Notes under the pieces: generated by a model
The model's database searches: none
Told to the model about the DNA's origin: nothing
What the model saw: the letters and a program-made list of their open reading frames with translations, nothing else
Source: Phycisphaeraceae bacterium
GTDB taxonomy: Bacteria > Planctomycetota > Phycisphaerae > Phycisphaerales > Phycisphaeraceae
Direction: 5' to 3'
Assembly: GCA_020851735.1 (NCBI GenBank)
Contig: JADZCD010000022.1
Location: 6,438-70,437 of the forward strand
Length of the DNA stretch: 64,000 nucleotides
Program-made: the position numbers and the translations under genes
Shown: piece after piece, positions 1-64,000 of the stretch
Layout: every line of letters starts with the position of its first letter
How positions within the stretch are numbered: position 1 is the first letter of the stretch

Positions 1-1264
1 GACCTTTGGCTTTGACGCGCTCGGGCGGAATGGGCAGGACGCCGACCTCGCTGGCCATGACCACGCGATCGTCGTCGGTGACGTAATACCGGCTGGGGCG
101 CAAGCCGTTGCGGTCCAGCACGGCGCCGATGTAGCGGCCGTCGGTGAAAGCCACGGAAGCCGGGCCGTCCCACGGCTCCATCAGGCAGGAGTGGTATTCG
201 TAGAACGCGCGCTTGAGCGGCGACATGGACTCGTGATTTTCCCAGGCTTCGGGGATCATCATCATCACGGCTTCGGGCAGGCTGCGCCCGGAGAGGAGCA
301 AGAGCTCCAGCACGTTGTCGAAGATGCCCGAGTCGCTGGTTTCCGGATCGATGATCGGCAGCAGGCGTTTAAATTCCTCGCCGAAGGCTTCGCTTTTCAT
401 CAGGCCTTCGCGGGCCCGCATCCAGTTCATGTTGCCGCGCAGGGTGTTGATCTCGCCGTTGTGACACATAAAGCGCATGGGCTGCGCCCGCGACCAGCTG
501 GGGAAGGTGTTGGTGCTGAAGCGCGAATGCACCATGGCCAAATGCGAGACAAACGTGGGGTCGGACAAGTCCGGGTAATACGGCAGCAGTTGGCGGGCGG
601 TGAGCTGGCCCTTGTAGACGATCACCCGGCTGGACAGGCTGCTGACGTAGTAGTTTTTGAGGAGGTCCAAGCTCAAAGCGCGGATGGAGTGATACGCCTG
701 CTTGCGGATCAAGAACAATTGCCGACAGAAGGCCGTGCGGTCCATGCCGTCGGCCGCGGCGATGAAGACCTGTTCGACCACCGGCTCGCTGGCGCGGGCG
801 GATGGGCCGATGTCGGCCTTGTCGGCGTCGGTGGGGACGGGGCGCCAGCCTAAGAGGCGCTGGCCTTGGACGTGGATGTAGCGCTCCAGGAGGCCCTTGC
901 AGGCTTGGCGCTCCGCCTTGCCGCGGGGCAGGAAGATATTGCCCACGCCGTAGTGTCCGGGCTCGGGCAGGTCGGCCTTAAGCTGTTCGCGGGCCACGCG
1001 ACGGAACAATTCATGGGGCAGGGCGGCGAGGATGCCGGCCCCGTCGCCGGTGTTGGGCTCGCAGCCGCAGGCGCCGCGATGATCCATGTTGGCCAGCATG
1101 ACCAGGGCGCTGGCGACGATGTCGTGGCTCTGCCGGCCTTTGATCTGGGCGATGATGCCCACGCCGCAGGAATCTTTTTCCTGGGCGGGGTCATAAAGGC
1201 CCACGGCCTGGGGCACACCGGTTTGCCAACCGCGCGGTTGGCCTGGCAGCTCTAGTTGATTCAT
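1..1264 (-). CDS. gltB: glutamate synthase large subunit, N-terminal part (gene continues past the left edge)
   Basis: Absent from the ORF track because it runs off the window. Minus-strand translation from the ATG at 1264 reads MNQLELPGQPRGW..DSCGVGIIAQIKGRQSHDIV..MDHRGACGCEPNTGDGAGIL..HSRFSTNTFPSWSRAQPMRFMCHNGEINTLRGN. This is the class-II glutamine amidotransferase N-terminus characteristic of GltB. Confidence 0.9.
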   Translation of the reverse strand, partial: MNQLELPGQPRGWQTGVPQAVGLYDPAQEKDSCGVGIIAQIKGRQSHDIVASALVMLANMDHRGACGCEPNTGDGAGILAALPHELFRRVAREQLKADLPEPGHYGVGNIFLPRGKAERQACKGLLERYIHVQGQRLLGWRPVPTDADKADIGPSARASEPVVEQVFIAAADGMDRTAFCRQLFLIRKQAYHSIRALSLDLLKNYYVSSLSSRVIVYKGQLTARQLLPYYPDLSDPTFVSHLAMVHSRFSTNTFPSWSRAQPMRFMCHNGEINTLRGNMNWMRAREGLMKSEAFGEEFKRLLPIIDPETSDSGIFDNVLELLLLSGRSLPEAVMMMIPEAWENHESMSPLKRAFYEYHSCLMEPWDGPASVAFTDGRYIGAVLDRNGLRPSRYYVTDDDRVVMASEVGVLPIPPERVKAKG

Positions 1265-2199
1265 ACCGAACCTCCCACCATCTGGCGGCTGCGGGCTTCG
1301 AGCTTTTCCAAAAGATCGCTTTGGGGACCAGCGTGTTCGAGCAGGAAATCGACGAAAGCCTGGGCGGCGGGCTTAAGGCCGTTCTTCTTGCGGCAGACGA
1401 TGCCCAGGGGACGAAGCAACTGGGGCTCTAGGGCCACCACGGCCAAGGTGCCGGCGGCGGCTTCCCGCAACACGGTGCGCCGGGGCAGAATGGCCAGCTC
1501 GCCGGTCATGGCCACAGCGCCTTTGATCGTATCCACGTTGTCGAACACTTTATCGATGCGAGGCTCGACGCTGTGATCTTTCAGGTAGCGGCGGATGCGT
1601 TTGGCCACGGGAAGCCAGGGCTCGAACCCAACCATTTCCCAGGCGCCCAGCTCCCCGGCTTGGACGGTTTGCCGGCGGGCCAGGGGGTGCTCGGGGGCGC
1701 AGACGACGGCCATGACTTCATCGCGCAGGGGGATGACGGCCAAGTCGCGGTGATGGGCGGGGTAAGAGAGGATGCCCAGATCGCATTGTCGTTCGCGCAC
1801 AGCCTGGTAGATAGCGTCGTGTTGTTTGTATTCCACGCTCACGCGGACCTGGGGCTGAGTCTGCTCAAAGGCTTCTTGAACGTGGTTCAGGAGGTCGATG
1901 CCGGCCGAATAGATGGCGCCGACGGTCACTTCGCCGCTGGGTTGCGGGCGCAGGGAGCCAAGGCGGGCTTCGAGGCGATCGTAGCGTTCGACAAGCTCCT
2001 GGCACTCGCGCAAATACAGTTCACCCGCGGGCGTAAGCGCCAGCGGGCGCACGGAGCGGTCAAACAGCGTGACGCCCAAGCGTTTTTCCATCTGGCCCAC
2101 CCGCTGACTGGCGGCAGATTGGGTGATGCCATGCTTGCGGGCAGCCTCGCTGAAACTGCGGTGACCGGCCACATCGCAGAAAAGTCGAAGCGATTGCAT
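1261..2199 (-). CDS. LysR-family transcriptional regulator
   Basis: 312-aa ORF with the N-terminal wHTH MQSLRLFCDVAGHRSFSEAARKHGITQSAASQRVGQMEKRLGVTLFDR. Its stop TGA (1261-1263) overlaps the gltB ATG (1262-1264) as ATGA. Confidence 0.9.
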   Translation of the reverse strand: MQSLRLFCDVAGHRSFSEAARKHGITQSAASQRVGQMEKRLGVTLFDRSVRPLALTPAGELYLRECQELVERYDRLEARLGSLRPQPSGEVTVGAIYSAGIDLLNHVQEAFEQTQPQVRVSVEYKQHDAIYQAVRERQCDLGILSYPAHHRDLAVIPLRDEVMAVVCAPEHPLARRQTVQAGELGAWEMVGFEPWLPVAKRIRRYLKDHSVEPRIDKVFDNVDTIKGAVAMTGELAILPRRTVLREAAAGTLAVVALEPQLLRPLGIVCRKKNGLKPAAQAFVDFLLEHAGPQSDLLEKLEARSRQMVGGSV

Positions 2200-2214
2200 T
2201 GGGGCAACTATAAC

Positions 2215-2229
2215 ATTAGCAGGCTTAAT
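2215..2229. promoter_or_regulatory. candidate LysR-type (T-N11-A-like) operator ATTAGCAGGCTTAAT
   Basis: Dyad ATTA-N7-TAAT lies 16 nt upstream of the LysR start, in a locally AT-rich patch (2200-2270). It fits the generic LTTR box form. No experimental support. Confidence 0.3.
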
Positions 2230-2360
2230 GTCAAGCTTGTGTAATATAAGTGCAGCTTATGTATAAAGCCGTGGTTTGTCCTGTTTTCCGCTGGGGGGGG
2301 TTGGAGGGTCATGGGGAGGGGGATGCGGGAGGGGCTGCGGGGGGAGCGGGAAGGGGAGTT

Positions 2361-2510
2361 GTACCCCCCGGCAGAGCCGGGGGCTGAAATGGGGGAGGTT
2401 GGGAGAACGCACACAGCACTTCCGGAGGCCCGGAAGATGCTGTGTGGCACCCGACGGGGGGAGTTGAGGGATTTCGGGGGCGGGGTCGGGGACTTCCGGG
2501 ATTCCGGGGG
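2361..2510. repeat. mosaic of short repeat modules (hairpin B, hairpin C, CTTCCGGG units)
   Basis: Three modules are present. GTACCCCCCGGCAGAGCCGGGGGCTGAA (2361-2388). The nested palindrome CACACAGCACTTCCGGAGGCCCGGAAGATGCTGTGTG (2410-2447). GACTTCCGGGATTCCGGGGG (2491-2510). The same modules recur at 18222, 26175, 31648, 45749 and 51596. Confidence 0.85.
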
Positions 2511-2639
2511 TCCCGAGGGGGGTCGGCTATTTGGTAATGTAAGGACTTGGACGTGGGGAGAGGGGCGCGTGCCTGGAAGGGTTGGGCGACGGTGGGCGCC
2601 TTTAAGGGAATAGGAAGCGATCAGGACAGGAGCGATTGG

Positions 2640-3218
2640 ATGAAAGTTTTAGGTTTAATGGGCAGCGCCCGGCGGGACGGCAACACCAACGACCTGGTGG
2701 ACGTGGTGCTGGCGGCGGCGGCTGAGCAAGGGGCCCAAACGGAAAAGATCGTGCTGGCGGACTATCGCGTGGAGCACATCGAGAATTGCCAGGTGTGCAA
2801 GCAGCGCGGGGCGTGCGTGCACGCGGACGACGACTTCGACAAGCTGATGGCCAAGGTGTACGGGTGCGACGTGTTCATCTTCGGTTCACCGGTGTACTGG
2901 TACACGGTGAGCGGGCGGCTGAAGGTGTTTTTGGATCGCTGGTCGTGCGAGCTGTACAAAAGCAACGACGAGTTCTGCCGGAAGATGAAGCCCAAGGCGG
3001 GGGGGATCGTGACGGTGCAGGAAGAGAGCACCTACGAACGAGCGGCGTCGTGCATTGAGGCGTTGGAGAAGACGGTGAAGTACGCGCCGGGGGCGACGTA
3101 TTTAGGTTATGTGCTCGGGCCGGGGGGCAAGCGCGGCACGGTGCTAAAACACGAGGCGACGGTGGCAGCGGCGCGTGAATTGGGGCGCAAGGCGGCGGCG
3201 TTCAGGCCCGCAAGTTAA
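2640..3218 (+). CDS. NADPH-dependent FMN reductase / flavodoxin-like flavoprotein
   Basis: MKVLGLMGSARRDGNTNDLV..VFIFGSPVYWYTVSGRLKVFLDR is the typical FMN-reductase/iron-sulfur flavoprotein N-terminus. I chose the internal ATG at 2640, which has a GGAG upstream, because the 5' extension of the 2547 ORF lies in repeat DNA. Confidence 0.7.
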   Translation: MKVLGLMGSARRDGNTNDLVDVVLAAAAEQGAQTEKIVLADYRVEHIENCQVCKQRGACVHADDDFDKLMAKVYGCDVFIFGSPVYWYTVSGRLKVFLDRWSCELYKSNDEFCRKMKPKAGGIVTVQEESTYERAASCIEALEKTVKYAPGATYLGYVLGPGGKRGTVLKHEATVAAARELGRKAAAFRPAS

Positions 3219-3308
3219 GGGGCGCGAAAACGGGTCCGCGGGCGTGACGAGTTCAAAGTGTGCTGGATACGGAGTAAGGCGGGGGAATCAAGCCTAAAGA
3301 GGTGTTGC

Positions 3309-4847
3309 ATGTTCGCGCTGCATCGTGTGCCGACGAATTATTTGAATTTCCTGAACACCAGCCCGCTGGTGGATGACGAAAACGCTTTTCGGCGGGCCGG
3401 TATCGAGAACGCGCCGCTGCCGAGCTACGCGGAGGCGCAAAAACTGCTGCCGGAGCCTTCCTGGCCCGGGCACGAAGACGCGCTGGCCTGCTGGCACAAA
3501 GTCTGGGAGCTGGCGTTTACGAAGAATCTCAAAAAGGCTTCGCCGGACAACGGGTTTTGCGCTAACTACATCGACACGGCCTTTAACGGCAATCTGTTCA
3601 TGTGGGACAGCGTGTTCATTCTGATGTTTGCCCGTTACGGGGCGCGGGCGTTTGCGTTTCAAAAGACGTTGGACAACTTCTATCACCGCCAGCGCGGAGA
3701 CGGGTTCATCAGCCGGGAGCTGTATCCGTATCCGGGCGGGGAGGTGTTTCACCCGCATGATCCATCTTCCACCGGGCCCAACGTGCTGGCCTGGAGCGAG
3801 TGGGAGCATTTTCTGGTGCACGCGGATCGGCAGCGGCTGGCGGCGGTGTTTCCGTGTCTATTGGCGTATCACCGCTGGGTGCGCAAGTACCGGACATGGC
3901 AGGACGGGTCGTATCACAGTTGCGGATTGGCCTGCGGGATGGACAACCAGCCGCGCGTGGGCGAGGGGTATTTCGGGCACACGGATCACGGGCATTTGTC
4001 GTGGATCGACGCGACCAGCCAGGGCCTGTTGTCCGCCCAGCTGCTGGTGAAAATCGCCGGCGTGCTGGGGCGCGCGGACGAAGTGGAAGCGGAGCGTGGG
4101 GAAGTGGCGCGGCTGGAAAAATGGATGAACGAGCGGGCCTGGTGCCCGGCTGACGGGTTCTATCAGGACGTGCATCCGGAGCACGGGCACAGCCGGGTGA
4201 AGTCGATCGCGGGATTCTGGCCGCTCCTGGCGGGAGTGGTGCCTCCGGAGCGCGTTGAGCGCCTTTGCGCGTGGCTGGAAGATGAAAAGACCTTCAAGCG
4301 TGCCCATCGCGTGCCGTCGCTGGCGGCTGACGCGCGCGGCTACCACGGGCAACGCGGCGATTACTGGTGCGGGGCGGTCTGGCCGCCGACGAATTACATG
4401 CTGTTGCGCGGGCTGACGGGCGTGGGCAAGGACGACTTGGCTTACACCATCGGCCGCAATCACCTTGACGCGGTCGTGGAGGTGTTCAAGCAGACCGGCA
4501 CGGTGCACGAGAACTACGCGCCGGACCGCATGGCGCCCGGCGAGCCGGCCAAGGCGGATTTTGTCGGTTGGGGCGGGCTGGGGCCGGTGGCGGTGCTGCT
4601 GGAGTATGTGTTCGGGCTGCGCCCGGATGTGCCGGCGGGTCGTCTGGTGTGGGATGTGCGTTTGACCGAGGAGTTCGGCGTGCGGCGATATCCGTTCGGC
4701 CGTGAGGGCATGCTGGAGCTGCACTGCCCCGCCCGGGCGAAGGCGACGGAGCGGCCGGCGGTGAGGATCGTCAGCAACATGGCGGTGACCGTTGAATTGC
4801 GCTGGGCAGGCGGGCGCGCGGACATCGCTGTGCCGGCAAAGTCCTGA
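3309..4847 (+). CDS. GH63/GH37-like (alpha/alpha)6-barrel glycoside hydrolase
   Basis: About 510-aa ORF with GNLFMWDSVF, CGMDNQPR and YWCGAVWPPTNYM motifs, resembling mannosylglycerate-hydrolase/trehalase-type enzymes. The start is ambiguous (3258 or 3309). Confidence 0.6.
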   Translation: MFALHRVPTNYLNFLNTSPLVDDENAFRRAGIENAPLPSYAEAQKLLPEPSWPGHEDALACWHKVWELAFTKNLKKASPDNGFCANYIDTAFNGNLFMWDSVFILMFARYGARAFAFQKTLDNFYHRQRGDGFISRELYPYPGGEVFHPHDPSSTGPNVLAWSEWEHFLVHADRQRLAAVFPCLLAYHRWVRKYRTWQDGSYHSCGLACGMDNQPRVGEGYFGHTDHGHLSWIDATSQGLLSAQLLVKIAGVLGRADEVEAERGEVARLEKWMNERAWCPADGFYQDVHPEHGHSRVKSIAGFWPLLAGVVPPERVERLCAWLEDEKTFKRAHRVPSLAADARGYHGQRGDYWCGAVWPPTNYMLLRGLTGVGKDDLAYTIGRNHLDAVVEVFKQTGTVHENYAPDRMAPGEPAKADFVGWGGLGPVAVLLEYVFGLRPDVPAGRLVWDVRLTEEFGVRRYPFGREGMLELHCPARAKATERPAVRIVSNMAVTVELRWAGGRADIAVPAKS

Positions 4848-4934
4848 GAGATGTCGGGCAGCGCAATTGCGCTGGGCTGCCGGGCGATCCGGGGTGAGCG
4901 AATATCCTGCGCGGGGCACGGGGGGCTAAGACAT

Positions 4935-6344
4935 TCAACCTCGGCGGGCTCGTTGCAGATCTTGCGGGGAGATATGCCCGCGTTGAAAGTCATCTTCCAG
5001 CCAGTAGTCGTGCGTGCGGATGCGGAATTCCAGGAGCGCTTGCCGCATCGAATCCGCGACGGATTGGAGGGCGGGGTCGTGAATCAGATTGCGATTTTCC
5101 AGGGGGTCTGCCTGCAGGTCGATCAATTCCTCGGCGTCGCGATGCCGAAAGCGTTCGACGGGGCGGCGGCCTAAGCTGCTTAAGTTGTTCTGGCGCACGG
5201 CGGTCCAGGTGGGGGAGCGAAAGACATCGGCGGGAATCGGCTGCGGCAGTTGGTGGGCGAGGTGCTGGGTGAACTTGTAGCGCCGCTGGCGCACGGTGCG
5301 GTAGGGAAAGTAATTGCTGACTTCGTGGAAACAGTGGGAAAAGAAGGTTTGATCCCAGGCGGTGTCGTCTGGTTGCGTCAACAGGGGCTGGAAGGAGCGC
5401 CCGGGCAGGTCGGCGGGCCAAAGCGTGCGGGGAACCTGCAGCAGATCGAGAATCGTGGGCATGAAGTCGGACCAGTTGACCAGCGCCTGGCAGCGATGGC
5501 CAGCCGTTTTCGATGCTTCACTTCCGGGGGCACTTGCGGGGGCGGAGGCACTTCCGGGGGGGGCGATGATCAGGGGGCAGTGGTGGCCGCTGTCGAAGGA
5601 AGTGGCTTTGGCGCCGGGGAAGGGCATGCCGTGATCGGAGGTCACGATGACGAGGGTGTCGTCAGCCCGGCCGGCGGCTTGCAGGGCGCTAAGCACCTGG
5701 CCCACGGTGTGGTCGTAGCGGGAAATGGCCGCGTAATACTGGGCCAGGTCTTGGCGCACCAGCGGATGATCGGGAAGAAAGTCGGGCACGCTGACGTCGG
5801 CCGGGTCGTAGCGGAAGGCGGGGAATTCACTGGCACAGCGATCTAAGCCAAAGCCGGTCCCTTCGCGGTGGGGATAGGAAGGGGCGACATGGAGATAGAA
5901 AGACGCGGAGCCGATCTGATTCAGGAACGAGCTGGTCGCGTCGGCCAGGGCGCGTGGCGAAGCGTTGTCTTTCTCCGCGGCCAGGAAATCAAAAGGATAG
6001 ACCGACGCGGGGGCGAAATGCTGTTTGCCCAGGCACGCGGAGCGGACGGGCGTTTCTTTGAGGATTCGCGGCAGGGAGCGGACGAATTCGTGGGTGCGGA
6101 AGCCGTGGACGGAGTGGCAGTGGCCGTATTGGCCATGGGTGTGGGTGTAGAGTCCGGTGAGCAGGTTGGCCCGGCTGGCGGCGCAGGAGACGGAGGTGCA
6201 GAAGGCGTGGTCAAAGACGCTGCCGCGCTGGGCCAGGGCGTCGATGTGGGGGGTCTGGATGGCGTGGTGGCCGTAGCAGCCGGCGATGGGCGACCAGTCG
6301 TCGGCGATGATCAACAGAACGGAAGGAGCGGAGGAAGAGGGCAT
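4935..6344 (-). CDS. sulfatase (formylglycine-dependent type)
   Basis: N-terminus LLIIADDWSP..CTSVSCAASRANLLTG carries the C-x-A-x-R sulfatase signature, followed by VTSDHGMPF. It contains an in-frame repeat insert, PGSASAPASAPGSEAS. Confidence 0.85.
   Translation of the reverse strand: MPSSSAPSVLLIIADDWSPIAGCYGHHAIQTPHIDALAQRGSVFDHAFCTSVSCAASRANLLTGLYTHTHGQYGHCHSVHGFRTHEFVRSLPRILKETPVRSACLGKQHFAPASVYPFDFLAAEKDNASPRALADATSSFLNQIGSASFYLHVAPSYPHREGTGFGLDRCASEFPAFRYDPADVSVPDFLPDHPLVRQDLAQYYAAISRYDHTVGQVLSALQAAGRADDTLVIVTSDHGMPFPGAKATSFDSGHHCPLIIAPPGSASAPASAPGSEASKTAGHRCQALVNWSDFMPTILDLLQVPRTLWPADLPGRSFQPLLTQPDDTAWDQTFFSHCFHEVSNYFPYRTVRQRRYKFTQHLAHQLPQPIPADVFRSPTWTAVRQNNLSSLGRRPVERFRHRDAEELIDLQADPLENRNLIHDPALQSVADSMRQALLEFRIRTHDYWLEDDFQRGHISPQDLQRARRG
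5519..5563. repeat. CTTCCGGGGG tandem units inside the sulfatase CDS
   Basis: CACTTCCGGGGGCACTTGCGGGGGCGGAGGCACTTCCGGGGGGGG; the reading frame is preserved. Confidence 0.85.
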
Positions 6345-6449
6345 GGCTTAGCACTCCAGCGCGTCCGGACGACCGAGGAGCAAGAGAGGGCTGAGGGAGA
6401 CGATCGAGGCACAGAAAAGTCGGATCGGAAAGTCTCCCTGGCCGTCTCA

Positions 6450-7886
6450 CTAAAAGTGGATCATGCGACCCGCCAGGCCCAGGGCTGCTTCGTGCGTGGC
6501 TTCGCTGAGCGTCGGGTGGGCGTGGATGGCGGCGATCAGTTCATCGGCGGTGGCTTCCATGTGTTTGGCCAGGGAGACTTCGGCGATCAGTTCGGTGACG
6601 TTGTCGCCGACCATGTGGCAGCCGAGGATTTCGCCGTATTTCGAATCGCTCAGCAGCTTGACGAAACCTTCGGTATGACCGGAGGCCTGGGCTTTGCCGC
6701 TGGCCTGGAAGGGGAACTTGCTGACTTTGTAATCGACGCCGGGCTTTAGATTCTGCTGCTGCAGGGCGCGCTCGGTTAGGCCGATCGACGCGACCTGGGG
6801 CTGGCAATAAGTGCAGCCGGGGATGGAGGAATAGTCCAGGGGCTGGGGATGGTGGCCAGCCATGGTCTCCACGCAGAAGATCGCTTCCTCGCTGGCCACG
6901 TGCGCCAGCCAGGGCGGGCCGATGACGTCGCCGACGGCGAACAGGCCGGGGATGGAGGTCTGATAGTTGGTCTTGTCCACTTTCAGGTGATCGCGCTCAA
7001 TAGTGGGAGCCACGGCAGCGTCAAACAGGTCTTCAAAATTTCCGCGCACGCCGATGGCCACGAGGACTTTTTCCGCTTCGAGGACTTGCGTCTGCTTTTC
7101 GTCGGCCACGGGGGCGACGGTTAACGCAACCCCGCCAGTGTTTTTCTCCAGCTTCAGCGTCTTGGTGGCCGGCAGAAACGCGATGCCGGATTTGCGGAAG
7201 CTGCGCTCCACAGCCTTGGACACTTCGTCGTCCTCGATCGGCAGCAGGCGGTCGAGCATTTCGATGATGGTGACTTTGGTGCCGAACGCGTGGTAGAAGT
7301 AGGCGAATTCCATGCCGATCGCACCGGCCCCGACGACCAGCAGCGACTTAGGCTGGGCGGGCAGGGTCATGGCGTCGCGGGCGTTTAGGATCTGTTGGCC
7401 GTCGAACGGGGCTCCCGCCCCCGGAAACTCGCGTGCCTTGGCGCCGGTGGCAATCAGAATGCGCTTGCCGATGAGGGTCTTCTGCACCTTGCCGGCCGCA
7501 TCCAGCAAGGCCACCTGCCCGGGGGCGACGATGCGGGCGGGGGCTTCAAAATGGGTAATTTTGTTTTTCTTAAGCAGGGCGGCAATACCGCGATTAAGGT
7601 TGCCCGCGACGGTGCGCGAGCGGCCGATGATCTTGTCCCACTGGTAGGAGACGTTCTGGGCGGTGATGCCGAACTCGCCGGCTTCGTGCGTTAAGCGATG
7701 GTAAAACTCCGCGGCGGACAAGAGGGCCTTGGTGGGGATGCAGCCCCAGTTTAAGCAGGTGCCGCCGAGCTTATCGCGTTCGACGCAGGCTACGGACATG
7801 CCCAATTGGGTGGCCCGAATGGCGCCGACATAACCGGCCGGCCCGCCGCCGATGACGATTAGATCAAAAGAGGCATTTTCAGCCAT
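6450..7886 (-). CDS. lpdA: dihydrolipoyl dehydrogenase
   Basis: FDLIVIGGGPAGYVGAIRA..GGTCLNWGCIPTKALL redox-active disulfide motif, with a C-terminal HAHPTLSE dimerisation motif. Confidence 0.93.
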   Translation of the reverse strand: MAENASFDLIVIGGGPAGYVGAIRATQLGMSVACVERDKLGGTCLNWGCIPTKALLSAAEFYHRLTHEAGEFGITAQNVSYQWDKIIGRSRTVAGNLNRGIAALLKKNKITHFEAPARIVAPGQVALLDAAGKVQKTLIGKRILIATGAKAREFPGAGAPFDGQQILNARDAMTLPAQPKSLLVVGAGAIGMEFAYFYHAFGTKVTIIEMLDRLLPIEDDEVSKAVERSFRKSGIAFLPATKTLKLEKNTGGVALTVAPVADEKQTQVLEAEKVLVAIGVRGNFEDLFDAAVAPTIERDHLKVDKTNYQTSIPGLFAVGDVIGPPWLAHVASEEAIFCVETMAGHHPQPLDYSSIPGCTYCQPQVASIGLTERALQQQNLKPGVDYKVSKFPFQASGKAQASGHTEGFVKLLSDSKYGEILGCHMVGDNVTELIAEVSLAKHMEATADELIAAIHAHPTLSEATHEAALGLAGRMIHF

Positions 7887-8079
7887 GGGATTCGCCTTCC
7901 CAGCCCGGTTTTGACCGCTATCGGCGGGCTGGAGTACCGATTCTAGCCGCCGGGAGCAATCCTTGCCGGATTAAGCGGGTAATCTACAATCCCGGTCGGA
8001 AATCAGGAGTTGGGAATTAGGAGTTAAAGACAAAGGATTGAGCATCACCACCATAAAGCTTAGAACGCGATTCCAATTA

Positions 8080-8156
8080 GCCACAGATGAACGCAGATTA
8101 ACGCAGATACAAGTCAACGACTCCATGGTTCGTGTTCATCTGCGTTTATCTGCGGC
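8080..8156. repeat. inverted-repeat element, family D (GCAGATnAACGCAGAT / ATCTGCGTTTATCTGC)
   Basis: CCACAGATGAACGCAGATTAACGCAGATA..GTTCATCTGCGTTTATCTGCGGC. Related copies lie at 60615-60691 and 63376-63402. Confidence 0.85.
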
Positions 8157-8238
8157 TATATTTCGGCATTCTCGGTGATGATGCACGACTTTCGCAGACG
8201 CAGGGCTGGATCTAGCAGTTACTCAAGAGGAAACAATA

Positions 8239-9123
8239 ATGGCCAGCATCAAAGCAGTCGTCAGCGTCATGGGCAAGGACCAGAAGGGCGTGGTCGCTAA
8301 GTTCGCCACCTACCTGGCTGAGCACGGGGTCAACATCGAGGACATCCAGCAGCAGGTGGTGCATGGGTCGTTCCTCATGGACATGCTGGTGGACTTGGCG
8401 GAACTGTCCATCAGCCTGGACGAAATGATCACCGGGCTTTTGGGCGTGGGGAAGTCCATTGAGATGGACGTGCGCGTGACGCTGCACAGCCAGCGCCGCC
8501 GCAAGCGCGTGGCCCTCTTGGTCAGCAAGGAGCCGCACTGTCTGGAAAAGCTGATTGAAAATCACAAGAGCAATCAGATCCGCGGGGATTTTGTCTGTGT
8601 GCTCTCGAATCACGAAATGCTTAAGCCCATCGCACAGGCCGCGGGCATTCCCTTTGAATTCATGCCGTCGGATAACAAAGCCGCGCACATGGCCTGGCTG
8701 CTGGAGAGGCTTAACCGCTATCAGGCGGATCTGGTGGTGCTGGCCCGCTACATGCAGATTGTCGACGGCAAGGTGGTCGAAGCCTACCGCCACCGCATCA
8801 TCAACATTCACCCTTCGCTGCTGCCGCACTTCCCCGGGGCAGCCCCCTACAAGCAGGCTTGGGAAAGCGGCATGCGCGTCACCGGCTGCACGGCTCACTT
8901 TGTCACCGAGTCCCTGGACGAAGGCCCGATCATCCTGCAGGACGTGTTCCACATCGAAGTGGGCAAGGACACAGCTGAGGACGTTAAGCGCAAGGGCTTG
9001 GAGCTGGAGTCCAAGGTGCTCAGCACCGCCTGCCAGATGTTCCTGGATGAAAAGCTGGTAGTGGTCGACGGCAAGGTGGTGTTCCGCCCGGGGATCAGCG
9101 CGTTTTTGGATCACGAGGAGTAG
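8239..9123 (+). CDS. purU: formyltetrahydrofolate deformylase
   Basis: N-terminal ACT-like domain followed by a formyltransferase core: DLVVLARYMQIV..IINIHPSLLPHFPGAAPY..GCTAHFVTESLDEGPII. Confidence 0.92.
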   Translation: MASIKAVVSVMGKDQKGVVAKFATYLAEHGVNIEDIQQQVVHGSFLMDMLVDLAELSISLDEMITGLLGVGKSIEMDVRVTLHSQRRRKRVALLVSKEPHCLEKLIENHKSNQIRGDFVCVLSNHEMLKPIAQAAGIPFEFMPSDNKAAHMAWLLERLNRYQADLVVLARYMQIVDGKVVEAYRHRIINIHPSLLPHFPGAAPYKQAWESGMRVTGCTAHFVTESLDEGPIILQDVFHIEVGKDTAEDVKRKGLELESKVLSTACQMFLDEKLVVVDGKVVFRPGISAFLDHEE

Positions 9124-9216
9124 GGCTCGGCCCAGCCCGCGACGGGCACGCCTGGCCAACGGCGCGGCGAAGGCGTGGCAGGGTGATCCAAAGATGTTGC
9201 GGCGGTAAGGGTTTGG

Positions 9217-9969
9217 TCACGCCGGATGAAGGGTTAGGAAGGCCATCCCCTGCCATTGCTGGCGGTAGCGCAGGTACATGTCCTGCCAACGATGCAATTT
9301 TGACCTGCGTTCCTCCCGTGCCGGGCCGGCGGGCATCTGAAGAAACTCCTGCATTTCGATCTTGCGACTGTTAAAGATGTACCGGTCCCACTCATCCCGC
9401 GTCGCCCGAGAATAGTAACCAACCTCCAAACCCTCCGCTCTTGCGATGTCGAAAAGGTCTGTTTCCGTGTGGCACGCGCCTTCATACTCCCTTAACTCGT
9501 TGGGGGCGTCCGGCACGGAGTAGAAGGGCTCGGCGACAACGATGCTGCCCTTTGGGCCGATGGCGCGCCGCAGGTGACGAATGGTTGGTCCAGATCCCCC
9601 GAATCCCATCGAGGCACTCATGCAGGCGGCGACGTTGAAGTCGGCCGCGCCCAGCTCGTAAGACTTCACGTCCTGGCAAACAAAGTTTGCTTTGTCTGCT
9701 ATGGCCCAGCACTGCGCCCGGGTTGCGGCCTCGGCCAGGAAAGAATGATCCATGTCGACGCCTACGCCCGTCGCCCCAAAGTACCTAGCCCACAGGCAAA
9801 GCATCTCGCCACGTCCGCATCCGAAATCTATGACGCTCTGGCCGGCTTTCAGGCCAAGATATTTGCCGATCTCGAGCAGACGAAGTGGGGAGACTGCGTT
9901 TGCGGCGGGTGTGTCCACTTCTAACTGGCTGACCAGGTCAAGTAGTTCCATGGTTTCCTCCAACTTCAT
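9217..9969 (-). CDS. class I SAM-dependent methyltransferase
   Basis: Motif I VIDFGCGRGEM, then GVDMD. Its first codons overlap the end of the upstream gene (9938-9969). Confidence 0.75.
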   Translation of the reverse strand: MKLEETMELLDLVSQLEVDTPAANAVSPLRLLEIGKYLGLKAGQSVIDFGCGRGEMLCLWARYFGATGVGVDMDHSFLAEAATRAQCWAIADKANFVCQDVKSYELGAADFNVAACMSASMGFGGSGPTIRHLRRAIGPKGSIVVAEPFYSVPDAPNELREYEGACHTETDLFDIARAEGLEVGYYSRATRDEWDRYIFNSRKIEMQEFLQMPAGPAREERRSKLHRWQDMYLRYRQQWQGMAFLTLHPA

Positions 9970-11089
9970 AGAGTGTCCGCAACAATGGTCTTCGTTTCGG
10001 ATCGTCGTCCAGCAAGTGGTTGTCGTTAAACAGGTCTAAGTTGCCGATCAGCCACCGCTGACCTATCGCGCGGACAGCTGGATCGCGGACTTGCTCCCAC
10101 AGCGCGCCCGCGATGGCGCCCGCGCGGCTGATGGTGAAAGGGCGATCCTTAAGACGCACGGGCTCGACGGGGATGGGGCGCGTGAGGCCCAGGGCATTGT
10201 GCATTTCCCCGAGTTTGCGGTAGGCGTCGGCAAGGGCCCCGTCACGCTGCCTCCAACCTGAAGCGGCGCCGATGCGTTCCAGAAGAGGGAGAAGCGTGGG
10301 AGCACATCGCAATTGCGCGAAAGCTGAGCCGAACCACTTGGGATACGGCGGATATGACTGTTCCATCAGGAAACCTAAACGCATCATGTCGCGGATAAGG
10401 CGCCAGGCAATGATGGTCGATCCTAAATTGTCTCCCACACTTCCCGCCCGACCCGTTAAGGTTTCGTCTTCGTTAATCCGGGCCCAGCACGAGGCAAGAA
10501 CATAAAGCCAGATGTCGCGCGGATACCAACGGAATCGCTCACGCACGGCCTGGAGGCCCAGGTCGTCGCGGAAAACACGCCCTGCGACCATGGAACGGAG
10601 CTTCTGGTGCGGTATCGTCAGCCAGTCGGCGGGTGACAAGGGCTTGTCCAAATCAATACCGATTTCCTTCTGAAAGAAGCCTTGAAGGGTGTACATTTCG
10701 ATTCGAGGCTCGAGGCCCGGATCATTCGGCCTCTGCTGTAATCGCTCGCCTATGCCACGGACGGCGTGGCTGTAAATGCGCAGCGGGTAGCCCCTGTACA
10801 TAAGTGGCAGATGCTCCATGGCCAGCGCTCGAATGGCTTGCGTGCGCGTTTCCAAGTCCTCGCACTGGAGAAAGAGCATGACCCTCGGTCCCCAATCGTG
10901 ATCGGCGGACATCGGTGTGTCGAAACCCAACACGTCCGATCCGCCGCCTAAAACCGCGGCGGCGTAACGCGAATTCGGCAGATGCGCGTCGAGCATGGGG
11001 CGCACCAGTTCCGTAAAGAAGCCCTCGGCCAAGTCAAGGCCGGGGATGAAGGGCGGACGCGGCTGGCCATCAGAAAACAATTTTGTCAT
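9938..11089 (-). CDS. DUF4037-like protein with a pol-beta-type nucleotidyltransferase motif
   Basis: VLGGGSDVLGFDTPMSADHDWGPRV matches the G-S..D-x-D signature and the 'DHDWGP' hallmark that I recall for DUF4037 proteins. The family assignment is from memory. Confidence 0.55.
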   Translation of the reverse strand: MTKLFSDGQPRPPFIPGLDLAEGFFTELVRPMLDAHLPNSRYAAAVLGGGSDVLGFDTPMSADHDWGPRVMLFLQCEDLETRTQAIRALAMEHLPLMYRGYPLRIYSHAVRGIGERLQQRPNDPGLEPRIEMYTLQGFFQKEIGIDLDKPLSPADWLTIPHQKLRSMVAGRVFRDDLGLQAVRERFRWYPRDIWLYVLASCWARINEDETLTGRAGSVGDNLGSTIIAWRLIRDMMRLGFLMEQSYPPYPKWFGSAFAQLRCAPTLLPLLERIGAASGWRQRDGALADAYRKLGEMHNALGLTRPIPVEPVRLKDRPFTISRAGAIAGALWEQVRDPAVRAIGQRWLIGNLDLFNDNHLLDDDPKRRPLLRTLYEVGGNHGTT

Positions 11090-11240
11090 CGTGTGTCATC
11101 TCCTGGACGTTGTGATTTTCTGCCTTGATTTTGATCTCTCCATTACCTGTAACTTTGGATGCACTAATTGGCCATGTATCCATCGGCCTGCGCGTAACGC
11201 GTGTGACCGATCGTTCGGAAGACTGTCCTGGTATGCGTGG

Positions 11241-11657
11241 TCATTGGGTTGGCCTTGTTTGGGGAGGTTTGTGTGGACGGATCGCGTCTGCGAGCTGGTC
11301 CAGAGGAAAGCACGGTTGCGCCAGGGGGCGCAAGGCGAGAGAGATCAGGGCAAGTTCGTTGTCATCGCCGGCAACACGGTTGATGCGCACGGCACCGCAG
11401 TTCTGGCAACGATGCAGAATGGCCCATTCGCCGTTGGGTTTGACCGTGATGGCGATCGGTTCCATGGCGCCGCCGCACGATGCGGAGCGGTCACCGGGCT
11501 GATGGTCGACGTGCAGGCTCCACAGGCAGATGGGGCAGTGGTTGCGGTGTTTAGTTCCGGAGAGTGTCCCCGGCACGGGCCGATGACAATGGGCGCACGT
11601 GAAGCCGTCGGCGTTTGGTCGTGGATGATGATGTAGCGAATTGGCTTCTGATTTCAC
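11241..11657 (-). CDS. RNHCP-domain zinc-ribbon protein
   Basis: Contains a literal RNHCPICLWSLHVD, with flanking CxxC (CAHC) and CQNC pairs. GTG start with a strong AAGGAGG 5 nt upstream. Confidence 0.7.
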   Translation of the reverse strand: MKSEANSLHHHPRPNADGFTCAHCHRPVPGTLSGTKHRNHCPICLWSLHVDHQPGDRSASCGGAMEPIAITVKPNGEWAILHRCQNCGAVRINRVAGDDNELALISLALRPLAQPCFPLDQLADAIRPHKPPQTRPTQ

Positions 11658-12288
11658 CGAGCCCTCCTTCGCGCGACGATGCGAGCCAAGCCGATGACGT
11701 CGTTACGCGAACTAATGGCGGGCTTAGGGATAGTTGTCTGGGCCAGTATCTGCGGCCATGCACGCGTCGTAAGAGATCTCATGATGCTCATGAATCTTGT
11801 TTCCTTATGCGTAGCGTTTAACTCCACCTGCATAGAGACGGTTGTTTGCCGTCGACGTTGGTTGTTCATGCGCAGCCACAACTCAGTCGCGATGTGTCGC
11901 GGACTTTGCCTGTTGGGTGCCTGCGCAGGGGATCGCCGCAACCGTTTGAGTCACGTGTGGGACACGCCGGTTGGGCTAAAGGGCAACCGCCTGACTTGTT
12001 TTAGTCAGCAGCCACTAGCCTTAGATGGTTCTAAGACCTCTGGCTTAGCGCCCAAAGCGCCCGGGGCGTGACGTCACCGTGATGGCATTTAGTTTCGTTG
12101 TCATGGGTCACGCTCCTTGCAGAGGGTTAGGAAGAAGGGGAATTTCACGACGCAACATAGTATTTATCGTTTCTTCCTGGTTGTGTCAATAAAAAATGTC
12201 GCCTGCTCTCATTTTTTTGTGGCCGCGTCGGCCCACCTAAAAGTCTGTAAAATTACGCCCCTTTACTTTTGCCTGGAGAGCGATTGCC

Positions 12289-13644
12289 ATGCCTGCATTC
12301 CGTCATCGCATGTTGCTGGATTGGATTAACGACGTCAGTACGCCGCTGCGGGCGGGCAAGCGCTGGCCGATCATCGACGTGGATGAACAGACCCTGCGCG
12401 ACTATCAGGAATTGTTCTCCGTGGCCCGCGACTGGGGCTACAACGGCATCACCATCTGGGGGCTGTACGTCGACCACGCCTGGCCGGTGGATTTAAAGAG
12501 CTGCCTTACGCCGGCGCGGAAGAAAATCATCGACGGCATTCTGGATGCGGCCCGGCGGTGCGGCATCACCGTCTACAGCGGCATGGGCGTTTACACCTGG
12601 GGATTTGAAGAGATCATCCGGGCGCATCCGCAGACGTCGCGCAACGAAGGACGCTGGTGCTACGGGCGATTCGTGGAAAGCAACGGGGTGGCGATGTGCT
12701 ATCACCAGCCGGCGGCCCGGGAGTGGATGCGCAAGATCATCGATTTCGCGGTGCAGGAAATGGGCGTGCAAGGTTTTGGGTTTCAGTCGGCCGACCAGGG
12801 GCGGTGCTATTGCTCACAGTGCCGGCAACTGGGGGACATGGAATATCACGCCCTGGTAAACGCGGAGACCGCGCAATACACGCGGGAGCGCTGGCCGGGG
12901 GTGAAACTTTCGGTCAGCGGGTGGGGGATCAACTTCGACAAGGACGAGGATTGGCCGCACTTAAAGAAGATGGCTGGACAGTTGGATTTCATCACCGACG
13001 TGATGGATCAGTCATTCGATCGCGGCAGGGAATATCGGCGGAAACTGATCCAGACGTTGCCCTGCGATTTCGGTTCGCTGGGCCGGACGGTGGTGGTGCC
13101 GCCGCAGCGGTGGGAGCGGGATCGGTGGTTTTTGCCCCATGCCAGGTTGCTGGGGCAGAACATCAGCCAATTGGCGGCCGACGGCGGCAAAGCGTTTGAA
13201 TTCTTCGCCGGGCCGCTGGCCAACCCGCAGTTTGACTTGATGACGCGTTACGTGGGGCGGATGCTGACGCATCCGGAGGAATCCATCGAAAAGGCCCTGG
13301 GCCTGGCGGTGGACGACGTGCTGGGGCCGCACACGCCGGCCGTGCGCGACAGCCTCGTGCAGTGGCTGCTGGAAATCGAGCGGGTTTACTTCAGCCGGGT
13401 GACGGAGGTCAAGGGCGAATTTGACTACGAGCCGCTGATGGGCGTGGACGCGGGACCGCCGATTTACCTGGATCGCCTGCGCACAGCCCTGGCGGACTTC
13501 GGGCAGGACATGCGCAAGCTCCAGGAACAATATCAGCCGCTGCGTAAGCAATGCCGGCAGGAAGCCAAGGCGGCGTTGATTGATCGGTGTCTGACGAACG
13601 TGCAGAAGGACATCCGCTGGCGGCTGGAAAATCCCAAGACCTAA
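12289..13644 (+). CDS. hypothetical protein (possible TIM-barrel glycosidase-like fold)
   Basis: 451-aa ORF with coding-like composition and no motif I can name with confidence. Contains CYCSQC. Confidence 0.5.
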   Translation: MPAFRHRMLLDWINDVSTPLRAGKRWPIIDVDEQTLRDYQELFSVARDWGYNGITIWGLYVDHAWPVDLKSCLTPARKKIIDGILDAARRCGITVYSGMGVYTWGFEEIIRAHPQTSRNEGRWCYGRFVESNGVAMCYHQPAAREWMRKIIDFAVQEMGVQGFGFQSADQGRCYCSQCRQLGDMEYHALVNAETAQYTRERWPGVKLSVSGWGINFDKDEDWPHLKKMAGQLDFITDVMDQSFDRGREYRRKLIQTLPCDFGSLGRTVVVPPQRWERDRWFLPHARLLGQNISQLAADGGKAFEFFAGPLANPQFDLMTRYVGRMLTHPEESIEKALGLAVDDVLGPHTPAVRDSLVQWLLEIERVYFSRVTEVKGEFDYEPLMGVDAGPPIYLDRLRTALADFGQDMRKLQEQYQPLRKQCRQEAKAALIDRCLTNVQKDIRWRLENPKT

Positions 13645-13661
13645 GAAACTCCAAGACCATG

Positions 13662-13764
13662 AACCGCCAAGACGCCAAGAGCGCCAAGAAAACGTCCAAG
13701 GCGAATGCTCGAGGTAGCCAAACCGCCGCTATACGACTTTTCTGAACTTGGCGCCTTGGCGGTT
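13662..13764. repeat. 18-bp inverted repeat (CCAAG-type family) between convergent genes
   Basis: AACCGCCAAGACGCCAAG (13662-13679) pairs with CTTGGCGCCTTGGCGGTT (13747-13764) with 1 mismatch. A related motif lies at about 43160-43190. Confidence 0.8.
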
Positions 13765-13771
13765 TGGTTCG

Positions 13772-15055
13772 TCATACTTTGGCTGCTTGCGCCAAGGCGA
13801 TTAAGCGCGCGCGTTCCGCTGGGGACAGTTGCATTTGCCGGCGGGCCATCATGCGTTCGATGGCCACCAGGGCTTTGTCCACTTCCGGGGGGCGCGGGCC
13901 GGCGTCGGTCAGGAAGGAGAACGCGGGCGTGAAGGTGGGCGCGAAGGAAGACAGAGCCAGCACCGTGGCTGTGCCCAGGCAGGCGCCGGTGAGGATGCGT
14001 GAGCCGATGGCCGTGCGGGTGTAGTCGCCGATGACAGGCCCAAGAAAAGTCAATCCTGTCTCTTGCGGGGGTTGCCGGGCCTCCAACTGCATGCGCACGG
14101 GGCCGTAGGTGTTTTTCAGATTGCTGACATTCGTGTCCGCGCCCAGATTGACCCAGGTGCCGACCAGGGCGTGGCCCAAAAAGCCTTCGTGGGATTTATT
14201 GGTGTAGCCTTGCAGGACGGCGTGGTGAATCTCCCCGCCGAGCTTGCACATGGGCCCGATGGCCAGGCAGGGGCCCATCAAGGAATGCGCTTTGATGGTC
14301 GAGCCCGGGCCGACATAAGCTGGGCCCATGACCACGGCATGGGGTTGCAGGACGGCTTGTTCTTCAATGACGATCGGGCCTTGGCGGGCATCGAGCACGA
14401 CGCCCGGAAGGAGCTTGGCGGACGGATGGACGCGAATTGCGGCATCGCCCACGCGATAAACGCCAGCGTCATTGGCTGTCCACATCGGAACTTCACTGGC
14501 CAGAAGATCTTGCGATAGAGTCGCTTCGAGTTGATCCAGGATGTGCCAGGGCCTGTCGATCAAAACAGGTTGTTTAAGCGTGGAAATCTGGAGAGATTGG
14601 GGAACTTGGCGGGCGTTAGAAGCCCAGAACTCTTTTGCCTGCGGAAGCAGAAGGTGGGCGGCGACAAGTTGGCCGTCGGGTTGGCATAAAGCCTGACCTG
14701 CCGCTAAGTCCATGACCTGGGGGACGTGATTCAATCCCAGCCAGCGTCCGTTGACGACCAGGCAGTTGGCGGCGGGCGGTTTGTTGACGGGCACGTGGCA
14801 GCGCTCGGCGAGCAGCGGCGCCAAGTGGCGAGGCGCGATCAGACCGGTCAGCGGTGACTTAAGTGCTTGCGTGAGGCGGGTGATGGTCTGCCGTGCGCCG
14901 GTGCGCAGCTCAAAGGCGGCGCGCAGATCGGTCAGCGGGCCGAAGCGCCCTAAGCCGTCGTCGAAAATGACCAAAGCTGGAGGCACAAAAACATTATCGT
15001 CAAAATCGGGCGGCGGCTGGTGATCGGCGAAGAAAGAAAAGAAAGCGTTTGACAC
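13772..15055 (-). CDS. GlmU-like sugar nucleotidyltransferase / left-handed beta-helix acyltransferase
   Basis: N-terminal nucleotidyltransferase-like region (LVIFDDGLGRFGPLTDLRA), with C-terminal hexapeptide repeats (GPAYVGPGSTIKAHSLMGPCLAIGPMCKLGGEI..VGTWVNLGADTNVSNLKNTYG). Confidence 0.6.
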   Translation of the reverse strand: MSNAFFSFFADHQPPPDFDDNVFVPPALVIFDDGLGRFGPLTDLRAAFELRTGARQTITRLTQALKSPLTGLIAPRHLAPLLAERCHVPVNKPPAANCLVVNGRWLGLNHVPQVMDLAAGQALCQPDGQLVAAHLLLPQAKEFWASNARQVPQSLQISTLKQPVLIDRPWHILDQLEATLSQDLLASEVPMWTANDAGVYRVGDAAIRVHPSAKLLPGVVLDARQGPIVIEEQAVLQPHAVVMGPAYVGPGSTIKAHSLMGPCLAIGPMCKLGGEIHHAVLQGYTNKSHEGFLGHALVGTWVNLGADTNVSNLKNTYGPVRMQLEARQPPQETGLTFLGPVIGDYTRTAIGSRILTGACLGTATVLALSSFAPTFTPAFSFLTDAGPRPPEVDKALVAIERMMARRQMQLSPAERARLIALAQAAKV

Positions 15056-15155
15056 CGTTGGGTCGGGGCTTTAGTGTGGTTTTCTGAATCGACGGGATCG
15101 TACTGATCAAGGGAGCCGTCGATCCCTGTCCTAACCCCTGGTAACGTGATCCGCC

Positions 15156-16643
15156 ATGGCCAAGATTGATCCGGCGCTTTGGCGCGACATGATGGATTAT
15201 CTGCGTCGCCGGCATGCTCCGATCTGCCGGCAGTGGTTTGAGAATTTGCGTCCGGTGGAGCTGGACTCGGGTCTCTTAAAGATCCACACCGAGACGCGGA
15301 TTCAACAGAACTACCTGCAGAAGCGCTGCGCCGAGCAGTTCACGGAAGCGGCGCAGGCAGCCACGGGCGCGTTGGTGGCGGTGCGATTCATCAATCTGGA
15401 AGGTCACAACGGCGGCGACGGCCACGAACGCGTGGGCGCCGCGGCCGGCGGAGCTTCGGCGGGCGTCGGTGGGGCCACTTCGGCTTCCGGGGGCGGGGGC
15501 AATTCCGGGGGGGGCGTGGCGACGGCGGCGGCGCCGGTGGCGATCAGGGGGCGATCGGAAGTGCAGGTCATCGAGTTGCGCAGCCAAGGCAATGACGCGC
15601 TTGAGCCTGACGAGTTACTTCTGAGTCCCGACTACACCTTTGACACTTTTGTGACCGGTCCCAACAACCGTCTGGCTTATGCGGCCGCGGTGGCGGTGGC
15701 CAATCAACCCGGGACGGCCTACAACCCGTTGTTCATTCATGGCGGGGTGGGGCTGGGCAAGACGCACCTGTTGCAGGCCATCTGTCAGAAGATTCTCCAG
15801 GTCAATCCCAAGGCCCGCATCTGCTACCTGTCCTGCGACGCGTTTATGAATCGCTTCCTGGATTGCGTGCAAAGCGGGAAGATGAACGAATTCCGCAACC
15901 GCTACCGCCACGTGGACGTGCTGGTGATCGACGACATCCACTTCCTGGCCAAGCGGGAGCAATCGCAGGAAGAGTTCTTCCATACTTTTAACGCCCTTTA
16001 TCAGAGCAATCGGCAGCTGGTGCTCTCCAGCGATTCGCCCCCGGCCGACATTCCGCAGCTTGAGGAGCGGCTGGTAAGCCGGTTCCAGTGGGGACTGGTG
16101 GCGGAAGTTTCCAAGCCGGCGTATGAGACGAGGGTAGGCATCGTGCGGGCCAAGGCCAAGCTGCGAGGGATCGTGCTGCCCGACGACGTGGTGAGCTACA
16201 TCGCCGCGAAGATTGACTCCAACGCCCGCGAGCTGGAAGGGGCCATCACCACCGTGCAAGGCTGCGCCGCCCTGCAGGATCAGGAAATCTCCCTGGAGCT
16301 GGCCAAAAACGCCCTGGGTGAGCCGGGCCTGGAATCGCGCGGCAGCCATCAAGTGACGCTGCAGAACATCATCGACGTGGTAACCGAGTTCTACAACGTC
16401 AAGCTCAGCGACCTGCAGAGCAAGCGGCGGCACAAGTCCATCACCCTGCCGCGCCAGGTGTGCATGTGGCTGGCCCGCAAGCGAACGCGCTTCAGCCTCC
16501 AGGAGATCGGCGGGTACTTCGGCGGGCGGGATCATACAACGGTGATGCACTCGATCGACATCATCGAGGAGCGCATGGGCGCGGATTCGAACTTCGGCAA
16601 GCAGATCGAGCAACTCGACGGCCGGCTTACTTCCACCAAGTGA
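15156..16643 (+). CDS. dnaA: chromosomal replication initiator DnaA
   Basis: AAA+ core NPLFIHGGVGLGKTHLLQAI and VLVIDDIHFL, with the C-terminal DNA-binding motif GGRDHTTVMHSI. The domain-II linker carries repeat-derived Gly/Ser/Ala sequence. Confidence 0.96.
   Translation: MAKIDPALWRDMMDYLRRRHAPICRQWFENLRPVELDSGLLKIHTETRIQQNYLQKRCAEQFTEAAQAATGALVAVRFINLEGHNGGDGHERVGAAAGGASAGVGGATSASGGGGNSGGGVATAAAPVAIRGRSEVQVIELRSQGNDALEPDELLLSPDYTFDTFVTGPNNRLAYAAAVAVANQPGTAYNPLFIHGGVGLGKTHLLQAICQKILQVNPKARICYLSCDAFMNRFLDCVQSGKMNEFRNRYRHVDVLVIDDIHFLAKREQSQEEFFHTFNALYQSNRQLVLSSDSPPADIPQLEERLVSRFQWGLVAEVSKPAYETRVGIVRAKAKLRGIVLPDDVVSYIAAKIDSNARELEGAITTVQGCAALQDQEISLELAKNALGEPGLESRGSHQVTLQNIIDVVTEFYNVKLSDLQSKRRHKSITLPRQVCMWLARKRTRFSLQEIGGYFGGRDHTTVMHSIDIIEERMGADSNFGKQIEQLDGRLTSTK
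15475..15514. repeat. CTTCCGGGGG-type units inside the dnaA linker
   Basis: CCACTTCGGCTTCCGGGGGCGGGGGCAATTCCGGGGGGGG, translated as ..TSASGGGGNSGGG.. Confidence 0.8.
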
Positions 16644-17061
16644 TCACGATGTTCCGCGGATGGCCGAATGTTTCCGTAAACCGGGAGCGCGGTTCATTTT
16701 TCGCTGCTTCTATGGTTTTTCCTGGGCTTGAGTTGGGTGTCGATTAACCTGTGGGATACCCGTGGAAAGACTGTCGGTGCTGGTGGTTGAACGTTGTTCG
16801 TTTTGGCCGAGGTTGGAGAGGTTATTCTTCGGCTGCTGGTCATACGTAGCCAACGACATCGGCCCCAGCAGCGCCCAACAGGCCAATAGACAGCTTTTCA
16901 ACACGTCATATTTGTTCGTATCGCCATATTTATCAATAGTTTAAGTGATGTAATCTTTATTCTTTTGCACATTGCGCCAGCAACTAACTAAGAAGAAGAG
17001 AAACCTTTTCTTTACCTATCAGTTCCGATCCAGGAATCCGATCAAGCGAGCAATTGGACCG
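16644..17061. other. candidate oriC / AT-rich unwinding region downstream of dnaA
   Basis: 418-bp non-coding gap between convergent dnaA and mutM. It contains the most AT-rich stretch of the window (about 16900-16975: CATATTTGTTCGTATCGCCATATTTATCAATAGTTTAAGTGATGTAATCTTTATTCTTTTGCACATT). There are only weak 7/9 DnaA-box-like words: TGTGGGATA at 16750, TTATCAATA at 16930 and TTTTGCACA at 16963. Confidence 0.35.
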
Positions 17062-18009
17062 TCACTTGGCACGTTTTGATGAGTTCCGTCGTTTCCTGAT
17101 GATCCTCGTTCTGCCCTGGCAGCTTGGGCAATAGACAGTTGTCCTACCGCCAGCGATGGTTGCCGCGAGAATGGACCGGCAGACTCGGCAGGGCTGACCG
17201 GACCGGCCGTAGACGCGGAGATCGAATTGAAATTCGCCCGCGTTGCCGTTGCCGTCGGTGTAATCACGCACGGTCGAACCCCCGGAGGCGATAGCTCGTG
17301 CCAGTAACGCCCGCATCCGCCGAACCAAGGCGCGAACGGTGTTCTGGTCAACCGATGAGGCCCTGGCTAAAGGGTGTAAACGGCAGGAGAACAAAAGCTC
17401 GTCGACGTAGATATTGCCAAGGCCAGCCAGGACCGACTGGTCCAGGAGTGTGGCTTTGAGGTTTCGCCGGGTGGCGGTCAGCTTCTGGTAGAGGTCGCCC
17501 GGTTTAATGGCCAAGGCGTCAGGCCCGAGCTTGGCTAACCGCTGGGCGTGGAGCTGGGCGGCGTTGTCAAAAGTCCAGATGCCACCAAAACGGCGCGGAT
17601 CGCAAAAGGCCATCACCGCCCCATCGTCCAACGTCCAGGCGATGTGGGTATGACGGGGAAGAATTGTGGATTGACGCTTGCCCCCGTTTCCCGCAGCCTT
17701 GGGGCGGTGCACGTGCATGGACCCGGTCATGCCCAGGTGCACAGCCAGGCACGGGCTTGCCCCGCTAAGCCAGGAGACCTCGCCCCCAGGGCACTGGGGC
17801 GGGGGCGAAGTCAGAATGGCCAGGTTCTTGCCGTGGCGATGCAGGGAGGTGATGGTCTGGCCCTGGAGCAGGTCAACGGCGGTGGGCGAGTTTCCGTTGG
17901 GCGTGGTGATCACCTGGGGCTTACGGATGTGAACGCGCACAATCCGGCGACCAGGAAGGTGGGCCATCAAGCTGCGACGAACCTGTTCAACTTCCGGCAG
18001 TTCGGGCAT
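17062..18009 (-). CDS. mutM: formamidopyrimidine-DNA glycosylase
   Basis: Starts MPELPEVE and has a C-terminal zinc finger, CRVC..CPSCQ. Confidence 0.9.
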   Translation of the reverse strand: MPELPEVEQVRRSLMAHLPGRRIVRVHIRKPQVITTPNGNSPTAVDLLQGQTITSLHRHGKNLAILTSPPPQCPGGEVSWLSGASPCLAVHLGMTGSMHVHRPKAAGNGGKRQSTILPRHTHIAWTLDDGAVMAFCDPRRFGGIWTFDNAAQLHAQRLAKLGPDALAIKPGDLYQKLTATRRNLKATLLDQSVLAGLGNIYVDELLFSCRLHPLARASSVDQNTVRALVRRMRALLARAIASGGSTVRDYTDGNGNAGEFQFDLRVYGRSGQPCRVCRSILAATIAGGRTTVYCPSCQGRTRIIRKRRNSSKRAK

Positions 18010-18094
18010 GATGAGGTGATTTTAGCGGCTTGGCGAAGTCAGGATGCCGAATCGGGGCATGCAGAGCTTGGTATAAGAGCTCAAGGAGACAAGA

Positions 18095-19021
18095 GTGAAA
18101 TCACCGCCGACGCCTCATCGACTTTGGTTATATCGCCAGGCTGTGCAGGACCCCGCGGCCGAGGTCGATCTGTTAGGCAGGATTTATGAGCACTATCGGG
18201 GCGGGGGGGCGGCGTATGGGCGTACCCCCCGGCACCCCCGGCACCCCCGGCACCCCCGGAATAGCCGGGGGCTGAACCGAGGGAAGGTGCGAAAGGACTT
18301 CCCCGGGGGGAAAAACTTCCGGGGTGGGCTGCTATTGCGCGAGGACTATGCCGGGACGTGCGCGGTGGCGGCGGCGTGGGTGGGTTCGCATCCAAACCGT
18401 CAGGCGGTGGCGGTGGATTGGGACCAGCGCGTGCTTAAGTGGGCGTGGCGGGAAGCGCAAAATGAAATAGGACCGCGGGCCGAAGAGGATCTGCACCTGG
18501 TGTGCGCCGACGTGCGGACATTTCGCGGGCCGCGGATCGACGTCGTCGCGGCGGGCAACTTCAGCGTGTTCTTTCATCACGACGGGCGGGCACTGCGGAA
18601 GTATTTTAAGAATCTGCGGGCGAGCCTGCGTCCGGGCGGGGTGGCGGTGGTCGACGCCTTCGGCGGGCCGGGGGCGATGCGCGTCATGCGGCAGACGCAG
18701 CCCATGCGGCTGCCCGACGGCAAGCGGGGCCGTTATGTCTGGGAGCAGAAATCCTTTGACGCGGTGACGGGACGGGTGGATTGCCGAATCCATTTCGAAC
18801 TGCCGGGCGGGAAGATATTGCGTAACGCGTTTGTTTACGACTGGCGGCTGTGGACCTTGCCGGAGCTGACCGAAGCCATGATCGACGCGGGATTTGCCAA
18901 GGCGGAAGTTTGGAGTGACCGCTATGACCCAAAGCGCAGCCAGAGCGATGGGATCTATCAGCCCATGAGTCGCATGCCGGCGCGCGAGGACTGGGTGGCC
19001 TGCGTGGTGGGCGTGCGATAA
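18095..19021 (+). CDS. class I SAM-dependent methyltransferase with a repeat insert
   Basis: LREDYAGTCAVAAAWV..AVAVDWD..ADVR..VVAAGNFSV is a methyltransferase fold pattern. Residues GGAAYGRTPRHPRHPRHPRNSRGLNRGKVRKDFPGGKNFRGG are encoded by repeat DNA. Confidence 0.7.
   Translation: MKSPPTPHRLWLYRQAVQDPAAEVDLLGRIYEHYRGGGAAYGRTPRHPRHPRHPRNSRGLNRGKVRKDFPGGKNFRGGLLLREDYAGTCAVAAAWVGSHPNRQAVAVDWDQRVLKWAWREAQNEIGPRAEEDLHLVCADVRTFRGPRIDVVAAGNFSVFFHHDGRALRKYFKNLRASLRPGGVAVVDAFGGPGAMRVMRQTQPMRLPDGKRGRYVWEQKSFDAVTGRVDCRIHFELPGGKILRNAFVYDWRLWTLPELTEAMIDAGFAKAEVWSDRYDPKRSQSDGIYQPMSRMPAREDWVACVVGVR
18222..18324. repeat. hairpin-B variant plus CTTCCGGGG units inside a CDS
   Basis: GTACCCCCCGG(CACCCCCGG)x3 AATAGCCGGGGGCTGAA ... 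GACTTCCCCGGGGGGAAAAACTTCCGGGG. Confidence 0.85.
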
Positions 19022-19200
19022 GGGAAGAGGAGGAGTTTGGAATTAGGAGTTAGGAGATGGGGAAATGCAGTGCCAAATGACGAATTAGATCCCTGACGCC
19101 GTATGTTAGGCCTTATACACCATCCGCAGGCGGGGGGTGGTAGGATGACTTGGGCGAAGGGGACTGAAATTTTCACCGCGGGTACGAGCGGGGCTTTGTT

Positions 19201-21510
19201 ATGGATAAACAGGGGACGGTAGCGGCGAGCGATGGATTGACCCGGGCCAAGTCGCCGCGGTTCTTGAACCGCGAGCTTAGTTGGCTGGAGTTTAACCGTC
19301 GGGTATTGCATGAGGCTTTGGACGAGCGCACGCCGCTTTTGGAGCGGGTGTTTTTCCTGTCGATTTTCAATTCCAATCTGGACGAATTTTTCCAGAAGCG
19401 TGTGGGCGGCCTGCGCCGGCAGATCGCCGCTAACGTGTCCACGCGCACGCCCGACGGCCTAAGTCCAGCCGAGACGCTGGCAGCCATTCGGGCGGCGGTG
19501 TTGGAGATGCTCAATACCCAGGCGGATTGTTTCGTGACCCACATCAAGCCCGCTCTGCGCGAAAAGGGCGTGCACCTGTTGACCTGGGGCGAATTGACGG
19601 ACGCCGAGCGGGCCTGGGCGCGGGATTTTTATCGCGTCAATTTGTTTCCCGTGCTTACGCCGCTGGCGGTGGACCCGGGCCATCCGTTTCCGTTTATCAG
19701 TAATTTGAGCACGTCGCTGGGCGTGATTCTGCGCGTGCCGCGCGGCAGCGAGGGCGGCGGAGCTCTGCCGGGGACAAGGGACGATGCCCCGCTTGCGGAC
19801 GCGCCCGGCTCGTCGAGGCAGTCGCTTCCGGGGTCGCTTCCGGGGGCGGGGGCACTTCCGGGGGCGGAGGGGCAGGACGACAACTTATTCGGCGGGGAGC
19901 GGCAATTCGCGCGGGTGAAAGTGCCCGGCGTATTGCCGCGCTGGGTGCGGATCGGCGGGCCGGGCGCGGGTCAGCCGCTGCGTTTTGTGCACGTGGAGCA
20001 GATTCTGCGCCACAATTTTCAGGACTTGTTTGAGGGCATGGAGATTGAGGACGTCATGCCCTTCCGCATCACGCGCAACGCGGACGTGGAGCGTGACGAG
20101 GAAGACGCCGAGGACCTTTTGGAGCTGATCGAGCAGGAATTGCGGGATCGGCGTTTCGCCCCGGTGGTTCGGCTGGAGGTCGGGCCGGAGCCAAATGAAG
20201 CGATGGTGCGCTTCCTGATGAACGAGCTGGAGCTGAACCCCAGCGACGTCTACCGCATGCCGGGGGAGCTGGACTACACGGATTTGTCGGTGATTCACCA
20301 GTTGAATTTAGGTGAACTAAAGCACCCGCCGTTCACGCCCGTCTGCCCGCCGCGCCTGGCGGATGAGGAAGCCGATATTTTCAGCGTCATCCGGGCGGGC
20401 GACGTGCTGGTGCACCATCCGTACGAATCCTTTAAGACCAGCGTGGAGCGGTTCATCCGCACCGCGGCTGACGATCCGAAAGTGATCGCCATCAAGCAGA
20501 CGCTCTATCGGACCAACCCCAACTCGCCGTTTATTCCCGACCTGATGCGGGCCGCGGAGTCCGGCAAGCAGGTGATCTGTCTGGTGGAGCTTAAGGCCCG
20601 CTTTGACGAAGAGCGGAACATCCAGATGGCCCAGCAGCTGGAGAAGGCCGGCGTGCACGTGGTGTACGGCATGGTGGGCTTAAAGACGCACACCAAGACG
20701 GCCATGGTGGTGCGCCAGGAAGCCGAGGGCGTGCGGGTGTACGCCCACATCGGCACGGGCAACTACAACTCGCAGACGGCTCAGATGTACACGGATTTGG
20801 GCCTGTTTACCTGCAATCCGGCTTATACCAACGACGTGGTGGAGCTGTTTCATTATCTGACGGGCCGGAGCATCAAGCGCGATTTTAAGACGCTGCTGGT
20901 GGCCCCCACGAACATGCGGCGGCGCTTTACCGAGATGATCGACCGCGAGATCGCCTTGGCCGAAACCTGGAAGCAGCGCGGCAGCCGGGCCGACGACCCG
21001 GAGCGCCCGCGGATCATCGCCAAGATGAACAGCCTGGAGGACGTGAAGATGTGCGAGAAGCTTTACGAAGCTTCCGCGGCCGGGGTGCGCATCGACCTGA
21101 TCGTGCGCGGGTTCTGCTGCCTGACGCCGAGCGTGGCGGGGTTAAGCCAAAACATCCGCGTGACCAGCACCATCGGGCGCTTCCTGGAGCACTCGCGCAT
21201 CTACTACTTCCACAATGCCGGCAAGGGCGAGTATTACATCGGGTCGGCTGACTGGATGTACCGCAACTTAAACAACCGGGTGGAGTGCATCGCGCCGGTG
21301 CTGGATTCCTCATTGCATCCGAAGCTGCGGCAGATCCTGGACGTCATGCTGGCCGACCGGCGGCAGACGTGGGACATGCTCCCGGACGGCTGCTACGCGC
21401 AGCGCCAGCCCGACGGCGCCGACGCCACCGCCGCCTGCGGCACGCACCAGGCCCTGATGGACGTCGCCCGCCGGGATGCGGCGCCGCATGGGGAGGCGGA
21501 GGGGAAGTGA
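19201..21510 (+). CDS. ppk: polyphosphate kinase 1
   Basis: FLNRELSWLEFNRRVLHEA..FLSIFNSNLDEFF, with C-terminal HxK PLD-like motifs (LKTHTKTAMVV, RFLEHSRIYYF). Confidence 0.95.
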   Translation: MDKQGTVAASDGLTRAKSPRFLNRELSWLEFNRRVLHEALDERTPLLERVFFLSIFNSNLDEFFQKRVGGLRRQIAANVSTRTPDGLSPAETLAAIRAAVLEMLNTQADCFVTHIKPALREKGVHLLTWGELTDAERAWARDFYRVNLFPVLTPLAVDPGHPFPFISNLSTSLGVILRVPRGSEGGGALPGTRDDAPLADAPGSSRQSLPGSLPGAGALPGAEGQDDNLFGGERQFARVKVPGVLPRWVRIGGPGAGQPLRFVHVEQILRHNFQDLFEGMEIEDVMPFRITRNADVERDEEDAEDLLELIEQELRDRRFAPVVRLEVGPEPNEAMVRFLMNELELNPSDVYRMPGELDYTDLSVIHQLNLGELKHPPFTPVCPPRLADEEADIFSVIRAGDVLVHHPYESFKTSVERFIRTAADDPKVIAIKQTLYRTNPNSPFIPDLMRAAESGKQVICLVELKARFDEERNIQMAQQLEKAGVHVVYGMVGLKTHTKTAMVVRQEAEGVRVYAHIGTGNYNSQTAQMYTDLGLFTCNPAYTNDVVELFHYLTGRSIKRDFKTLLVAPTNMRRRFTEMIDREIALAETWKQRGSRADDPERPRIIAKMNSLEDVKMCEKLYEASAAGVRIDLIVRGFCCLTPSVAGLSQNIRVTSTIGRFLEHSRIYYFHNAGKGEYYIGSADWMYRNLNNRVECIAPVLDSSLHPKLRQILDVMLADRRQTWDMLPDGCYAQRQPDGADATAACGTHQALMDVARRDAAPHGEAEGK
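19821..19870. repeat. CTTCCGGGG tandem units inside ppk1
   Basis: GTCGCTTCCGGGGTCGCTTCCGGGGGCGGGGGCACTTCCGGGGGCGGAGG, translated as SLPGSLPGAGALPGAEG. Confidence 0.85.
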
Positions 21511-21522
21511 AGGGCATGACAA

Positions 21523-22206
21523 ATGAAGCCGGAAATCCATGAATTTCTGCGGCAATGGCGGCGTTGGAGCCTTAGGGCCTTACTGATATCCATCCTGATC
21601 AACGCGCCAGTGGTGTTCATGCAGTGGTGCGCGGTGTCGACGTGGGGTTGTGGCGGCGACTCGGTGGTGCATTTGAGCTTGTATTCCATTCTCCTGCTCA
21701 TGCTGGTGGCTCTGACCGCGCCTGTGTGGTTGATATTGCTGGGTGTCAACCGAACGCGCAAGACGGCGTTTTTTCTCTTGACCACCTGCGTGATTTATTT
21801 TGCCGTAACGGTCGTTACGATGCAGATCAGCTTTCAGGTACGGTCGAGCGCGTTCCACGCGTTGGCAAAACGAAGTGCCGTCCTTGTCTCGGCCATCAAG
21901 CAGTATGAAATCGATCACACCGGCCCACCGCAGACGTTGGCGCAGCTGGTGCCGCAATATCTGCCGGCCATTCCGCAGACGGGCATGGCGGCGTATCCGG
22001 ATTACGTCTATGTGCCCAGGGGATTAAGCGACGGGTTTGAGGGAGAGCCTTGGCCCGAGGGAAACACATGGATTCTTCTTGTTCACACGCCTTCGGGCGG
22101 GATCAACTTCGACATGTTTCTTTACTTCCCGGCCCAGAATTACCCGAAGCAAGCTTACGGCTCGTGGCTTGAACACGTGGAAGATTGGGCGTACGCGCAC
22201 GAATAG
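21523..22206 (+). CDS. hypothetical membrane protein
   Basis: Several hydrophobic segments in the N-terminal half. No recognisable motif. Confidence 0.45.
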   Translation: MKPEIHEFLRQWRRWSLRALLISILINAPVVFMQWCAVSTWGCGGDSVVHLSLYSILLLMLVALTAPVWLILLGVNRTRKTAFFLLTTCVIYFAVTVVTMQISFQVRSSAFHALAKRSAVLVSAIKQYEIDHTGPPQTLAQLVPQYLPAIPQTGMAAYPDYVYVPRGLSDGFEGEPWPEGNTWILLVHTPSGGINFDMFLYFPAQNYPKQAYGSWLEHVEDWAYAHE

Positions 22207-22291
22207 GAAACGCAGAAATTTAGCGCCTTGATCGCGGCAAAAGTCCGACACGGTTGGGAAGAAATTGCCGGGCGGAAAAAAACTAATCAGT

Positions 22292-22675
22292 CTACGACAT
22301 AAGCCCAAGGCTCTTGCGGATCACCTGCCGCACCGCTGTGCAGCGGCGCAGAGAATCCTGGGCATCGGCGTTCGTGGCGGTGGTGCCGGGATAACGATAC
22401 TCCACGGCGAAGCGGCTGAGCACGGCCAAGTCCGCGCGCATGACCGCCCAACCTGACTCTGCCGGCAGGATCAGGGCCAGAAGCTGTTCTAGGTCGTGGG
22501 TCTTGGGAAAAGCGAGATTCGCTTCTTGCAGGCGGGCTTTTAGATATTTCTCGACGCATTGCTGGGCATGGAAACAAACCGCGTCGTAAGGCACCTTGGG
22601 CGCCTGCATCACCCAGCGCGCGGCTTCGAAATCGCCTTCGGCTTTTTCAACCCACTCTTGGGTCAGAGGCGTCAT
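22292..22675 (-). CDS. HEPN-domain protein (toxin of a HEPN/MNT pair)
   Basis: 127 aa. WVEKAEGDFEAA..FHAQQCVEKYLKA..THDLEQL..AVEYRYP is the typical HEPN helix pattern. It overlaps the upstream nucleotidyltransferase gene. Confidence 0.8.
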   Translation of the reverse strand: MTPLTQEWVEKAEGDFEAARWVMQAPKVPYDAVCFHAQQCVEKYLKARLQEANLAFPKTHDLEQLLALILPAESGWAVMRADLAVLSRFAVEYRYPGTTATNADAQDSLRRCTAVRQVIRKSLGLMS

Positions 22676-23000
22676 AAAGCACGTGTCCGGTGTTTAGGAT
22701 GTCGCGGATGAAGAAATCATTCAGGGCCAAACGTTGCTCGATCTGCTGGGGAGTGCGCACCAGGAGGTCGATGGGAAAACGGTGCGGCACGGCCTGGCTG
22801 AGTTCCGCGGCCTTATAGGCGGGGCTGCCCTCGAAGGGCATCACCACCATCAAGTCCACGTCTGAGTCGGCCGACACGTCGCCCTTGGCGTAGGAACCAA
22901 AGAGAATCACCTTCTCCGGGCGGAATTGCCGCACGAGTTGCTCGCAAACGTCCTGAATGTCCGCGCGGCTGACCATCGTCTTCCCCTGGGGCCCATGCAC
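22647..23000 (-). CDS. minimal nucleotidyltransferase (MNT antitoxin-type)
   Basis: VILFGSYAKGDVSADSDVDLMVV is the G-S..D-x-D pol-beta NTase motif. 117 aa. Confidence 0.85.
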   Translation of the reverse strand: MHGPQGKTMVSRADIQDVCEQLVRQFRPEKVILFGSYAKGDVSADSDVDLMVVMPFEGSPAYKAAELSQAVPHRFPIDLLVRTPQQIEQRLALNDFFIRDILNTGHVLYDASDPRVG

Positions 23001-23065
23001 AAGCCGCCATTATAGTCCATCGCACGGGCAGCTTAGAGCCAAACCTTTCCGTTTGTCGAGCCCGT

Positions 23066-24679
23066 TTACCCCCCCAGATGCGGCTGACTCTGCTGGGCCT
23101 GATTCTGTATTTGCGGGAACAGCCGGCGGGCCACCAAGCGCAGCACCTGGTCTTCCAAGTCCTTGATCATGTAGTGGTGCACGGGCGGCTTGTAGTTGTT
23201 AAAGAGCATGGAGAACGCGATCACCCGATAGCCGTTAAAGTCCGGCGTGGTGCTGGACGTGGGGATCACGGCCGGATCGGTCGGCACGAGCATGTAGCCG
23301 GTCAGGGCGGTGACAGCCCGGATGTAGCCGCTCTTGGCCACCACCAAGGCGGGCATGTCCGCGCCGGGGTTTAAGCGTTTTTCCAGCGTGCCGCTGTTGC
23401 CGGCTACGGCCATGCTGTGCAGATAGATCGGCCCGAGTTGCGGATCGCCATACAGGTCGGCCAGCAGTTCCACCAGCACGCGGGCGGTGACGCGATTTTC
23501 CCGGCTCATGCCGCTGCCGTCATCCACGTGCACCACCGCGGCCGAGGCGCCCAGCCGGCTGGTGAGAAACGAGCGCACCGCGGCGGCCCCGTTGTTCCAG
23601 CTGCCCGGCGAGCCTGTGAGCTTCTGGCCCATGCGCTTGAGCAGCGATTCGGCGTAAAGATTGTGCGAGTCCTGATTGCAGCGGTCCAGGATCAGGGGCA
23701 TGGTCGTCTGCAGGGCGTGCAGGGTGGCGCCGGCCGGCAGCGTGCGATCCAGCGGGGCGCGGATCACGTCCTGAACCCCGATGCCCGCCTGGCGCAGGCG
23801 ATCAGCCAGAACGCGTCCGAAAAACAGCGGCGGATCGTGGATCGTTACCTGCACCGGCTCGGTCCGGCGATTCTTGATCTCGCCGCGCACCACGATTTCG
23901 TTGTTGCCCGTGACGCGCCCGACGCTGAAGGTGTCGCTCCGCCCGGTCAAGGCCCGGTTGGTGACGGTGATGATCGGCAGGCTGGGGGCGAAGTCCACCG
24001 ACGGAGCCATGCCCATCTGCGTCGGCTGCAGGAACACGTTCAAGCAGTTCTCGTGGAAATTCAAACCCGTCACTTCCGCGCAGTACCAGCGGTCCAGCTG
24101 ATCGGTCGGCCAGTTGGGGTGGATCCATTCCTGATCGAACGTCGCGTCGTCAATCATGAGGCTGCCGAACTGCTTCACGCCGGTGCGCACGACCGCCTGC
24201 ACCCACAGGTCCAGCAGCCACTCGACGTTCTTGCCATGCTCACCAAGGATCTTTTCATCGCCGAAGGACGGATCGCCGCTGCCGTGGACCAGCAGCGTGG
24301 GCAGATGGGCCTGGAACTGCTTCTGATCCTCGGGCAGGAGGTTGATCCACTCCGCGGGCTGAATCATCCGCAGCTCCGTGCGGAAGACAAAGTCCGGGCC
24401 CAGCAGGTTGAGGGCGGCCGCGGTGGTCACCACCTTCATATTGCTGGCCGGCATCAGCGGCAGGTCGGGATGAATTTTGACCAGATCATCCCCAGTGGTC
24501 AGGTCGACTAGGTAAATGCTGTATTCCGCCTGCCCCAGATTTTGCTTGTTAAGCAGGGAACTGATTTCTGAATCGACGCCCGCCCAGGCCTGGCCGGCCG
24601 GGAGCAGGGTCAAAACCAATAAGCTAAGCAGGCACGAGGCCAACGCTTGGGACCAGAAAGAACGACTTGTCACAGGCAT
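23066..24679 (-). CDS. dacB: D-alanyl-D-alanine carboxypeptidase/endopeptidase (PBP4 family)
   Basis: SNMK (SxxK), DGSGMSRENRVT and KSGY motifs. I chose the start at 24679 because it gives a signal peptide and has GGAGGG 8 nt upstream; the ORF is open to 24757. Confidence 0.85.
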   Translation of the reverse strand: MPVTSRSFWSQALASCLLSLLVLTLLPAGQAWAGVDSEISSLLNKQNLGQAEYSIYLVDLTTGDDLVKIHPDLPLMPASNMKVVTTAAALNLLGPDFVFRTELRMIQPAEWINLLPEDQKQFQAHLPTLLVHGSGDPSFGDEKILGEHGKNVEWLLDLWVQAVVRTGVKQFGSLMIDDATFDQEWIHPNWPTDQLDRWYCAEVTGLNFHENCLNVFLQPTQMGMAPSVDFAPSLPIITVTNRALTGRSDTFSVGRVTGNNEIVVRGEIKNRRTEPVQVTIHDPPLFFGRVLADRLRQAGIGVQDVIRAPLDRTLPAGATLHALQTTMPLILDRCNQDSHNLYAESLLKRMGQKLTGSPGSWNNGAAAVRSFLTSRLGASAAVVHVDDGSGMSRENRVTARVLVELLADLYGDPQLGPIYLHSMAVAGNSGTLEKRLNPGADMPALVVAKSGYIRAVTALTGYMLVPTDPAVIPTSSTTPDFNGYRVIAFSMLFNNYKPPVHHYMIKDLEDQVLRLVARRLFPQIQNQAQQSQPHLGG

Positions 24680-24807
24680 CCGCAAAACCCTCCGTAGTAT
24701 TCGCAGTCCAGTCGCCATCCCTGGCGTCCTTCCGGGCATATTATGCCAACCAGCCACGGCTTGCGTTCCCAGACGTCCGCCACCTGGTCCGGGCAGTCCG
24801 CCCAGAG

Positions 24808-24890
24808 GCCTTCCGAGGGGCGCTTCCAGGGGAGCCCTTCCCGGGGGGACACTTCCGGGGGTTCCGGGGGCGTTCCGGGGGCGGGGGCAT
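24808..24890. repeat. CTTCCGGGG-type tandem array (intergenic)
   Basis: CCTTCCGAGGGGCGCTTCCAGGGGAGCCCTTCCCGGGGGGACACTTCCGGGGGTTCCGGGGGCGTTCCGGGGGCGGGGGC. Confidence 0.85.
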
Positions 24891-24928
24891 CTATTACATC
24901 GGAAATGCGAGGTTGGGCGGGGCCAAAA

Positions 24929-26095
24929 TTAAGCCAGGACCTGGCGATAGATCTGGGCGAAGGCCAGGTGCATCTGATCCTGATCGAAAAGTGACTTCTG
25001 CCGGGCCAGCCCAGCCTCACCCAGCAAGCGGCGCAGGGGCGCGTCCTCCAGGAGGTTCAGGACGTTGTCCGCCAGCCGTTGGCTGTCGCTGCGCGGGGAG
25101 AGCAGGCCGGTGATCCCGTGCTCAATGATCTCGCCGTTGCCCCCCACGTCCGTGGCGGCAATCGGCAGGCCGGCCGCCATCGCTTCTAAGAGCGTGACGG
25201 AAATCCCCTCGCTTAAACTGCTGAGCACAAACACGTCCGCAGCCGCCATCAGGGCTGGAATATCCGTGCGCACGCCCAGGAATCGCACGTGGGCGGCAGT
25301 GCCCAGTTCCGCCGCCTGCTTTTCCAGGTCGGAGCGCAGTTCACCGTCGCCGGCAAGCAGCAGAACGGCGTTCGGGCAGCGCACCTTGACGTGGGCCATG
25401 GCCCGCAGCGCGGTGGCGTGATCCTTGACCGGGTGCAGCCGGGCCACCTGCAGCACCACCGGCTGGTTGGCGGTGATGCCCAGCTCCGCGCGGATCTTCT
25501 CCCGTAGCGTTCCGGCCTCCGCGTCGGGCAATGCAAACTTCCGGGGGTCGATGCCGTTGTGGATCACGTCGATGCGGGCTGCGTCGATACCCTCGCTGCG
25601 GATCAAGGCTTGCTTAATAAATTGCCCCACCGCCGTGACGCGATCGGACGGGCGCAACAGCACCTTGTTGGCCCAGATGCGCTTAGGGCGCGGCGGGTCG
25701 GGGTAATGGCGGCCATGCTCGGTGAACACGATTCCGCGCAGGTCTTTTAGCCCGCGCAACGTGGCGCTCCGCCGCAGCCGGGACAGGGCGGCGTAGAAAA
25801 AGGGCGTGTACTGGTGGGCGTGAACCATGTTGACGCGCTGTTGCTGGAGGAATCGGCCCAGCCGGTGGGTCAGCGCCAGGTCAAAGCCCGGGCGGCGCTC
25901 CAGGTTCGCGACGGTAAAGCCCTCCGCTCGAAGCTGATCCGCCAACGGGCCGAGCCCGTCTAAACAGAAGAAAACAAAACGGAACTGCTGGCGCAAATTG
26001 CGGGCGATGTGAACCGCCAGAATCTCCGCCCCGGCAAAGTCCAGCCGATGCAGGCCATGAGCAATCGTCGGCAGGGAATCAGTCACCGCAATCAC
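24929..26095 (-). CDS. GT4-family glycosyltransferase
   Basis: C-terminal domain RLHPVKDH..LLLAGDGELR..VFVLSSLSEGISVTLLEAMAAGLPIAATDVGGNGEII. Confidence 0.85.
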   Translation of the reverse strand: MIAVTDSLPTIAHGLHRLDFAGAEILAVHIARNLRQQFRFVFFCLDGLGPLADQLRAEGFTVANLERRPGFDLALTHRLGRFLQQQRVNMVHAHQYTPFFYAALSRLRRSATLRGLKDLRGIVFTEHGRHYPDPPRPKRIWANKVLLRPSDRVTAVGQFIKQALIRSEGIDAARIDVIHNGIDPRKFALPDAEAGTLREKIRAELGITANQPVVLQVARLHPVKDHATALRAMAHVKVRCPNAVLLLAGDGELRSDLEKQAAELGTAAHVRFLGVRTDIPALMAAADVFVLSSLSEGISVTLLEAMAAGLPIAATDVGGNGEIIEHGITGLLSPRSDSQRLADNVLNLLEDAPLRRLLGEAGLARQKSLFDQDQMHLAFAQIYRQVLA

Positions 26096-26174
26096 CGTGT
26101 AAAAAAAGTCCGCTGGACACCAGCATAAGCACGCTCAAAGTAGATCGACCGTCAAGGCCAAAACCCCGCAAAGC

Positions 26175-26290
26175 TCCCCCGCCCCCGCCCCCGGAAGTGC
26201 CCCCGGAAGTCCCCCCCGGAAGCGCCCCCTCCCCCGGAAACTCCCTGTGGGGTGCCATACAGCATCCCGCAGGGTGCTGTGTGCTGCTGT
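26175..26290. repeat. CCCCGGAAG tandem units plus hairpin C
   Basis: CCCCCGCCCCCGCCCCCGGAAGTGCCCCCGGAAGTCCCCCCCGGAAGCGCC..GGTGCCATACAGCATCCCGCAGGGTGCTGTGTGCTG. Confidence 0.85.
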
Positions 26291-26365
26291 TTATTCCCGA
26301 CTCCGCTCTTCCTCCCTCTCCCGGCGTATGATTAGATAACCGCCGCAACCGCCAGGAGCCCTGCC

Positions 26366-26920
26366 ATGGTGTTGACCCCCTCGACCACGGTGAAACTGGG
26401 CACGCCCGCCCCGGAATTTTCCCTGCTCGACACCGAAGGCGAAAAAGTCTCGCTGGCCGATTTTCAGGGCGCCAGCGCTTACCTGGTGATGTTCATCTGC
26501 AATCATTGCCCGTACGTCAAACATGTGGCTGCGGAGCTGACGCGCTTAGGCGAGGACTATCAGGACCGCGACGTGGCGGTGGTGGCGATCAATGCCAACG
26601 ACGCGGAAAACTATCCCGACGACAGCCCCGAACGCATGAAGGAAGAAAAAGTCGCCCGCAGCTACACCTTCCCGTATCTGTTCGACCAGACTCAGGAAGT
26701 GGCCAAGGCCTATCAGGCTGCCTGCACGCCGGACTTTTTCCTGTTCGACTTTAACCGCAGACTGATCTACCACGGCCAGCTGGACGATTCGCGCCCCGGC
26801 AACGGCGTCCCCGTCACCGGCCGCGACCTGCGCGCCGCCTTGGACGCCACCCTGGCGGGCAAACCGGTTGCCCCCGACCAGAAGCCGTCGATGGGCTGCA
26901 ATATCAAGTGGAAAAAATAG
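26366..26920 (+). CDS. thioredoxin-fold (AhpC/TSA-like) protein
   Basis: APEFSLLDTEGEKVSLADF..MFICNHCPYV redox motif. Confidence 0.8.
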   Translation: MVLTPSTTVKLGTPAPEFSLLDTEGEKVSLADFQGASAYLVMFICNHCPYVKHVAAELTRLGEDYQDRDVAVVAINANDAENYPDDSPERMKEEKVARSYTFPYLFDQTQEVAKAYQAACTPDFFLFDFNRRLIYHGQLDDSRPGNGVPVTGRDLRAALDATLAGKPVAPDQKPSMGCNIKWKK

Positions 26921-27121
26921 CACTTGCCGGACGTCAAAATCGTGTGTTGACAGCCGCGCGATTGCTGACGACCGGTGTATCCAACCGACGTGGTAGGACC
27001 GGGGAATGCCGTGCCATTGAACTTTTTTGCCTCCCGCTTGCGTTGGGTTAGTTGTCAGACGTTTGTGCGCGTCCCGGCGTCTGGCCTGACTAACGCTTGG
27101 GATGCGGGTTGGAGGTTCCCC

Positions 27122-27337
27122 ATGAAACGAATCACGAGTGTTTTGTTGGCTGCGGCGCTGTTGGCTTTGCCATCGTTGGCCTGGGCTGGGCCCAGCGCGG
27201 GCGCGCACCTTTATGGCCGCGCCGGCACCCAACACCGTACGCCGACCTATGTCGGCCGAAACGCCGCGCCGCGTCCGATGACGGCGCACCAAGACGTGAT
27301 CGCCGGCCGCGTCGTACTGGTCTGGTCCGCCCACTGA
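27122..27337 (+). CDS. small putative secreted protein
   Basis: MKRITSVLLAAALLALPSLAWA is signal-peptide-like, with GGAGG upstream. 71 aa, no other support. Confidence 0.35.
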   Translation: MKRITSVLLAAALLALPSLAWAGPSAGAHLYGRAGTQHRTPTYVGRNAAPRPMTAHQDVIAGRVVLVWSAH

Positions 27338-27382
27338 TGCATCAGCTGCTTACTTTAGTCCATGCTCCCCCCGGGTTCCGCG

Positions 27383-27416
27383 ACCACCTGGCTTAGAACC
27401 AGGTGGTTGTGTTATT
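27383..27416. terminator. hairpin terminator candidate between convergent genes
   Basis: ACCACCTGG-cttagaa-CCAGGTGGT followed by TGTGTTATT. Confidence 0.5.
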
Positions 27417-27470
27417 CATGGCGATGATGCGTCCTAAGGGGCTGGAAAACGAACGCGCGGTCGGCAGGGG

Positions 27471-28757
27471 TCACTTGGTCGTGAGCGCCTGCTCGAGCTT
27501 TTCGCTTAGCTGAGCGACGTCCTCGCCTTTTTCCTTGGCTTCCTTAAGCCACAAGCGATGTTCCGCCAATGCTTGATGGGCGCTAAGAGCCATCTTCACC
27601 GCCACCACGCGTGTATGGCCGTCGTCCAGCGCGTCAAAAAGAGCCTTGGCTATTTCCTGCGCGGGGGCGGTCTTGCCCGCCGCCAGCAGGCCCGCGTAGA
27701 GCAGCGATCCTCTGGCGCGCAGGTCGTCCTCCATTAAGTCCACGGTGCGCGCGCGCCGGTCGTCCTCCGGCCATTGGGCAAAAGTGTCCATGCCCGCGGC
27801 ATAGTCCTGTTTCATCTTCGCGAAGGCTGCCGACGGATCCGGATCCAACAAATGCAGGTCTGTCCACCGGTCGGCCTTGACCAGCAGCATGGTCAAACAC
27901 GTTCCGAGTGCCTGCATATCCGCTGGCCCGGCAGGGGTCTGCTTGATGGCGTCAAACCAGGCCAGGGGAGCCGCGGTGGTTCCCTGCAGATAGTTCAAAC
28001 AAACAAAAGCGCGTTTCTCGCTCGGGCTCGCCTGACCGGATTCGACTTTCTGCGCCAACGTCGTGGCCTGTTCATCGAGCTGCAGCAGAAGGTCGGGAGC
28101 CATCTGCTGGAGAATATTCACCTGCGCCCGCAGCCTCAAAAGCCCTTGATATTCCAGGGCGGGAGCCTGCTCGTGCAGGTTGTCGACCAGCCATCCCACC
28201 ATGCTCAGGGCTTTGGCATAATCCTTAGCCTCGGCAAACGACACCAGCAGATCCAGCTTGGCGGTAATGTCCATCGGCCCCGGCGGCGCGTTTTCGCTCT
28301 GGTAACGAAGCACACCCGAGTGGGTTTGTCCCTTCTCCAGATTCGCCATCCAGGTTAACAGCTCTTGCGGCGACAGGTACCCGACTTGCCGCTCCAGCTC
28401 CTTGCCGTCCTTGAACACGATCAGCGTGGGAAAATACTCGATGTTCAACTCTTCCACCGCCGATCGGTCCTGATCCCCGTCCACCTGATAGGCCAGCGCC
28501 TTGGTCTGGAAATACTCCCGCACCTGGGCGTTCGGCCAGGTGTTGCGCTCCATCATCTTGCACGGCGGGCACCAGTCGGTCATCACGTCCACCAGCAGCA
28601 GCTTGCCTTCCTTCTGCGCCTGGCCCTTGGCTTGAGATAGATCGACTCCCTGCAGGAATAGCCCCTCCTGCTTTTCCGCCGCCCGCAGCGACACCGATAA
28701 CGCCCACACCGCTAAAAAACCCCCAGCCAGGAGGATCCAGGAGATTCGTTTGGACAT
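27471..28757 (-). CDS. secreted thioredoxin-domain protein with a helical C-terminal region
   Basis: Signal peptide MSKRISWILLAGGFLAVWALS, a WCPPCK active site and YFPTLIVF. Confidence 0.75.
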   Translation of the reverse strand: MSKRISWILLAGGFLAVWALSVSLRAAEKQEGLFLQGVDLSQAKGQAQKEGKLLLVDVMTDWCPPCKMMERNTWPNAQVREYFQTKALAYQVDGDQDRSAVEELNIEYFPTLIVFKDGKELERQVGYLSPQELLTWMANLEKGQTHSGVLRYQSENAPPGPMDITAKLDLLVSFAEAKDYAKALSMVGWLVDNLHEQAPALEYQGLLRLRAQVNILQQMAPDLLLQLDEQATTLAQKVESGQASPSEKRAFVCLNYLQGTTAAPLAWFDAIKQTPAGPADMQALGTCLTMLLVKADRWTDLHLLDPDPSAAFAKMKQDYAAGMDTFAQWPEDDRRARTVDLMEDDLRARGSLLYAGLLAAGKTAPAQEIAKALFDALDDGHTRVVAVKMALSAHQALAEHRLWLKEAKEKGEDVAQLSEKLEQALTTK

Positions 28758-28913
28758 GGGAATCCTTTCTCCATCAGCGCTTGGGAATGGCCCGCTTTGC
28801 GCGCCACGGTCCATAATTCTAGCCGCCTGGCCCGGCCCGCGACGATCCCTGGGGATCTATACGTCTCCGTATCGGCGCCAGGTTCAAATCACAGGGTCGA
28901 TGTTGCTTTTGCC

Positions 28914-30812
28914 CTAAACCAGCCGATCCAGCGCCAGCCCATGGGCTTCGTGATAGCGCCGGCCCAGATTATGCCAGTCGAAATGCTCGCTGAAGGACTC
29001 GACGTTGTTCCGCAGCGCGATCCGTTCGCGGCGATTCAGCTGCGTGAAGCGGAACATCAGGTCGCCTAATTGCTCCGCCGCCTGGTGGAAGTCCGCGTCC
29101 CGCCGGCGCAGGACATACAGTCCCTTTTCCTCGTGGTCCGGCAACAGCTGGATCAGGTACGACCCGAAGCCCGACAAGTCGCTGGTGATCGCCGGCACGC
29201 CCAAGGCGATGGACTCCAGCGGGGTGTAGCCCCACGGCTCGTAGTAGCTGGGGAAGACGCCCAGGTGGCAGCCGCGCACGAATTGCTCGTATTCCAGCCC
29301 GAACAGCGGACTGGTGGTGGAAATAAAGTCCGGGTGATACACCACCTTCACGCGGTCGTCGGCATGATTCCACAGCCGGCAGGTGCGCAATTGGTTGAGC
29401 ACTTCGTCGTGCTGATCGTCCTGCAGATCGTGCGTGACGATCGGCGGCAGGTAGTTGCGCTTCCAGGCCTGGATGGCCCGCCGCAGCCGCAGACGCCAGT
29501 AGTCATCGACGAGGGTGTTTAAGTCCGGGATGCGCCCCTGGGCCGCGGCCGAGAGCATGCGCTGGCCGATCTGCTCCTGAAACGCTTCGCCGATGACCCG
29601 GAACTCGTCAAGCATGGCGCTGGACTGCAGCGCCCCGACGCTGATGGACTTAAACGGCCGGCGCGTCACCAGGAACGCCACCACCGTCCGGTCCACGTTG
29701 CTCTGCCGCATCCGCCAGTTCAGCCGGGCCAGGGCTTCAATGGTCAGGTCCATGCCCTTGTTGCGATACTCGTAGCGCCCGGAGGTGAAGATGTACAGCG
29801 TCTTGTCCAGATCAAAGTGGTAACTGGGGAAAAAATGCCCCATCGTGAACTGGTGGATCTTCTCTTTGTATTTGCTGTGCAGGTTCTGGAACTCATGCAC
29901 CGCGGCGAAACGCTGAATGTTCAGGCCGTTGGGCAGTAAGACGTCCGGGGCCCGCCCCAATAGATGCCGGCATTCCTGCGCGGTGACGTCCGACACGGTG
30001 GTGAACACGTGCGCCCCGTGCGCCGCGGCCCGCTCCAGCCCGTGATGAGCCTCCACGTTGTAGCGCTTGGCTTCGACGGTGGGGTTAAACGCCCCTAAGT
30101 GTTGATAGAACTGCAGATCGTGCATCGCCAGGTACCGGCCCAGCTGGGTGGCGTGCGTGGTGAACACCGTCGCCCCCGGCCACTGATCGTGACGCAGCAT
30201 GGGAATGGCGATGCCACCCATCCACTCGTGGAAATGCGCCACCAGCCGGCGGCGCCCGGACTGCCGCTTGGCTAAAAGCCACAGGAACTGCCGCACCGCC
30301 TCGGCGAAGGCTGAGCAATCGTTGATGATGCTGTCGTTGGGCGGCAGCGCGATGCCGTGGTCCGCCCAGATGCGATACTTCACCTCGTGCAGCCGGCTCC
30401 ACACGTCCCCGTGATGCAGCAGCACCACGTGCGGCCGGCCCGTCACCAGCCAGCGCCCGAACTGAGCGCCGATGCCCGCCTCGTGCAATTGCTTGACCGC
30501 CTGTCCGAACGGCCCGACCAGGGGCGCGGGCTCAAACTCGATCGACGCGGTGTGGCCCTGATACGGCCCGACCAGGCAATAGCGATTGCCCCAGCGGGCC
30601 ACCATGCTCGGCACCTTCGAACGCAGAACCTGATAAATCCCCCCGACCTGGTTGCACACCTCCCAGGACACTTCCACCAACAGCGGTTCGTTGCGGCGCG
30701 TACCCGCCGCCCCGCCAGCATCAGGGCGAGTTGATGGCTTGGCCGAGGTTTCCGCCGCGCTTTCTGATGCCGCTTGCGTGGGTTTGCCCATTCGGGTGAC
30801 GACCTTGATCAA
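28914..30812 (-). CDS. GT3-family (eukaryote-type) glycogen synthase
   Basis: VEVSWEVCNQVGGIYQVLRSK closely resembles the animal/fungal glycogen synthase N-terminal motif (EV.WEV.NKVGGIYTV). About 630 aa. Confidence 0.8.
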   Translation of the reverse strand: MIKVVTRMGKPTQAASESAAETSAKPSTRPDAGGAAGTRRNEPLLVEVSWEVCNQVGGIYQVLRSKVPSMVARWGNRYCLVGPYQGHTASIEFEPAPLVGPFGQAVKQLHEAGIGAQFGRWLVTGRPHVVLLHHGDVWSRLHEVKYRIWADHGIALPPNDSIINDCSAFAEAVRQFLWLLAKRQSGRRRLVAHFHEWMGGIAIPMLRHDQWPGATVFTTHATQLGRYLAMHDLQFYQHLGAFNPTVEAKRYNVEAHHGLERAAAHGAHVFTTVSDVTAQECRHLLGRAPDVLLPNGLNIQRFAAVHEFQNLHSKYKEKIHQFTMGHFFPSYHFDLDKTLYIFTSGRYEYRNKGMDLTIEALARLNWRMRQSNVDRTVVAFLVTRRPFKSISVGALQSSAMLDEFRVIGEAFQEQIGQRMLSAAAQGRIPDLNTLVDDYWRLRLRRAIQAWKRNYLPPIVTHDLQDDQHDEVLNQLRTCRLWNHADDRVKVVYHPDFISTTSPLFGLEYEQFVRGCHLGVFPSYYEPWGYTPLESIALGVPAITSDLSGFGSYLIQLLPDHEEKGLYVLRRRDADFHQAAEQLGDLMFRFTQLNRRERIALRNNVESFSEHFDWHNLGRRYHEAHGLALDRLV

Positions 30813-31001
30813 TCTGTGTGCGATTGCGCCGCCCCCCTTGACTGGGCCTAATTGTACTTTTGCTTTCTCTTTCCTGCATCAGCAGGCGCCGACGATGTGC
30901 CTAAGTTCCATAAAGCAGGCGCACAATCACCGCCTGGGGACGTGCCCCGCTCGTTGCGGTCACCGCTATCGGGGAGATTAGCAGCCGGTGGCCGTGCGTT
31001 T

Positions 31002-31095
31002 AGCTTCCGAGGACGAGGGTATTCGCTTCCGGGGGTTCCCGGGGGCGGAGTTAACTTCCGGGGGTGGAGCTAACTTCCGGGGGGCCGGGGAGGTC
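31002..31095. repeat. CTTCCGGGG tandem array overlapping the yggS 3' end
   Basis: TAGCTTCCGAGG..TCGCTTCCGGGGGTTCCCGGGGGCGGAGTTAACTTCCGGGGGTGGAGCTAACTTCCGGGGGGCC. The yggS stop TAG (31070-31072) lies in a unit spacer. Confidence 0.85.
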
Positions 31096-31975
31096 CGAAT
31101 AACGCGGTTCCCACGCGCACCAGGTTGGCGCCTTCCTCGATGGCCACCATAAAGTCACCGCTCATGCCCATCGACAACAGATCGAAATGCCCACCCAGCG
31201 CCGGGCGCCCGCGCAGTTCAGCGAACAACTCCGCGCCGCGGGCGAATATCGGCCGGGCGTTTTCCGGGTTGTCGCTGTAAGGAGCCATGGTCATCAGCCC
31301 CCGCACACGCAGTCCCGGCAAGCGGGCGGCATAGTCCACCAGGTTTCTTGCTTCGGCCAGACTCGCCCCGTGCTTGCTCTCTTCCCCGCTGATGTTCACT
31401 TCGATCAAGACATCCAGACGCTCCCAGGCGTCGCTCGGCCCAACCGCGTCGTCCAGGCCGCGGGCCTGCTGGGCTGCTTCGTTTAGTTTCTCAGCCAGAC
31501 GCACGCTGTCGACGCCATGAATCAACGCGGCCAACCCCATCACCGCCTTGGCTTTGTTCCTCTGTAAATGACCGATCATGTGCCACCGCACCCCCCCCGC
31601 CCCCGGAAGGCCCGGAAGTCCCGGAAGTGATCTTGACCGGTCCGCCTGTAAAGCCCCCGGATCTGCCGGGGGGTGCGTCCCCGCCCCCCCACTGCCTTGT
31701 TCGCGTTTTCCGGCTTCGATCGGTTCAATCACCGGAGGCCAGCCGCCGGCAGCCAACTCGCTTGCTCGCTGGCTGAGCTGCTGGACACGGTTCTCCCCTA
31801 AGTGTCTGTGGCCGATCTCCAGGAGCTCTCGAATCTGACCCATCGACGCGCTCTTGGTCACCGCCACCAGACGCACCGAATCCGCCGGCCGATGGCTGCG
31901 GGCCGCCGCCGCCGCGATCTGCTCCATGACTCGTTGATATGCCTGCCGCATCAGAACCCGATATTTTACCCCCAC
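31070..31975 (-). CDS. yggS: YggS-family pyridoxal-phosphate homeostasis protein with an internal repeat insert
   Basis: VAVTKS..GENRVQQL..WHMIGHLQRNK..LRGLMTMAP..LSMGMSGDF..GANLVRVGTALFG. About 55 extra residues lie between GENRVQ and WHMIGHLQ. Confidence 0.85.
   Translation of the reverse strand: MGVKYRVLMRQAYQRVMEQIAAAAARSHRPADSVRLVAVTKSASMGQIRELLEIGHRHLGENRVQQLSQRASELAAGGWPPVIEPIEAGKREQGSGGAGTHPPADPGALQADRSRSLPGLPGLPGAGGVRWHMIGHLQRNKAKAVMGLAALIHGVDSVRLAEKLNEAAQQARGLDDAVGPSDAWERLDVLIEVNISGEESKHGASLAEARNLVDYAARLPGLRVRGLMTMAPYSDNPENARPIFARGAELFAELRGRPALGGHFDLLSMGMSGDFMVAIEEGANLVRVGTALFGPPRPPGS
31589..31680. repeat. CCGGAAG units plus hairpin-B variant inside yggS
   Basis: CCCCCCCCGCCCCCGGAAGGCCCGGAAGTCCCGGAAGTG..AAAGCCCCCGGATCTGCCGGGGGGTGC. 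Confidence 0.85.
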
Positions 31976-32048
31976 CCCCGGAAGTTACCCCCCGAATTCC
32001 CCTGCCTCAGCGCCTAACTCCTAATTCCTGACTCCCAACTCCTGCCCT

Positions 32049-32711
32049 TCACCCCGCCCGGCGGGACCGCGCTTCTTCCGATATGGTCTTCTCTTCTTCC
32101 GGCCCGACCACCGCCACCGGCTCCACCGCGACTATGGATCGGCGCAATCGCTGGTAAATCACCATCACCACGATTCCCACCACGATCGTGCCCACGATGA
32201 TCGCTTCCCAGTCCTTGATCTGTTCATGAATGCGATCGAACTCAGCCGCGAACAGGTACCCCAGCGTCACGATCGTCGGCACGCTGATCAGCGCCGCGGA
32301 ACCGTCAAAGACCACCATCTTCCACACCGGCGTGCGGCAGGCCCCCGCGGTGAAGAACACAGCCGAGCGCACGCCCGGCAAAAAGCGCGCGACAAACAGC
32401 GTCTTGCCGCCATGCTTGATGAACGCCCGCTCTGCCTTGTCCAGATGACGCTGGTCCAGGAAACGACGCAGCAGCGGCAGCTTCGTCGCATGCTGGCCGA
32501 ACTTTCGCCCTACAAAGAACAGGATGATGTCCGCGCCGATCACCGCCAGAAAAGTAATCGGAATCATCAACCACAATTCCGCTGTGCCGATGGCGCACAG
32601 ATAACCAGCTATTAAGAGAGGCAAGTCCTCAGGCAGAGGTAATCCGAATCCGCTGGCCAGCAGCACCAGGACCACGCCCAGGTAAGTGAAATGCGTTATG
32701 AATTGTTCCAT
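32049..32711 (-). CDS. DedA-family membrane protein
   Basis: GLPLPEDLPLLIAGYL..GRKFG..FIKHGGKTLFVARFLPGVRS. Confidence 0.85.
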   Translation of the reverse strand: MEQFITHFTYLGVVLVLLASGFGLPLPEDLPLLIAGYLCAIGTAELWLMIPITFLAVIGADIILFFVGRKFGQHATKLPLLRRFLDQRHLDKAERAFIKHGGKTLFVARFLPGVRSAVFFTAGACRTPVWKMVVFDGSAALISVPTIVTLGYLFAAEFDRIHEQIKDWEAIIVGTIVVGIVVMVIYQRLRRSIVAVEPVAVVGPEEEKTISEEARSRRAG

Positions 32712-32887
32712 GGGGTGCTCTATAGTGGCGTGGCGTCGACGGCTGGGCGTCGGCCTACACCACTATCGTCACTTCCTTACCGTTTTTCCCACATCCTGGT
32801 TCCATCAATTCCGGGCAACCTCAGTAAGTAGATCCTTTTGGGCCTTCCAGGTGGCTTTTTGGACCCTTACAAGGACCGAAGTCTAAT

Positions 32888-32946
32888 TTTCCGGGGTTTA
32901 CGGGTACTTCCGGGGGTACTTCCGGGGGTACTTCCGGAGGTGGGGT
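32888..32946. repeat. three near-perfect 12-nt units GTACTTCCGGGG
   Basis: Units at 32904-32915, 32916-32927 and 32928-32939 (the third is GTACTTCCGGAG). Confidence 0.9.
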
Positions 32947-34404
32947 CTATTCTAGTGAGCCGGGGTCTGGTTGGGCAGCTTTATTTTTTTGAGCTTGACG
33001 AATCTTTTGGCCAACCCACGCCAAGGCCTCCTCCCGGCTGGCAAATTCACCCTCCAGCTGTGCATCGTAAGTCATTTGCAGCAATTGACCTAACTCAGGT
33101 CCTGGCTGACAGCCTAAGGCTATCAGGTCATTTCCATCAATCAATGGTTTTGGCGCTACGCCTTGGGCGATCAAGTCCGGCGATTCCCTGGCGATAGTCT
33201 TCCCAATTTCACCTAGCAACCCCCCCACCGCCTTTTGCCCAGCGTCCTTGCTCTTCGCCCAGCCCTCGCCCATGGCCTTGAGCAATTGGCAGGCAGCCTC
33301 GAATCGATACTCCGCCATCAGGTGCTTCTTGCCTGCGATGTTCTCCTGGGACCAGGAAAGCAGCTTGACCATCACTTCGATGGTCTCCTGCAGGTCCGAC
33401 CGCTGATCATTGCTCAGGCACAGCGCCTCGCGCCAGCGATTGACCCATTCTTCAAGCCCAGAATGAACACCGTTGACAATTGGCAGGCAGATTACGACGT
33501 CAGCCGACCCATTCTGCGAACCGTGTTCGCGCGTGGTCCCCAATTCACGCGAACGACGTTCAAAATCCGCCCAGAACGTTCGACCAAACCGCCTGTCCAG
33601 CATCCATGCCGCCAATGCGGCGCCGTAGTCCGCCGTGGGGTCTTGCTCTAAAGCACTCAAAATAAGCAAATTACATGTGCTGTTGTCCTCCTGGAGCGTG
33701 GGTGCGTCCAGGGCTAATTCCTGAACCAAGTTCGCCGCCAGAGCAGGCCTTGGCCCGGTCAACATCCAAAGCACTTCCTGTCCGATGCGTTCCCGGCTGA
33801 TGCGATTAAGGCTCGTCGCATGCCTGCGGATGGCTTTGGCGGTCTGCTCTTCGATAGTGAACCCCAATCGCGCGGCAAAACGCACCGCCCTCAGCAAGCG
33901 CAAAAAATCCTCGCCAAATCGCTGATCAGCGTTCCCTACGCTGCGCAAAATCTTCCGCCGCAGGTCATCCAGCCCCCCCACGTAGTCAATAATCCGCTGT
34001 TTCGGATCCTCCGCCAGGGGATTCTCAAACAGGGCGTTAACCGTAAAATCCCGCCGGCTGGCGTCGCTGGGGGCGTCGGAAAACTCCACAAAGTCGGGCC
34101 GACGACCATCGCTGTATTCCCCCTCCCGCCGAAACGTCGCCACCTCCACGTAAACCCCCAACTGCCGCACCAGCACCACCCCAAAGGCCTCGCCCACCAG
34201 CCTGCTGCCCCGAAACAGCGATCGCACCCGCTCCGGCACCGCGTCCGTCGCCACGTCGTAGTCCTTCGGCTCCAATCCCAAAAGCTCATCGCGCACGCAA
34301 CCCCCCGCCAGATAGGCCACGTGGCCTGCCTGCTGAAGCACCTTCACAATGGCTGTCGCAGCTTCACGAGCGGGATGATCTTGATCTAGGGAAGACCCAG
34401 TCAT
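32947..34404 (-). CDS. CCA-adding enzyme / poly(A) polymerase family tRNA nucleotidyltransferase
   Basis: AYLAGGCVRDELLGLEPKDYDVATDA and RRDFTVNAL. I chose the start at 34404 (MTGSSLDQD) because the 37-codon upstream extension to 34515 is entirely repeat DNA. Confidence 0.85.
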   Translation of the reverse strand: MTGSSLDQDHPAREAATAIVKVLQQAGHVAYLAGGCVRDELLGLEPKDYDVATDAVPERVRSLFRGSRLVGEAFGVVLVRQLGVYVEVATFRREGEYSDGRRPDFVEFSDAPSDASRRDFTVNALFENPLAEDPKQRIIDYVGGLDDLRRKILRSVGNADQRFGEDFLRLLRAVRFAARLGFTIEEQTAKAIRRHATSLNRISRERIGQEVLWMLTGPRPALAANLVQELALDAPTLQEDNSTCNLLILSALEQDPTADYGAALAAWMLDRRFGRTFWADFERRSRELGTTREHGSQNGSADVVICLPIVNGVHSGLEEWVNRWREALCLSNDQRSDLQETIEVMVKLLSWSQENIAGKKHLMAEYRFEAACQLLKAMGEGWAKSKDAGQKAVGGLLGEIGKTIARESPDLIAQGVAPKPLIDGNDLIALGCQPGPELGQLLQMTYDAQLEGEFASREEALAWVGQKIRQAQKNKAAQPDPGSLE

Positions 34405-34416
34405 GCCTCGCCAGTG

Positions 34417-34556
34417 TACCCCCCCACCCCCACCCCCGGAAGCCCCCACCCCCCGGAAGTTTCCCCCGGAAGTCCCCCCGGAAGTTCCCCCGGAAGGCAT
34501 GGCCCCGCAAGCCACCGCTCCGCAAGTGGATACCCCCGGAAGTGGATACCCCCTGG
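34417..34556. repeat. CCCCGGAAG tandem array (about 6 units)
   Basis: CCCCCACCCCCGGAAGCCCCCACCCCCCGGAAGTTTCCCCCGGAAGTCCCCCCGGAAGTTCCCCCGGAAGGC..ACCCCCGGAAGTGGATACCCCC. Confidence 0.9.
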
Positions 34557-34700
34557 CCCCAAAGCTGAACGTCCTCCCTTGAATGGGAGAAACACACCGC
34601 CGCAGCGCCTTAATTGGGGTCTTGTCGTCTCTTAATCTGTTTTCCAGTTATTTTCAGTGTATCTCTATGCGCCTTTGACCCAGGCCAGTACCATGCCTCT

Positions 34701-36812
34701 ATGACTTCATTTCGCTGGCCATCCAAAGGCATCAATCTCTCGGTTGTATCCTTGGTGCATCTGCTGATCGTCGCGGGGGCTGCCAACGCCGCGGAACTGT
34801 ACGTGGACCCGCAAACGGGCCGGCCCGGCAACCCCGGCACAGCTGAGGCGCCGCTGATCTCCGCTCAGGCCGCCATCGACCAGGCGCAGCCCGGCGACGT
34901 GATCCACCTCCTGCCGGCCGGCAGCGTCTATCGCGAAATGATCTCCCTGATCGACAAGAAGAACCTCACCATCCAAGGCCACGGCTGCACCCTCTCCGGG
35001 GCGGATCCTCTGCCGGCCGATCCTGCCGCGTGGGAGCAGGTGGCCGACAACCTGCGCCGCCTCAAGCTCAAGCGCACCATCGAAGATCGACATTTGTTGG
35101 TCCTAAACGGCCGCGCTGTCACCATGGGCCGCACCAAGTACAAAATCGGGCGCCTCGGGGAAATGGAGAAAAACCAGGGCTGGGAGGCCGCCCGCCAGGC
35201 GCTGATCGCCCAGTACCCCGCTCCAAATGATCTAAAAGAAGGCCAGTTCGCCTGGGAGCCGATCGATTCCCAATCCGGCTGGCTCTACGTGCGCGGTCCG
35301 TTGCAGCAGCTGGAATGGGCGACGCGCACCCAGGGCGTCTACACCTTTGGCCACACCCACGACATCACCATCCGCGATCTGCACGTCCGCCACGTCCTCA
35401 ACGATGGCTTTAATTTCCACGGCGATACTCAGAACATTCAGCTCCTTAACGTCTCGGCCAACGAATGCCTCGACAACGGCATCAGCCCCCACGCCGCCTG
35501 CTCCATGGACGTCAAGGACAGCACCTTCCAGGGGAACAGCATCGCCGTCGGCAACGGCCACATGACCCGCGCGAAAATGGTCCACTGCACCATCAGCGAC
35601 AGCGCCGACTGCGAAGTCATGGTCGTCGGCGGCAAGCAGGTCTTCGAGGACTGCACCGTCCGCGCCGCCGGCCCCGTGGCCATGCGCTTCGTCGTGGCCG
35701 AACCCAAACAGCCCTACCTGCTCAAGGAGATCGAGATGGCCGGCAAGACCCCCGAGCAGTCCTCGGACTTTTTGATGCGCCGCTGCACCGTCGCGAGCGT
35801 CGACAACAAGGTTCGCCCCATCGTCGTCGGCCCGGGCGTGAACCTGCGCATCCAGGGCTCGACCTTCCGCAACGTCCACTTCCAGATCGACGACAAGGCC
35901 AAGGTCCAGGTGACCAACAGCACCCTCGACGGCACGCCCCTGCGCCTGGGCGCCTACCGGGACCCCGACGCCGCCGGGCCCACCCCGCCCACCACGCCCG
36001 CCACCTACGGCAACGTCTCCTACGGCCCCCACCCGCGCAACATCCTCAACCTCTGGCTCGCCAAATCCGACAAGCCCACACCCCTGGTCATCCGCATCCA
36101 CGGCGGAGGCTTCCTCTCAGGTCGGCCCGACCCGCCCCTGATGCTCCAGCAGTACCTCGACGCCGGCATCTCCGTCGCTTCGATCACTTATCGCTTCTCC
36201 TCCGACGCGCCCTACCCCGCCCCCATGCTCGATTGCGCCCGCGCCGTCCAGTTCCTCCGCAGCAAGGCCCAAGAGTGGAACCTCGAACCCACGCGCTTCG
36301 CCGCCACAGGCGGCTCGGCCGGCGGCGGCATCAGTCTCTGGCTCGGCTTCCACGACGACCTGGCCGATCCCAGCAGCCCCGACCCCGTCGCCCGCTTTTC
36401 GACGCGCCTAAGCTGCATGGCCCTGGTCAACACCCAGTGCTCCTACGACCCTCGCTTCATCCGCGCCAACATCCCCGGCCCCGGCTGGCAGGCCATGCCC
36501 GTCTGGAAGCTCTTCGGCCTCGACGGGCCCACCGACAACCCCTCCGCCGAGGTCATCCGCCTCTTCGAAGAAACCTCCGTCATCAATTACCTCACGCCCG
36601 ACGACCCGCCCGTCCGCCTGACCTACACCTGGGACGAGTCCGAGGACCAGCTCACGGAAACCCACAGCATCCATCACCCGAAATTCGGCCGGATCCTCAA
36701 AGCCCGCCTCGACGAACTGGGCATCGCCAACGAATTCGTCTCCAGCGCGCCGGCCAAGGAAAGCATCGCCGACGTCGACTTTCTTGTGCGCTGCTTGCGG
36801 CTGAGCCAATAG
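34701..36812 (+). CDS. secreted right-handed beta-helix domain fused to an alpha/beta-hydrolase (esterase) domain
   Basis: Signal-like N-terminus. AELYVDP..GDVIHLLPAGSVYRE and repeated NG/beta-helix turns. The C-terminus has VIRIHGGGFLSG (HGGG oxyanion motif) and GGSAGGG (GxSxG). Confidence 0.7.
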   Translation: MTSFRWPSKGINLSVVSLVHLLIVAGAANAAELYVDPQTGRPGNPGTAEAPLISAQAAIDQAQPGDVIHLLPAGSVYREMISLIDKKNLTIQGHGCTLSGADPLPADPAAWEQVADNLRRLKLKRTIEDRHLLVLNGRAVTMGRTKYKIGRLGEMEKNQGWEAARQALIAQYPAPNDLKEGQFAWEPIDSQSGWLYVRGPLQQLEWATRTQGVYTFGHTHDITIRDLHVRHVLNDGFNFHGDTQNIQLLNVSANECLDNGISPHAACSMDVKDSTFQGNSIAVGNGHMTRAKMVHCTISDSADCEVMVVGGKQVFEDCTVRAAGPVAMRFVVAEPKQPYLLKEIEMAGKTPEQSSDFLMRRCTVASVDNKVRPIVVGPGVNLRIQGSTFRNVHFQIDDKAKVQVTNSTLDGTPLRLGAYRDPDAAGPTPPTTPATYGNVSYGPHPRNILNLWLAKSDKPTPLVIRIHGGGFLSGRPDPPLMLQQYLDAGISVASITYRFSSDAPYPAPMLDCARAVQFLRSKAQEWNLEPTRFAATGGSAGGGISLWLGFHDDLADPSSPDPVARFSTRLSCMALVNTQCSYDPRFIRANIPGPGWQAMPVWKLFGLDGPTDNPSAEVIRLFEETSVINYLTPDDPPVRLTYTWDESEDQLTETHSIHHPKFGRILKARLDELGIANEFVSSAPAKESIADVDFLVRCLRLSQ

Positions 36813-36907
36813 CCCCAATCCCGTCCGAAACCCCCTTCCTTCGCGTCGGCCTTGAATGCCACGCGCGCTGATATCCTGTTGTCGTGCACGACACGGAGGA
36901 CGACAGG

Positions 36908-37876
36908 ATGAGTCGCGAATTGAAAATCGACGTCTGGTACGGCCTGGAACAGCACTTCGGCCATCACGGTATGCCCCAGAAATACCTCAATATCCTGGGG
37001 CGCGCCACCAGTCCCGTGGGCGTCAGTTCCGTGCGCTGGGGGCATAAAGGCGAGATGAACCCCTTGCCGCTGGGCCCCACAGCCTTTCGACTCCGATCCT
37101 TGGGCGACTTCAACATCGAACTCGAAGCGGACGGGCTCCAAGAGGGCGATCATTCGCTGCGAATCGTCGCCAACGACATGGACGGCCACGAGACCGAGGC
37201 CATCGTCAAACTGCACGTCCAGCACGGGCCGCCGCCAGCTCTGCCGATGACGATCGACTGGCACGCCTCCAAAAACATCAACGACGTGGCTCAGGTGGTC
37301 GACGGCCTATGGCAGCTACAGCCCGGCGGCGTTCGACCCGTCGAGCCTCACTACGACCGCGTCATCGCCCTGGGCGACCTGCGCTGGACCGACTGCCAAC
37401 TGACCGTGCCGATGACGATTCATCAGTTTGTCGACAGCCCCGCGTCATATCGCTGGCCCAGCTACGGCCAGGCGGCTGGCGTGCTGCTCCGCTGGCAGGG
37501 GCATTACGATTGGGGCGACATGCGACCGCGACGCGGATGGAACCCGCTCGGCGGGCTGTCCTTCTACGGCTGGCTGGGTGAACATCAGGAACGACGGGCA
37601 TTCCTCGCCGGCGGTCGCGGCGGACACATCGCCGTCGACAAAAGCGGATTCCATGTGGAACTCGGCCGATCATACCTGACCAAAGTCCGCGTACAGTCGC
37701 GACCCGGCGCCACGAGCCGCTACGCCGTCAAATACTGGCCCGCCGACCAGCCCGAGCCGTCCGCCTGGCTGCTCGAAGCCGACGGCCAGGAAGGCGAACT
37801 GACCCGCGGCAGCGCGCTATTGGTCGCCCACCACACCGACGTCACCTACGGCAACGTCACCATCGATCCGATCTAG
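36908..37876 (+). CDS. hypothetical protein
   Basis: Coding-like ORF with GGAGG 9 nt upstream of the ATG at 36908. No recognisable motif. Confidence 0.5.
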   Translation: MSRELKIDVWYGLEQHFGHHGMPQKYLNILGRATSPVGVSSVRWGHKGEMNPLPLGPTAFRLRSLGDFNIELEADGLQEGDHSLRIVANDMDGHETEAIVKLHVQHGPPPALPMTIDWHASKNINDVAQVVDGLWQLQPGGVRPVEPHYDRVIALGDLRWTDCQLTVPMTIHQFVDSPASYRWPSYGQAAGVLLRWQGHYDWGDMRPRRGWNPLGGLSFYGWLGEHQERRAFLAGGRGGHIAVDKSGFHVELGRSYLTKVRVQSRPGATSRYAVKYWPADQPEPSAWLLEADGQEGELTRGSALLVAHHTDVTYGNVTIDPI

Positions 37877-38664
37877 CCCGCCCGCCCCTCGCCATCGGCC
37901 CCGAGCGGGTTCCGCCCCAGGAAATCCAGCACGATCTGCACGAAGAACCCCGCGAACCGCTCGGGCACCTCATGCCCGCAGCGCGGCAAGACGCACAATT
38001 CCGCGTTCGGCAGCGACTCGTACATTTCCGTGGCGATGCGCACCGGGAAAAAGATGTCCCGATCCCCGTGGACGATCAGGGCCGGCCGCGCGATCGTCTT
38101 AAGCTGCGCCGGCGTGTACGCGTGATCGCCCGGGGCCAGGACCGATCCTTCCCATTGATCGGTCATCTTCAGCCGCCGCGCCTGCCGGGTGGGGTCTTCC
38201 AGCGGCTCCGTAAGAAACTTCGCCCGCTGGCCGGCCGCGATCTCCGACACTTTCTGCTTAGCGTGATCGTCAAAAATGTGCGTGCCGATGACCAGCGTCA
38301 TCGTCTGCACCAGGTCCAGCCGCGCCAGCGCCAGCGGAAATTGCTGCATCGCCCCCGAGGAGATCCCCAAAAAATGCGCCCGCTTGATTCCCAACCCGTC
38401 GCAGAATGCCGCCAGGTCCTTGCCCAACTCGCTGTGGAGAATCTGCCGATCGCCCGGATTGGTCGTCTTGCCGTGCCCGCGCCAGTCGACGGTGATCAGC
38501 CGGTACTGCCGGCCGAACGGCTCAAGGAACCGATCGAACGCGCGCAGATTCCCGGTAAAGCCATGGAGCATCACCAAAGGCTCGCCGCCAACCGGGCCGT
38601 GCTCCTCAAAGTTCACTTCAATATCGCGGACCTGAATGGTGGGCATGAGCGTCTCCCCTGACAC
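37873..38664 (-). CDS. alpha/beta-fold hydrolase
   Basis: VMLHGFTGN, GISSGAM (GxSxG) and a late CGH motif. Confidence 0.8.
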   Translation of the reverse strand: MSGETLMPTIQVRDIEVNFEEHGPVGGEPLVMLHGFTGNLRAFDRFLEPFGRQYRLITVDWRGHGKTTNPGDRQILHSELGKDLAAFCDGLGIKRAHFLGISSGAMQQFPLALARLDLVQTMTLVIGTHIFDDHAKQKVSEIAAGQRAKFLTEPLEDPTRQARRLKMTDQWEGSVLAPGDHAYTPAQLKTIARPALIVHGDRDIFFPVRIATEMYESLPNAELCVLPRCGHEVPERFAGFFVQIVLDFLGRNPLGADGEGRAG

Positions 38665-38701
38665 GAGATTGTGTCTTAGCGTCGTACCGATACCTCCCGA
38701 A

Positions 38702-40681
38702 TCAATCGAATTTCACGATCGGCCACTTCGCCCCGTCGCGCAGATACACCGGCACGCGCTCCAGGGGCGCGTCAGCCGTGATCGTCTGCCCGCCGTCGTA
38801 AACTTGCCCACTGTACGGGTCCGTCCATTTCGCCCCGGCTGGCAGATACACCGCCCGCTGCGTCTGCCCCTGCGCCAGCACCGGAGCCACCAAAATATCC
38901 GGCCCGAACATGAACTGATCCTCCACCGCCGCCGTCCCCGCATCCTTGGGAAAATCAAAAAACAGCGGGCGCATCACCGGCCGACCCGTCTCGTGGGCCA
39001 CGCGCATCTGCGCCATGACGTAGGGCTTTAGCCGCTCGCGCAGGAACAGGATTTCCTTGATGATCTCGTACGCCTTGTCGCCGAACGACCAGATTTCATT
39101 AGGAGCCCCGGTTTCAAACGTCGCCGGCTGACGATACCCGTGCAGCCGAAACAGCGGGCAGAACACGCCGAACTGGAACCAGCGCACGATCAACTCACGG
39201 AAATATTCCGTGCGCGGATCGCCGTTAAGGAACCCGCCGATGTCCGTCGTCCACCACGGAATGCCCGACAGCCCGATATTCAGCCCCGCCCGCACCTGGT
39301 TGGCCAGCGATTCAAATGTCGAGTCAATGTCCCCCGACCACACCGCCGCCCCGTAGCGCTGCGAACCCGCCCAGGCCGACCGGCACAGCGTGATGATCTG
39401 GTTTTCCCCGTCCGCCTTTAGGCCTTCATAAAACGCCTGCTGATGCGCCAGCGGATACAAACACCCCACCTCCAGCCCGTTGCCCGCGTGATAGCGCAGG
39501 TTCTCATGATCCGCCGGCGCAATCTCCGGCTCGCAGGCGTCCAGCCAGTACACCCGGATGCCGTAGCGTCCGTAATTCTCGCGCATCTTCTCCCAGATAA
39601 ACTGCCGCGCCTCCGGATTCGTCGGGTCGTAGTACTCCACGTACACCGCTTGGTTCAAATCCGGCGCGTCGCCCGTGCGAAACAGCGCCCGCGCGCCCCG
39701 CTCCGTGCGCAGCAAGAGGCCCCGCCGCTCCAATCGCCAGTAATTCTTGCTCTGCGGATTAACCGACGGCCAGACCGACACCATCAGTTCCACGCCCATC
39801 TCTTTAAGCTCGCGCACCATCGCCGCCGGGTCCGGAAAATCCCGCTCGTCAAAACACCAGTCCCCCATCACCGGCCAGTGAAAATAGTCGATCACGATCA
39901 CGTCCAGCGGCAACCCCCGCCGCTTGTATTCGCGGGCCACGCCCAGCAGTTCCTCCTGCGTCTGATAGCGCAGCTTGCATTGCCAGAACCCCGCCGCGAA
40001 CTCCGGCAGCGGCGGCGCATGCCCCGTGGCGTCGGCATAAGCGCTCAGCAGCTCCGCGTACGAATCGCCCACCGTCACCCAGTAATCCATCTGCCGGCAC
40101 GCCTGGGCCACCCAGCGCGTCTGCGTCGCCCCCAGCTCCACCCGCCCGACCCCCGGAAGGTTCCACAGCAGCGCATACCCGCGCGACGAAATTAAAAGCG
40201 GTATCGTCACCTCGCAGTTGCGCTGCTCTAAATCAATCACGCAGCCTTTTTGATTCAGCCGTCCGTGGCGATGCTGACCTAGTCCATACATACGCTCGTC
40301 GTCGTGCGCGACAAATCTCGCCTCCCCCCGGAAAAGGTCGCCCCCCACCGCCTTAAATTGCCGCGGACGTGCGTGCATCGGCTTGACCGGCGCCTCAGCC
40401 AACACCATCTGGCCCGTCCGCGTGTTGGTCCACTGAATCTGCCCTTCCAGCGAAACCGCCGCCTGGATCCGCCCGTTGCGAATCGTCGCCCCGTCAGCCC
40501 GGATCGCAACCTCCGCCTGACTCTGGGCCGGGTCGAGTAGCGCACTGTAAGCGCTGGCGAACTCCGCATTCATCGTCGCCCGCACCCGCAAGGCATTAGC
40601 GCCCCACGGCTCAACGCGCAGCGTCTCCCCGTGGCTCCGCCAGATCAATGCTTGTCCATCCAGTAAAAATCCATCCGCCAT
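38702..40681 (-). CDS. GH31-family alpha-glycosidase (alpha-xylosidase/glucosidase-like)
   Basis: YWLDACEPE, WSGDIDSTF and GIPWWTTDIGGF motifs. The ORF is open to 40723, so the start is uncertain. Confidence 0.85.
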   Translation of the reverse strand: MADGFLLDGQALIWRSHGETLRVEPWGANALRVRATMNAEFASAYSALLDPAQSQAEVAIRADGATIRNGRIQAAVSLEGQIQWTNTRTGQMVLAEAPVKPMHARPRQFKAVGGDLFRGEARFVAHDDERMYGLGQHRHGRLNQKGCVIDLEQRNCEVTIPLLISSRGYALLWNLPGVGRVELGATQTRWVAQACRQMDYWVTVGDSYAELLSAYADATGHAPPLPEFAAGFWQCKLRYQTQEELLGVAREYKRRGLPLDVIVIDYFHWPVMGDWCFDERDFPDPAAMVRELKEMGVELMVSVWPSVNPQSKNYWRLERRGLLLRTERGARALFRTGDAPDLNQAVYVEYYDPTNPEARQFIWEKMRENYGRYGIRVYWLDACEPEIAPADHENLRYHAGNGLEVGCLYPLAHQQAFYEGLKADGENQIITLCRSAWAGSQRYGAAVWSGDIDSTFESLANQVRAGLNIGLSGIPWWTTDIGGFLNGDPRTEYFRELIVRWFQFGVFCPLFRLHGYRQPATFETGAPNEIWSFGDKAYEIIKEILFLRERLKPYVMAQMRVAHETGRPVMRPLFFDFPKDAGTAAVEDQFMFGPDILVAPVLAQGQTQRAVYLPAGAKWTDPYSGQVYDGGQTITADAPLERVPVYLRDGAKWPIVKFD

Positions 40682-40736
40682 GTTCGAACGCTCCATAAAA
40701 AATCTGGTTACGCACGCATCCATTTAGCCGCGACGC

Positions 40737-43106
40737 TCAATCGCCCAGCGTCGGCATCTTCTGATCCCCCGCCACCCCCTCATACACCGCGTCACGGACC
40801 TGCTTGGTGTATTTGTCATAATCCTTGCCCTGGATGATCCGCCCCACCACGATGATTAAATCCTTGTCCAAGTCGATCCACTGGATCGTCGAGGACGCCG
40901 CCGCCCCACCCACGATCCCCTTGCCGAACGGATACAGTCCCACCCCCCGCGTATCGTGAACCTCCGGGAAGAATTCCTCCGTCGGCTTAGGCAAAAACGC
41001 CTCAAACACCGCCGGGGAGTAAAACTCCAGCTGGCCGTACGATCCCTTGTTCAAAATCACCTGGCTCATCTTGGCCAGGCTCAGCGTCGACGCTTCTGTG
41101 CCGTAAGCCGCGTCCTCAATCGTCGCTTCGTTAATGCCCAGCGGGCCGAAGTAATTCTCCTGCATCAGCCGAATAAAACTTTTACCGCTGACCACCTCCA
41201 TCGCCTTGGCTGCCAGGTCATGTCCCATGCCGTTGTAATACGTCACCTTGTGCGGGTGAATCTGCGGCAGTTGCGCCGCCATGGCGTTCTCCAGCCAGGC
41301 GTTCTCCAACCCGCCCCACATCCCGTGCCCCTGATACCCGCTGACAAACTCAAAACACGCCCGGAAGGTGATCACCTTTTCCCCCTCGACGGGGAAATCC
41401 GGCAGGAACTTGCCCACCGGATCATCCAGCTTGATCAACCCCTGGCTGACGAATTGCCCGAACATCTGCGCCGCCAGCGTTTTGGTGATCGACGCCAGCG
41501 GGAACTTCGTCTCCATCGTCGCCGGCTTGCCGTCCATTTGCCCAAACGCTTCCTGATAGACAATCACCCCATGCCGCGCGATCACAATGGCGAACGGCCG
41601 CTGACTCACCTCGTACCACTCCTGACAAATCGCGTGCAGCTTCTTAGCCGTGCCTTCCTTCATTCCCGCTTCCTTTTCACTGCCCGCCCGCAACACCGGG
41701 GCTGGCGCGCCCGCTTTCTTCGTCGGCAATTTCAGCGCCGACTCGCCCGGCGCTAAGCCCAAGAGCTTCCTCTTTAACGCCAACTGAAATTCTTGACCCA
41801 TGACCCCCGGAAGAACCCCCGGAAGTACCCCCGGAAATACCCCCGGACTATCCGCCTGCTTGGCCGCCTCACCCTTGGGGCGCATCTCCAGCATCGCCGC
41901 CGTCACGATCGCCCCCGCTTCCTCCCGGATCAGCCACGGCATCATCTGCTTGCTGATGTACTCGCTGATCGCCCCCCCCTGCTCCTGCCACGCCTGGGCA
42001 TCAAACGGCTCGCCCGGATACGCCATGCTCAGCTGCGGCGCCTGCCGCGTGCGATCCTCCAGCCCAGGCAAAAACACAAACGTCAGCCCCCGCCGAATCT
42101 TGATCCCCCCCACTTTGGCCGGCAATTCCGCTTCCACCAGGGCTGCATATCGCCCCGGCTGCGTCGGCAGCGTCACTTCCTCTAACTGCCGATCAAACCA
42201 CCGCACCTTCAACGGCACCGCGCCCACCAGCCGCTGGATCCGATCCTGCTCCTTCCATTGCAGCATCGGAAAGCTCCCGCCGCCGAACACAAACGCCTGT
42301 CCCTCCAGCGGCCGGATCTCCCATGCCCCGATATCGCTAAGAAACCGCTCGTCCAGCTTCTTCTGGTTGTCCTTTTCGCTGTAAACCTCCAACACAAAGT
42401 TCCACCCGCCCCCGCGATTGTCCACCTTGACCAATACCGGGTTAAGCCCCTTGTGCAGCTCCACCGCGAAGTTGTCATTCCATTTCTCCGCCCCGCGCTG
42501 CAGCGTCCAGAGCGTGTGCACCGGCTGATGATTCACCCACACCTTGGCCGCGTCGTCCGAACCAAAGTGAAAATAAACCTTCTGATCCACCGGCGAATCC
42601 AAGTAGCAAAACGCATACGCCACCTTCACCCCCGCGCCCCCCGCCGCGCCCGATCCCCCGCTGGCCACCAGACTCTTGGCCCCCACCGAAAAATTCACAT
42701 ACCCCTCCCCGTCCGCTTCCGTCGCGTTCACCGTGGCCAATTGCTCGGCCCCTTGTTCATCCACAAAGCCGATCTTCTTGCCCACCTCCAACTCCGCCTG
42801 CGCTTCCCCGCCCAGCTCCTTTAAGTAATCCTCGTGATACCCCTTCCGCACCACGCCATCCGCCAGCGGCGCGGCCAGTTCCGGATTCGGGAACGGCCCG
42901 ACCACCACCCACCCCCGGATCAGCCCTTCTTCACTTAGCGGATTAATCGCCGCATCGCTCGTTGCCGTGGCCGTTGTGGCTGCCTCCCCCGCCGCGCCGC
43001 TCTCCGCGGGCTTGCTCTGCCCGTGACTTAATCCATTGAACCACCCCAGGCTGACCAGCGTTACCGCCACGACCAATCCCAATTGCTTTTCGATACGCAT
43101 GAACAT
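40737..43106 (-). CDS. secreted large protein with a C-terminal beta-lactamase-family serine hydrolase domain
   Basis: Signal peptide. The C-terminal half has FPLASITKTLAA (SxxK). Contains the repeat insert PGVFPGVLPGVLPGV. Confidence 0.75.
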   Translation of the reverse strand: MFMRIEKQLGLVVAVTLVSLGWFNGLSHGQSKPAESGAAGEAATTATATSDAAINPLSEEGLIRGWVVVGPFPNPELAAPLADGVVRKGYHEDYLKELGGEAQAELEVGKKIGFVDEQGAEQLATVNATEADGEGYVNFSVGAKSLVASGGSGAAGGAGVKVAYAFCYLDSPVDQKVYFHFGSDDAAKVWVNHQPVHTLWTLQRGAEKWNDNFAVELHKGLNPVLVKVDNRGGGWNFVLEVYSEKDNQKKLDERFLSDIGAWEIRPLEGQAFVFGGGSFPMLQWKEQDRIQRLVGAVPLKVRWFDRQLEEVTLPTQPGRYAALVEAELPAKVGGIKIRRGLTFVFLPGLEDRTRQAPQLSMAYPGEPFDAQAWQEQGGAISEYISKQMMPWLIREEAGAIVTAAMLEMRPKGEAAKQADSPGVFPGVLPGVLPGVMGQEFQLALKRKLLGLAPGESALKLPTKKAGAPAPVLRAGSEKEAGMKEGTAKKLHAICQEWYEVSQRPFAIVIARHGVIVYQEAFGQMDGKPATMETKFPLASITKTLAAQMFGQFVSQGLIKLDDPVGKFLPDFPVEGEKVITFRACFEFVSGYQGHGMWGGLENAWLENAMAAQLPQIHPHKVTYYNGMGHDLAAKAMEVVSGKSFIRLMQENYFGPLGINEATIEDAAYGTEASTLSLAKMSQVILNKGSYGQLEFYSPAVFEAFLPKPTEEFFPEVHDTRGVGLYPFGKGIVGGAAASSTIQWIDLDKDLIIVVGRIIQGKDYDKYTKQVRDAVYEGVAGDQKMPTLGD
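41804..41847. repeat. 12-nt CCCCCGGAAGnA units inside a CDS
   Basis: CCCCCGGAAGAACCCCCGGAAGTACCCCCGGAAATACCCCCGGA. Confidence 0.9.
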
Positions 43107-43220
43107 TCCTTTCCTCTTTGCCCAGCTTCGTTCTCAAACCCAAGGAATCGTTTCTACTTGGCGACCTTGGCGTCCTGGCGGTTCATCTCGGTGTTTTGAA
43201 TGGCGCCTTGCCGGTTCACC

Positions 43221-44102
43221 TTACTCGCTTTTGACCAATTTCCGCGCATTGCCCTGATAAATCTTCTCCGCCACGTCCCCCGGCAAGTTCAATGTGCGCA
43301 GGAACACCTGCAAATCATCCCCGTAAAAATCCCGCCCAAACAGCAGTCGCTCCGCATAGCGAAGCAGAAACTTCCGCGCGTGCTCCGGATCGCGCTTTAG
43401 CGCCCCTAATCCCGAACCTGCGGAAAGATCCGCGTAAAGATTGCCATACTTATCCAGCAACTCATGCAGCCGCCCCCCCACTTGCACCGGGCCCTGCGGA
43501 TACGCCGCCGGGTCCGCATCCGCGTCGCCGCTGATCTCCCGCCAGAATCCCGGCGCGTGACCCACAAAATTCGTCCCCGGACAAGCCCGCAGCGCGCGCT
43601 CCAAATTCGCCACCGTCCCCCCAAACCACAGCGGCTGATACTTAGGTTTTCCATTGTCCATCAAATACGGCACATCCAGATGCAGCACCACCGGGCAGCC
43701 CAATTCCCCCGCCTTGCCAAACAGCTCCAGACAGCGCGGGTCGTCCAGCAGCATGTGAAACTTCCATTCCCCGCATATCCGCACGCCGTGCATCCGATAC
43801 GCCGCCTCAAACGCCGCCGCCGCCGCACCCTTGCCCGGATGCGGGCAATAGCCGACCACAAATCGCTTGGGATAATGCGCACGGGCCAAAAGCAGATCCG
43901 CCAGCGGAATCCCCGCGTGCGTCCCATCCGCCCGAAAGTGCAGCGGATTCAGCGCGTGGTGATAGTCCCCGTTGTCTTCCTGCGGAGCCATCTCCCAACT
44001 CAAGAGCCACGCCCGGTCGATGCCCTGCTGATCCATGTCCGCGATCAGCCCCGCGTCGTCCCGCCCGTACCAGAACACGTGTTGATGCGAATCAATGATC
44101 AT
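43221..44102 (-). CDS. amidohydrolase-family metal-dependent hydrolase
   Basis: MIIDSHQHVF (HxH) with GGAGG 10 nt upstream. TIM-barrel amidohydrolase_2-like length. Confidence 0.8.
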   Translation of the reverse strand: MIIDSHQHVFWYGRDDAGLIADMDQQGIDRAWLLSWEMAPQEDNGDYHHALNPLHFRADGTHAGIPLADLLLARAHYPKRFVVGYCPHPGKGAAAAAFEAAYRMHGVRICGEWKFHMLLDDPRCLELFGKAGELGCPVVLHLDVPYLMDNGKPKYQPLWFGGTVANLERALRACPGTNFVGHAPGFWREISGDADADPAAYPQGPVQVGGRLHELLDKYGNLYADLSAGSGLGALKRDPEHARKFLLRYAERLLFGRDFYGDDLQVFLRTLNLPGDVAEKIYQGNARKLVKSE

Positions 44103-44205
44103 CGTGTCCTCATTCCTCCCAGCCGTTGCGCTCATGGCCGATTCCCGATTGCCGATGCAAAAACCACAAATCACTTGACTTCAATTAGACCACCGTAAAC
44201 TTCCC

Positions 44206-44283
<78 letters not shown>

Positions 44284-44289
44284 CCCCCC

Positions 44290-45717
44290 CTACTTCACCC
44301 ACGCCGCTTCCACTTTTTCCAGCGCCGCCAGCACGTCGGCCACTTCCTGGTCCCCGCAGCGCTCGTGAAACAGAATGCGAAACACCTGGGCGTCGGTCGC
44401 CCGCACGTTCGGCACGTCATACACCTGCTTAGGATCGCCCTTATACAGCGAACTGGTCCACGGCAGCCCGCTTTGCCCGAACACCCGCCGCTGCACGCTC
44501 CAGGGCAATTGCGTGGGCACATTGAAATAAGAACTCTCGGCCGGCAATCCCTCCGCCGCCAGAGCCGCGACGATCGTGTTCTTGTCCACCCGCACCCGCG
44601 CCAAATCCACCCGCAAGAACGGACACCAATACGACGACTCGCCCCCCGCCGGCGGTTCCACCACGCGTATCGCCTGCAATCGCTCTTGGCACCCGCGCGC
44701 CAAGGCCGCCGCCGTCTTCCGTCGCGCCGCCAGCAAGCCCGGCAGCTTCTTCAATTGCACCCGCCCGATGGCTGCGTGCAGTTCGTCCATGTTGCAGTTC
44801 AACCCCGCCACCACGTTCCCCGCCTGCTCCGCCAGCCCGAACGGCTTACCGCGATCCGCAAACCGCCGCACCTTCCAATACATCTCTTCCGTCGGCACAT
44901 ACACCACCCCCCCCTGCCCGCCCGTGGCATGATGCTTGCCGAACATCGTCGAAAACGCCGCGATCGTCCCGAACCGCCCCACCATTTTCCCCTGATACCG
45001 CGCCCCGTGGCTTTGGGCACAATCCTCTACCAGCGGCAATCCCTTACGCTTGGCCAATTCCACGATCGGCCCCATGTCGCACGGATAACCCATGATGTGC
45101 GCCACCACGATCGCGCTGGTGCGCGACGTAATGCGCGCTTCAATCTGCTCTGCCCCCACGTTGTACGTTCCGGGGGCAACGTCGGCCGGCACCGGAATGC
45201 AGTGGTTTAGCGCCACCGGCATGACCCCCCCCGGATCCGTCACCCCCGGCACAATCACCTCCGTCCCCGGCTCAAGTTCCAGCGCCCGTAGCGCCACCCA
45301 CACCGCCGTCGTGCCCGAATTCACCCCGTCGGCAAATCCCCCGGAAGTACTCTTATATAGCCCGCCGCATGCGGCGGGTGTATCTCCCCCACTCCCTCCC
45401 CCGGAAACGCCTTCATTAATCCCTCGCCCTCTTTGAGGGAGAGGGTAGGGTGAGGGTGTGGGCTTGTTTTTCTCTTCGCCTTTTCCCTCGGAAGTTTCCC
45501 CATTCATCCATTGCACAAACTCCCGGCAATATCCCTGTTCCTCTTCACCCTCATAGCCGAACGCTTCACCGCTGGCGATGGCCTTATCGAACAACACCAT
45601 CACCGCCCGCTTTTCCTCTTCGCCAAACAATCGCCGCGCCGGCCACGCCCCCCCGCGCACCTTCGTGCCCCCGTGAAGGGCAAGTTTCTTCTCCGCATCC
45701 GCCATGGTCTTGGTCAT
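44290..45717 (-). CDS. DegT/DnrJ/EryC1-family PLP aminotransferase with a repeat insert
   Basis: LALHGG..FEKA-like N-terminus, NSGTTAVWVAL, and FSTMFGKHHATGGQGGVV carrying the PLP lysine. I chose the start at 45717 (GGAGG upstream). About 55 inserted residues (..PSPYPLPQRGRGINEGVSGGGSGGDTPAACGGLYKSTSGG..). Confidence 0.8.
   Translation of the reverse strand: MTKTMADAEKKLALHGGTKVRGGAWPARRLFGEEEKRAVMVLFDKAIASGEAFGYEGEEEQGYCREFVQWMNGETSEGKGEEKNKPTPSPYPLPQRGRGINEGVSGGGSGGDTPAACGGLYKSTSGGFADGVNSGTTAVWVALRALELEPGTEVIVPGVTDPGGVMPVALNHCIPVPADVAPGTYNVGAEQIEARITSRTSAIVVAHIMGYPCDMGPIVELAKRKGLPLVEDCAQSHGARYQGKMVGRFGTIAAFSTMFGKHHATGGQGGVVYVPTEEMYWKVRRFADRGKPFGLAEQAGNVVAGLNCNMDELHAAIGRVQLKKLPGLLAARRKTAAALARGCQERLQAIRVVEPPAGGESSYWCPFLRVDLARVRVDKNTIVAALAAEGLPAESSYFNVPTQLPWSVQRRVFGQSGLPWTSSLYKGDPKQVYDVPNVRATDAQVFRILFHERCGDQEVADVLAALEKVEAAWVK
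45338..45458. repeat. mosaic insert inside the DegT CDS
   Basis: CCCCCGGAAGTAC; the perfect palindrome CCCGCCGCATGCGGCGGG (45361-45378); CCCCCGGAAAC; CCCTCGCCCTCTTTGAGGGAGAGGGTAGGGTGAGGGTG. Confidence 0.85.
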
Positions 45718-45741
45718 AAAATAATCCTCCCCCGGAAGCAA

Positions 45742-46110
45742 AACCTATGGGTGCCACACAGCAGCGCGAAGCGTGCCCCATCGCTTCTCCTAACCCTCTC
45801 CGTCATCCCCCTCCGATCACATCACCAAATCCCCACCTCGCCAAATCACCAAATCCCCTTCCCCCCCTCTCCCCTCGCCTATCTCTTCTCTACTTTCTAC
45901 TCTCTACCCTCTCTCACCCCCCCACTATCCTGCCCTTTCCATCCCCATACGCAACTTTTGGAAAAGTTCGTCAGATTCATAAGCCCCAGCCATCCCATGA
46001 AACGCCGCAGCCAAACGATATAAGGATCGCCTCCGTGCCCTCCGTGATCTCCGTGGTCAATGACAGCCAATCCATTCACCACGGAGCGCACCCAGAGCAC
46101 AGAGCAAAAG
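45742..46110. repeat. intergenic mosaic of several low-complexity repeat families
   Basis: Hairpin C GGTGCCACACAGCAGCGCGAAGCGTGC (45749-45775), TCACCAAATCCCC repeats (about 45815-45860), CTCTACT-type repeats, and TCCGTGCCCTCCGTGATCTCCGTGG / CACAGAGCACAGAGC motifs (about 46030-46100). Confidence 0.75.
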
Positions 46111-46156
46111 AATTGCTGTAGTCAACGCCTGGTTTTGCGCAGTTAGCTTCCCTAGA

Positions 46157-46969
46157 TCAAGTCGAACTGTCCGGATCAACCGCCAAAGGCAACTGGACGT
46201 GAAAGGTCGTGCCCTTGCCCGTTTGCGTGTCGAACCAGATCTTCCCGCCGGCACTCTGCACCAGGTCGCGGCAGATGGCCAGCCCCAACCCCGTGCCTTT
46301 GGACTGCTCGGGGTTTTGCTCGTCCGCCGCCTGCGTGACGAACGGCTCAAACACGCGCTCGCGCACCGCCTCGGGTATGCCCGGGCCCGTGTCCGCCACG
46401 TCGATGCGCACGTCGGTGTTTTCCTGACAGGCGGTAATCGTCAAACGCCCCCCACCCTTGCTCATCACTTTGCGGGCGTTCAAAAAAATGTTCATCAAAA
46501 TCTGCTGCAAATTTAGCGGACTGATGTCCAGCGTCAGGTCCGGCACGTTCACGTGCAGCTCAATGCCGTCCCGGCTCGGGTGTCGGCCCAGGCAATTAAT
46601 CGACTCCTCCACCACCGCCGGCAAGCACGCCGAGTCCTGCTCGTCTTCCTGGGCCGCGAATCCCAGAACCGACGACGCGATGCGGGCCGCCCGCTCCGAT
46701 CCAGCCAGCGCCTTCTCCACCGCCTTGCGCATCAGCTCCTGATCCTTGGGCGCGCTTAACGCCAACTGGGCGTAACTGATGATCGGCGTGAGGATGTTGT
46801 TGAATTCGTGGGCGACGATCGACGCCAGCATCCCCAGCGTCGCCAAGCGGTGGGAATGTGTTAAGTGCTCGCGCACCTGCTCCAGCTGGGTCTGCAGATT
46901 CTCCAACTGGTCCAGCAGGAACTCTGCCTGTTCGAGCTTGAGCTTTTCTTGCGAATTAAGAAGCGTCAT
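46157..46969 (-). CDS. orphan sensor histidine kinase (coiled coil + HisKA + HATPase)
   Basis: H-box IVAHEFNNILTPI, N-box NIFLNARK and G-boxes DTGPGI / GTGLGLAI. There is no transmembrane or sensor domain, and no adjacent response regulator. Confidence 0.8.
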   Translation of the reverse strand: MTLLNSQEKLKLEQAEFLLDQLENLQTQLEQVREHLTHSHRLATLGMLASIVAHEFNNILTPIISYAQLALSAPKDQELMRKAVEKALAGSERAARIASSVLGFAAQEDEQDSACLPAVVEESINCLGRHPSRDGIELHVNVPDLTLDISPLNLQQILMNIFLNARKVMSKGGGRLTITACQENTDVRIDVADTGPGIPEAVRERVFEPFVTQAADEQNPEQSKGTGLGLAICRDLVQSAGGKIWFDTQTGKGTTFHVQLPLAVDPDSST

Positions 46970-47223
46970 TAGACCACCGCAAGTTTTATCGGCGATAGTC
47001 GAACGCTGCCTTGACGGGTCAATCGAGAAACACAGGCAAACCAATAGACTTATAAGATATTGCGAAAAAACAGGTTATATGCGATAAGCCCAAAAATCCG
47101 CCGTGCGTGAACATCGTTTCTTTCCTATGAACAGCGATCACTGTGACGATTGAATCTCAATTTGTTTACAAGCGTCTGTTTTTCTTTAGACGCGATACTC
47201 CATTCGTCAGCTCCAAGATCCAG

Positions 47224-47239
47224 TGTTCCACGTGGAACA
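47224..47239. promoter_or_regulatory. parS site 1, TGTTCCACGTGGAACA
   Basis: Perfect 16-bp palindrome, one base from the canonical parS TGTTNCACGTGAAACA. It lies 200 nt upstream of parB. Confidence 0.8.
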
Positions 47240-47326
47240 AGACTGCATAGCTTGCGAAGTTCACCGTCTTGATCAGTCCATTCAAACGACTGCTGGCTGT
47301 CGTTTTTTCTTTACCCTCCGCTGCGA

Positions 47327-47343
47327 TGTTCCACGTGGAAACA
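47327..47343. promoter_or_regulatory. parS-like site 2, TGTTCCACGTGGAAACA
   Basis: Equals the canonical TGTTCCACGTGAAACA with one extra G. It lies 96 nt upstream of parB. Confidence 0.6.
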
Positions 47344-47438
47344 ATTTGTCCGTCGAACTGGTTGCGTGGAGCGCCTTGCTTTGTAGACTTGGCTGCGATG
47401 ACCACGGCCGGAAATCCTCATTGACAAGGAGGTCGAGC

Positions 47439-48605
47439 ATGTCGTCCAACCTCAAAAAGAAAATGCCGCGTCTGGGTAGGGGCCTAAGCAGCCTGATGGC
47501 TCACCCTGTAAGGGTCGCCGTTGAGCCTGAAAATCCAGCGGAAACCGCCGCCCAGAGCCAGGAACAAGCCGCGCCAAGCTCATCGCAAGGCCAAGCCGTG
47601 GCGACCCTGGACAGACATGCAAACCCAGAAAGCTCGCCTGCTCAGCAGGCTGACAGCCAAAGCAGTGGGGCGGTGATCCTGCACCTCACGCTCGAAGCGA
47701 TCACTCCCAACCCCATGCAGCCGCGCGCGCACTTTGATGAAGACAGCCTGCGCCGCCTGGCGGATTCGATTCGTTCCGAAGGCGTCATGCAGCCGATCAT
47801 CGTCCGCCCATCGGCACCCCGTAATGGCGAGATTCAACTTCCAGCAGTGGGGGGGATTTCTGGTTTTCCGGTGGTTCCGGGGATTCCGGGGGTGGGTGGG
47901 CTGCCATCCACCTCGTATGAATTGGTCGCCGGCGAGCGCCGCTGGCGGGCCGCCAAACTCGCGGGCCTTGCCAAAGTGCCCGCCATCGTCCGCGACTTAG
48001 ATGACCGCCAGCTCGCCGAGTGGGCCCTGGTAGAGAATCTCCAGCGTGAGGACCTAAACCCGCTCGAACGCGCCACCGCCCTGAAAAACCTCGCCGAGCG
48101 GTTCTCCTTAAGCCACGAAGAAATCGCCCAAAGGGTCGGCATCGAACGCCCAACAATCAGTAACTTATTGCGATTACTGGACTTACATTTAGACGTGCAG
48201 GCCTTGATTCGCAGCGGCGTTCTCTCCGCCGGCCAGGGGAAAGCGTTGGCTGGCGTCGAGTCCAGCCCCATGCAGATTCTCTTAGCCCAGCGAGCGGTGC
48301 GTGAAGCCTGGTCGGTCCGCCGCCTGGAAGCCGAGGTCCGCAAAGTCGCCGCCGGCAGCGCCAGCCCGGTTGGCGATCCCGACAATACAGGTGGACCAGC
48401 CGCCAGCCTGTCCCGCGGCAGCAGTGGGGGGGCCAAACGCTCCGCCTACTTAGCCGACGTCGAAGCCCAGATCAGCCAACAGCTGCAGACCAAAGTCCAC
48501 ATCAAGCCCGGACGCAAGAAAGGCTCCGGCGCCTTGATCCTCGAGTTCTATTCCTTAGATCAGTTCGACACCCTCATGAAACGCCTGGGCGTGGAAGTCG
48601 GCTAA
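47439..48605 (+). CDS. parB: chromosome partitioning protein ParB (CTP-dependent clamp family)
   Basis: RLGRGLSSLM, IxPNPMQPR, GVMQPIIVRP, ELVAGERRWRAAKLAG, HTH region, and a C-terminal LILEFYSLDQFDTLMKRL. AAGGAGG lies 7 nt upstream of the ATG at 47439. The longer 47223 ORF would read through both parS sites. Confidence 0.93.
   Translation: MSSNLKKKMPRLGRGLSSLMAHPVRVAVEPENPAETAAQSQEQAAPSSSQGQAVATLDRHANPESSPAQQADSQSSGAVILHLTLEAITPNPMQPRAHFDEDSLRRLADSIRSEGVMQPIIVRPSAPRNGEIQLPAVGGISGFPVVPGIPGVGGLPSTSYELVAGERRWRAAKLAGLAKVPAIVRDLDDRQLAEWALVENLQREDLNPLERATALKNLAERFSLSHEEIAQRVGIERPTISNLLRLLDLHLDVQALIRSGVLSAGQGKALAGVESSPMQILLAQRAVREAWSVRRLEAEVRKVAAGSASPVGDPDNTGGPAASLSRGSSGGAKRSAYLADVEAQISQQLQTKVHIKPGRKKGSGALILEFYSLDQFDTLMKRLGVEVG
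47838..47900. repeat. degenerate TTCCGG(G) units inside the parB N-terminal domain
   Basis: ACTTCCAGCAGTGGGGGGGATTTCTGGTTTTCCGGTGGTTCCGGGGATTCCGGGGGTGGGTGGG, translated as LPAVGGISGFPVVPGIPGVGG. Confidence 0.75.
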
Positions 48606-48813
48606 TACGCTTGGCAATCAACCCGCAGGCGTAACCCCAAAGCCCGGCCGCTCCGCCGGCCGGGTGAGCAAGTGCTCCTTCGCCTGCGGAATAATCGCAA
48701 TCCGTATAACTCTTCCGACCCCGCCGCGCGCAATCCGCCCGCCCGCCCGCCGACCCAATAGACATGACTTGTCTACGTTCGTAGTGATTCTTTGCCCTGT
48801 GAACCGCCCCTGC

Positions 48814-49569
48814 CTAAAACCGCCGGCTGCAGACAATCGCCAGCCCCACCACCAGCAGGAGCGGCAGCGCCGAAGGCTCCGGCACCACCGCGTGCAGCAG
48901 GTTCTCAAACATGTCCCTGCCCGCGTCGGTCATCAGGTCCGGCGATCCGCTGAAACCCCACAAGGCCGCGCTCCCCTGCCTGACAATGTCATAGTGATCC
49001 GCGTCCCCCACCTCGCGGGCCAGCCCGTTCACCCCCGCCACCGCGTTGGGCAGATCAATCCCCACCGTATTAAGCGGATCGTTGTACACCCCCAGCGGCC
49101 CGCCGACGGGAATCAGAATCTCATGGGGCGTGTGGTACAGCGAATCAGCCAGAATCGCCACGATGATCGCGTTGGCCGGCCCGTGCCAACCGTTGGGCCA
49201 GCCGATCGCCAGCGCCAACTTGCCGAAGTAGGAATATCCCCCTTCGCCGATGCCGATCACCGGTCGGCCCGACGCGCTGATCGCCGTGGCCACCGCGTCC
49301 GACCCGAAGTCATTTAGATTCCCCGCGTCATCCGCCACCAGAATCACGTCGAAGCTGGCTAAATCCGTCGCCGCCGCCGTCGACAGATCCAGCAGCGTCG
49401 TCGGATACCCGCGCCCATCGAGAAAAGTCTTAAACGACGCCGCGTCCGCGGCATTCGCCTGATACACGTACGCCACGCTCCCCCACGCCTGCGCCCCCCA
49501 CCCCAGCAAGCTCACCCCCACGATCCACGCCGCGCACCGATACTCTCTAAACGTACCCCACCTTGCCAT
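48814..49569 (-). CDS. PEP-CTERM sorting-domain secreted protein
   Basis: The C-terminus VVPEPSALPLLLVVGLAIVCSRRF is PEP + TM + basic tail. N-terminal signal peptide. Start at 49569 with GGGAGG upstream. Confidence 0.7.
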   Translation of the reverse strand: MARWGTFREYRCAAWIVGVSLLGWGAQAWGSVAYVYQANAADAASFKTFLDGRGYPTTLLDLSTAAATDLASFDVILVADDAGNLNDFGSDAVATAISASGRPVIGIGEGGYSYFGKLALAIGWPNGWHGPANAIIVAILADSLYHTPHEILIPVGGPLGVYNDPLNTVGIDLPNAVAGVNGLAREVGDADHYDIVRQGSAALWGFSGSPDLMTDAGRDMFENLLHAVVPEPSALPLLLVVGLAIVCSRRF

Positions 49570-50077
49570 GTCCCACCTCCCTGTACCCTTAAAAAAAAAC
49601 TCCCACCTCACGCCGAGGCTCGTGACGATCAGGGCTTCTTAGCAGCGATCCGCGCCGCTTGGGCACAGCCTGTCCGATGAATTAGTGAAAGCATCATCGC
49701 CGCGAAATGGCCCCTACCCTCATAACCTCATCATGACCATAGCGCCGCCAAAGCGCCGGTCAAGCGACCGACCGCAGCCCCGCGCCCCTTTCCCCCGCCG
49801 AACCCTGTGGCCAACCCCTTTCCCCTCCCACAGAGCACGATCACGACTAAGTGGTGTTTTTCCCGCAGAGATCGCCAGCCGTGGCACTTGCGCTCGCGCA
49901 GGCAAAAGAAATCCCCGCCTCCCGCCAGCCGGCGATCTTTCCCTCGCCACCCGCAACAACGGCCCTAAGATGCGTCGATAATTAGTGCAGTTGGCCGACT
50001 GGCCGTCCCTCCCTGATTCCCCAGATTGCCAACTGCTCCCTCCAACGCCCTTCGCCGCACACGGTCGAAACAAACCC

Positions 50078-51448
50078 CTACCCCCGCGGGCTGAACGCCA
50101 GGTCCGTCCTCAGCCACTTCCGATACGCCACCCCCGCGATGCCCACGCCCAACAACGCCTGGACGCCAGATAGATAAGCCAACGCGGAAACGCTTATGAA
50201 TTCCTTTAATACGATTGGGGACATGAAAACGATAACGAAGGCCAAACCCAGCCAGACATCACGCCACCTAAGACGCAACATAGCCATCGGCCAGCATGAG
50301 ATTCCCCAAAGGCTGATCTGACAAAAACCCGAGAGAAGAAGCGCAAACCAGAAATTCCCCGTCTGCAGCAGCGCCGGCTGCCAAAGTGCTGTGGCGGCAA
50401 TCATCGCTGCAGCCAAACTGAGCCAAACGGACATCACATCGCACAACATGGCCAAACCGATCTGTCGGAAGTATGCCCGCCGATAAATCGGCCGCAATGA
50501 TTCCGTGGCCAAAACCCGATAGCGCTGCACGTAACAGGACAGGGATACCATCCATGCCCAATAGGTGAATAGAAACGGGTTAAAACCGTGACTGTCGCTT
50601 GGCCCGCCGCGTCGGCCGTCAAGGCCCATCAACATCGTCATCAGAACGAAACAGACCAGCCCCATGGCTCTTGGCGAAAGCAATCCCAACTTGGTGAAGC
50701 GCCAGCGGTTGATCCGCTGCCAGGCATTTTTCGCCGGCCTGAAAACCGCTTCGCCGGGCCGACCCATGAACCAACGCTGCCACGATGACTCCGCGAGGTA
50801 TTGTTTTTGGGTAAAGCCCGTGGCGCCCCCGGTCTTCCAGCGCATCAATCCGCGAAAGCCTCTGCTATCCTCCCGCCAGCCCGCCAAGTGCTTGGCCAAA
50901 GCCCAACCTGCCAGAATGCTGGTTAACCACAGCGGTATCGCCCAGGCATACGGCAGACCATCCGGCCATGCCTTGAACCATTGATGGTGAGAGTGAATCA
51001 TGGGTATGGAGAACCCTATCGATCCTGCCAAGACGAAAATCCATACCCCACTGGGCATCACGACCGCTAGCCATAACATCGCGATGGTCGTAGCGAAGAA
51101 CAAAGACGTCACCGTCAGTACCGACGCCTGGCAAGCCAGGGCGAAGGTCGCGGGAAAGGCGATGTAGCACAACACCACGATCAACCCCGCAATCAGCACA
51201 TGCGGCCCGGCAAAGCCCGGAAGCAGCCGTGAACGGGGATTGGCAAATTGGGAGTTCAGTTGTGCGAGTAATCCCAAGAGCAGCTGCATAATCACAAACG
51301 GGAGAAAAGCGAATTGAAGCAACATCTTGTTGTCGTGGCTCAGAAGGACAACTAGCCCGATATAGGCCAAAACCGTTGGAATTAACATCCACCACATCAG
51401 CGGCCGCGTGACGTACGTCAGCAAAACCTGCTTGCAGCGCTCAAGCAT
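50078..51448 (-). CDS. polytopic membrane protein (putative permease partner of the upstream ABC ATPase)
   Basis: About 10 hydrophobic segments. Its start overlaps the ABC ATPase stop by 8 nt. Confidence 0.6.
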   Translation of the reverse strand: MLERCKQVLLTYVTRPLMWWMLIPTVLAYIGLVVLLSHDNKMLLQFAFLPFVIMQLLLGLLAQLNSQFANPRSRLLPGFAGPHVLIAGLIVVLCYIAFPATFALACQASVLTVTSLFFATTIAMLWLAVVMPSGVWIFVLAGSIGFSIPMIHSHHQWFKAWPDGLPYAWAIPLWLTSILAGWALAKHLAGWREDSRGFRGLMRWKTGGATGFTQKQYLAESSWQRWFMGRPGEAVFRPAKNAWQRINRWRFTKLGLLSPRAMGLVCFVLMTMLMGLDGRRGGPSDSHGFNPFLFTYWAWMVSLSCYVQRYRVLATESLRPIYRRAYFRQIGLAMLCDVMSVWLSLAAAMIAATALWQPALLQTGNFWFALLLSGFCQISLWGISCWPMAMLRLRWRDVWLGLAFVIVFMSPIVLKEFISVSALAYLSGVQALLGVGIAGVAYRKWLRTDLAFSPRG

Positions 51449-52520
51449 GATGCAGCTCCAAAAAAATGTCCTCCAGATTCAAATCCTCCACCTCCACCCG
51501 CACCGGCCAACGCGCCTCGATCGCCGCCACCAACTCCGGCCCCGCCCCGCGCACCGTCCAAATCTCCCGCCCCTCGCCCCTCTCCCTCCTGATCACCCCC
51601 GGAATCGCCCCCGGAAGTGTCCCCGGAAGTGCTCGTGAACGTTCCGCCGGTTTAGCCCCCGGCTCTGCCGGGGGGTACGTTCTCCCACCTTCCACCCCCG
51701 GAAGCGCCCCCGCCCCCGGAAGCAAATCATTTGGGTGCCACACAGCAGCGCGCAGCGTGCTGTGTGCTGTCCTGCCCTCCACCCCCGTTATCTCCGGCAG
51801 CGCACCGCCGGGGTCTTTGGGATAAACGCACAACCGCTTGACCTGGTCCTTCAGCTCATCCAACTCCCCGCAGTAATCGATCTTCCCGCCCTTAAGAATC
51901 GCCACGCGGTCCGCCACGCGCTCTAAGTCCGAGGTAATGTGCGTGGAGAACAGCACCGTCCGCTCCCCGCCTCCTTGGCCGATGATCTCCAGCAGCATGC
52001 GCAAAAAATCCCGCCGCCCCACCGGGTCCAGACTCGCCGCCGGCTCATCAAGCACCAGCAGCCGCGGCTCATGCCCCATCGCCAGCAAAATGCCCAGACG
52101 CTGCAATTCCCCCGGCGACAGCTTCCCCACCTTCGTTTCCGTGTTGATCTCCAGCCGCTCCCCCAGCCGCTGCGCCAGCGCCTGATTCCACTTTGGATAA
52201 AAGCTGGCCGTATACGCCATCACCTGCCGGGCCGTCATCCACGGATACAGCGCGATCTCCTGCGGCACGTAGCCAAGCTGCCCCTTGCTGGCCGGGCTTA
52301 AATCCCACGAATCCTCCCCGAACACCGTCGCCCGCCCGCCTTGCAGACGCAGCAATCCCAGCGCGCACTTGAGCAGCGTCGTTTTCCCCGTGCCGTTCTT
52401 GCCCAACAGCCCCATCACCGTCCCGGCCGGCACCGAGAGGTTCAACTCGTCCAGCACCGGCGGATTGGCCCGTTTAAACCCTTTGGTCACGCCCGCAAGC
52501 TCCATGATCTTCTCACTCAC
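51441..52520 (-). CDS. ABC transporter ATP-binding protein with a long C-terminal repeat insert
   Basis: Walker A GKNGTGKTT, signature LSPGELQRL, Walker B LLVLDEP and an H-loop STH. About 90 residues near the C-terminus are encoded by repeat modules. Confidence 0.9.
   Translation of the reverse strand: MSEKIMELAGVTKGFKRANPPVLDELNLSVPAGTVMGLLGKNGTGKTTLLKCALGLLRLQGGRATVFGEDSWDLSPASKGQLGYVPQEIALYPWMTARQVMAYTASFYPKWNQALAQRLGERLEINTETKVGKLSPGELQRLGILLAMGHEPRLLVLDEPAASLDPVGRRDFLRMLLEIIGQGGGERTVLFSTHITSDLERVADRVAILKGGKIDYCGELDELKDQVKRLCVYPKDPGGALPEITGVEGRTAHSTLRAAVWHPNDLLPGAGALPGVEGGRTYPPAEPGAKPAERSRALPGTLPGAIPGVIRRERGEGREIWTVRGAGPELVAAIEARWPVRVEVEDLNLEDIFLELHHA
51596..51770. repeat. mosaic (CCCCGGAAG units, hairpin B, hairpin C) inside the ABC ATPase CDS
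   Basis: CCCCCGGAATCGCCCCCGGAAGTGTCCCCGGAAGTGC..TTTAGCCCCCGGCTCTGCCGGGGGGTAC..CCACCCCCGGAAGCGCCCCCGCCCCCGGAAGC..GGTGCCACACAGCAGCGCGCAGCGTGCTGTGTGCTG. Confidence 0.9.
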
Positions 52521-52902
52521 GGTCTGTCTCCTTCATCAGTGCTTCGAGCATCTGCGCCACCTCCGGCCCGGAAAGCGAAAGCTGATACGCCGCTGCCGCC
52601 ACCTGCGCTAAGAGCGGCCGCAGCGCCTCGCGCCTCTGCCGCAGCGTTCCCACCGCCCGTCGCGCCGCCACACGCATGCCCTGCCCGCGCACCATCTGCA
52701 CCACCCCGTCGCGCTCCAGCAGCGAATAAGCCTTGGAAATAGTCATGGGATTGACCGCCAGTTCCGCGGCCACCTCGCGCACCGAAGGCAGAAAATCCCC
52801 CTCCCGCAAGTGCCCGCCCGCCACCGCCGCCCGCACCTGCTCCATCACCTGCCGATAGATCGGCACACCCGACGTGGGCAAAATGTGAAAGCGTAGCGCC
52901 AT
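52513..52902 (-). CDS. GntR-family (YtrA-like, short) transcriptional regulator
   Basis: PIYRQVMEQVRAAVAGGHLREGDFLPSVREVAAELAVNPMTISKAYSLLERDGVV. 129 aa. Overlaps the ABC ATPase start by 8 nt. Confidence 0.9.
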   Translation of the reverse strand: MALRFHILPTSGVPIYRQVMEQVRAAVAGGHLREGDFLPSVREVAAELAVNPMTISKAYSLLERDGVVQMVRGQGMRVAARRAVGTLRQRREALRPLLAQVAAAAYQLSLSGPEVAQMLEALMKETDRE

Positions 52903-52924
52903 GTGTATTAGAGTACTAATACAC
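52903..52924. promoter_or_regulatory. candidate GntR operator, palindrome GTGTATTA-N6-TAATACAC
   Basis: 8-bp perfect arms directly abut the GntR ATG. It fits the generic GT-Nx-AC GntR operator form. It is AT-rich in a GC-rich context. Confidence 0.45.
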
Positions 52925-53006
52925 TAGAGAGATGTCAACCCCCCTCTGCCCTCTACCCCAACCCCCAACCCCTAATTCCTAACTCCTAACTCCTAATCCC
53001 CCCTTC

Positions 53007-53813
53007 CTATTCAATCACCATCTTCCCCGGATCAAACCCCAGCCGCGGGTACCGCATCTTCATTCCCTCCAGCGTCTGCACCAGCACCTGGGCGACCAAC
53101 AGATCGCGAAACCACCGCTTCTCGGCCGGCACCACGTACCACGGGGCGACGTCCGTCGCGCACTGCCTTAGCACCAGCTCCATGGCCTTCTGATACTGCG
53201 GCCAGCGCTGCCGTTCCGCCAGATCCTGCGGATTGAACTTCCATTGTTTCTCCACCCGGTCCAGCCGCCGCTGCAGGCGCGCTTTCTGATAGTCCTTGGA
53301 GATGTGCAGGAAGAACTTAACCATCACCGTGCCTTCATCGTGAAGCAGCTTTTCAAACGCGTTGATGTGCGCGTAACGTTTACGAATCTGCGTCAGCGGG
53401 GCCAGTTTCTTCACCCGCGCGATCAGCACGTCCTCGTAGTGGGAGCGATTGAAAACCGTGATCATGCCCCGCGCCGGCGTGCGCGCGTGCACCCGCCAGA
53501 GAAAATCATGCCCCAGCTCCTCACCCGTGGGAGCCTTAAAACTCACCACCCCGCAGCCCTGCGGATTCACCGGGCCAAAGACATTGCGAATCGTGCTATC
53601 CTTGCCGGCCGCATCCATGCCCTGCAAAACCACCAGCAGGGCGTGTTTACCTTCCGCGTACATCAGCTCCTGCAGCTGATCGATCCGTTTGAGCAGCAAA
53701 AGCAGCTTTTTTCGCGCCGAAACCTTGTTCAGCCCTCCGCCCTGGCAGGTCGGCATCTTGTTTAAGTTCACTACCGATCCGGGCTTTACACAATATGAGG
53801 ACACGTCAATCAT
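53007..53813 (-). CDS. PPK2-family polyphosphate:nucleotide phosphotransferase
   Basis: LLVVLQGMDAAGKDSTI (Walker A-like), FLWRVH and VFNRSHYEDVL motifs. Confidence 0.9.
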   Translation of the reverse strand: MIDVSSYCVKPGSVVNLNKMPTCQGGGLNKVSARKKLLLLLKRIDQLQELMYAEGKHALLVVLQGMDAAGKDSTIRNVFGPVNPQGCGVVSFKAPTGEELGHDFLWRVHARTPARGMITVFNRSHYEDVLIARVKKLAPLTQIRKRYAHINAFEKLLHDEGTVMVKFFLHISKDYQKARLQRRLDRVEKQWKFNPQDLAERQRWPQYQKAMELVLRQCATDVAPWYVVPAEKRWFRDLLVAQVLVQTLEGMKMRYPRLGFDPGKMVIE

Positions 53814-53832
53814 GTTTGTCTTCCTTCAGCTG

Positions 53833-53943
53833 TAGCCCCGCATGGAAATGCGGGGCCGGCTTGGTAATTCTCCGGGGGCCACTTCCGGGGTAGCTTCCGG
53901 GGGGCACTTCCGGGGGACCTTCCGGGGGACCTTCCGGGGGGGG
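53833..53943 (+). repeat. element A copy 1 (hairpin + CGGCTTGG + CTTCCGGGG array)
   Basis: TAGCCCCGCATGGAAATGCGGGGCCGGCTTGGTAATTCTCCGGGGGCCACTTCCGGGGTAGCTTCCGGGGGGCACTTCCGGGGGACCTTCCGGGGGACCTTCCGGGGGGGG. Confidence 0.92.
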
Positions 53944-54054
53944 CCAACTTCAAACATCCAACTCTTAAATCTCCCAACCCCCATCCATCTCTTTTCACAC
54001 TCTTCTTAAGAAAACTCGGGTACAATAAAGCGCGCCCGCCGTAGTGAAATCCTT

Positions 54055-54768
54055 GTGCGAATTCAGTTGGGGATGATTCCAATGGCCTTGCCTCAAATGC
54101 CTGTTTACTGTCGCCCACAAGCCTTCGGGTTATTCGCCCAAAGCGTGGCTGCCTTGGCGACCGACCGCAAGGCATTATTGCGCGCTTCGGTGGCCATTGC
54201 CCAGCATGAACTGCCCGAAGCCGATCCCCAGCGCGTCGAAGAAGTGCTCGACGAGTGGGCCGCCATCATCCGTGCCCGCACCGCCAGCGGGCAGGAGCGG
54301 GCCCTGCTCGCCCATCTGCACGAATTCCTTTTTGAGGAACTCGGCCTGGCCGGCAACGTCGACGACTATTACAACCCTTTAAACAGCTACATCCCCGCCG
54401 TATTGGAGCTGCGCAAGGGCATCCCCATCAGCCTGGCCATGATCTATTGCGAGGTCGGCCGGCGCGTGGGACTCTTAACCGAGGGCATCAACTCCCCCGG
54501 CCATTTCCTCGCCCAGATCGAGGCGGCCGGCGACCGCATGCTCGTCGACGTCTTCGCCCGCGGGCGAATCCTCACCCCGCAGCAAGCCGTCAAGCGCATC
54601 GACCAGGCCGTGGGCATCGTCATCCCCAGCTCGGAAAACATGTTCGTCCCCGCTGACGGCAAGCAGTGGCTCGCCCGCATGCTGCAGAACCTCATGCACA
54701 TCTTCACCGAGCGCGGACAGGACAGCGATCAAGCCGCCATGGGCGAAATGCTCGCCCTGGTCGCCTAA
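54055..54768 (+). CDS. transglutaminase-like / SirB1-family protein
   Basis: YYNPLNSYIPAVLELRKGIPISLAMIYCEVGRRVGLLTEGINSPGHFL resembles the SirB1/YchA family core. The start is uncertain. Confidence 0.65.
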   Translation: MRIQLGMIPMALPQMPVYCRPQAFGLFAQSVAALATDRKALLRASVAIAQHELPEADPQRVEEVLDEWAAIIRARTASGQERALLAHLHEFLFEELGLAGNVDDYYNPLNSYIPAVLELRKGIPISLAMIYCEVGRRVGLLTEGINSPGHFLAQIEAAGDRMLVDVFARGRILTPQQAVKRIDQAVGIVIPSSENMFVPADGKQWLARMLQNLMHIFTERGQDSDQAAMGEMLALVA

Positions 54769-54854
54769 GAATCCGCCGCCACCCACCTATAGCGGTCCTT
54801 CACGCAGCGAACACAACCCCCAGAGCGCGGCAGTGGGTTCTATTGCCCGCGGGC

Positions 54855-54906
54855 AACTTCCCGGGGCAGTGCCGATTTTCAGGGGACTTCCGGGGGGGGG
54901 GGGGGT
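54855..54906. repeat. CTTCCGGGG-type units and a G-run
   Basis: CAACTTCCCGGGGCAGTGCCGATTTTCAGGGGACTTCCGGGGGGGGGGGGGG. Confidence 0.8.
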
Positions 54907-55154
54907 CAAAACGTTGCATCAATTCTGAATAAGGACCCTGAAAAACCGCGGGATTAATCGCGAAAAAAGTGGTTACTGTCATTTGGCGGGGATAAACTAT
55001 AACTGTCGTTTTGAGGGTGGCAGGCAGTGGTCGCCGCGGCTGATTCCTGAAAAAAAGTTTTGTCAGCGCTTCAATCCCCATCGCCGTCGTTTCAGCCGCG
55101 TGATCGAAATGATCATCTGGATCTTTGGCAGGGAACAAAGAGAGGACGACAGCA

Positions 55155-57320
55155 GTGAACGTGCGGGCATGGACGACCGTGCTGGTTATGTTGCCTTTCT
55201 GGTGCGCCGCCGACGCCGCCGCCCAGGCCATGCCGCGCATCGAGTCCCGCGCCGGCGGATTCTTCGACGCCCAGACCAGCCAACCGTTCTCCATGCGGGG
55301 CTTCAACTACATCCAGCTCTTTGACGATCGCGCCTGGCACGCCACCTTCGCGCCCGGCCTGTACGACCCCCAGCAAGCCGAAGCCGCCCTGGAAGAAATG
55401 GGCCGGCACGGATTCACCGTCGCCCGCGTCTTTATCGATCACGAAGCGCCCAACGGCGTCGTCACCTCCACGAGCGCCACCGAGCTCTCGCCCGTTTACA
55501 TGGACAACTTCGTCGACTTCCTTTCCCGCGCCCGGTCCCACGGCCTACGCGTCATTCCCTCGCTGGTCTATCTGGCCCAGACCAACGCCTACGCCCAGAT
55601 CATCGGGCCGTATGAGCCGGGCATCGAAAACATCAACCGCTATACCCTCGACGACGGATTCATCGCCGCCAAGGCCGCCTACGCCGCGGATTTCGTCAAC
55701 GCCGTCAAAGCCCGCGACGCCAGCCTGCTCTCGACCGTCTTCGCTTACGAATTGGAAAACGAAGCGAACATGACCGATCAGGCCAAACCCTTCTCCCAGA
55801 CCTCCGGGACCATCAGCAACACCGCCAGCGGCATCACCTACGACCTTTCCTCACCCGCCCAGAAACAGCAGTTGGCCGACGACAACACCGTCGTCTGGGC
55901 CGACACCGTCGCCGCCGCCATTCGCCAGGCCGACCCCGCCGCCATGGTCAGCGTCAACGTCTTTACCTATCAGGCCGTCGGGCGCACCGGCCCGGGCTTT
56001 ACCAGCGGGTCAGCCTGGAATGACGAGCGCTTCCCCGCCCGCCCGCTGGCGCTCCTGGACGCCAATCTGGATTACGTCGACGTGCATTTTTATCCCTTTA
56101 ACGACAACACCCTCACCGGTGACTTAGCCAGCATCGAATACGACGCCCTGATCGCCAAGTCCGCCCAGACCGGCATCCCCTTGGTCAGCGGCGAATTCGG
56201 GGCCTTTAAGAGCGCGTACCCGAACATCAACCTCGCCGCCCGCAAAATGCGCCAGCACATGGAAAGCGTCAACGCCAATGGCTTCGTCGGGCAGATGCTC
56301 TGGACCTATGACACCGACGCCCAGACCTTCCTGTGGAACGCCCGCTCCAATCGCGGCGAGATTTTCCAGGCCGTCTTCGCCACCTATCGCAAGCTCGATC
56401 GCTCCACCGCCCCCGTCGTCCAGGAAGCCTTCAGCTCCAGCAATCCCGCCGGAACACTGGAAGGAAAAAAGTCCGACTTAGGCGGCGTCCTCTGGGCCGG
56501 CGGCAGCGCCCTGCACGTGGCTGACGGCTTGCTGCGCCGCGAAGGCAGTAGTGGGGGGGTGGCCGCCGTCGTGCCCTACAACCCCAGCGCGGAAGAAATC
56601 ATCCGCCTCTACGGGCGTGTCAAATCGCCCTCCGGCAGCGCCGACTGGGTCGGCCTGGGCCTGACCGATCGCGTGGCCGGCGACGACGCCTTCTGGAACG
56701 ACGGGTCCCTCTGGATGCTCCTGCGCGGCAACGGCAATTACGAAGCCTGGATCGACGGCGTCAACATGTCCCTGTTGCCCAATCATCCCGACGCCCCCAG
56801 ATTCGCCCTCGGCGCCTGGAACGACCTGGAACTGATCTACGACGTCGGCCGCAACTGGGTCTGGCTGCTGATCAACGGCCAACCCGTCCTGGAAAAACAC
56901 GAATTAGGCTCCCTGGTCATCCCCGTGCTCGGCGCGGGACTGCACCTGTTTGCCGACGGCGCGGAAGTCAGTGATTTTGAACTCAACCTCCTGCCTTGCT
57001 TCTCCACCTTGGCCGGCGATTTCAACGCCGACGACCTGGTGACGCTCAGCGACGTCAATCCCTTTAAGTTAGCCCTGACCGACGAATCCGCCTTCGCCCA
57101 GGCCTATCCCGGCCTGCGCGCCAACCTGGTCGATCCCAATGGCGACGGCCTGGTGACCCTAAGCGATATCGCCGCCTTCAAAACCTTGTTAGCGCACGGC
57201 TCCATCTCCGTGCCCGAGCCCAGGTTCGTGGAACTGATCGCCGCGGCGCTGATCATCGCAGCCCTTCTGGGTAAGCGATCGCACTACAGGAAGGAAAAGG
57301 GAGGAATCAGGGGTCCGTGA
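55155..57320 (+). CDS. secreted GH5-like (clan GH-A) glycosidase with dockerin-like repeats and a PEP-CTERM anchor
   Basis: FAYELENEANM (acid/base NE) and SGEFGAF (nucleophile). Two dockerin/EF-hand-like repeats, GDFNADDLVTLSDVN and DPNGDGLVTLSDIA. C-terminus VPEPRFVELIAAALIIAALLGKR. I prefer the GTG start at 55155 because it gives a signal peptide; the track starts at a TTG at 55125. Confidence 0.7.
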   Translation: MNVRAWTTVLVMLPFWCAADAAAQAMPRIESRAGGFFDAQTSQPFSMRGFNYIQLFDDRAWHATFAPGLYDPQQAEAALEEMGRHGFTVARVFIDHEAPNGVVTSTSATELSPVYMDNFVDFLSRARSHGLRVIPSLVYLAQTNAYAQIIGPYEPGIENINRYTLDDGFIAAKAAYAADFVNAVKARDASLLSTVFAYELENEANMTDQAKPFSQTSGTISNTASGITYDLSSPAQKQQLADDNTVVWADTVAAAIRQADPAAMVSVNVFTYQAVGRTGPGFTSGSAWNDERFPARPLALLDANLDYVDVHFYPFNDNTLTGDLASIEYDALIAKSAQTGIPLVSGEFGAFKSAYPNINLAARKMRQHMESVNANGFVGQMLWTYDTDAQTFLWNARSNRGEIFQAVFATYRKLDRSTAPVVQEAFSSSNPAGTLEGKKSDLGGVLWAGGSALHVADGLLRREGSSGGVAAVVPYNPSAEEIIRLYGRVKSPSGSADWVGLGLTDRVAGDDAFWNDGSLWMLLRGNGNYEAWIDGVNMSLLPNHPDAPRFALGAWNDLELIYDVGRNWVWLLINGQPVLEKHELGSLVIPVLGAGLHLFADGAEVSDFELNLLPCFSTLAGDFNADDLVTLSDVNPFKLALTDESAFAQAYPGLRANLVDPNGDGLVTLSDIAAFKTLLAHGSISVPEPRFVELIAAALIIAALLGKRSHYRKEKGGIRGP

Positions 57321-57602
57321 GGTGTGGTGGTCGCGGAGGGAAGTCTGTCCGGGATCCGGGTCGGGGAGTAGGAGAGTCGTGGCGGGGGGATGCCGCGTCA
57401 GGGGAGTGGGTGGGAATGGCAGGGTAGGGCCGTGAGGAGTGGGGGGGGCGTGGGCCGGCCGAATGGCGCCGGCTCGGGGAGGTCGCGATAGAGGGGGCCG
57501 GAGTTCGAGGGAGCCGGGCAGGGGAACCTGCCTCCGGGAGGCGCCGGGGAGCGGGGGAAATGTTTAGCGGCGGTTCGCAGAACCGCGCGCGAATGTCCGG
57601 GG

Positions 57603-57683
57603 GCACTTCCGGGGGCGACGATAGCCCCGCATGGAAATGCGGGGCCGGCTTGGTTACTTCCGGGGTTACTTCCGGGCGTACTT
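57603..57683 (+). repeat. element A copy 2
   Basis: GCACTTCCGGGGGCGACGATAGCCCCGCATGGAAATGCGGGGCCGGCTTGGTTACTTCCGGGGTTACTTCCGGGCGTACTTCCGGGGGGGG. Confidence 0.92.
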
Positions 57684-57705
57684 CCGGGGGGGGATTTATC
57701 GGCTA

Positions 57706-57739
57706 AGCCCCAGCAGGACGCTGGGGCTGAGTTTTTTTA
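57706..57739 (+). terminator. rho-independent terminator-like hairpin
   Basis: AGCCCCAGC-aggac-GCTGGGGCT followed by GAGTTTTTTTA. It shares the CTAAGCCCCAGC arm with the long inverted repeat at 63225-63309. Confidence 0.6.
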
Positions 57740-57766
57740 TCAACGCGCCGCCCGCTCGCCGCGCCG

Positions 57767-60421
57767 TCACATCAACGTCACCGGGTCCACGTCCACAGCC
57801 GTATGCGCGTCGGACTTAAGCACCCGGGCATTGCGCAGCCCCGTCAGCAACTTCTGCAAGCGCGACGCGTCCGGGGCAAGCACCTGGATTTCCTGCCGGT
57901 GAAACTGATTAATCCGCGCAATCGGACAAGGCATCGGCCCCTGCACGCGGGCGCCGGTCTGCATCTGCTTTTCCATGGCCGCCAGCGCCTCGGCCAGCTT
58001 CCGCCCATGGGCCAGGCAAGCCTCCAAGTCACGATCGCGCACCACAATCCGCGCCAGCCGCGTGATCGGCGGCAGATTCACCTGCTTGCGCAGCGCCAGC
58101 TCGCCCCGGGCAAACTCGTCAAAATCATGCTTGGCCGCCAAGGTGATCGCCAACTCCCTGGGACTGAACGATTGCACCACCACCAGCCCCGGATGCCCAC
58201 CCTTCCCGCCGCGCCCCGCCCGCCCCGCCACCTGCGCCACCAGTTGAAACGTCCGCTCCGACGCCCGGAAGTCCGGCATGTTCAGCGCCGTGTCCGCCGA
58301 GATCACCCCCACCAGCTGCACATTGGGAAAATCCAACCCCTTGGCGATCATCTGCGTCCCCAGCAGCACCTGCAGCTCGCCCCGCCCAAACGCCTTCAGC
58401 GCCGCCTGATAGTCCCCGCTGGTGCTCATCGTGTCCGAGTCCATCCGCAGCAGCGTCACGCCCGGAAACTTCTTGCCCATCTCCTCCTCCACCCGCTGCG
58501 TGCCCAACCCGAACACCACCACCTTCTTCCCGCACACCGGGCAGACACGCGGCAGCAACTGCTCGGCCCCGCAGTGATGACACCGCACCAGCCCGCCGTA
58601 GGAGCTTTTCTGCCCAGCCGAGAATTTGTGATAGATCATCAGCGCATCGCAATACGCGCAGTTGAGCATCCACCCGCAGCCATGATCCGGACACGCGATG
58701 TAATTGGCATACCCCCGCCGATTGAGCAGCAAAATCGCCTGCCCGCCGTTCGCCATCGTCTGCCTCAGCGCCCCCTCCAGCCGCATGCTCAGCAGATGCA
58801 CCCCGCGCCTTAATTTGCGCTCTTCCTTTAAATCCACGATCTCCACCCGCGGCAATTTCAAGCCCGTCACGCGCTCCGGCAGGCGATGCAGCACATACCC
58901 CCGCCCCGATTCCGCCGTCGTGTTGTAATACGATTCCAGGCTCGGCGTGGCGGACCCCAGCACCACCGGAATATCCAGCAGCTGCGCCCGCCGCACCGCC
59001 ACGTCCCGCGCGTGATAACGCGGCAGCTGATCCTGCTTGTAGCTGCCGTCGTGCTCCTCGTCGACAATGATCACCGCCAGATTCGCCAGCGGCGCAAAAA
59101 TCGCCGACCGCGCCCCGACCACAATCCGCGCCTGGCCCGTCCGTATCCGCCGCCATTGCTCATGCCTCTGGGCCGCACTCAACCCCGAATGCAATACCGC
59201 CACCGTCGCCCCAAAACGCCCGTAAAACCGCGCCACCGTCTGCGGCGTAAGCGCAATCTCCGGCACCAACACAATCGCCCCCGGAAGTGCTCCCCCCCCT
59301 GAAGTGCCCCCGGAAATGTCGGATCGTTTAGCGGGCGATCGCAGATCGCCGTCTCCGTTGCCATTGAGCAAATGCTCAATAACCCGCAGATACACTTCCG
59401 TCTTCCCCGACCCCGTCACCCCGTGCAGCAGGTGCACGGAAAATCCCTTGTGAATTGAATCCGCGATCCGATCCAACGCCGCACGCTGATGTTCGGATAG
59501 CTCCAGCCCCACCCCCGCTGCCGCGCCGCCGCCAACGTCGCCCCCCGCCTTAGGCGCCGAAATAAAACTCAACATCGGATCCACCGCCCGCACCGTCGGA
59601 CGAATCGACGACTCCAATAGTCCCATCTCGATCAGCCGCCGCAGCGGCGCCGTGGTTTTCGCACCCGCCAAATCCGCCAACGCACGCAACTCAATCCACC
59701 CCCCCTCATGTTCCCCCTCAATCCCCCCCTCGCTTCCCCCCTCGTCTCCCCCGCCATCCTGCCCCGCTCTGGCCTGCTCAGCGCGTTGGCACGCCACCTC
59801 CAACGCCCTTTTTTGCAGGGCGGAAATTCGAGGCGGTTTCCGCGAACCCCCCTGATCCCGCGCCGACGCGGCATCACTTCCGTCACTTCCGGGGGTACTG
59901 CTTCCAGCGGTAGCCCCGCATGGAAATGCGGGGCCGGCTTGGCTACTTCCGGGGTCACTTCCGGGGGGGAAGCGGACGAACGTTTGCAGCGTCGTGCCTG
60001 TGCCGTGTTTCACTGCCGCCGGCAGCATCGTCACCAGCACCATGCCCAGCGGGCAGCAGTAATACGACGCCAGCCAGCGTGCCAGCTCGATCAAGTCCTT
60101 GGTCAGCGACAGTCCCATCGGGTCGCGTCCCTGGATCGCCTTGATGGCATGCGGCTTTTGCGTTTGGGCCGGCTGCTGGGTGGTGACCTGGAGGATATAA
60201 CCCGACACAGCTTTATTGTTCTTACCCAACGGCACGACCACCCGATCGCCCACGCCCAAGTCAGACAGGTGTCCAGGCACAGCGTACGTCAGCCCATCGG
60301 GCCCGATATCCACCCCCTGTTCGAGCGCCACCAGCGCGAATCCGCAGCCATCGCCCGGCAGCGCGCCCAATGCCTTTGGGCCCGTGTCTGGAGCAGGAGA
60401 GTTATCAAACAAGCCAGCCAT
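57767..60421 (-). CDS. priA: primosomal protein N' (PriA helicase) with two repeat inserts
   Basis: LLHGVTGSGKTEVYL..VLVPEIALTPQ, DEEHD, the Cys-rich zinc region CPDHGC..CAYC..CHHCG..CPVCG, and QVAGRAGR. I chose the start at 60421 (MAGLFDN). Confidence 0.93.
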   Translation of the reverse strand: MAGLFDNSPAPDTGPKALGALPGDGCGFALVALEQGVDIGPDGLTYAVPGHLSDLGVGDRVVVPLGKNNKAVSGYILQVTTQQPAQTQKPHAIKAIQGRDPMGLSLTKDLIELARWLASYYCCPLGMVLVTMLPAAVKHGTGTTLQTFVRFPPGSDPGSSQAGPAFPCGATAGSSTPGSDGSDAASARDQGGSRKPPRISALQKRALEVACQRAEQARAGQDGGGDEGGSEGGIEGEHEGGWIELRALADLAGAKTTAPLRRLIEMGLLESSIRPTVRAVDPMLSFISAPKAGGDVGGGAAAGVGLELSEHQRAALDRIADSIHKGFSVHLLHGVTGSGKTEVYLRVIEHLLNGNGDGDLRSPAKRSDISGGTSGGGALPGAIVLVPEIALTPQTVARFYGRFGATVAVLHSGLSAAQRHEQWRRIRTGQARIVVGARSAIFAPLANLAVIIVDEEHDGSYKQDQLPRYHARDVAVRRAQLLDIPVVLGSATPSLESYYNTTAESGRGYVLHRLPERVTGLKLPRVEIVDLKEERKLRRGVHLLSMRLEGALRQTMANGGQAILLLNRRGYANYIACPDHGCGWMLNCAYCDALMIYHKFSAGQKSSYGGLVRCHHCGAEQLLPRVCPVCGKKVVVFGLGTQRVEEEMGKKFPGVTLLRMDSDTMSTSGDYQAALKAFGRGELQVLLGTQMIAKGLDFPNVQLVGVISADTALNMPDFRASERTFQLVAQVAGRAGRGGKGGHPGLVVVQSFSPRELAITLAAKHDFDEFARGELALRKQVNLPPITRLARIVVRDRDLEACLAHGRKLAEALAAMEKQMQTGARVQGPMPCPIARINQFHRQEIQVLAPDASRLQKLLTGLRNARVLKSDAHTAVDVDPVTLM
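59277..59316. repeat. CCGGAAG units inside the priA helicase core
   Basis: CGCCCCCGGAAGTGCTCCCCCCCCTGAAGTGCCCCCGGAAATG, encoding ..ISGGTSGGGALPGA.. between Walker A and the VLVPEIALTPQ strand. Confidence 0.85.
59874..59968 (+). repeat. element A copy 3, entirely inside the priA CDS
   Basis: TCACTTCCGTCACTTCCGGGGGTACTGCTTCCAGCGGTAGCCCCGCATGGAAATGCGGGGCCGGCTTGGCTACTTCCGGGGTCACTTCCGGGGGGG, read on the minus strand as ..PPGSDPGSSQAGPAFPCGATAGSSTPGSDGSD.. Confidence 0.92.
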
Positions 60422-60562
60422 GGTGTTCTGGTTTATCAGGAAATATTGCTGAAGGTTATGTCCAGGAAAGACTTGTAACTTACCCGCCCGTCCCCAGCCT
60501 CCGCCCGCCGCCTGCGGAAGGTATTCCAGGCGCGCTTCCGGCGGCACATCCGGGTCCCCGAC

Positions 60563-60797
60563 TAGCCCCGCATGGAAGAACGCTAGGCATCATTGGAAGA
60601 CGTCCAAGCATTTAGCCGCAGATAAACGCAGATGAACACTAGACATGGAGTTCTTGGATCCCATCTGCGTTTATCAGCGTTCATCTGCGGCCATATTGAA
60701 TCCTGATCTGAAATCATCTCGTTAATGCATAACGTTCGGAAATACGGGGCCGGCTTAGTTGCTTCTGCGAGGCACTTCCGGGGGCGCTTCCGGGGGG
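60563..60797 (+). repeat. element A copy 4, with its hairpin interrupted by a family-D inverted-repeat element
   Basis: TAGCCCCGCATGGAA | about 160 nt including GCCGCAGATAAACGCAGATGAAC..CATCTGCGTTTATCAGCGTTCATCTGCGGC | GGAAATACGGGGCCGGCTTAG, then CACTTCCGGGGGCGCTTCCGGGGGG. Confidence 0.85.
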
Positions 60798-60866
60798 TAT
60801 TGTACGGAGATTCACGCTCATCGTTGCGCTGGGCCGATGAGACTTTTGTTTGTGTGAAAGGCCGTC

Positions 60867-61112
60867 ATGGCAGGTAAGCGTGACAGGACGGATGTGAACT
60901 GTTGTCCCTTCATCGACCACGATGATGCCCGATGCGCCAAGCACTTCACCTTCCGCTGGCTTAACGAAGCATTCAATCTCTGCGCCAATGATTACCGCCA
61001 ATGCCCGACCTACGGGCAAATCCGCGCGGAAGCCCAGCGGGCCCGGGTGGTCGTTACCCTCCAAGGCCGACCCGTCAGCCAAGAACCGGGGCTACGAAGC
61101 GCCGCTTCGTGA
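60867..61112 (+). CDS. small Cys-rich hypothetical protein (81 aa)
   Basis: MAGKRDRTDVNCCPFIDHDDARCAKHFTFRWLNEAFNLCANDYRQCPTY has five Cys and coding-like codon usage. It overlaps the 5' part of the recombinase ORF in another frame. Confidence 0.4.
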   Translation: MAGKRDRTDVNCCPFIDHDDARCAKHFTFRWLNEAFNLCANDYRQCPTYGQIRAEAQRARVVVTLQGRPVSQEPGLRSAAS

Positions 61113-61980
61113 CTTTATCGGCTATTGCCGCGTCGAATGCGGATTCGCCCAGGCGACCTTGCGGGCCTATGCCTCCGACTTAGTCGAGCTGCAGCTCTGG
61201 ATGCAAGCCTTAGGCGAGCAAAGCTGGAAGGGACTGACCGCCAAGCGCCTGGCCGAGCACGTCCAAGCCCTGCATCACCGCGGTTTAGCCATCAGCTCCA
61301 TCGCCCGTCACGTCGCCACCATCCGCGTCTTCGGGCGCTACTTAAAATGGCTGGAAGAAGTCGCCGAGGACCCCGCCGATCTGCTTGAACAGCCCAAGGG
61401 TTGGCAGCGCGTGCCCGAAGTGCTCAGCGTCCAGCGGATGCGCAGCATTTTGGAGGCCCCCAGCCAGGAAGACGTGCTGCGTCTGCGTGACGCAGCCATT
61501 CTCGAACTGCTCTACGCCGGCGGGCTGCGGGCCAGCGAATTGGCGGATCTGGACCGCGTCCGCCTGCACCTGGACCTGGGCATCGTCCGGGTCGTGGGCA
61601 AGGGCAACCGCGAGCGCGTGGTGCCCGTGGGCAAGCCCGCCATGCTGGCCGTCAAAACTTATCTGGCCGAGCTTCGTCCCAAGCTCCAGCGCGAAGACCG
61701 CATCACCGATCGGCTGTTTCTCTCCCGCACCGGGCACCCGATCACCCGCATCGTCGTCTGGCAGATCGTCAGCAAATACGCCCGCCGCGCCGGCCTGCGC
61801 GACGTCCACCCCCACACCCTGCGCCACTCCTTCGCCACGCACCTGCTCGCCGGCGGGGCCGACCTCCGCATCGTTCAGGAAATGCTCGGGCACGCCAACA
61901 TCAAAACCACCCAGATCTACACCCACGTCGACCGCAGCCGCCTTAAAGACGTCATCCGCAAATTTCACCCCCGCGGGTAA
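60988..61980 (+). CDS. tyrosine site-specific recombinase XerC/XerD type
   Basis: N-terminal SAM-like domain (FIGYCRVECGFAQATLRAYASDL). The catalytic region has LLYAGGLRASEL, HTLRHSFATHLL, LGHANIKTTQIYTHV (R..HxxR..H..Y). The start is uncertain: the in-frame ATGs are at 60922, 60925 and 60988, and there is none closer to the conserved core. Confidence 0.85.
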   Translation: MITANARPTGKSARKPSGPGWSLPSKADPSAKNRGYEAPLRDFIGYCRVECGFAQATLRAYASDLVELQLWMQALGEQSWKGLTAKRLAEHVQALHHRGLAISSIARHVATIRVFGRYLKWLEEVAEDPADLLEQPKGWQRVPEVLSVQRMRSILEAPSQEDVLRLRDAAILELLYAGGLRASELADLDRVRLHLDLGIVRVVGKGNRERVVPVGKPAMLAVKTYLAELRPKLQREDRITDRLFLSRTGHPITRIVVWQIVSKYARRAGLRDVHPHTLRHSFATHLLAGGADLRIVQEMLGHANIKTTQIYTHVDRSRLKDVIRKFHPRG

Positions 61981-62079
61981 TAGCCCCAACGTCACGAATT
62001 CGCGATGGTTTCGTCAAGCCCAGGCATCGCCATGCCTCGGTCGCCTTTTTCCCGGCGGTCATTCTCAGGACCCCCCCCC

Positions 62080-63015
62080 TCACTCCTCGCCAATCCGCAA
62101 AATCTGACTCTGCACCTCCTCATCGAGCGTCTGCTCGAGCGTCTGCCCCTGCACGCGGATGGTCGTCTGCAGCGTAAAGTGCAGCTGGTTGTTGCGCCCG
62201 ACCGCTTCGTGACGCTGCAAGTCCCAGAGCACCTGTTGTTCCGACGATCCTTCCGTCAGCCGCACGGACGACCCCGCCGGCAGACGCGCCACGCGCTGCG
62301 CGTCGGGCTCAAAACGCACCTTCGCCTGTCCCTGCACCGTGGCGATGGGAATGTCCGCGATCGTCTCCACGCCCGCTAGGGAAAAAGTCGTGTCGTACGT
62401 CAACTGCCCCATCTCATGCGACCGCGCAAACGTGAAGGGCCACTTCTGGCCCACCTTCAACTCCGCCGGCCCGCCGGCCAGAATCGCCGTGTCGTAAACG
62501 CTTTTGGTCAAATCCGATTCATCGACCGACTTGGCCATCGCCTCCTCCAGCTTGCCGCGGATCGCCTCCACGCCGCTGATCTTGTCCACCACCGCGTCCG
62601 GCGACAGCTCCACCCGGATCGGCGCGCCCGCCATCGCCCGGATGACCTGCCACAGCGCCGCCGGCTCGCCCGAGGATTGCCGGCTGTCGATGGTCATGCG
62701 CCGCCCGTCCGCCGTCGTCAGGTCCGCCTTGATCCAATCCATCACATACGTCGCCGTCGCCGCTCCGTCCGCCGCCACCGTGTCAATCGTCCAGGTGATT
62801 TGGCCCTGAAAAATCACTTCATGCCGCGTCTGCTGCCGTTGCCCCCTGGCCTCCAATGCCTGCCTGGACGATCGCCGCGTCCAGAACTCGTACCGGCTGG
62901 TGCGCCCAGCCTCAAACCGCGGACGAAGATCGTAAACCTCCCGCGCCTCCTGCGCCGGCACAGCCCAAGAGAGCATCAGCAGCAGGCAGAGCGTGGCTGA
63001 GAAAATTGTTTTCAT
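62080..63015 (-). CDS. secreted hypothetical protein
   Basis: Signal peptide MKTIFSATLCLLLMLSWAVPAQEA. No recognisable motif. Confidence 0.55.
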   Translation of the reverse strand: MKTIFSATLCLLLMLSWAVPAQEAREVYDLRPRFEAGRTSRYEFWTRRSSRQALEARGQRQQTRHEVIFQGQITWTIDTVAADGAATATYVMDWIKADLTTADGRRMTIDSRQSSGEPAALWQVIRAMAGAPIRVELSPDAVVDKISGVEAIRGKLEEAMAKSVDESDLTKSVYDTAILAGGPAELKVGQKWPFTFARSHEMGQLTYDTTFSLAGVETIADIPIATVQGQAKVRFEPDAQRVARLPAGSSVRLTEGSSEQQVLWDLQRHEAVGRNNQLHFTLQTTIRVQGQTLEQTLDEEVQSQILRIGEE

Positions 63016-63140
63016 GGCTGTTCCATAGAAAAAACAGGACACATCAAACCGCAGTGCGGCCAGGGTCAGTCCGTGGTCCGATCGCGATCAATTAATGATA
63101 GCTGCCCACGCGGATCGTTGACGCCATCGCTTGCCGGAGA

Positions 63141-63222
63141 ACTTCCGGGGGTGTGCAAGCCCCGCATGGAAATGCGGGGCCGGCTTGGTCCCTTCCGGGG
63201 CCACTTCCGGCGTCACTTCCGG
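63141..63222 (+). repeat. element A copy 5
   Basis: ACTTCCGGGGGTGTGCAAGCCCCGCATGGAAATGCGGGGCCGGCTTGGTCCCTTCCGGGGCCACTTCCGGCGTCACTTCCGG. Confidence 0.92.
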
Positions 63223-63224
63223 CC

Positions 63225-63309
63225 GGGTGGCTGGGGCTAAGCAATGCGTGCCCTAGGGCCTTGTTCTCGATAGTCCCGCTGGGGCACGAAGACTTAGCCC
63301 CAGCCACCC
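63225..63309. repeat. perfect 17-bp inverted repeat GGGTGGCTGGGGCTAAG / CTTAGCCCCAGCCACCC with a 51-nt loop
   Basis: Arms at 63225-63241 and 63293-63309. There is an inner CGTGCCC/GGGCACG pairing. Confidence 0.9.
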
Positions 63310-63375
63310 AGCCGAACGTTATGACTCAAGTTAGAGCGTCAAAAATTAACCGCAAATAGAGTTTTTGCATCGGAA

Positions 63376-63530
63376 CTGCGTTTATCTGCGTTTATCTGCG
63401 GCCATTTGAATTCCTGGTCTGAAGTTATCGCGATGAGGCATCATGTTCGGAAATGCGGGGCCGGCTTAGGCACTTCCGGGGCACTTCAGGTGAACGTCCG
63501 GGGCCACTTCCGGCGTCAACTTCCGGGGGG
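63376..63530 (+). repeat. family-D right arm fused to an element A right half (copy 6)
   Basis: CTGCGTTTATCTGCGTTTATCTGCGGCCATTTGAATTCCTGGTCTGAAGTTATCGCGATGAGGCATCATGTTCGGAAATGCGGGGCCGGCTTAGGCACTTCCGGGGCACTTCAGG..CCACTTCCGGCGTCAACTTCCGGGGGGG. It is nearly collinear with 60662-60797. Confidence 0.88.
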
Positions 63531-63531
63531 G

Positions 63532-64000
63532 TCAGTTGTTCCACAAACCCTGGACGGGCTTAATGCCGCCTATGTCGGGTTGATCCAGCCATTGAATCTT
63601 CTGCACCCGCCACGGCGCGCTGGATTCGTTAGCCTCGCGTTGCCATTGGATCAGCCACCGCGTTTTCAGCGGCGGCAGATCCTTAATCGACGTCACCAGA
63701 TCGAAAACCACCGTGCCGCTCACCTCCGCGCGCGCTTCAGCCGCCAGCAGGCGAAACCGTTGCCCGTCGATGCCGTGGCGTTGGACAAACGTCCGCAGGA
63801 TGTCAAGAACCTGCGCCCGCGTCAGCCAGACATGACCGTCCGGCCCGACCAGCAGCATGTTGGGCCCCAGCCCCTCCTCCACCGCCGGCAAGCTCAGCGG
63901 GCTGGTGCTTTGCACCAGTTGCCGCGACGACGCGATAACCGCCTCCCGGGGCGTGGTGATCGCCCAGGCCAGCACCACCACCGTCAGCGCGTCCACCCCC
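63532..64000 (-). CDS. hypothetical protein, possibly N-terminally truncated by the window edge
   Basis: 154-aa ORF from the ATG at 63996, with a hydrophobic N-terminus. The frame stays open to the window end. No motif recognised. Confidence 0.45.
   Translation of the reverse strand, partial: GVDALTVVVLAWAITTPREAVIASSRQLVQSTSPLSLPAVEEGLGPNMLLVGPDGHVWLTRAQVLDILRTFVQRHGIDGQRFRLLAAEARAEVSGTVVFDLVTSIKDLPPLKTRWLIQWQREANESSAPWRVQKIQWLDQPDIGGIKPVQGLWNN

Follow-up and report, generated by a model that had tools for sequence, protein, structure and literature searches.

How can the same short G+C-rich repeats both fill the spacers between genes and lie inside conserved genes that remain open? The question arises from a 64,000-nt stretch (hereafter the window) of a single contig of a metagenome-assembled genome (MAG) from an uncultured planctomycete of the Phycisphaeraceae, which has 62% G+C and is known from one assembly only. 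All repeat and gene counts given here are counts within this window. A first-pass annotation had proposed that modules abundant between genes recur within intact open reading frames (ORFs), and the comparisons described below support this view: one dispersed repeat family appears to fill intergenic spacers and to have been inserted in frame, in a lineage-specific manner, in conserved genes. In-frame inserts are carried by 10 of the 46 genes, approximately one in five, and, judging from their translations, probably add floppy loops to proteins including DnaA, ParB, and PriA.

Repeat modules and their intergenic copies

Four modules make up the family. Module A is an 11-13-nt unit containing G5, (N)ACTTCCGGGGG, arranged in tandem; its core CTTCCGGGG has 54 exact matches compared with 1.4 +/- 1.2 expected, and arrays with periods of 9-25 nt are present at every coordinate at which they had been reported. 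Module B is a hairpin with a 9-bp stem, a GGAA loop, and a (G)TAG tag (GCCCCGCATGGAAATGCGGGGC; four exact copies vs 0 expected, one of them in priA at 59913), the GTAG tag being exact in two of five B copies. Module C, GTAC-CCCCCGGCAGAGCCGGGGG, is a hairpin with an 8-bp stem and the tag GTAC (CCCCCGGCAGAGCCGGGGGCT; four copies vs 0.02 expected, three of the four inside ORFs), and module D, GGGTGCC-ACACAGCA...TGCTGTGT, has a 9-bp stem (GGGTGCCACACAGCA...TGCTGTGTG; four copies vs 0.25 expected). The first-pass annotation had likened the family to palindromic repeats, but its tandem A units are direct repeats. Folding energies of the hairpins range from -17.6 to -28.4 kcal/mol, with z-scores of -2.1 to -5.1 in four of five copies.

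The modules recur as composites, namely B flanked by A, C-spacer-A, and D-A, with every hairpin adjoining the slippage-prone A units. The 31-nt B module of priA matches three intergenic copies at 100% identity, and the 68-nt C-spacer-A composite of yggS is 81% identical to that of an ABC ATPase gene (family D17). Such matches point firmly to genic and intergenic copies sharing one origin. For the A/B/C/D composites, neither terminal inverted repeats nor target-site duplications were found, and inverted REPIN pairs of B are absent from the window, where every B copy is solitary and in the same orientation. Hairpin D is also found in other Phycisphaeraceae and is conserved across genera; in one relative (L005), it occurs in inverted pairs approximately 120 nt apart that contain T.G wobble pairs, a trait reminiscent of REPs.

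Between genes, A units form simple arrays at 24796-24888 (+ strand, periods 10-14) and 32888-32941 (+, period 12, 96% matches) and accompany hairpin D at 26171-26277 (-, periods 12-13). The mosaic at 2290-2525 (+) comprises G-rich units, hairpin C, a spacer, hairpin D, and A units, with A-core sequence making up the inner stem of D. A GTAG-tagged hairpin B, CGGCTTGG, and six A units (periods 12-13) occupy 53833-53943 (+); B lies between A units at 57594-57696 (+), in the spacer of the convergent GH5 and priA genes, and again at 63130-63227 (+), while its right half precedes an A-unit array at 63449-63531 (+). Arrays are frequent in 5′ leaders and in the spacers of convergent gene pairs. An A-unit array with seven cores (34405-34553, -) lies in the 5′ leader of a CCA/polyA polymerase ORF (32947-34515, -) or in its N-terminus, which is ambiguous, and a partial hairpin D with one A unit (family D13) lies at 45726-45776 (-), just before the probable start codon of DegT. 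At 60555-60799 (+), a separate 160-nt MITE-like element (60578-60737) splits hairpin B within its GGAA loop, followed by CGGCTTAG and A units (families D3, D8, and D9).

In-frame inserts in conserved genes

All 10 named host ORFs stay open through their inserts and have the Pfam domains expected of them on either side, with the PP_kinase and ParB_N matches each split into two stretches. Alignment to relatives or solved structures reveals the repeat segment to be an insertion of 12-50 aa in eight of the 10 hosts, as opposed to an ancestral, conserved part of the protein; the placement of the DnaA and beta-lactamase-family inserts in inter-domain linkers is that given by Pfam domain boundaries only. 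In the sulfatase ORF (4935-6344, -), an A-unit array of the CACTTCCGGGGG type (5519-5563, +; antisense, read as GSASAPASAPGS) corresponds to an exact 12-aa gap relative to human SGSH (4mhx). The dnaA gene (15156-16643, +) carries A units at 15475-15514 (+), read as ATSASGGGGNSGGG; they fall in the domain II linker, after DnaA_N (residues 8-67) and before Bac_DnaA (residues 156-316). A methyltransferase ORF (18095-19021, +) contains a C-spacer-A composite (18203-18324, +), in which the left arm of hairpin C is expanded by a 9-nt unit (CCCCCGGCA, 3.8 copies), that matches a 39-aa gap relative to a homologue (P0122; 44% identical and aligned on both sides). The extra segment of ppk1 (19201-21510, +) spans 19735-19908 (+), with a clear A-unit array at 19821-19870 read as SLPGSLPGAGALPGAEG, and accounts for approximately 48 aa without counterpart in PPK1 structures in the PDB. 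In yggS (31070-31951, -), hairpin C, a spacer, and A units (31589-31680, -) fall within the PLP-barrel domain, and approximately 48 aa are extra relative to YggS in the PDB; a further A-unit array (31004-31090, +) crosses the 3′ end of the gene and supplies its last ~7 codons (PPRPPGS) and stop codon.

Four A units of period 12 (41804-41847, -) in the beta-lactamase-family ORF (40737-43106, -) are read as PGVFPGVLPGVLPGV and precede the Beta-lactamase domain. The DegT insert (45338-45458, -; gene 44290-45717, -) combines A units, G-rich hexamers, and a unique perfect palindrome, CCCGCCGCA/TGCGGCGGG, and gives approximately 40 aa beyond PDB aminotransferases. In parB, degenerate A units (TTCCGGGGG, period 9; 47814-47912, +) lie in the N-terminal (CTP-binding) domain, at a beta-hairpin turn between the beta-strand IVRPS and SYELVAGERR, so that ~30 aa stand where PDB homologues have 2; the MAG orthologues L001 and L003 are without the insert, and L002 and L004 bear other inserts at the same site. 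The largest composite (~58 aa; 51596-51770, -), arranged as D, two A units, C, a spacer, and three A units (families D13 and D17), follows the nucleotide-binding domain of the ABC ATPase (ORF 51441-52520, -); some solved homologues reach residue 260, and none extend beyond it.

The priA gene (57767-60421, -) holds three inserts. A units at 59277-59316 (-; sense, read as ISGGTSGGGALPG) lie between helicase motifs I and Ia, and a composite at 59874-59968 (+; antisense, family D3) of A units, a GTAG-tagged hairpin B with the GGAA loop, CGGCTTGG, and further A units falls between the 3′BD and winged-helix domains. The alignment columns of these two inserts are 10-40% occupied among 60 homologues. 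The third insert (59700-59752, -; read as GGDEGGSEGGIEGEHEGG) consists of 4.4 copies of a different 12-nt tandem unit, CCCCCCTCGATT, and is unique to the window protein, with 0% column occupancy among the same homologues. The surface-loop mapping that had been suggested was carried out for PriA: in an AlphaFold model (pTM 0.80), the inserts (residues 152-195, 219-240, and 354-377) are predicted to occupy low-confidence loops, being mostly coil with pLDDT of ~40-68 (39-64 for the 59874-59968 segment, ~50 for the third insert) and a short DSSP helix at residues 366-368.

The first-pass annotation had placed such inserts in at least a dozen mostly essential genes. Its own list amounts to 10 genes and 11 sites, and getting to a dozen requires counting the C-terminal tail of YggS, the ambiguous polymerase N-terminus, and solitary units in three other genes as well. 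"Mostly essential" is likewise an overstatement: DnaA is the only host usually called essential, with ParB and PriA arguably so.

Filtering, spread, and alternative explanations

Exact cores number 3.41 per kb in intergenic sequence compared with 0.42 per kb in coding sequence, an 8-fold difference. Core-to-core spacings are divisible by three in seven of seven cases inside coding sequence vs nine of 15 between genes, and the LPG frame is used by 12 of 15 sense cores and the PGS frame by six of eight antisense cores, although these spacing and frame statistics stem from few independent events. Lack of stops is intrinsic to the modules: 55 of 72 frames (76%) are open in intergenic copies, compared with 3.27 of 6 (55%) in random 90-nt windows. 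Since the modules are stop-poor even between genes, insertions would be filtered by length and loop tolerance only. The inserts mark permissive loops rather than random positions: relatives also vary in length there (ParB in L002 and L004; the PriA columns). As relatives bear other inserts at these ParB and PriA loops, some of the length variation predates this repeat family.

Our preferred explanation, to which we assign a probability of about 0.72, is that this Phycisphaeraceae genome carries a REP/BIME-like mosaic repeat family whose genic copies are tolerated in loops. Composites of A, B, C, and D blocks would be copied to new sites, mainly intergenic ones. Given that the modules are G+C-rich and nearly stop-free in all six frames, a copy landing in a gene would be harmless if its length were a multiple of three and its site a surface loop or inter-domain linker. 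Such copies would persist and be translated as disordered loops rich in Gly, Pro, Ser, and Leu (LPG, TSGG, PGS), probably tolerated rather than useful. Slipped-strand mispairing would then alter the number of A units, presumably expanding the arrays, with only frame-keeping steps surviving in genes. One lead for how the modules might spread is a RAYT-type HUH transposase, which would act on single-stranded hairpins in the manner proposed for GTAG REPs; the window has no transposase of any kind able to move them, and no Y1/HUH family matched the ORFs scanned.

Alternatively, the modules may be kept for a role instead of being merely tolerated selfish DNA: as RNA hairpins or G-rich tracts that adjust translation or the stability of the mRNA, as disordered protein linkers, or as DNA sites, roughly one helical turn apart, for a nucleoid or regulatory protein. 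The strong hairpins, the abundance of arrays in 5′ leaders and between convergent genes, the conservation of D across genera, the wobble pairs of its copies in L005 (suggestive of function at the RNA level), and the frame bias together with the G-rich strand being the sense strand in most genic arrays are compatible with such domestication. Yet the hosts are functionally unrelated, their orthologues work without inserts, genes carry inserts in both orientations, no Rfam family matches, and G-quadruplex motifs (35) are only weakly above a shuffle control (mean 22, maximum 33), making a retained role unlikely. Independent origin in situ, with ordinary low-complexity linkers arising gene by gene through replication slippage under strong G+C and G-run mutation bias and resembling the intergenic arrays by convergence alone, would account for insert sites that are variable-length loops in relatives too and for the private 12-nt repeat of PriA. 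Some solitary CTTCCGGGG units seem to be native codons for LPG or PPEV (e.g., L013 priA). Moreover, (ACCCCGGAAGTN)n encodes a TPEV linker in unrelated proteins world-wide, so this unit is able to arise or spread in other settings. We nonetheless consider this origin quite improbable, as convergence cannot explain the identical 31-nt hairpin module, the shared 68-nt composite, or the recurrence of the A unit in ~10 unrelated genes against 1.4 chance matches; near-identical genic and intergenic copies argue against independent linkers.

Two further explanations concern the reality of the inserts in the genome and in the mature proteins. Short-read assembly or binning errors, such as repeat-induced chimeric joins and collapsed arrays, deserve consideration for a MAG contig whose PriA is known from one sequence on one contig and whose source genome did not turn up in the other collections searched, and tandem arrays are prone to errors in copy number. 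Random misjoins, however, would not keep the frame and rejoin the correct halves of the same domain at all of at least 12 genic sites, and independent JGI metagenome assemblies (contigs L032 and L058) show the 12-nt A unit in frame in QueA and an Fe-S oxidoreductase; an artefact is therefore very improbable. It is scarcely credible that the segments are lost on the way to the mature protein, whether through excision from the RNA, translational bypass, or protein splicing. Some inserts are flanked by strong hairpins, and nothing speaks for removal directly; the inserts (36-175 nt) are without intron or intein features or Rfam matches and are always stop-free multiples of three in the host frame, which would be needless if they were excised.

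Comparison with known repeat systems

Rickettsia, AT-rich obligate intracellular alphaproteobacteria in contrast to the 62% G+C planctomycete studied here, host the palindromic elements that had been cited as precedent. These elements, RPE-1 to RPE-10 (Ogata et al. 2000, as summarised in PMC10969869 and PMC3733652), resemble the window repeats in being dispersed between genes and in frame inside unrelated functional genes, including informational ones, in having inserts compatible with the protein fold (loops), and in forming hairpins in part. They are palindromic, ~100-150 bp long (PMC10969869), and each encodes a conserved peptide, whereas the window repeats are mosaics of 22-45-nt hairpins and direct 11-13-nt G-rich tandem units. 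Inserts are also denser in the window, at 10 of 46 genes compared with 44 RPE insertions in the whole R. conorii genome (PMC10969869).

Precedent is not confined to Rickettsia. REPs with GTAG/CGTC tags, BIMEs, and REPs lying inside genes have been described, notably in Opitutus terrae of the PVC superphylum, with PVC bacteria and DNA replication/repair genes among the hosts of intragenic copies (Di Nocera et al. 2013, PMC3733652); the hits in replication genes that the first-pass annotation had stressed are thus not new. Like module B, REPs are short GC-rich stem-loops with 6-9-bp stems and a (G)TAG tag. Like the window repeats, they are mainly intergenic with a minority wholly inside ORFs, encode ~20-80 aa where intragenic copies are grouped, and form mosaics with other conserved motifs; they are also targets of other mobile elements, a parallel to the MITE-like element in the B loop. 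Against a REP-like reading stand the degenerate tag (exact GTAG in a minority of B copies, GTAC on C), the solitary B copies in one orientation, and the lack of inverted dimers and of a RAYT within the window, and the most abundant and main coding component is a direct tandem unit outside any REP definition. In view of both precedents, novelty is best read as a new lineage and a new repeat family, for neither of which a describing paper was found in a literature search of incomplete coverage.

Bacterial MITEs, including intragenic ERIC and Anabaena MITEs (reviewed in PMC10969869), are likewise small, non-autonomous, and able to create in-frame fusions with host ORFs, but only the 160-nt element in the window is MITE-like, the A/B/C/D composites showing neither terminal inverted repeats nor target-site duplications. 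Intragenic tandem repeats (coding mini- and microsatellites of the VNTR type), which evolve by slipped-strand mispairing, similarly keep the frame where the unit is 12 nt (or 9 or 18 nt) long, give rise to low-complexity and probably disordered loops, and can vary in copy number without frameshift. In contrast to these, the window unit is common to ~10 unrelated genes and many intergenic spacers and is accompanied by particular hairpin modules, a pattern that suggests dispersal rather than local expansion alone.

Modular architecture of the repeat family

Side-by-side reading and alignment of the copies revealed a modular family in the window, which has a G+C content of 62% and for which a map of 46 genes was built from codon-position G+C and Pfam matches. 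The exact core of the tandem unit A, CTTCCGGGG, occurs 54 times against 1.4 expected, and each of the three hairpin modules is present in four copies: B (GCCCCGCATGGAAATGCGGGGC, exact copies) against 0 expected, C against 0.02, and D against 0.25. The repeats thus far exceed chance. The first-pass annotation had placed such modules in spacers and ORFs alike, and Tandem Repeats Finder together with a repeat finder recovered an array at every location it had named.

Module A, (N)ACTTCCGGGGG, is tandem with a period of 11–13 nt. Module B reads (G)TAG-CCCCGCAT-GGAA-ATGCGGGG-CCGGCTTGG, with a 9-bp stem and a GGAA loop (−19.2 kcal/mol, z −3.1); module C reads GTAC-CCCCCGGCAGAGCCGGGGG-CTNAA, with an 8-bp stem (−17.6 kcal/mol, z −2.9); and module D reads GGGTGCC-ACACAGCA-(variable inner hairpin)-TGCTGTGT, with an outer stem of 9 bp. 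Strong hairpin folds were predicted for B, C, and two of three D copies (−17.6 to −28.4 kcal/mol, z −2.1 to −5.1), the third D copy folded being indistinct from shuffled sequences. The modules recur in fixed orders, namely A-B-CGGCTTGG-A (four copies), C-spacer-A (four copies), and D-AnATGnTTTG-A (three copies). Within the window, B is always solitary and on the + strand, and the terminal tag of its copies is GTAG at 53831 and 59909, ATAG at 57620, CTAG at 60561, and CAAG at 63155, so that GTAG is exact in two of five; the C tag is GTAC in three copies and GCAC in the fourth. The inserts within genes are mosaics of direct 11–13-nt units and 22–45-nt hairpins, and several of them (sulfatase, the beta-lactamase-family gene, ppk1) hold no inverted repeat and are built from direct units. 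A palindrome in DegT, CCCGCCGCATGCGGCGGG, is unique in the sequence and was rejected as a family member.

Searches of the window with Rfam at gathering thresholds and with ARAGORN returned no known RNA family and no tRNA. A G-quadruplex mechanism was rejected, as the 35 (G3+N1–7)×4 motifs are a weak excess over shuffled sequences (mean 22, maximum 33), and a 10-mer census, run with a cut-off of 4, was discarded as lacking specificity in a genome this biased. GC skew is very strong and tied to strand region, with a sign change at ~24–26 kb and |skew| up to 0.3: genes at 1–24 kb are G-rich on the + strand whatever their orientation, with the exception of one small methyltransferase (−0.06), and those at 26–63 kb are all C-rich on that strand, again irrespective of orientation. 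This switch from + to − is terminus-type, although the window contains both dnaA (at 15 kb) and parB (at 47 kb); a DnaA-box search of it found seven boxes against 5.9 expected, no cluster, and no origin signature.

Further repeats share this stretch. A MITE-like element of ~135–160 nt is present at 60578–60737 and 63314–63448, with related arrays at 8084–8154; its copies end in short, imperfect inverted repeats (GAACGYTA...), enclose an inverted array (GCAGATAAACGCAGATGAAC / CATCTGCGTTTATC), are 79% identical over 121 nt, and flank a XerC/D-like integrase gene (60922–61980) and a DUF6263 gene. The 160-nt copy sits exactly inside the GGAA loop of one B hairpin, with GGAA on each side, which fits with REPs being known as sites where other mobile elements insert. 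A perfect CGGCAAT heptamer is repeated 11 times at 44206–44283, between the Amidohydro_2 and DegT genes. AGGAGTT-type heptamers, three to four in a row, lie upstream of ppk1 (19031–19056), yggS (32013–32043), and a GntR gene (52955–53000), each on the gene's own strand, and constitute Shine-Dalgarno-like AGGAG arrays reminiscent of cyanobacterial STRR heptamers.

In-frame inserts in ten host genes

All ten host ORFs (sulfatase, dnaA, methyltransferase, ppk1, yggS, beta-lactamase-family, DegT, parB, ABC ATPase, and priA) remain open, as had been claimed, and in each the expected Pfam domains flank the repeat, with the PP_kinase and ParB_N matches each split into two stretches. Alignment with relatives or solved structures identified the segments as insertions in eight of the encoded proteins. 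In ParB, ~30 residues replace the two found in solved-structure homologues between strands IVRPS and SYELVAGERR, and the segment is absent from the orthologues at two loci of relatives (L001 and L003); the predicted insert-spanning peptide is ...IQLPAVGGISGFPVVPGIPGVGGLPSTSYELVAGER. Relative to solved structures, Ppk1 and YggS each have ~48 extra residues and DegT ~40, and the sulfatase exceeds human SGSH by exactly 12 residues, the coding length of three A units (36 nt). A mis-called start codon was possible among the hosts for the methyltransferase alone and is not the explanation there, because a homologue aligns on both flanks of a 39-residue gap.

PriA, which is identical from ORF Met43 to an NCBI entry, 'MAG: primosomal protein N' [Phycisphaeraceae bacterium]', carries two inserts already named in the first-pass annotation, whose columns are occupied in 10–40% of a 60-sequence alignment, and a third at 59700–59752, another 12-nt unit, found in that alignment in the window PriA alone. 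In an AlphaFold model of PriA (pTM 0.80), all three are predicted to be mostly coil (pLDDT ~40–68) between well-predicted domains.

The observation is thus confirmed and its interpretation supported. In-frame insertion into genes stands, with 10 of 46 genes affected; the wording "at least a dozen" and "mostly essential" was too strong.

Other ParB orthologues, at L002 (10331–10400) and L004 (~10519–10560), bear their own, different insertions in the identical beta-hairpin turn, the one at L002 containing a CTTCCGGGG unit. In Phycisphaeraceae ParB, this turn of the N-terminal domain seems to act as a hotspot for repeated insertion.

Occurrence in relatives, metagenomes, and viruses

The best ParB relatives belong to Phycisphaeraceae MAGs (44–50% identity). 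Taken with the PriA identity, this marks the window as chromosomal DNA of an uncultured member of Phycisphaeraceae (Planctomycetota). A ParB scan of genome contigs retrieved only orthologues at ≤50% identity, and the other hosts were without synteny. Cores are few or absent at the relatives' loci. Conserved copies of the D hairpin, GGGTGCCACAYNGCA-(variable inner hairpin)-TGCKGTGTGC, are present at other Phycisphaeraceae MAG loci (L005, 6326–6449 and 20065–20188; L002, ~1499; L122, ~1683), and the L005 copies form REPIN-like inverted pairs ~120 nt apart with T.G wobbles. D appears to represent a REP family of Phycisphaeraceae that has not been described before. Hairpin B had no match in viral contigs, and the 22 matches there to a D 15-mer, none with the partner arm, were dismissed as chance.

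Scanning metagenomes with a trimer of the A unit gave at least 120 matches, the majority of which represent an unrelated (TPEV)n protein linker. Among the matches listed, a few contigs (L032, L058, L048, L118, and L122) resemble the phenomenon in the window: contigs of ~60–64% G+C carry the A unit dispersed and in-frame, in QueA and in a 1126-aa Fe-S protein. This presence in independent metagenome assemblies argues against an assembly artefact. Comparison of the window by blastn with all A-trimer metagenome loci gave one short match, in dnaA. Two JGI metagenome contigs hold further short tandem repeats at ORF starts, L032 upstream of QueA and L058 at the N-terminus of the Fe-S ORF, whose predicted translations are CAMCDVRCAMCDVQC and IPHPANRKPHPANRIP; organisms with the A unit may generally have leaders rich in repeats.

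The (TPEV)n linker belongs to a conserved protein family of ~490 aa, in which it lies ~75 residues from the C-terminus (among the matches listed, L014, L029, L039, L044, L065, L088, L126, and many others). It is encoded by the same (ACCCCGGAAGTN)n nucleotides in contigs of 37–74% G+C, and identical codons across such compositions suggest horizontal spread or a DNA-level constraint.

Origin, filtering, and comparison with known intragenic repeats

Low-complexity linkers could in principle have arisen separately in each protein. Three intergenic copies of B match the priA copy at 100% identity over 31 nt, the C-spacer-A composites of yggS and the ABC ATPase (repeat family D17) are 81% identical over 68 nt, and C is genic in three of its four copies; because of these identities and genic copies, composites that bear a hairpin cannot have originated independently as ordinary linkers. 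Where an array consists of A units only, common origin is argued from the sharing of one unit by ~10 unrelated genes. The account we favor is a REP/BIME-like mosaic family whose copies would be tolerated in loops, with slippage then enlarging the A arrays.

What is retained in genes appears in the density and phase of the copies. A census of exact cores in the window, of the kind proposed for the genome, gave 3.41 per kb in intergenic DNA against 0.42 per kb in CDS, an 8-fold difference. Intergenic copies are already stop-poor, with 55 of 72 frames open, whereas random 90-nt windows have 3.27 of 6, and stop freedom is therefore a property of the family and not an outcome of selection in genes. 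Core-to-core spacings in CDS (30, 12, 18, 12, 12, 18, and 12) are multiples of three in seven of seven cases, as in coding tandem repeats of the VNTR type, against nine of 15 in intergenic DNA, where 13, 17, 19, and 29 also occur; the sample is small. The inserts are predicted to be read as LPG-, TSGG-, or PGS-type peptides, as first described, the peptide varying with frame. Sense cores are in the LPG frame in 12 of 15 cases and antisense cores in the PGS frame in six of eight, from few independent events, and both preferred frames shun those rich in Arg/Lys/Phe.

A more ambitious reading, to which we assign a probability of roughly 0.3, is that of a coding-competent selfish family, stop-poor in six frames and with a frame-keeping period in genes, that would have entered roughly a fifth of all genes in the genome, DnaA, ParB, and PriA among them, far more densely than RPEs do in Rickettsia. 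The LPG/PGS preference would then reflect peptide-level selection, and the family would still be supplying a free-living bacterium with new disordered protein loops on a large scale. Should the density hold genome-wide, this proteome would rank among the most heavily repeat-decorated bacterial proteomes known, in a lineage that is free-living and not reduced intracellular. The insert sites (the DnaA linker, the hairpin of the ParB CTP-binding N-domain, PriA helicase lobe 1, and the YggS barrel) would amount to a natural experiment on how loops of conserved machines tolerate insertions of 12–60 residues, and would show selfish DNA seeding intrinsically disordered regions. In practice, the inserts lengthen proteins, split domain matches, and muddle start-codon calls in MAG annotation.

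The modules resemble REPs and BIMEs in several respects. Like GTAG REPs, which are imperfect palindromes of 20–40 bp with stems of 6–9 bp, B and C form hairpins with stems of 9 and 8 bp, and D one with an outer stem of 9 bp; the terminal (G)TAG of B may correspond to the REP tag (GTAG or its degenerate forms GYAG, GTRG, and GTMG). As in BIMEs, hairpin units are joined with other conserved motifs in recurring orders. Unlike REPINs, B forms no inverted pairs in the window, pairs being found only for D in the relative L005, and unlike MITEs, the A, B, C, and D composites of the window have no terminal inverted repeats at their ends. Mobilization by a RAYT, a Y1 HUH transposase whose gene typically has the repeats on its flanks, is only a lead, because the tag is exact in two of five B copies, the copies are unpaired, and the window holds no RAYT (none of ~48 ORFs scanned gave a Y1_Tnp-type match).

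The classic case of in-frame intragenic repeats is that of the RPEs (PMC10969869), a precedent that the first-pass annotation invoked and which the ten hosts resemble in having insertions within conserved, undisrupted ORFs. Each RPE, however, is a single palindrome of ~100–150 bp with a family-specific conserved peptide, and the inserts here are mosaics. Judged solely by base composition, homology to RPE-1..10 is unlikely, since Rickettsia genomes are AT-rich. Di Nocera et al. (2013, PMC3733652) likewise report REPs located within ORFs from a number of species, and the PVC bacterium Opitutus terrae, which has the top GTAG REP count, carries many of them in replication and repair genes (PMC3733652). 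The principle and the bias toward informational genes were therefore already known, and the replication-gene bias cannot be presented as new. A literature search for this repeat family or lineage found nothing specific, in keeping with the first-pass remark that in-frame colonization is not known to have been described for either. New here are the lineage, the architecture of direct G-rich 12-mers with three hairpins, and the local density of 10 in 46 genes; because RPEs and intragenic REPs already exhibit the phenomenon, what is gained concerns its extent, the lineage, and the repeat architecture and not the principle.

Follow-up and report, generated by a model that had tools for sequence, protein, structure and literature searches.

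The window, that is, the whole 64-kb stretch of DNA analysed here, contains at 32904-32939 a short tandem array that lies between two genes read from the minus strand. The features at this locus are as follows.

32049-32711, minus strand: gene for a VTT/DedA-domain membrane protein (PF09335), the downstream neighbour of the array.
32889-32903, plus strand: degenerate unit, TTCCGGGGTTTACGG, that immediately precedes the clean array.
32904-32939, plus strand: clean array of three copies (GTACTTCCGGGG twice, then GTACTTCCGGAG), intergenic.
32947-34347, minus strand: gene for a PolyA_pol / CCA-adding-type nucleotidyltransferase (PF01743, E = 2.4e-32).

The third copy of the clean array differs from the first two by a single G>A change, and TRF delimits the repeat at 32902-32941 with a period of 12, 3.3 copies and 96% matches. 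The array is noncoding, beginning 8 nt past the stop codon of the PolyA_pol-family gene and lying 190 nt upstream of the VTT/DedA-type gene. A preliminary description of this DNA had translated the unit by hand and found every frame open. This translation was right (VLPG, YFRG and TSGG forward; PRKY, PGST and PEVP in reverse; zero stops), and TRF and six-frame translation agree that 32904-32939 has a period of 12 and is stop-free in all six frames. The accompanying statement that the element is tolerated in coding DNA does not apply to this array, which is itself intergenic, but holds for other arrays that lie in frame within genes. A terminator or promoter role for the array at 32904-32939 was considered and rejected, as no promoter-like or terminator-like consensus is present within 32600-33050.

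The exact 10-mer CTTCCGGGGG occurs 46 times in the window, where 0.5 occurrences are expected, and the array is accompanied by many others, several of them within conserved genes.

15484-15508, plus strand: two units in dnaA, residues ~110-118, ahead of the AAA+ domain (Pfam).
19821-19867, plus strand: three units in ppk1, residues ~197-208, splitting the Pfam PP_kinase middle domain.
26171-26236, minus strand: intergenic four-unit array with mixed spacings, beside a hairpin module.
31026-31083, plus strand: units across the 3' end and stop of a yggS-like gene (31070-31975, minus strand).
31600-31628, minus strand: three 9-nt units within the same yggS-like gene.
34421-34553, minus strand: five to six units with G-runs, preceding the start of the PolyA_pol gene; a long ORF reads through them as GGTSGGTSGG, but they fall outside the best-scoring start.
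41803-41847, minus strand: period-12 array in a beta-lactamase-family esterase gene (40737-43100), read as PGVFPGVLPGVLPGV (TRF, 3.8 copies).
47866-47893, plus strand: three 9-nt units in parB, with the ParB_N match broken into two stretches (Pfam).
51592-51722, minus strand: two unit arrays with hairpin modules, in the C-terminal part of an ABC ATPase gene (51441-52520).
53871-53940, plus strand: intergenic five-unit array with spacings of 12, 13, 12 and 12, after a hairpin module.
57767-60421, minus strand: priA gene.
59278-59311, minus strand: sense-oriented units in priA, SGGTSGGGALPG, in a loop of variable length across the family, between Walker A and the helicase motif that follows.
59886-59967, plus strand: hairpin module and two units in priA, antisense (...PPGSDPGS...), in the linker that follows the 3'-DNA-binding domain.

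The period-12 array that had been placed within a coding sequence at 41804-41847 is indeed there (TRF, 41803-41847), its host being a 787-aa beta-lactamase-family esterase and not priA. As had also been stated, the units of priA point both ways, one being on the minus strand (59278-59287) and two on the plus strand (59886-59895, 59958-59967). Ahead of the PolyA_pol gene, the long ORF runs 56 codons upstream through the unit array at 34421-34515 (GGTSGGTSGGNFRG...), and the start indicated by coding potential lies downstream of it, so that arrays at 5' ends can inflate annotated N-termini. The yggS-like gene ends inside an array (31070-31083), with a stop codon supplied by the unit. Two further properties of the window concern other sequence. 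Between two genes at 44206-44283 there is a perfect (CGGCAAT)x11 heptanucleotide tract (100% matches), the period of which, unlike that of the 12-nt family, is not a multiple of three. The GC skew is +0.05 to +0.19 left of ~24 kb and negative rightward (down to -0.27), switching near 24000-26000, where the cumulative skew has its maximum; the same window holds dnaA (15156-16643) and parB (47673-48605). The leading strand is usually G-rich, and under this rule the polarity at 24000-26000 looks terminus-like rather than origin-like.

The genome as a whole comprises 3.56 Mb at 62.5% G+C, 82% of it coding, with 2674 genes derived from home-made codon-usage calls. CTTCCGGGGG is its top 10-mer (1182 copies), and the exact sequence CTTCCGGGG occurs 1410 times against ~73 expected. 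These tallies use exact matches; allowing one mismatch gave 3696 matches, ~1760 of which are expected at this G+C. Spacers hold 751 of the CTTCCGGGG units (1.18/kb) and coding sequences 659 (0.225/kb), placing 47% of the units in coding DNA at a density five times below that of spacers. At least one unit is present in 340 genes (13%, about one in eight), and both orientations are used in genes genome-wide. Units chain into 468 arrays of 2-11 head-to-tail copies, and 42% of these ~470 arrays lie inside genes. The spacing inside arrays varies from 8 to 21 nt, and genic inserts span 24-130 nt. A literature search for the motif returned no paper containing it, only unrelated primer matches.

The spacing of the units distinguishes genes from spacers. 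Same-strand adjacent units in coding sequences are separated by a multiple of three (3n) in 197 of 204 cases (97%), most often by 12 nt (83), 18 nt (44) or 15 nt (28), as compared with 166 of 304 cases (55%) in spacers, where 12 (96), 13 (42), 18 (31), 14 (19) and 11 (15) nt prevail (Fisher p = 6e-29). Likewise, all spacings are 3n in 92% of the 195 arrays in coding sequences and in 48% of the 259 arrays in spacers. The share of 3n in spacers is itself above one third (p = 3e-14), and 12 nt is the commonest spacing in spacers and coding sequences alike, indicating that the 12-nt period is intrinsic to the element, as the preliminary description had supposed. When only 3n periods are considered, 12 is if anything relatively less frequent in genes than in spacers, and 15 and 21 more frequent (p = 0.035). 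Since 45% of spacer spacings are not 3n, the almost exclusive use of 3n in genes is for the most part no more than an ORF needs to survive, and thus reflects a survival filter.

The absence of stop codons, which had been put forward as the reason why the element is tolerated in genes, does not carry this explanation. When 12-mers drawn at random from this genome are repeated in tandem, 59% are stop-free in all six frames, and six-frame openness was for this reason rejected as a statistical signal. Units of the family are open in ~85-93% of cases, spacers and genes alike (87% and 93%, respectively, for 12-nt units), and stop codons can be created only via two or three variable bases, with variants such as ...GGGGTCA, ...GGGCTA and ...GGGTAA occurring. 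The lack of stops is thus real but ordinary, a by-product of the G+C-rich core and no special adaptation. Nor are the frames used equally. All six frames are used by genic units, in the following numbers.

LPG[A/V] frame: 177 genic units.
[T/A]SGG frame: 157 genic units.
[A/T]PGS frame: 186 genic units.
PPE frame: 76 genic units.
PRK frame: 33 genic units.
FRG frame: 30 genic units.

This distribution is far from even (chi-square p = 5e-49), and the LPG, SGG and PGS frames account for 79% of genic units, indicating that the encoded peptide matters besides stop avoidance, which is necessary yet insufficient for tolerance in genes. Of the 33 units in the PRK frame, 16 hit a stop codon at once, so that the unit supplies the last codons and the stop of the gene. 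It might be argued from the peptides that the repeats have been selected as flexible Gly/Ser/Pro protein linkers, with the likeness of their DNA due to convergent codon choice, but despite the 79% of genic units giving LPG, SGG or PGS peptides and the location of inserts in linkers and loops, this is highly improbable, being contradicted by the non-coding majority of units, as a single nucleotide unit is read in six frames and is five times denser in non-coding DNA, the spacer variants GCA, GCG, GTA and GTG are common to genes and spacers, and homologues at 61-71% identity have no insert.

Comparison with homologues shows that the genic arrays examined, those of the esterase and priA, are clean insertions that preserve the frame. 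In the esterase, the array adds exactly 36 nt (12 aa) relative to eight homologues, one of which is 71% identical overall; homologues at 61-71% identity are without it. The empty site reads CCG AGC GTG in the homologues, and the filled site reads CCG GGG GTA TTT CCG GGG GTA CTT CCG GGG GTT CTT CCG GGG GTC. The priA units fall in two segments whose length varies among the 33 relatives compared. Relatives of priA are all from Phycisphaeraceae / Planctomycetota MAGs, the closest being 61% identical. In a strict but noisy test of the 60-codon flanks of 195 genic arrays, the host frame was best on both sides for 107, 33 lay near gene ends and 55 failed. Open frames contribute less to tolerance in genes than does purifying selection acting on period, frame and position.

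Several properties of the arrays bear on how they arise. In spacer arrays, 153 of 271 consecutive spacings are equal to their neighbour, against a shuffle mean of 44 and a maximum of 68, and whole arrays can keep a single period throughout, with spacings such as 8 x10, 15 x7 and 12 x7. Adjacent 12-mers are identical in 40% of cases in spacers and 38% in coding sequences, as compared with 5-7% for random pairs, which points to local duplication. The intergenic arrays at C66:117514-117599 and C19:20836-20946 carry the same core at uniform periods of 8 nt (x11) and 15 nt (x8), respectively. The unit is no true Watson-Crick palindrome, and its G-rich strand self-pairs via G-C and G.T/G.U. As RNA this strand is predicted to fold at -24.6 kcal/mol (z = -3.3), with none of 200 shuffles as good; as DNA the predicted value is -8.5 kcal/mol (z = -2.3), two of the six strands tested being no better than shuffles. 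Slipped hairpins of the G-rich strand are therefore a plausible aid to slippage. Units are also found at 24 of 138 contig ends (17%), as compared with 2.5% of random positions, a figure that is only suggestive of alleles in view of an exact 127-nt overlap between ends, as expected from a k = 127 assembly graph, and the frequent involvement of other repeat families; the enrichment may stem from repeat-induced graph branching at k = 127 and not from heterogeneity. A separate dispersed repeat of ~130-500 nt, with copies 90-98% identical, is present at many contig ends (for example C22:78034-78370, C20:1-408, C69 and C57:7950-8390).

The family extends well beyond this genome. The double unit CTTCCGGGGGNNCTTCCGGGGG is found in 69 of 144 Phycisphaeraceae genomes, representing 39 of 70 genera, and the reversed control pattern in none, with 133 copies in this genome, 115 in the genome G104 and 0-24 within the sister genus g18. 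The present species was found once in the protein collection (a cluster of one member), an exact-protein look-up of the neighbouring gene gave no match, and a search of metagenome contigs for conspecific sequence yielded nothing closer than 49-61% identity. G104, the other unit-rich genome, has no orthologue of the esterase. The preliminary description had predicted length polymorphism between strains; the comparison was made in g18 (16 species), and its results refer to differences between species, not strains.

Within g18, the length of unit arrays at orthologous sites differs between species, often in exact 12-nt steps. At a site in mutS, compared in 13 species, four are empty (CGC CGG GGC GGN TGY), three have a short insert of ~10 nt without a unit, three have one unit and one has at least three, all in frame. 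A site in a VWA-like gene measures 93, 96, 105, 108, 111, 126 or 153 nt, corresponding to about zero, one or four to five units; one length of 107 nt is probably an alignment-window artefact. A further conserved gene, which we take to be RNase HII-like from one recognised motif, has, in one of 15 species, a 78-nt insert whose units face both ways. The intergenic site block B5 is too diverged in g18 for alignment. Nine orthologous sites with flanks 85-98% identical were compared between the sister species G050 and G046, and none of the nine has an identical unit array in both. Three show clean whole-unit changes (three versus one unit, -24 nt; two versus one, -12 nt; two versus three, +12 nt), and a fourth shows a net -12 nt (three versus one unit) with other sequence replaced. 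Three further sites differ by -21, -45 and -9 nt, and one site of equal length has units in G050 only. At the ninth (+45 nt), in a gene presumed carB-like from a conserved motif (L269, G046:C103:8091-8659; L252, G050:C64), G050 has two CCCCGGAAGTG units and G046 a different, 87-nt palindromic insert (GGTGAGTGG...CCACTCACC), so that this site appears to be a hotspot accepting different repeat families. As -21, -45, -9 and +45 nt are not unit multiples, other indel or replacement processes also act.

Together, the abundance, spacing statistics and frame bias of the units, the insertion status of genic arrays, the marks of local duplication and the unit-step differences between species are consistent with the notion, to which we assign a probability of roughly 70%, that this is a slippage-prone dispersed tandem repeat family, the genic arrays of which have been filtered by purifying selection on period, frame and site. 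The unit would consist of the core (C)TTCCGGGG(G) and a variable spacer of 0-10 nt, 12 nt being its commonest length. Arrays would lengthen and shorten in place through slipped-strand mispairing, which may be helped because the G-rich strand self-pairs. New arrays would arise chromosome-wide, about a quarter of them beside REP-like hairpin modules and the others alone, and the seeding of new sites may proceed via microhomology to native CCGGGG-like sequence. In spacers, any period would be retained. In genes, purifying selection would retain only arrays whose every step is 3n, which are read in frames encoding small, flexible residues (LPG[A/V], [T/A]SGG, [A/T]PGS) and are situated in linkers or length-variable loops, where the inserts are presumably neutral. 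The intrinsic 12-nt period would pre-adapt the element to coding DNA, and the outcome would be the presence of units in ~13% of genes, including dnaA, priA, parB and ppk1, and a fast change of protein length between related species. The preliminary description was thus right to regard the 12-nt period and slippage-type changes in copy number as real and relevant, whereas six-frame openness is not the key that it was taken to be.

Slippage leaves unexplained how one 10-mer reached more than 1000 separate sites. It is possible, though on the unlikely side, that the unit is a self-seeding micro-element that spreads independently of a transposase by template switching. A nascent strand at a native CCGGGG-like end would switch to an array elsewhere, copy one or more of its quasi-palindromic units and return, planting a new array that then grows by slippage. 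In both the esterase (CCG AGC GTG) and mutS (CGC CGG GGC GG), the empty site contains sequence of the form CCG...G, which is a hint in this direction, as are the lack of correspondence with Y1 transposases and the different repeats found at one carB-like site in sister species. If this were true, a 12-nt repeat could colonise a whole chromosome, and loops of the essential proteins DnaA, PriA, ParB and MutS would keep being remodelled across the Phycisphaeraceae.

A relationship with REP/REPIN-type elements has also to be considered, in which the units would be tails or arms of elements moved by a RayT-like Y1 transposase, with copy number fixed at insertion and slippage of minor importance. 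A perfect hairpin (stem of at least 8 bp, within 70 nt) accompanies 47 of 194 genic and 67 of 251 intergenic arrays (~25%), as compared with 3.6% of random positions, and five or more recurrent types of hairpin module adjoin arrays, indicating that part of the family travels as composite REP-like elements. Such composites of hairpin and units are also found in frame in genes, priA among them. Six weak Y1_Tnp (PF01797) matches are present in this genome, and REPs inside genes have been described from Opitutus terrae, a PVC relative, and from Rickettsia (PMC3733652). However, three quarters of the arrays are without such a hairpin, and the units GTACTTCCGGGG, GCACTTCCGGGG and GCGCTTCCGGGG are without the GTAG or CGTC tags of the REP super-families (PMC3733652). 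Across 41 genomes, no correspondence was seen between Y1_Tnp matches and unit counts, as the double unit is missing from G024, despite its 14 matches, and from G010 and G021, which have the strongest ones. Spacer arrays are proportional to spacer length and show no 3'-end preference, so that there is no concentration downstream of genes or in convergent spacers (21 versus 32 expected), and the exact one- or two-unit differences between species with conserved flanks, as well as the 40% identity of neighbouring units, are marks of slippage. An origin of the family as a whole in REP/REPIN elements is accordingly doubtful. In several family members, weak Y1_Tnp matches lie inside very long open frames of 1200-1400 aa (G000:C15:1696-1926, and similarly in G005, G012, G033 and G038), hosts that are unlike small stand-alone RayT genes.

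The motif might instead be a selected DNA or RNA signal, for instance a site bound by a regulatory or nucleoid protein, an uptake-type sequence or a hairpin that stabilises mRNA, with genic copies being incidental. The ~20-fold over-representation of the core, its retention in 39 of 70 genera of the family, the fivefold higher density in spacers and the stable hairpin that a G-rich transcript is predicted to form would be in agreement with a signal, as would the slight preference for the C-rich strand as mRNA sense in co-directional spacers (85 versus 57). Against this, related genomes have anything from 0 to 133 copies and members of a single genus 0-24, units are freely gained and lost at orthologous sites, and the spacing within arrays varies over 8-21 nt. 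The orientation of units follows the local GC skew only weakly (774:636, or 55:45), on which grounds a replication-linked strand polarity was rejected, there is no preference among spacer types, and no terminator-like or promoter-like site is present at 32600-33050. A signal function as the reason for the family's existence is therefore quite improbable.

The preferred reading, a dispersed and slippage-prone repeat filtered by selection in genes, shows how much selfish repeat DNA a bacterial proteome can absorb, as hosts include the replication initiator, the primosome helicase and the partition protein. The element would contribute the 12-nt period and the stop-poor, G+C-rich core, whereas selection would contribute the 3n-only pattern, the three benign frames and the placement in loops. 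The unit-step differences between species make the arrays ready VNTR markers for uncultured Phycisphaeraceae populations, and the arrays represent natural experiments on insert-tolerant loops of conserved proteins. In practical terms, short-read assemblies break at arrays (17% of the contig ends in this genome), and arrays also lengthen ORFs at their ends, so that the annotation of starts and stops can be misled.

The family shares features with several known systems. The contingency repeats of Neisseria and Haemophilus, with unit lengths of 1, 2, 4, 5 and 7, shift reading frames or promoter spacing, and, like these loci, the present arrays are slippage-prone short tandem repeats within or beside genes. 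Unlike in contingency loci, 97% of genic spacings are 3n, and slippage would thus alter protein length and not on/off expression. HIP1 of cyanobacteria is a hyper-abundant oligomer occurring as single dispersed copies (PMC5861425). Similar to HIP1 and uptake sequences, one short word is here the commonest oligomer, present in genes and spacers across a clade, but it differs from them in its tandem arrays, variable copy number and highly uneven abundance between sister species, and from Chi, KOPS and DUS/USS in having tandem copies and no strong strand polarity (774:636).

The MIRUs of mycobacteria (Supply et al. 1997, summarised in PMC3184786) have units of ~40-100 bp and occupy ~40-50 loci within operons, in their intergenic parts. 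Like MIRU/VNTR loci, the arrays are dispersed tandem repeats with open frames that can overlap adjacent genes and vary in copy number between related genomes, but the units are 12 nt long and 42% of the ~470 arrays lie inside genes. Of the attributes of VNTRs and minisatellites, the family shows head-to-tail copies, likeness of neighbours with a uniform period within arrays, and whole-unit differences between g18 species.

In-frame insertion of repeats is known for the RPEs of Rickettsia and for GTAG and CGTC REPs in Opitutus terrae and others, frequently in genes of replication or repair and in some cases providing the stop codon (PMC3184786, PMC3733652), and Opitutus terrae, a PVC relative, has the most intragenic GTAG REPs recorded (PMC3733652). 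Like RPEs and intragenic REPs, the family is mostly intergenic, yet is also found in frame in conserved genes the orthologues of which lack it. The likeness extends to replication and repair hosts (priA and dnaA here, mutS in relatives) and to copies that supply C-termini and stops or overlap coding regions. An RPE, however, is a single palindromic insert of ~105-146 bp (Ogata et al. 2000, reviewed in PMC3184786 and PMC3733652), and a REP is a hairpin of 20-40 bp that bears a GTAG or CGTC tag (PMC3733652), whereas the family described here has a 12-nt unit in head-to-tail arrays, no tag and a copy number that shifts in unit steps between species. With 47% of its exact units in coding sequences, it also departs from the predominantly extragenic REPs. 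The family differs from these known systems in its 12-nt unit, tandem arrays, lack of REP tags, large genic share and turnover in unit steps.

Follow-up and report, generated by a model that had tools for sequence, protein, structure and literature searches.

Why a short hairpin joined to tandem repeats should recur six times in one orientation within 10 kb is the question raised by the 64-kb window (i.e., the whole stretch of Phycisphaeraceae DNA analysed here). We consider it reasonably probable that this module, element A, is a REP of the planctomycete RayT/TnpA-REP type, joined in the manner of a BIME to a second, independent repeat.

Element A and its six copies

The core of element A spans 33 nt and comprises an NNAG tag, an 8/9-bp CCCCGCAT/ATGCGGGG stem, a GGAA loop and CGGCTTRG. 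Four intact copies, one split copy and one right half lie between 53.8 and 63.5 kb, all on the + strand as the first-pass annotation had stated; the copy it placed at 60563 is, however, not intact but holds 160 nt in its loop, and the starts it gave at 57603, 59874 and 63141 are those of upstream CTTCCGG units rather than of hairpins (Table 1). The hairpin TAGCCCCGCATGGAAATGCGGGGC is exact at 53833, 57622 and 59911 and has one mismatch at 63157, all on the + strand, against an expectation of 0 from shuffles. Its right half with the linker, AATGCGGGGCCGGCTTRG, was found six times where 0.33 were expected, again only on the + strand (53847, 57636, 59925, 60741, 63171 and 63452), and the left half additionally at 60563. 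A 9-bp stem is predicted for each copy, counting in copy 1 the closing G-C pair. The stem always starts with CCCC and the unpaired tag ends in AG, with GTAG in only two of five copies and ATAG, CTAG and CAAG in the remainder. The cores sit within (NNNCTTCCGGGG)n arrays; the core is identical among four copies, and the flanks and unit numbers vary.

Table 1 Coordinates of element A, its arrays and associated hairpins in the window.
Feature	Position	Strand	Description
Hairpin C copy	2361..2389	-	tag TCAG on - strand; positive-skew domain; adjoined by hairpin B and more units at 2405-2510
Hairpin C copy	18249..18277	-	tag TCAG on - strand; positive-skew domain; beside (CCCCCGGCA)x3.8
Composite with hairpin C	31588..31765	-	AAAG-CCCCCGG-atctg-CCGGGGG (tag on + strand, 31650) and three units
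Composite in C-terminal tail of ABC ATPase ORF	51590..51790	-	hairpin B, 2 units, hairpin C (tag TTAG on + strand at 51652), 3 units
Copy 1 core	53832..53864	+	tag GTAG, stem CCCCGCAT/ATGCGGGG, loop GGAA, linker CGGCTTGG; end ~20 nt upstream of the start codon of PPK2, which is on the opposite strand
Copy 1 array	53865..53943	+	5-6 units (NNNCTTCCGGGG), G8 run at end
Copy 2	57594..57696	+	two units upstream (57594-57615), core with tag ATAG at 57621-57653, three units downstream, the last ending in G8; between convergent GH5 and PriA genes
Second hairpin	57703..57737	+	TAAG-CCCCAGC-aggac-GCTGGGG-CT, then T-run (T7)
Three-unit array in PriA	59279..59316	-	reverse-oriented, in frame, encodes ISGGTSGGGALPGA
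Copy 3	59874..59972	+	units upstream, core with tag GTAG at 59910-59942, two units downstream
Copy 4, left half	60562..60577	+	tag CTAG, left arm, loop GGAA
Nested MITE N1, 160 nt	60578..60737	+	terminal inverted repeats GAACGCTAGGCATCA and partner TAATGCATAACGTTC
Copy 4, right half	60738..60798	+	GGAA, arm ATACGGGGC (one stem base mutated), linker CGGCTTAG, 2-3 units; divergent region between PriA and small ORF-XerC/D
Copy 5	63141..63224	+	one unit upstream, core with tag CAAG at 63156-63188, three units
Inverted repeat, 17 nt	63225..63309	.	GGGTGGCTGGGGCTAAG ... CTTAGCCCCAGCCACCC
MITE N2, 135 nt	63314..63448	+	~79% identity to N1 over 121 nt
Copy 6, right half only	63449..63530	+	GGAA, arm ATGCGGGGC, linker CGGCTTAG, ~4 units, G-run at end

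The second hairpin reported after two of the copies was recovered: behind copy 2 it has the canonical shape of an intrinsic terminator and a build like the second REP type flanking a RayT-like gene in another genome (L099), and behind copy 5 its two halves face outward as an inverted repeat. The likening of element A to MITEs did not survive, as it lacks both a target-site duplication and terminal inverted repeats, features seen only in the element nested in a loop. This element, N1, was inserted in the hairpin loop of copy 4, is flanked by a GGAA duplication (i.e., the REP loop) and contains a long hairpin made of GCAGATRAAC repeats. N2 meets the REP loop at the same right-hand junction as N1, but the sequence to its left is not a REP left arm.

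The six copies are confined to 10 kb, the other 54 kb holding none, a clustering that counts against the REP reading and would suit local segmental duplication or gene conversion, in which the shared orientation would be a by-product and no mobilisation would be involved. Because the derived linker CGGCTTAG is common to both MITE-carrying copies, these two do point to one ancestor. However, flanks, unit numbers and spacers differ at each copy, one copy lies in frame inside PriA, and in another genome the hairpin occurs at scattered sites and is linked to a Y1 gene, which makes local duplication a highly improbable source of the six.

RayT-like genes flanked by the hairpin or its look-alikes in other Planctomycetota

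The first-pass annotation had proposed REP-like non-autonomous modules, and this part of its reading stood: in another Planctomycetota MAG, AS06rmzACSIP_458, an identical stem-loop lies on both sides of a Y1/RayT-like gene. The 20-nt hairpin of element A occurs ~45 times in this MAG with differing flanks, often as inverted doublets ~135 nt apart. Its Y1_Tnp gene matches PF01797 with 39.5 bits (cut-off 23), with HVHIV as the HUH motif and the tyrosine in RYVANQ. The identical hairpin stands upstream of the gene at 4490, 4599 and 4735 of L005 and downstream at 580, 716 and 818 of L098, loci that were fetched for containing the hairpin, in a MAG where its density is ~1 per 3 kb, which tells against the REP reading. 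Ahead of the conserved N-terminus of the L005 gene no start codon is obvious, and the gene scores 35 bits against NCBIfam cut-offs of 80 and 55; both points weigh against that reading as well.

A search for homologues of this gene gave 1893 matches, many of them named 'REP element-mobilizing transposase RayT' by JGI. Among six further homologue loci, five (L099, L100, L102, L104 and L106) have AG-tagged CCCC-stem hairpins of the same build on both sides, L103 being the sole exception. The hairpin of L104 (TAAG CCCCCGG-cactg-CCGGGGG GTGC) is nearly equal to hairpin C of the window, and the second hairpin type of L099 matches the second hairpin of the window. Across 10 variants, stem positions 5-8 vary and Watson-Crick pairing is kept at 100%, showing covariation of the stem between genomes. 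Since the identical hairpin flanks the Y1 gene and look-alikes flank its homologues, element A is probably a REP of the planctomycete RayT clade.

No Y1/RayT gene was detected by tblastn of the L005 protein against the whole 64-kb window or by Pfam scans of the larger high-GC3 ORFs across most of it; this agrees with the earlier remark that no transposase is nearby and is a further point against the REP reading. A XerC/D-type tyrosine recombinase is encoded at ~60.9-62.0 kb.

The 12-nt arrays and what they might do

The array unit, NN-A-C|TTCCGGGG-G, is the most over-represented oligomer of the window, with 71 copies of TTCCGGGG on both strands. The arrays had been described as local and single-oriented, and neither held: near-matches to CTTCCGGGG number 112 against 32 expected, on both strands and throughout the window. 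Some arrays come after other hairpins and others stand without any hairpin; PriA, PPK1, a YggS-like gene and further ORFs, essential genes among them, also contain units in frame, and the unit reaches at least 1 per kb in several tailed-phage contigs, where no CCCC-stem REP-type hairpin adjoins the arrays. The arrays are a separate repeat for which RayT does not account, being found far from hairpins and in phage contigs too.

The hairpins and arrays were found in intergenic DNA and, as multiples of three bases, in variable protein linkers and loops. Copy 3 runs antisense and in frame inside the PriA ORF, where it encodes ...PGSDPGSSQAGPAFPCGATAGSSTPGSD... in a linker that is variable among orthologues, and the reverse-oriented PriA array directly follows the Walker A region, in a second variable linker. 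The composite at 31588-31765 is an in-frame insertion of ~48 aa in a YggS/PLPBP-like gene relative to PDB 6kzw.

Hairpins with adjacent direct repeats are also the layout of rolling-circle origins. This favours an account in which the arrays, the hairpin playing an accessory part, would be selected binding sites of a sequence-specific DNA-binding protein and not products of selfish spread, the candidates being a nucleoid-associated protein, a regulator or an iteron-plus-hairpin site for a HUH Rep-like protein. Logo and spacing show that the 9-mer is conserved while the 3-nt spacer varies freely, a pattern unlike pure slippage, and 44% of copies fall in intergenic DNA, which makes up 13% or less of the total. 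The 9-mer is also kept at 1 per kb or more in several tailed-phage contigs (GC 56-71%), where the arrays occupy short spacers directly behind a stop codon and precede the next start by 10-60 nt. Nevertheless, a large number of copies fall within ORFs, in both orientations and several frames, without a constant position or orientation relative to genes (informative tandem contexts 3 vs 1 in the window, ~10 vs 3 with the phages included). The 12-nt period does not match the helical repeat and no candidate binding protein was identified; selection for protein binding is, in our judgement, unlikely.

Action at the RNA level, with the hairpin as a 3'-end stabiliser or terminator and the arrays as Rho-loading (envisaged as C-rich), CsrA-type GGA-rich or G-quadruplex UTR tracts, would fit the stable stem, the often GNRA-like loops of related REPs (GGAA, GCAA, GTGA), the canonical terminator after copy 2 and the position of the hairpin 45 nt past a stop codon in locus L044. 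Taken on the sense strand of the gene downstream, the arrays mostly read CCCCCGGAAG with a 12-nt period, and those of at least 3 units fit a relaxed G-quadruplex pattern, providing ~21 of the 51 motifs of this kind in the window. Effects of REPs on mRNA stability are known (PMC3733652). Yet hairpin A lacks a U-tract, terminator-like and promoter-like sites at 53-64 kb are at chance level, and there was no Rfam match. Moreover, copies stand upstream, downstream, antisense and inside genes, and those in frame are not readable as UTR elements, leaving an RNA-level role quite improbable.

Orientation, GC skew and replication

The orientation of the copies had been linked to replication, with dnaA and parS said to be near. 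In fact dnaA (15150-16643) and parB (47190-48605) lie 5-38 kb off, and GC skew switches at ~25 kb with what is by usual convention terminus polarity, yet dnaA and parB are close. Arrays in the element A block are 18 on the + strand to 2 on the - strand where GC skew is -0.14, as against 9 to 26 at 26-53 kb; because both strands are used and this block opposes the local skew, a link between arrays and replication is unsupported. A hint of it persists in the hairpins, whose AG-tagged strand is - in 2/2 cases at 1-26 kb and + in 8/8 at 26-64 kb, counts that are few and come from clustered, partly related, non-independent copies. The tag strand thus flips with the sign of the skew, a weak indication of the pattern that a single-strand, fork-dependent enzyme would give.

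Skew also bears on whether the 9-mer might be a lineage-wide signal (Chi-, uptake- or polar-sequence-like) read by a conserved machine and common to phages, with the hairpins as unrelated passengers. TTCCGGGG is the top 8-mer to 10-mer of the window (1.1 per kb), the G-rich strand of 40 of the 51 copies at 1-53 kb is on the G-rich genome strand, and genuine phage structural modules, drawn from different metagenomes, carry 0.7-3.4 per kb. The element A block, however, breaks this rule, and in the closest relative found for PriA (61% identity) the copies are only single and scattered. Chi, KOPS and uptake sequences are not known to be arranged in tandem at a strict 12-nt phase. A signal of this kind is thus very unlikely.

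Relation to known REP systems

The preferred reading, that element A is a REP of the RayT type, rests on its likeness to REP/REPIN-RayT REPtrons (PMC3116915, PMC3733652, PMC8266576): the short G+C hairpin, the unpaired tag ending in AG, the CT dinucleotide directly 3' of the hairpin, dispersed copies, stems that co-vary between genomes, an intragenic copy in a replication gene, and hairpins identical (A) or near-identical (C) on both sides of RayT-like genes in other Planctomycetota. What determines RayT action, according to published work, is the AG of the tag together with a CT cleavage site (PMC8266576); REPs inside genes, especially those for replication and repair, and REPs placed inside abundant short target sequences are likewise known (PMC3733652). 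In contrast to REPtrons, the tag is NTAG/NAAG instead of GTAG, the cores sit inside tandem arrays of 12-nt units, the 64 kb contain no RayT gene, and the proteins of the clade fall under the NCBI RayT cut-off. The window copies are also single and all direct, without inverted doublets, which tells against the reading as well.

Like the BIMEs of enterobacteria, the loci are mosaics in which one short motif accompanies different hairpins (A, B, C and the second hairpin), with several modules in a row at 51.6 kb and 63.1-63.5 kb; here, though, the partner is a direct 12-nt tandem repeat, abundant alone and inside genes, and REP/iREP alternation is absent. The GTAG-23 REPs of Thermomicrobium roseum, another GC-rich genome, are inserted in a short palindrome that is abundant there and serves as the target (PMC3733652, section 7), so that the core regularly sits, as here, inside a short sequence with many REP-free copies, although the host sequence is here a direct 12-nt array rather than a small palindrome. 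Rickettsia palindromic elements (RPE), like other REPs located within genes, add loop or linker peptides to functional genes by in-frame insertion, as seen in PriA and the YggS-like gene; they differ in having no sequence relationship to the present elements, whose host is free-living and GC-rich and whose peptides are Gly/Ser/Pro-rich. Finally, in IS200/IS605 and their non-autonomous derivatives a HUH/Y1 enzyme reads hairpins on single-stranded DNA with an orientation biased by fork direction (PMC6006769), at which the tag strand hints alike, whereas element A carries no cargo and lacks a pair of left-end and right-end hairpins, its REP core being only 33 nt long.

By analogy with this enzyme family, the tagged hairpin would be recognised in single-stranded form by a small HUH/Y1 enzyme supplied in trans, which would cut at a nearby CT and rejoin the ends, so that the core is copied or moved. 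The arrays would most likely be an older, tolerated simple repeat serving as a landing site or companion motif, and hairpins and arrays alike may persist in linkers and intergenic DNA through doing little harm there.

Element A and the elements nested in it

Element A, a composite in which a 33-nt core with hairpin A, probably of the REP (repetitive extragenic palindrome) type, lies within arrays of a 12-nt unit, is a real, non-random feature of this DNA. Its hairpin TAGCCCCGCATGGAAATGCGGGGC occurs exactly at 53833, 57622 and 59911 and with one mismatch at 63157, always on the + strand, and shuffled sequence yielded zero matches. The right arm and linker CGGCTTRG are present six times in the window, all on the + strand, compared with 0.33 copies expected, and the left arm is also found at 60563. 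These counts bear out the first-pass annotation, which had described six copies on a single strand; the six lie within 10 kb of the 64-kb window, five of them intergenic and one in PriA. The invariant part is the 33-nt core, made of a four-base tag, the stem, a GGAA loop and CGGCTTRG. The stem CCCCGCAT/ATGCGGGG has 8/9 bp (9 counting the closing G-C) and encloses a loop of 4 nt, and the core tags are GTAG (twice), ATAG, CTAG and CAAG, with AG in 5/5; related hairpins carry GAAG, AAAG, CAAG or CCAG. Between two and five units NNNCTTCCGGGG start 3 nt after each core, and one to three units precede most cores. A stem is predicted in all copies, and the arrays are without significant folding.

Every copy of hairpin A is predicted to form a stem-loop palindrome within the 20-50 nt range of REPs. 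No REP pairs inverted across a short spacer, the layout of REPINs and BIMEs, were found in the window, as all hairpin-A copies lie on the + strand. Element A has neither the terminal inverted repeats nor the target-site duplication of a DDE-type MITE, and hairpin A is followed by CGGCTTGG instead of the U-run of an intrinsic terminator. Of the earlier proposal that these are REP/MITE-like modules, we keep the REP-like part, given the RayT link of the stem-loop in relatives described below, and abandon the MITE-like part. Promoter and terminator scans stayed at chance level, a tRNA scan found nothing relevant, and a scan against Rfam 15 produced no match at the gathering threshold, its sole sub-threshold match being a miRNA-precursor model on the inverted repeat at 63210-63327. 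Neither the GTDB representative genomes nor the JGI metagenomes contain the core with its linker, and a literature search for the sequence strings returned nothing. The lone metagenome match to the right half plus linker proved to be a chance match within a glycosyltransferase gene.

A MITE family has two of its three window copies among these elements; its members measure 131-160 nt, carry the 15-nt terminal inverted repeats GAACGYTAKGCATYA and enclose a long hairpin made of 10-nt GCAGATRAAC repeats. The copy at 60563 had been listed among those with a whole hairpin; this does not hold, as a 160-nt MITE splits the REP there and its 4-bp target duplication, GGAA, is the REP loop itself. Since both MITE-bearing copies of element A carry the linker variant CGGCTTAG, which is common to the two, they descend from one ancestor. 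No transposase matching the MITE family was present in the window. Next to the split REP, a small Cys-rich ORF of 81 aa without a Pfam match (60867-61112, +) sits immediately upstream of an ORF for a XerC/D-type recombinase, with which it overlaps.

Further hairpin families accompany the arrays. A second hairpin had been reported after two copies; one of these is a real stem-loop and the sole canonical terminator-like site found with an element-A copy, and at the other the 17-nt arm of this hairpin is present in inverted duplicate. Elsewhere in the window, arrays come after hairpins B and C. Hairpin B lacks the AG tag and is always followed by CTTCCGGGG units, and in one copy its loop is itself a CTTCCGG/CCGGAAG palindrome.

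Coordinates of the nested MITEs and of the further hairpins in the window
Feature	Position	Strand	Description
MITE copy 1	60578-60737		160 nt; in loop of split element-A copy at 60563; GGAA on either side
MITE copy 2	63314-63448		79% identical to first; right junction as in 60563 copy; abuts half copy at 63449
MITE copy 3	8063-8193		diverged
Second hairpin	57703-57737	+	nine-pair stem, then T-run; canonical terminator-like (57706-57737)
Second-hairpin inverted repeat	63225-63309		17-nt arm
Hairpin B	~2405-2450	+	GCACACAGCA...TGCTGTGTGGCACCC
Hairpin B	~26250-26300	-	GCACACAGCA...TGCTGTGTGGCACCC
Hairpin B	~51730-51780	-	GCACACAGCA...TGCTGTGTGGCACCC
Hairpin C			CCCCCGG-N5-CCGGGGG; accompanies arrays

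Hairpins and RayT-like genes in relatives

To our knowledge, REPs and the RayT enzymes (REP-associated Y1/HUH transposases) have been studied almost only in Proteobacteria. The bare 20-nt hairpin occurs in about 45 intergenic copies in the Planctomycetota MAG AS06rmzACSIP_458, with flanks very different from those of the window. There the hairpins mostly form inverted doublets about 135 nt apart, their loops read GGAA, GGCA or GGGA, and in one copy a change in the stem is compensated. Pfam scans of the ORFs next to hairpin clusters identified a Y1_Tnp ORF adjoining a cluster of three hairpins (PF01797, 39.5 bits against a cut-off of 23), with HVHIV as its HUH motif and its tyrosine in RYVANQ; with NCBIfam's models for RayT and IS200 the score was about 35 bits in each case, short of the cut-offs. 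In an independent assembly of that locus, three more hairpins sit directly downstream of the Y1 gene. With hairpins on both sides, the gene is bracketed in the layout of a REPtron. The RayT-like gene of this MAG (4884-5348 in L005, 216-605 in L098) keeps its conserved N-terminus (YFLTWTTYGTWLPGD...) in frame, but downstream of the stop codon that precedes it there is no ATG, GTG or TTG to start from; a pseudogene, an unusual start codon or an error in the assembly could each explain this.

The Y1 protein has 1893 relatives, many of which are named 'REP element-mobilizing transposase RayT' in JGI, and the NCBI label is Planctomycetota transposases. At five of six further loci, L103 being the exception, repeated G+C hairpins, each with an unpaired NNAG tag and a stem starting with CCCC, lie on either side of the homologue gene at a distance of up to about 100-450 nt. 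The hairpin at L104 (TAAG-CCCCCGG-cactg-CCGGGGG-GTGC) is nearly hairpin C of the window, and that at L099 (CAAG-CCCCCAGC-acc-GCTGGGGG) is built like the window's second hairpin. In a comparison of ten variants, positions 1-4 of the stem never change and positions 5-8 vary with perfect complementarity.

Published work identifies the last two tag bases (AG) and a CT cleavage site on the 5' or 3' side of the hairpin as the key determinants for RayT enzymes (PMC8266576). REPs have been found in Planctomycetes, inside genes, notably those for replication and repair, and regularly inserted in another abundant short sequence (PMC3733652). Taken together with the RayT association in relatives, these rules and surveys make REPs belonging to a planctomycete RayT-like clade the best reading of hairpin A, hairpin C and the second hairpin.

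The earlier annotation had seen no transposase near the elements. Searches with the Y1 protein and Pfam scans of ORFs revealed no Y1 gene within the 64-kb window, and RayT-like genes bracketed by such hairpins were found solely in relatives. A tblastn search with an approximate E. coli RayT sequence found nothing and missed the real Y1 gene in L005, and is thus too insensitive. As the density of element-A copies rises toward the right end of the window, the other 14 kb of the contig would be the obvious place for a Y1 gene.

The 12-nt unit in genes and phages

The 8-mer TTCCGGGG is the most frequent in the window, with 71 copies (1.1 per kb) at a modal spacing of 12 nt; each unit joins a conserved 9-mer to a freely varying 3-nt spacer. 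Intergenic DNA, at most 13% of the window, holds 44% of the 71 copies, and the remainder lie inside ORFs, in both orientations and several frames. The arrays had been presented as a local, single-orientation phenomenon, a view that does not survive the finding of units window-wide and on both strands. Given this correction and that on the split copy, the earlier description of element A is correct. The last unit of an array generally ends in a long G-run (G6-G14) or (GGGGGN)n, which makes the arrays polar, and a G14 homopolymer follows a single unit at 54892-54905.

The gene for PriA (884 aa, with every domain retained) holds copy 3 of element A in antisense orientation and in frame, and the copy contributes a peptide to a linker that differs in every orthologue; a reverse-oriented array forms a second PriA insert. 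The protein is 100% identical to MCC7145768.1, and its closest relatives (L057, L058) show no synteny and no arrays. A YggS-like protein is likewise lengthened in frame, by about 48 aa relative to PDB 6kzw, through the insertion of hairpin C with three units, so that two intact genes, those for PriA and the YggS-like protein, carry in-frame insertions relative to their orthologues. In this the composite resembles the in-frame palindromic elements of Rickettsia in behaviour only, without homology. A word-index search with peptides translated from the core found no match, though PriA itself contains such a peptide.

Low-complexity inserts are unusually common in this genome. In-frame 9-nt/12-nt tandem repeats occur at 19825-19863, 59700-59752, 18226-18259, 41803-41847 and 47866-47893, their hosts being, in that order, PPK1, PriA (a third lineage-specific insert), a methyltransferase-like ORF, a beta-lactamase-domain ORF and ParB. 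At 44206-44283, the spacer between two - strand genes holds a heptamer in perfect tandem repetition, (CGGCAAT)x11.

We also scanned IMG/VR for the arrayed unit and retained a contig only if its background density of the 9-mer was high. Most matches to the three-unit pattern were rejected as ordinary perfect coding repeats, e.g., (TPEV)n, from unrelated genomes with a GC content of 38-69%. In several contigs (GC 56-71%) the 9-mer is present in either orientation, at 0.7-3.4 per kb; L066, L068, L076, L084, L089/L095 and L097 are among them and have TTCCGGGG at 1.1-3.4 per kb. Because these contigs encode portal, protease-capsid fusion, terminase and tape-measure proteins, they represent tailed phages. 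The units sit in variable protein linkers, including the protease-capsid linker, and in short spacers directly after stop codons and 10-60 nt ahead of the next start, where they mostly read CCCCCGGAAG on the sense strand. On L068, they directly adjoin several tRNA genes at the 5' or 3' end. A hairpin scan of the phage contigs detected no CCCC-stem REP-type hairpin adjoining the arrays, its sole CCCC/GGGG-arm matches being isolated hairpins (L066 184-203, L068 2978-2994), which indicates that the 12-nt unit is independent of REP cores.

For the arrays above all, other explanations, each less probable, stand beside the REP reading. The unit could be a lineage-wide signal common to host and phages, the tandem (ACTTCCGGGGGC)n could be protein-binding sites, the elements could act at the RNA level, or the copies could result from purely local duplication. 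Each of these leaves the hairpins' link to RayT unaccounted for.

Strand bias, mechanism and implications

The GC skew is positive at 1-25 kb and negative at 26-64 kb, with a strong switch at about 24000-26500 (about +0.1 to +0.2 on the left and about -0.1 to -0.3 on the right). By the usual convention, the switch has the polarity of a terminus, in agreement with the gene-strand bias; dnaA (15150-16643) and parB (47190-48605) lie either side of it within the window. In the window, DnaA boxes are about as frequent as expected by chance and an E. coli-like dif site was not detected, so the switch at about 25 kb could be an origin or a terminus. Elsewhere in the window we observed a HEPN/nucleotidyltransferase (MNT-type) gene pair, a putative toxin-antitoxin module (22292-23009, -), a 1.1-kb stretch without a long ORF (11095-12241), and two ORFs of about 466 aa without a Pfam match (12241-13644, +; 50078-51478, -), the latter with unusually low first-position GC.

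The single orientation had been tied, as a possibility, to replication. Counts of the 9-mer on the + and - strands are 14/2 at 1-26 kb, 9/26 at 26-53 kb and 18/2 at 53-64 kb; the last falls in negative skew, and the element-A block thus runs against the skew. The arrays, present on both strands, are as such not tied to replication direction, and for array orientation relative to neighbouring genes the informative contexts are too few for a pattern. The tagged hairpins fit the claim better. The AG tag lies on the - strand at 2385 and 18273, in the positive-skew domain, and on the + strand at 31652, 51654, 53834, 57623, 59912, 60562, 63158 and 63449, in the negative-skew domain. In every case, then, the tag lies on the C-rich strand (2/0 vs 0/8, Fisher p = 0.02, with copies that are few, clustered and partly kin), a flip with GC skew that is suggestive only.

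On the likeliest reading, a RayT-like enzyme of this genome would recognise the tagged hairpin on single-stranded DNA and spread it, with the arrays serving as a pre-existing landing or companion repeat, and the co-orientation of the copies would then reflect fork-coupled activity. More speculatively, the C-T junction in every unit could mean that the arrays are products of repeated RayT cleavage and joining. We consider it improbable that all of the following hold jointly: that the REP core is inserted fork-strand-specifically, its tag flipping with GC skew; that the 12-nt units, bearing the C-T junction, are products of iterated HUH cleavage and strand transfer written beside the hairpin; and that phages of the lineage keep the 9-mer at 1 per kb or more because a trans-acting factor reads it.

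The element-A core is probably a new REP/RayT member, and descriptions of REPs in this phylum are scarce. Inverted doublets predominate in AS06rmzACSIP_458, as in REPINs and BIMEs, whereas the window copies are single and on the same strand; this arrangement, together with the fusion to a 12-nt tandem repeat and the in-frame residence in PriA, distinguishes them from known REPs. Here, our results provide 1) a concrete Planctomycetota/Phycisphaerae hairpin family tied to a widespread RayT-like clade, 2) simple hairpin rules for that clade, namely the AG tag, the CCCC stem foot and a co-varying upper stem, and 3) a case of REPs joined to a 12-nt tandem repeat, which has itself also entered essential genes in frame. 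The unit is a sequence feature common to host and phage genomes, and one that annotation pipelines will take for low-complexity protein linkers. Finally, there is a hint that REP orientation tracks the replication strand, which, if true, would be genomic evidence of fork-coupled REP mobility.
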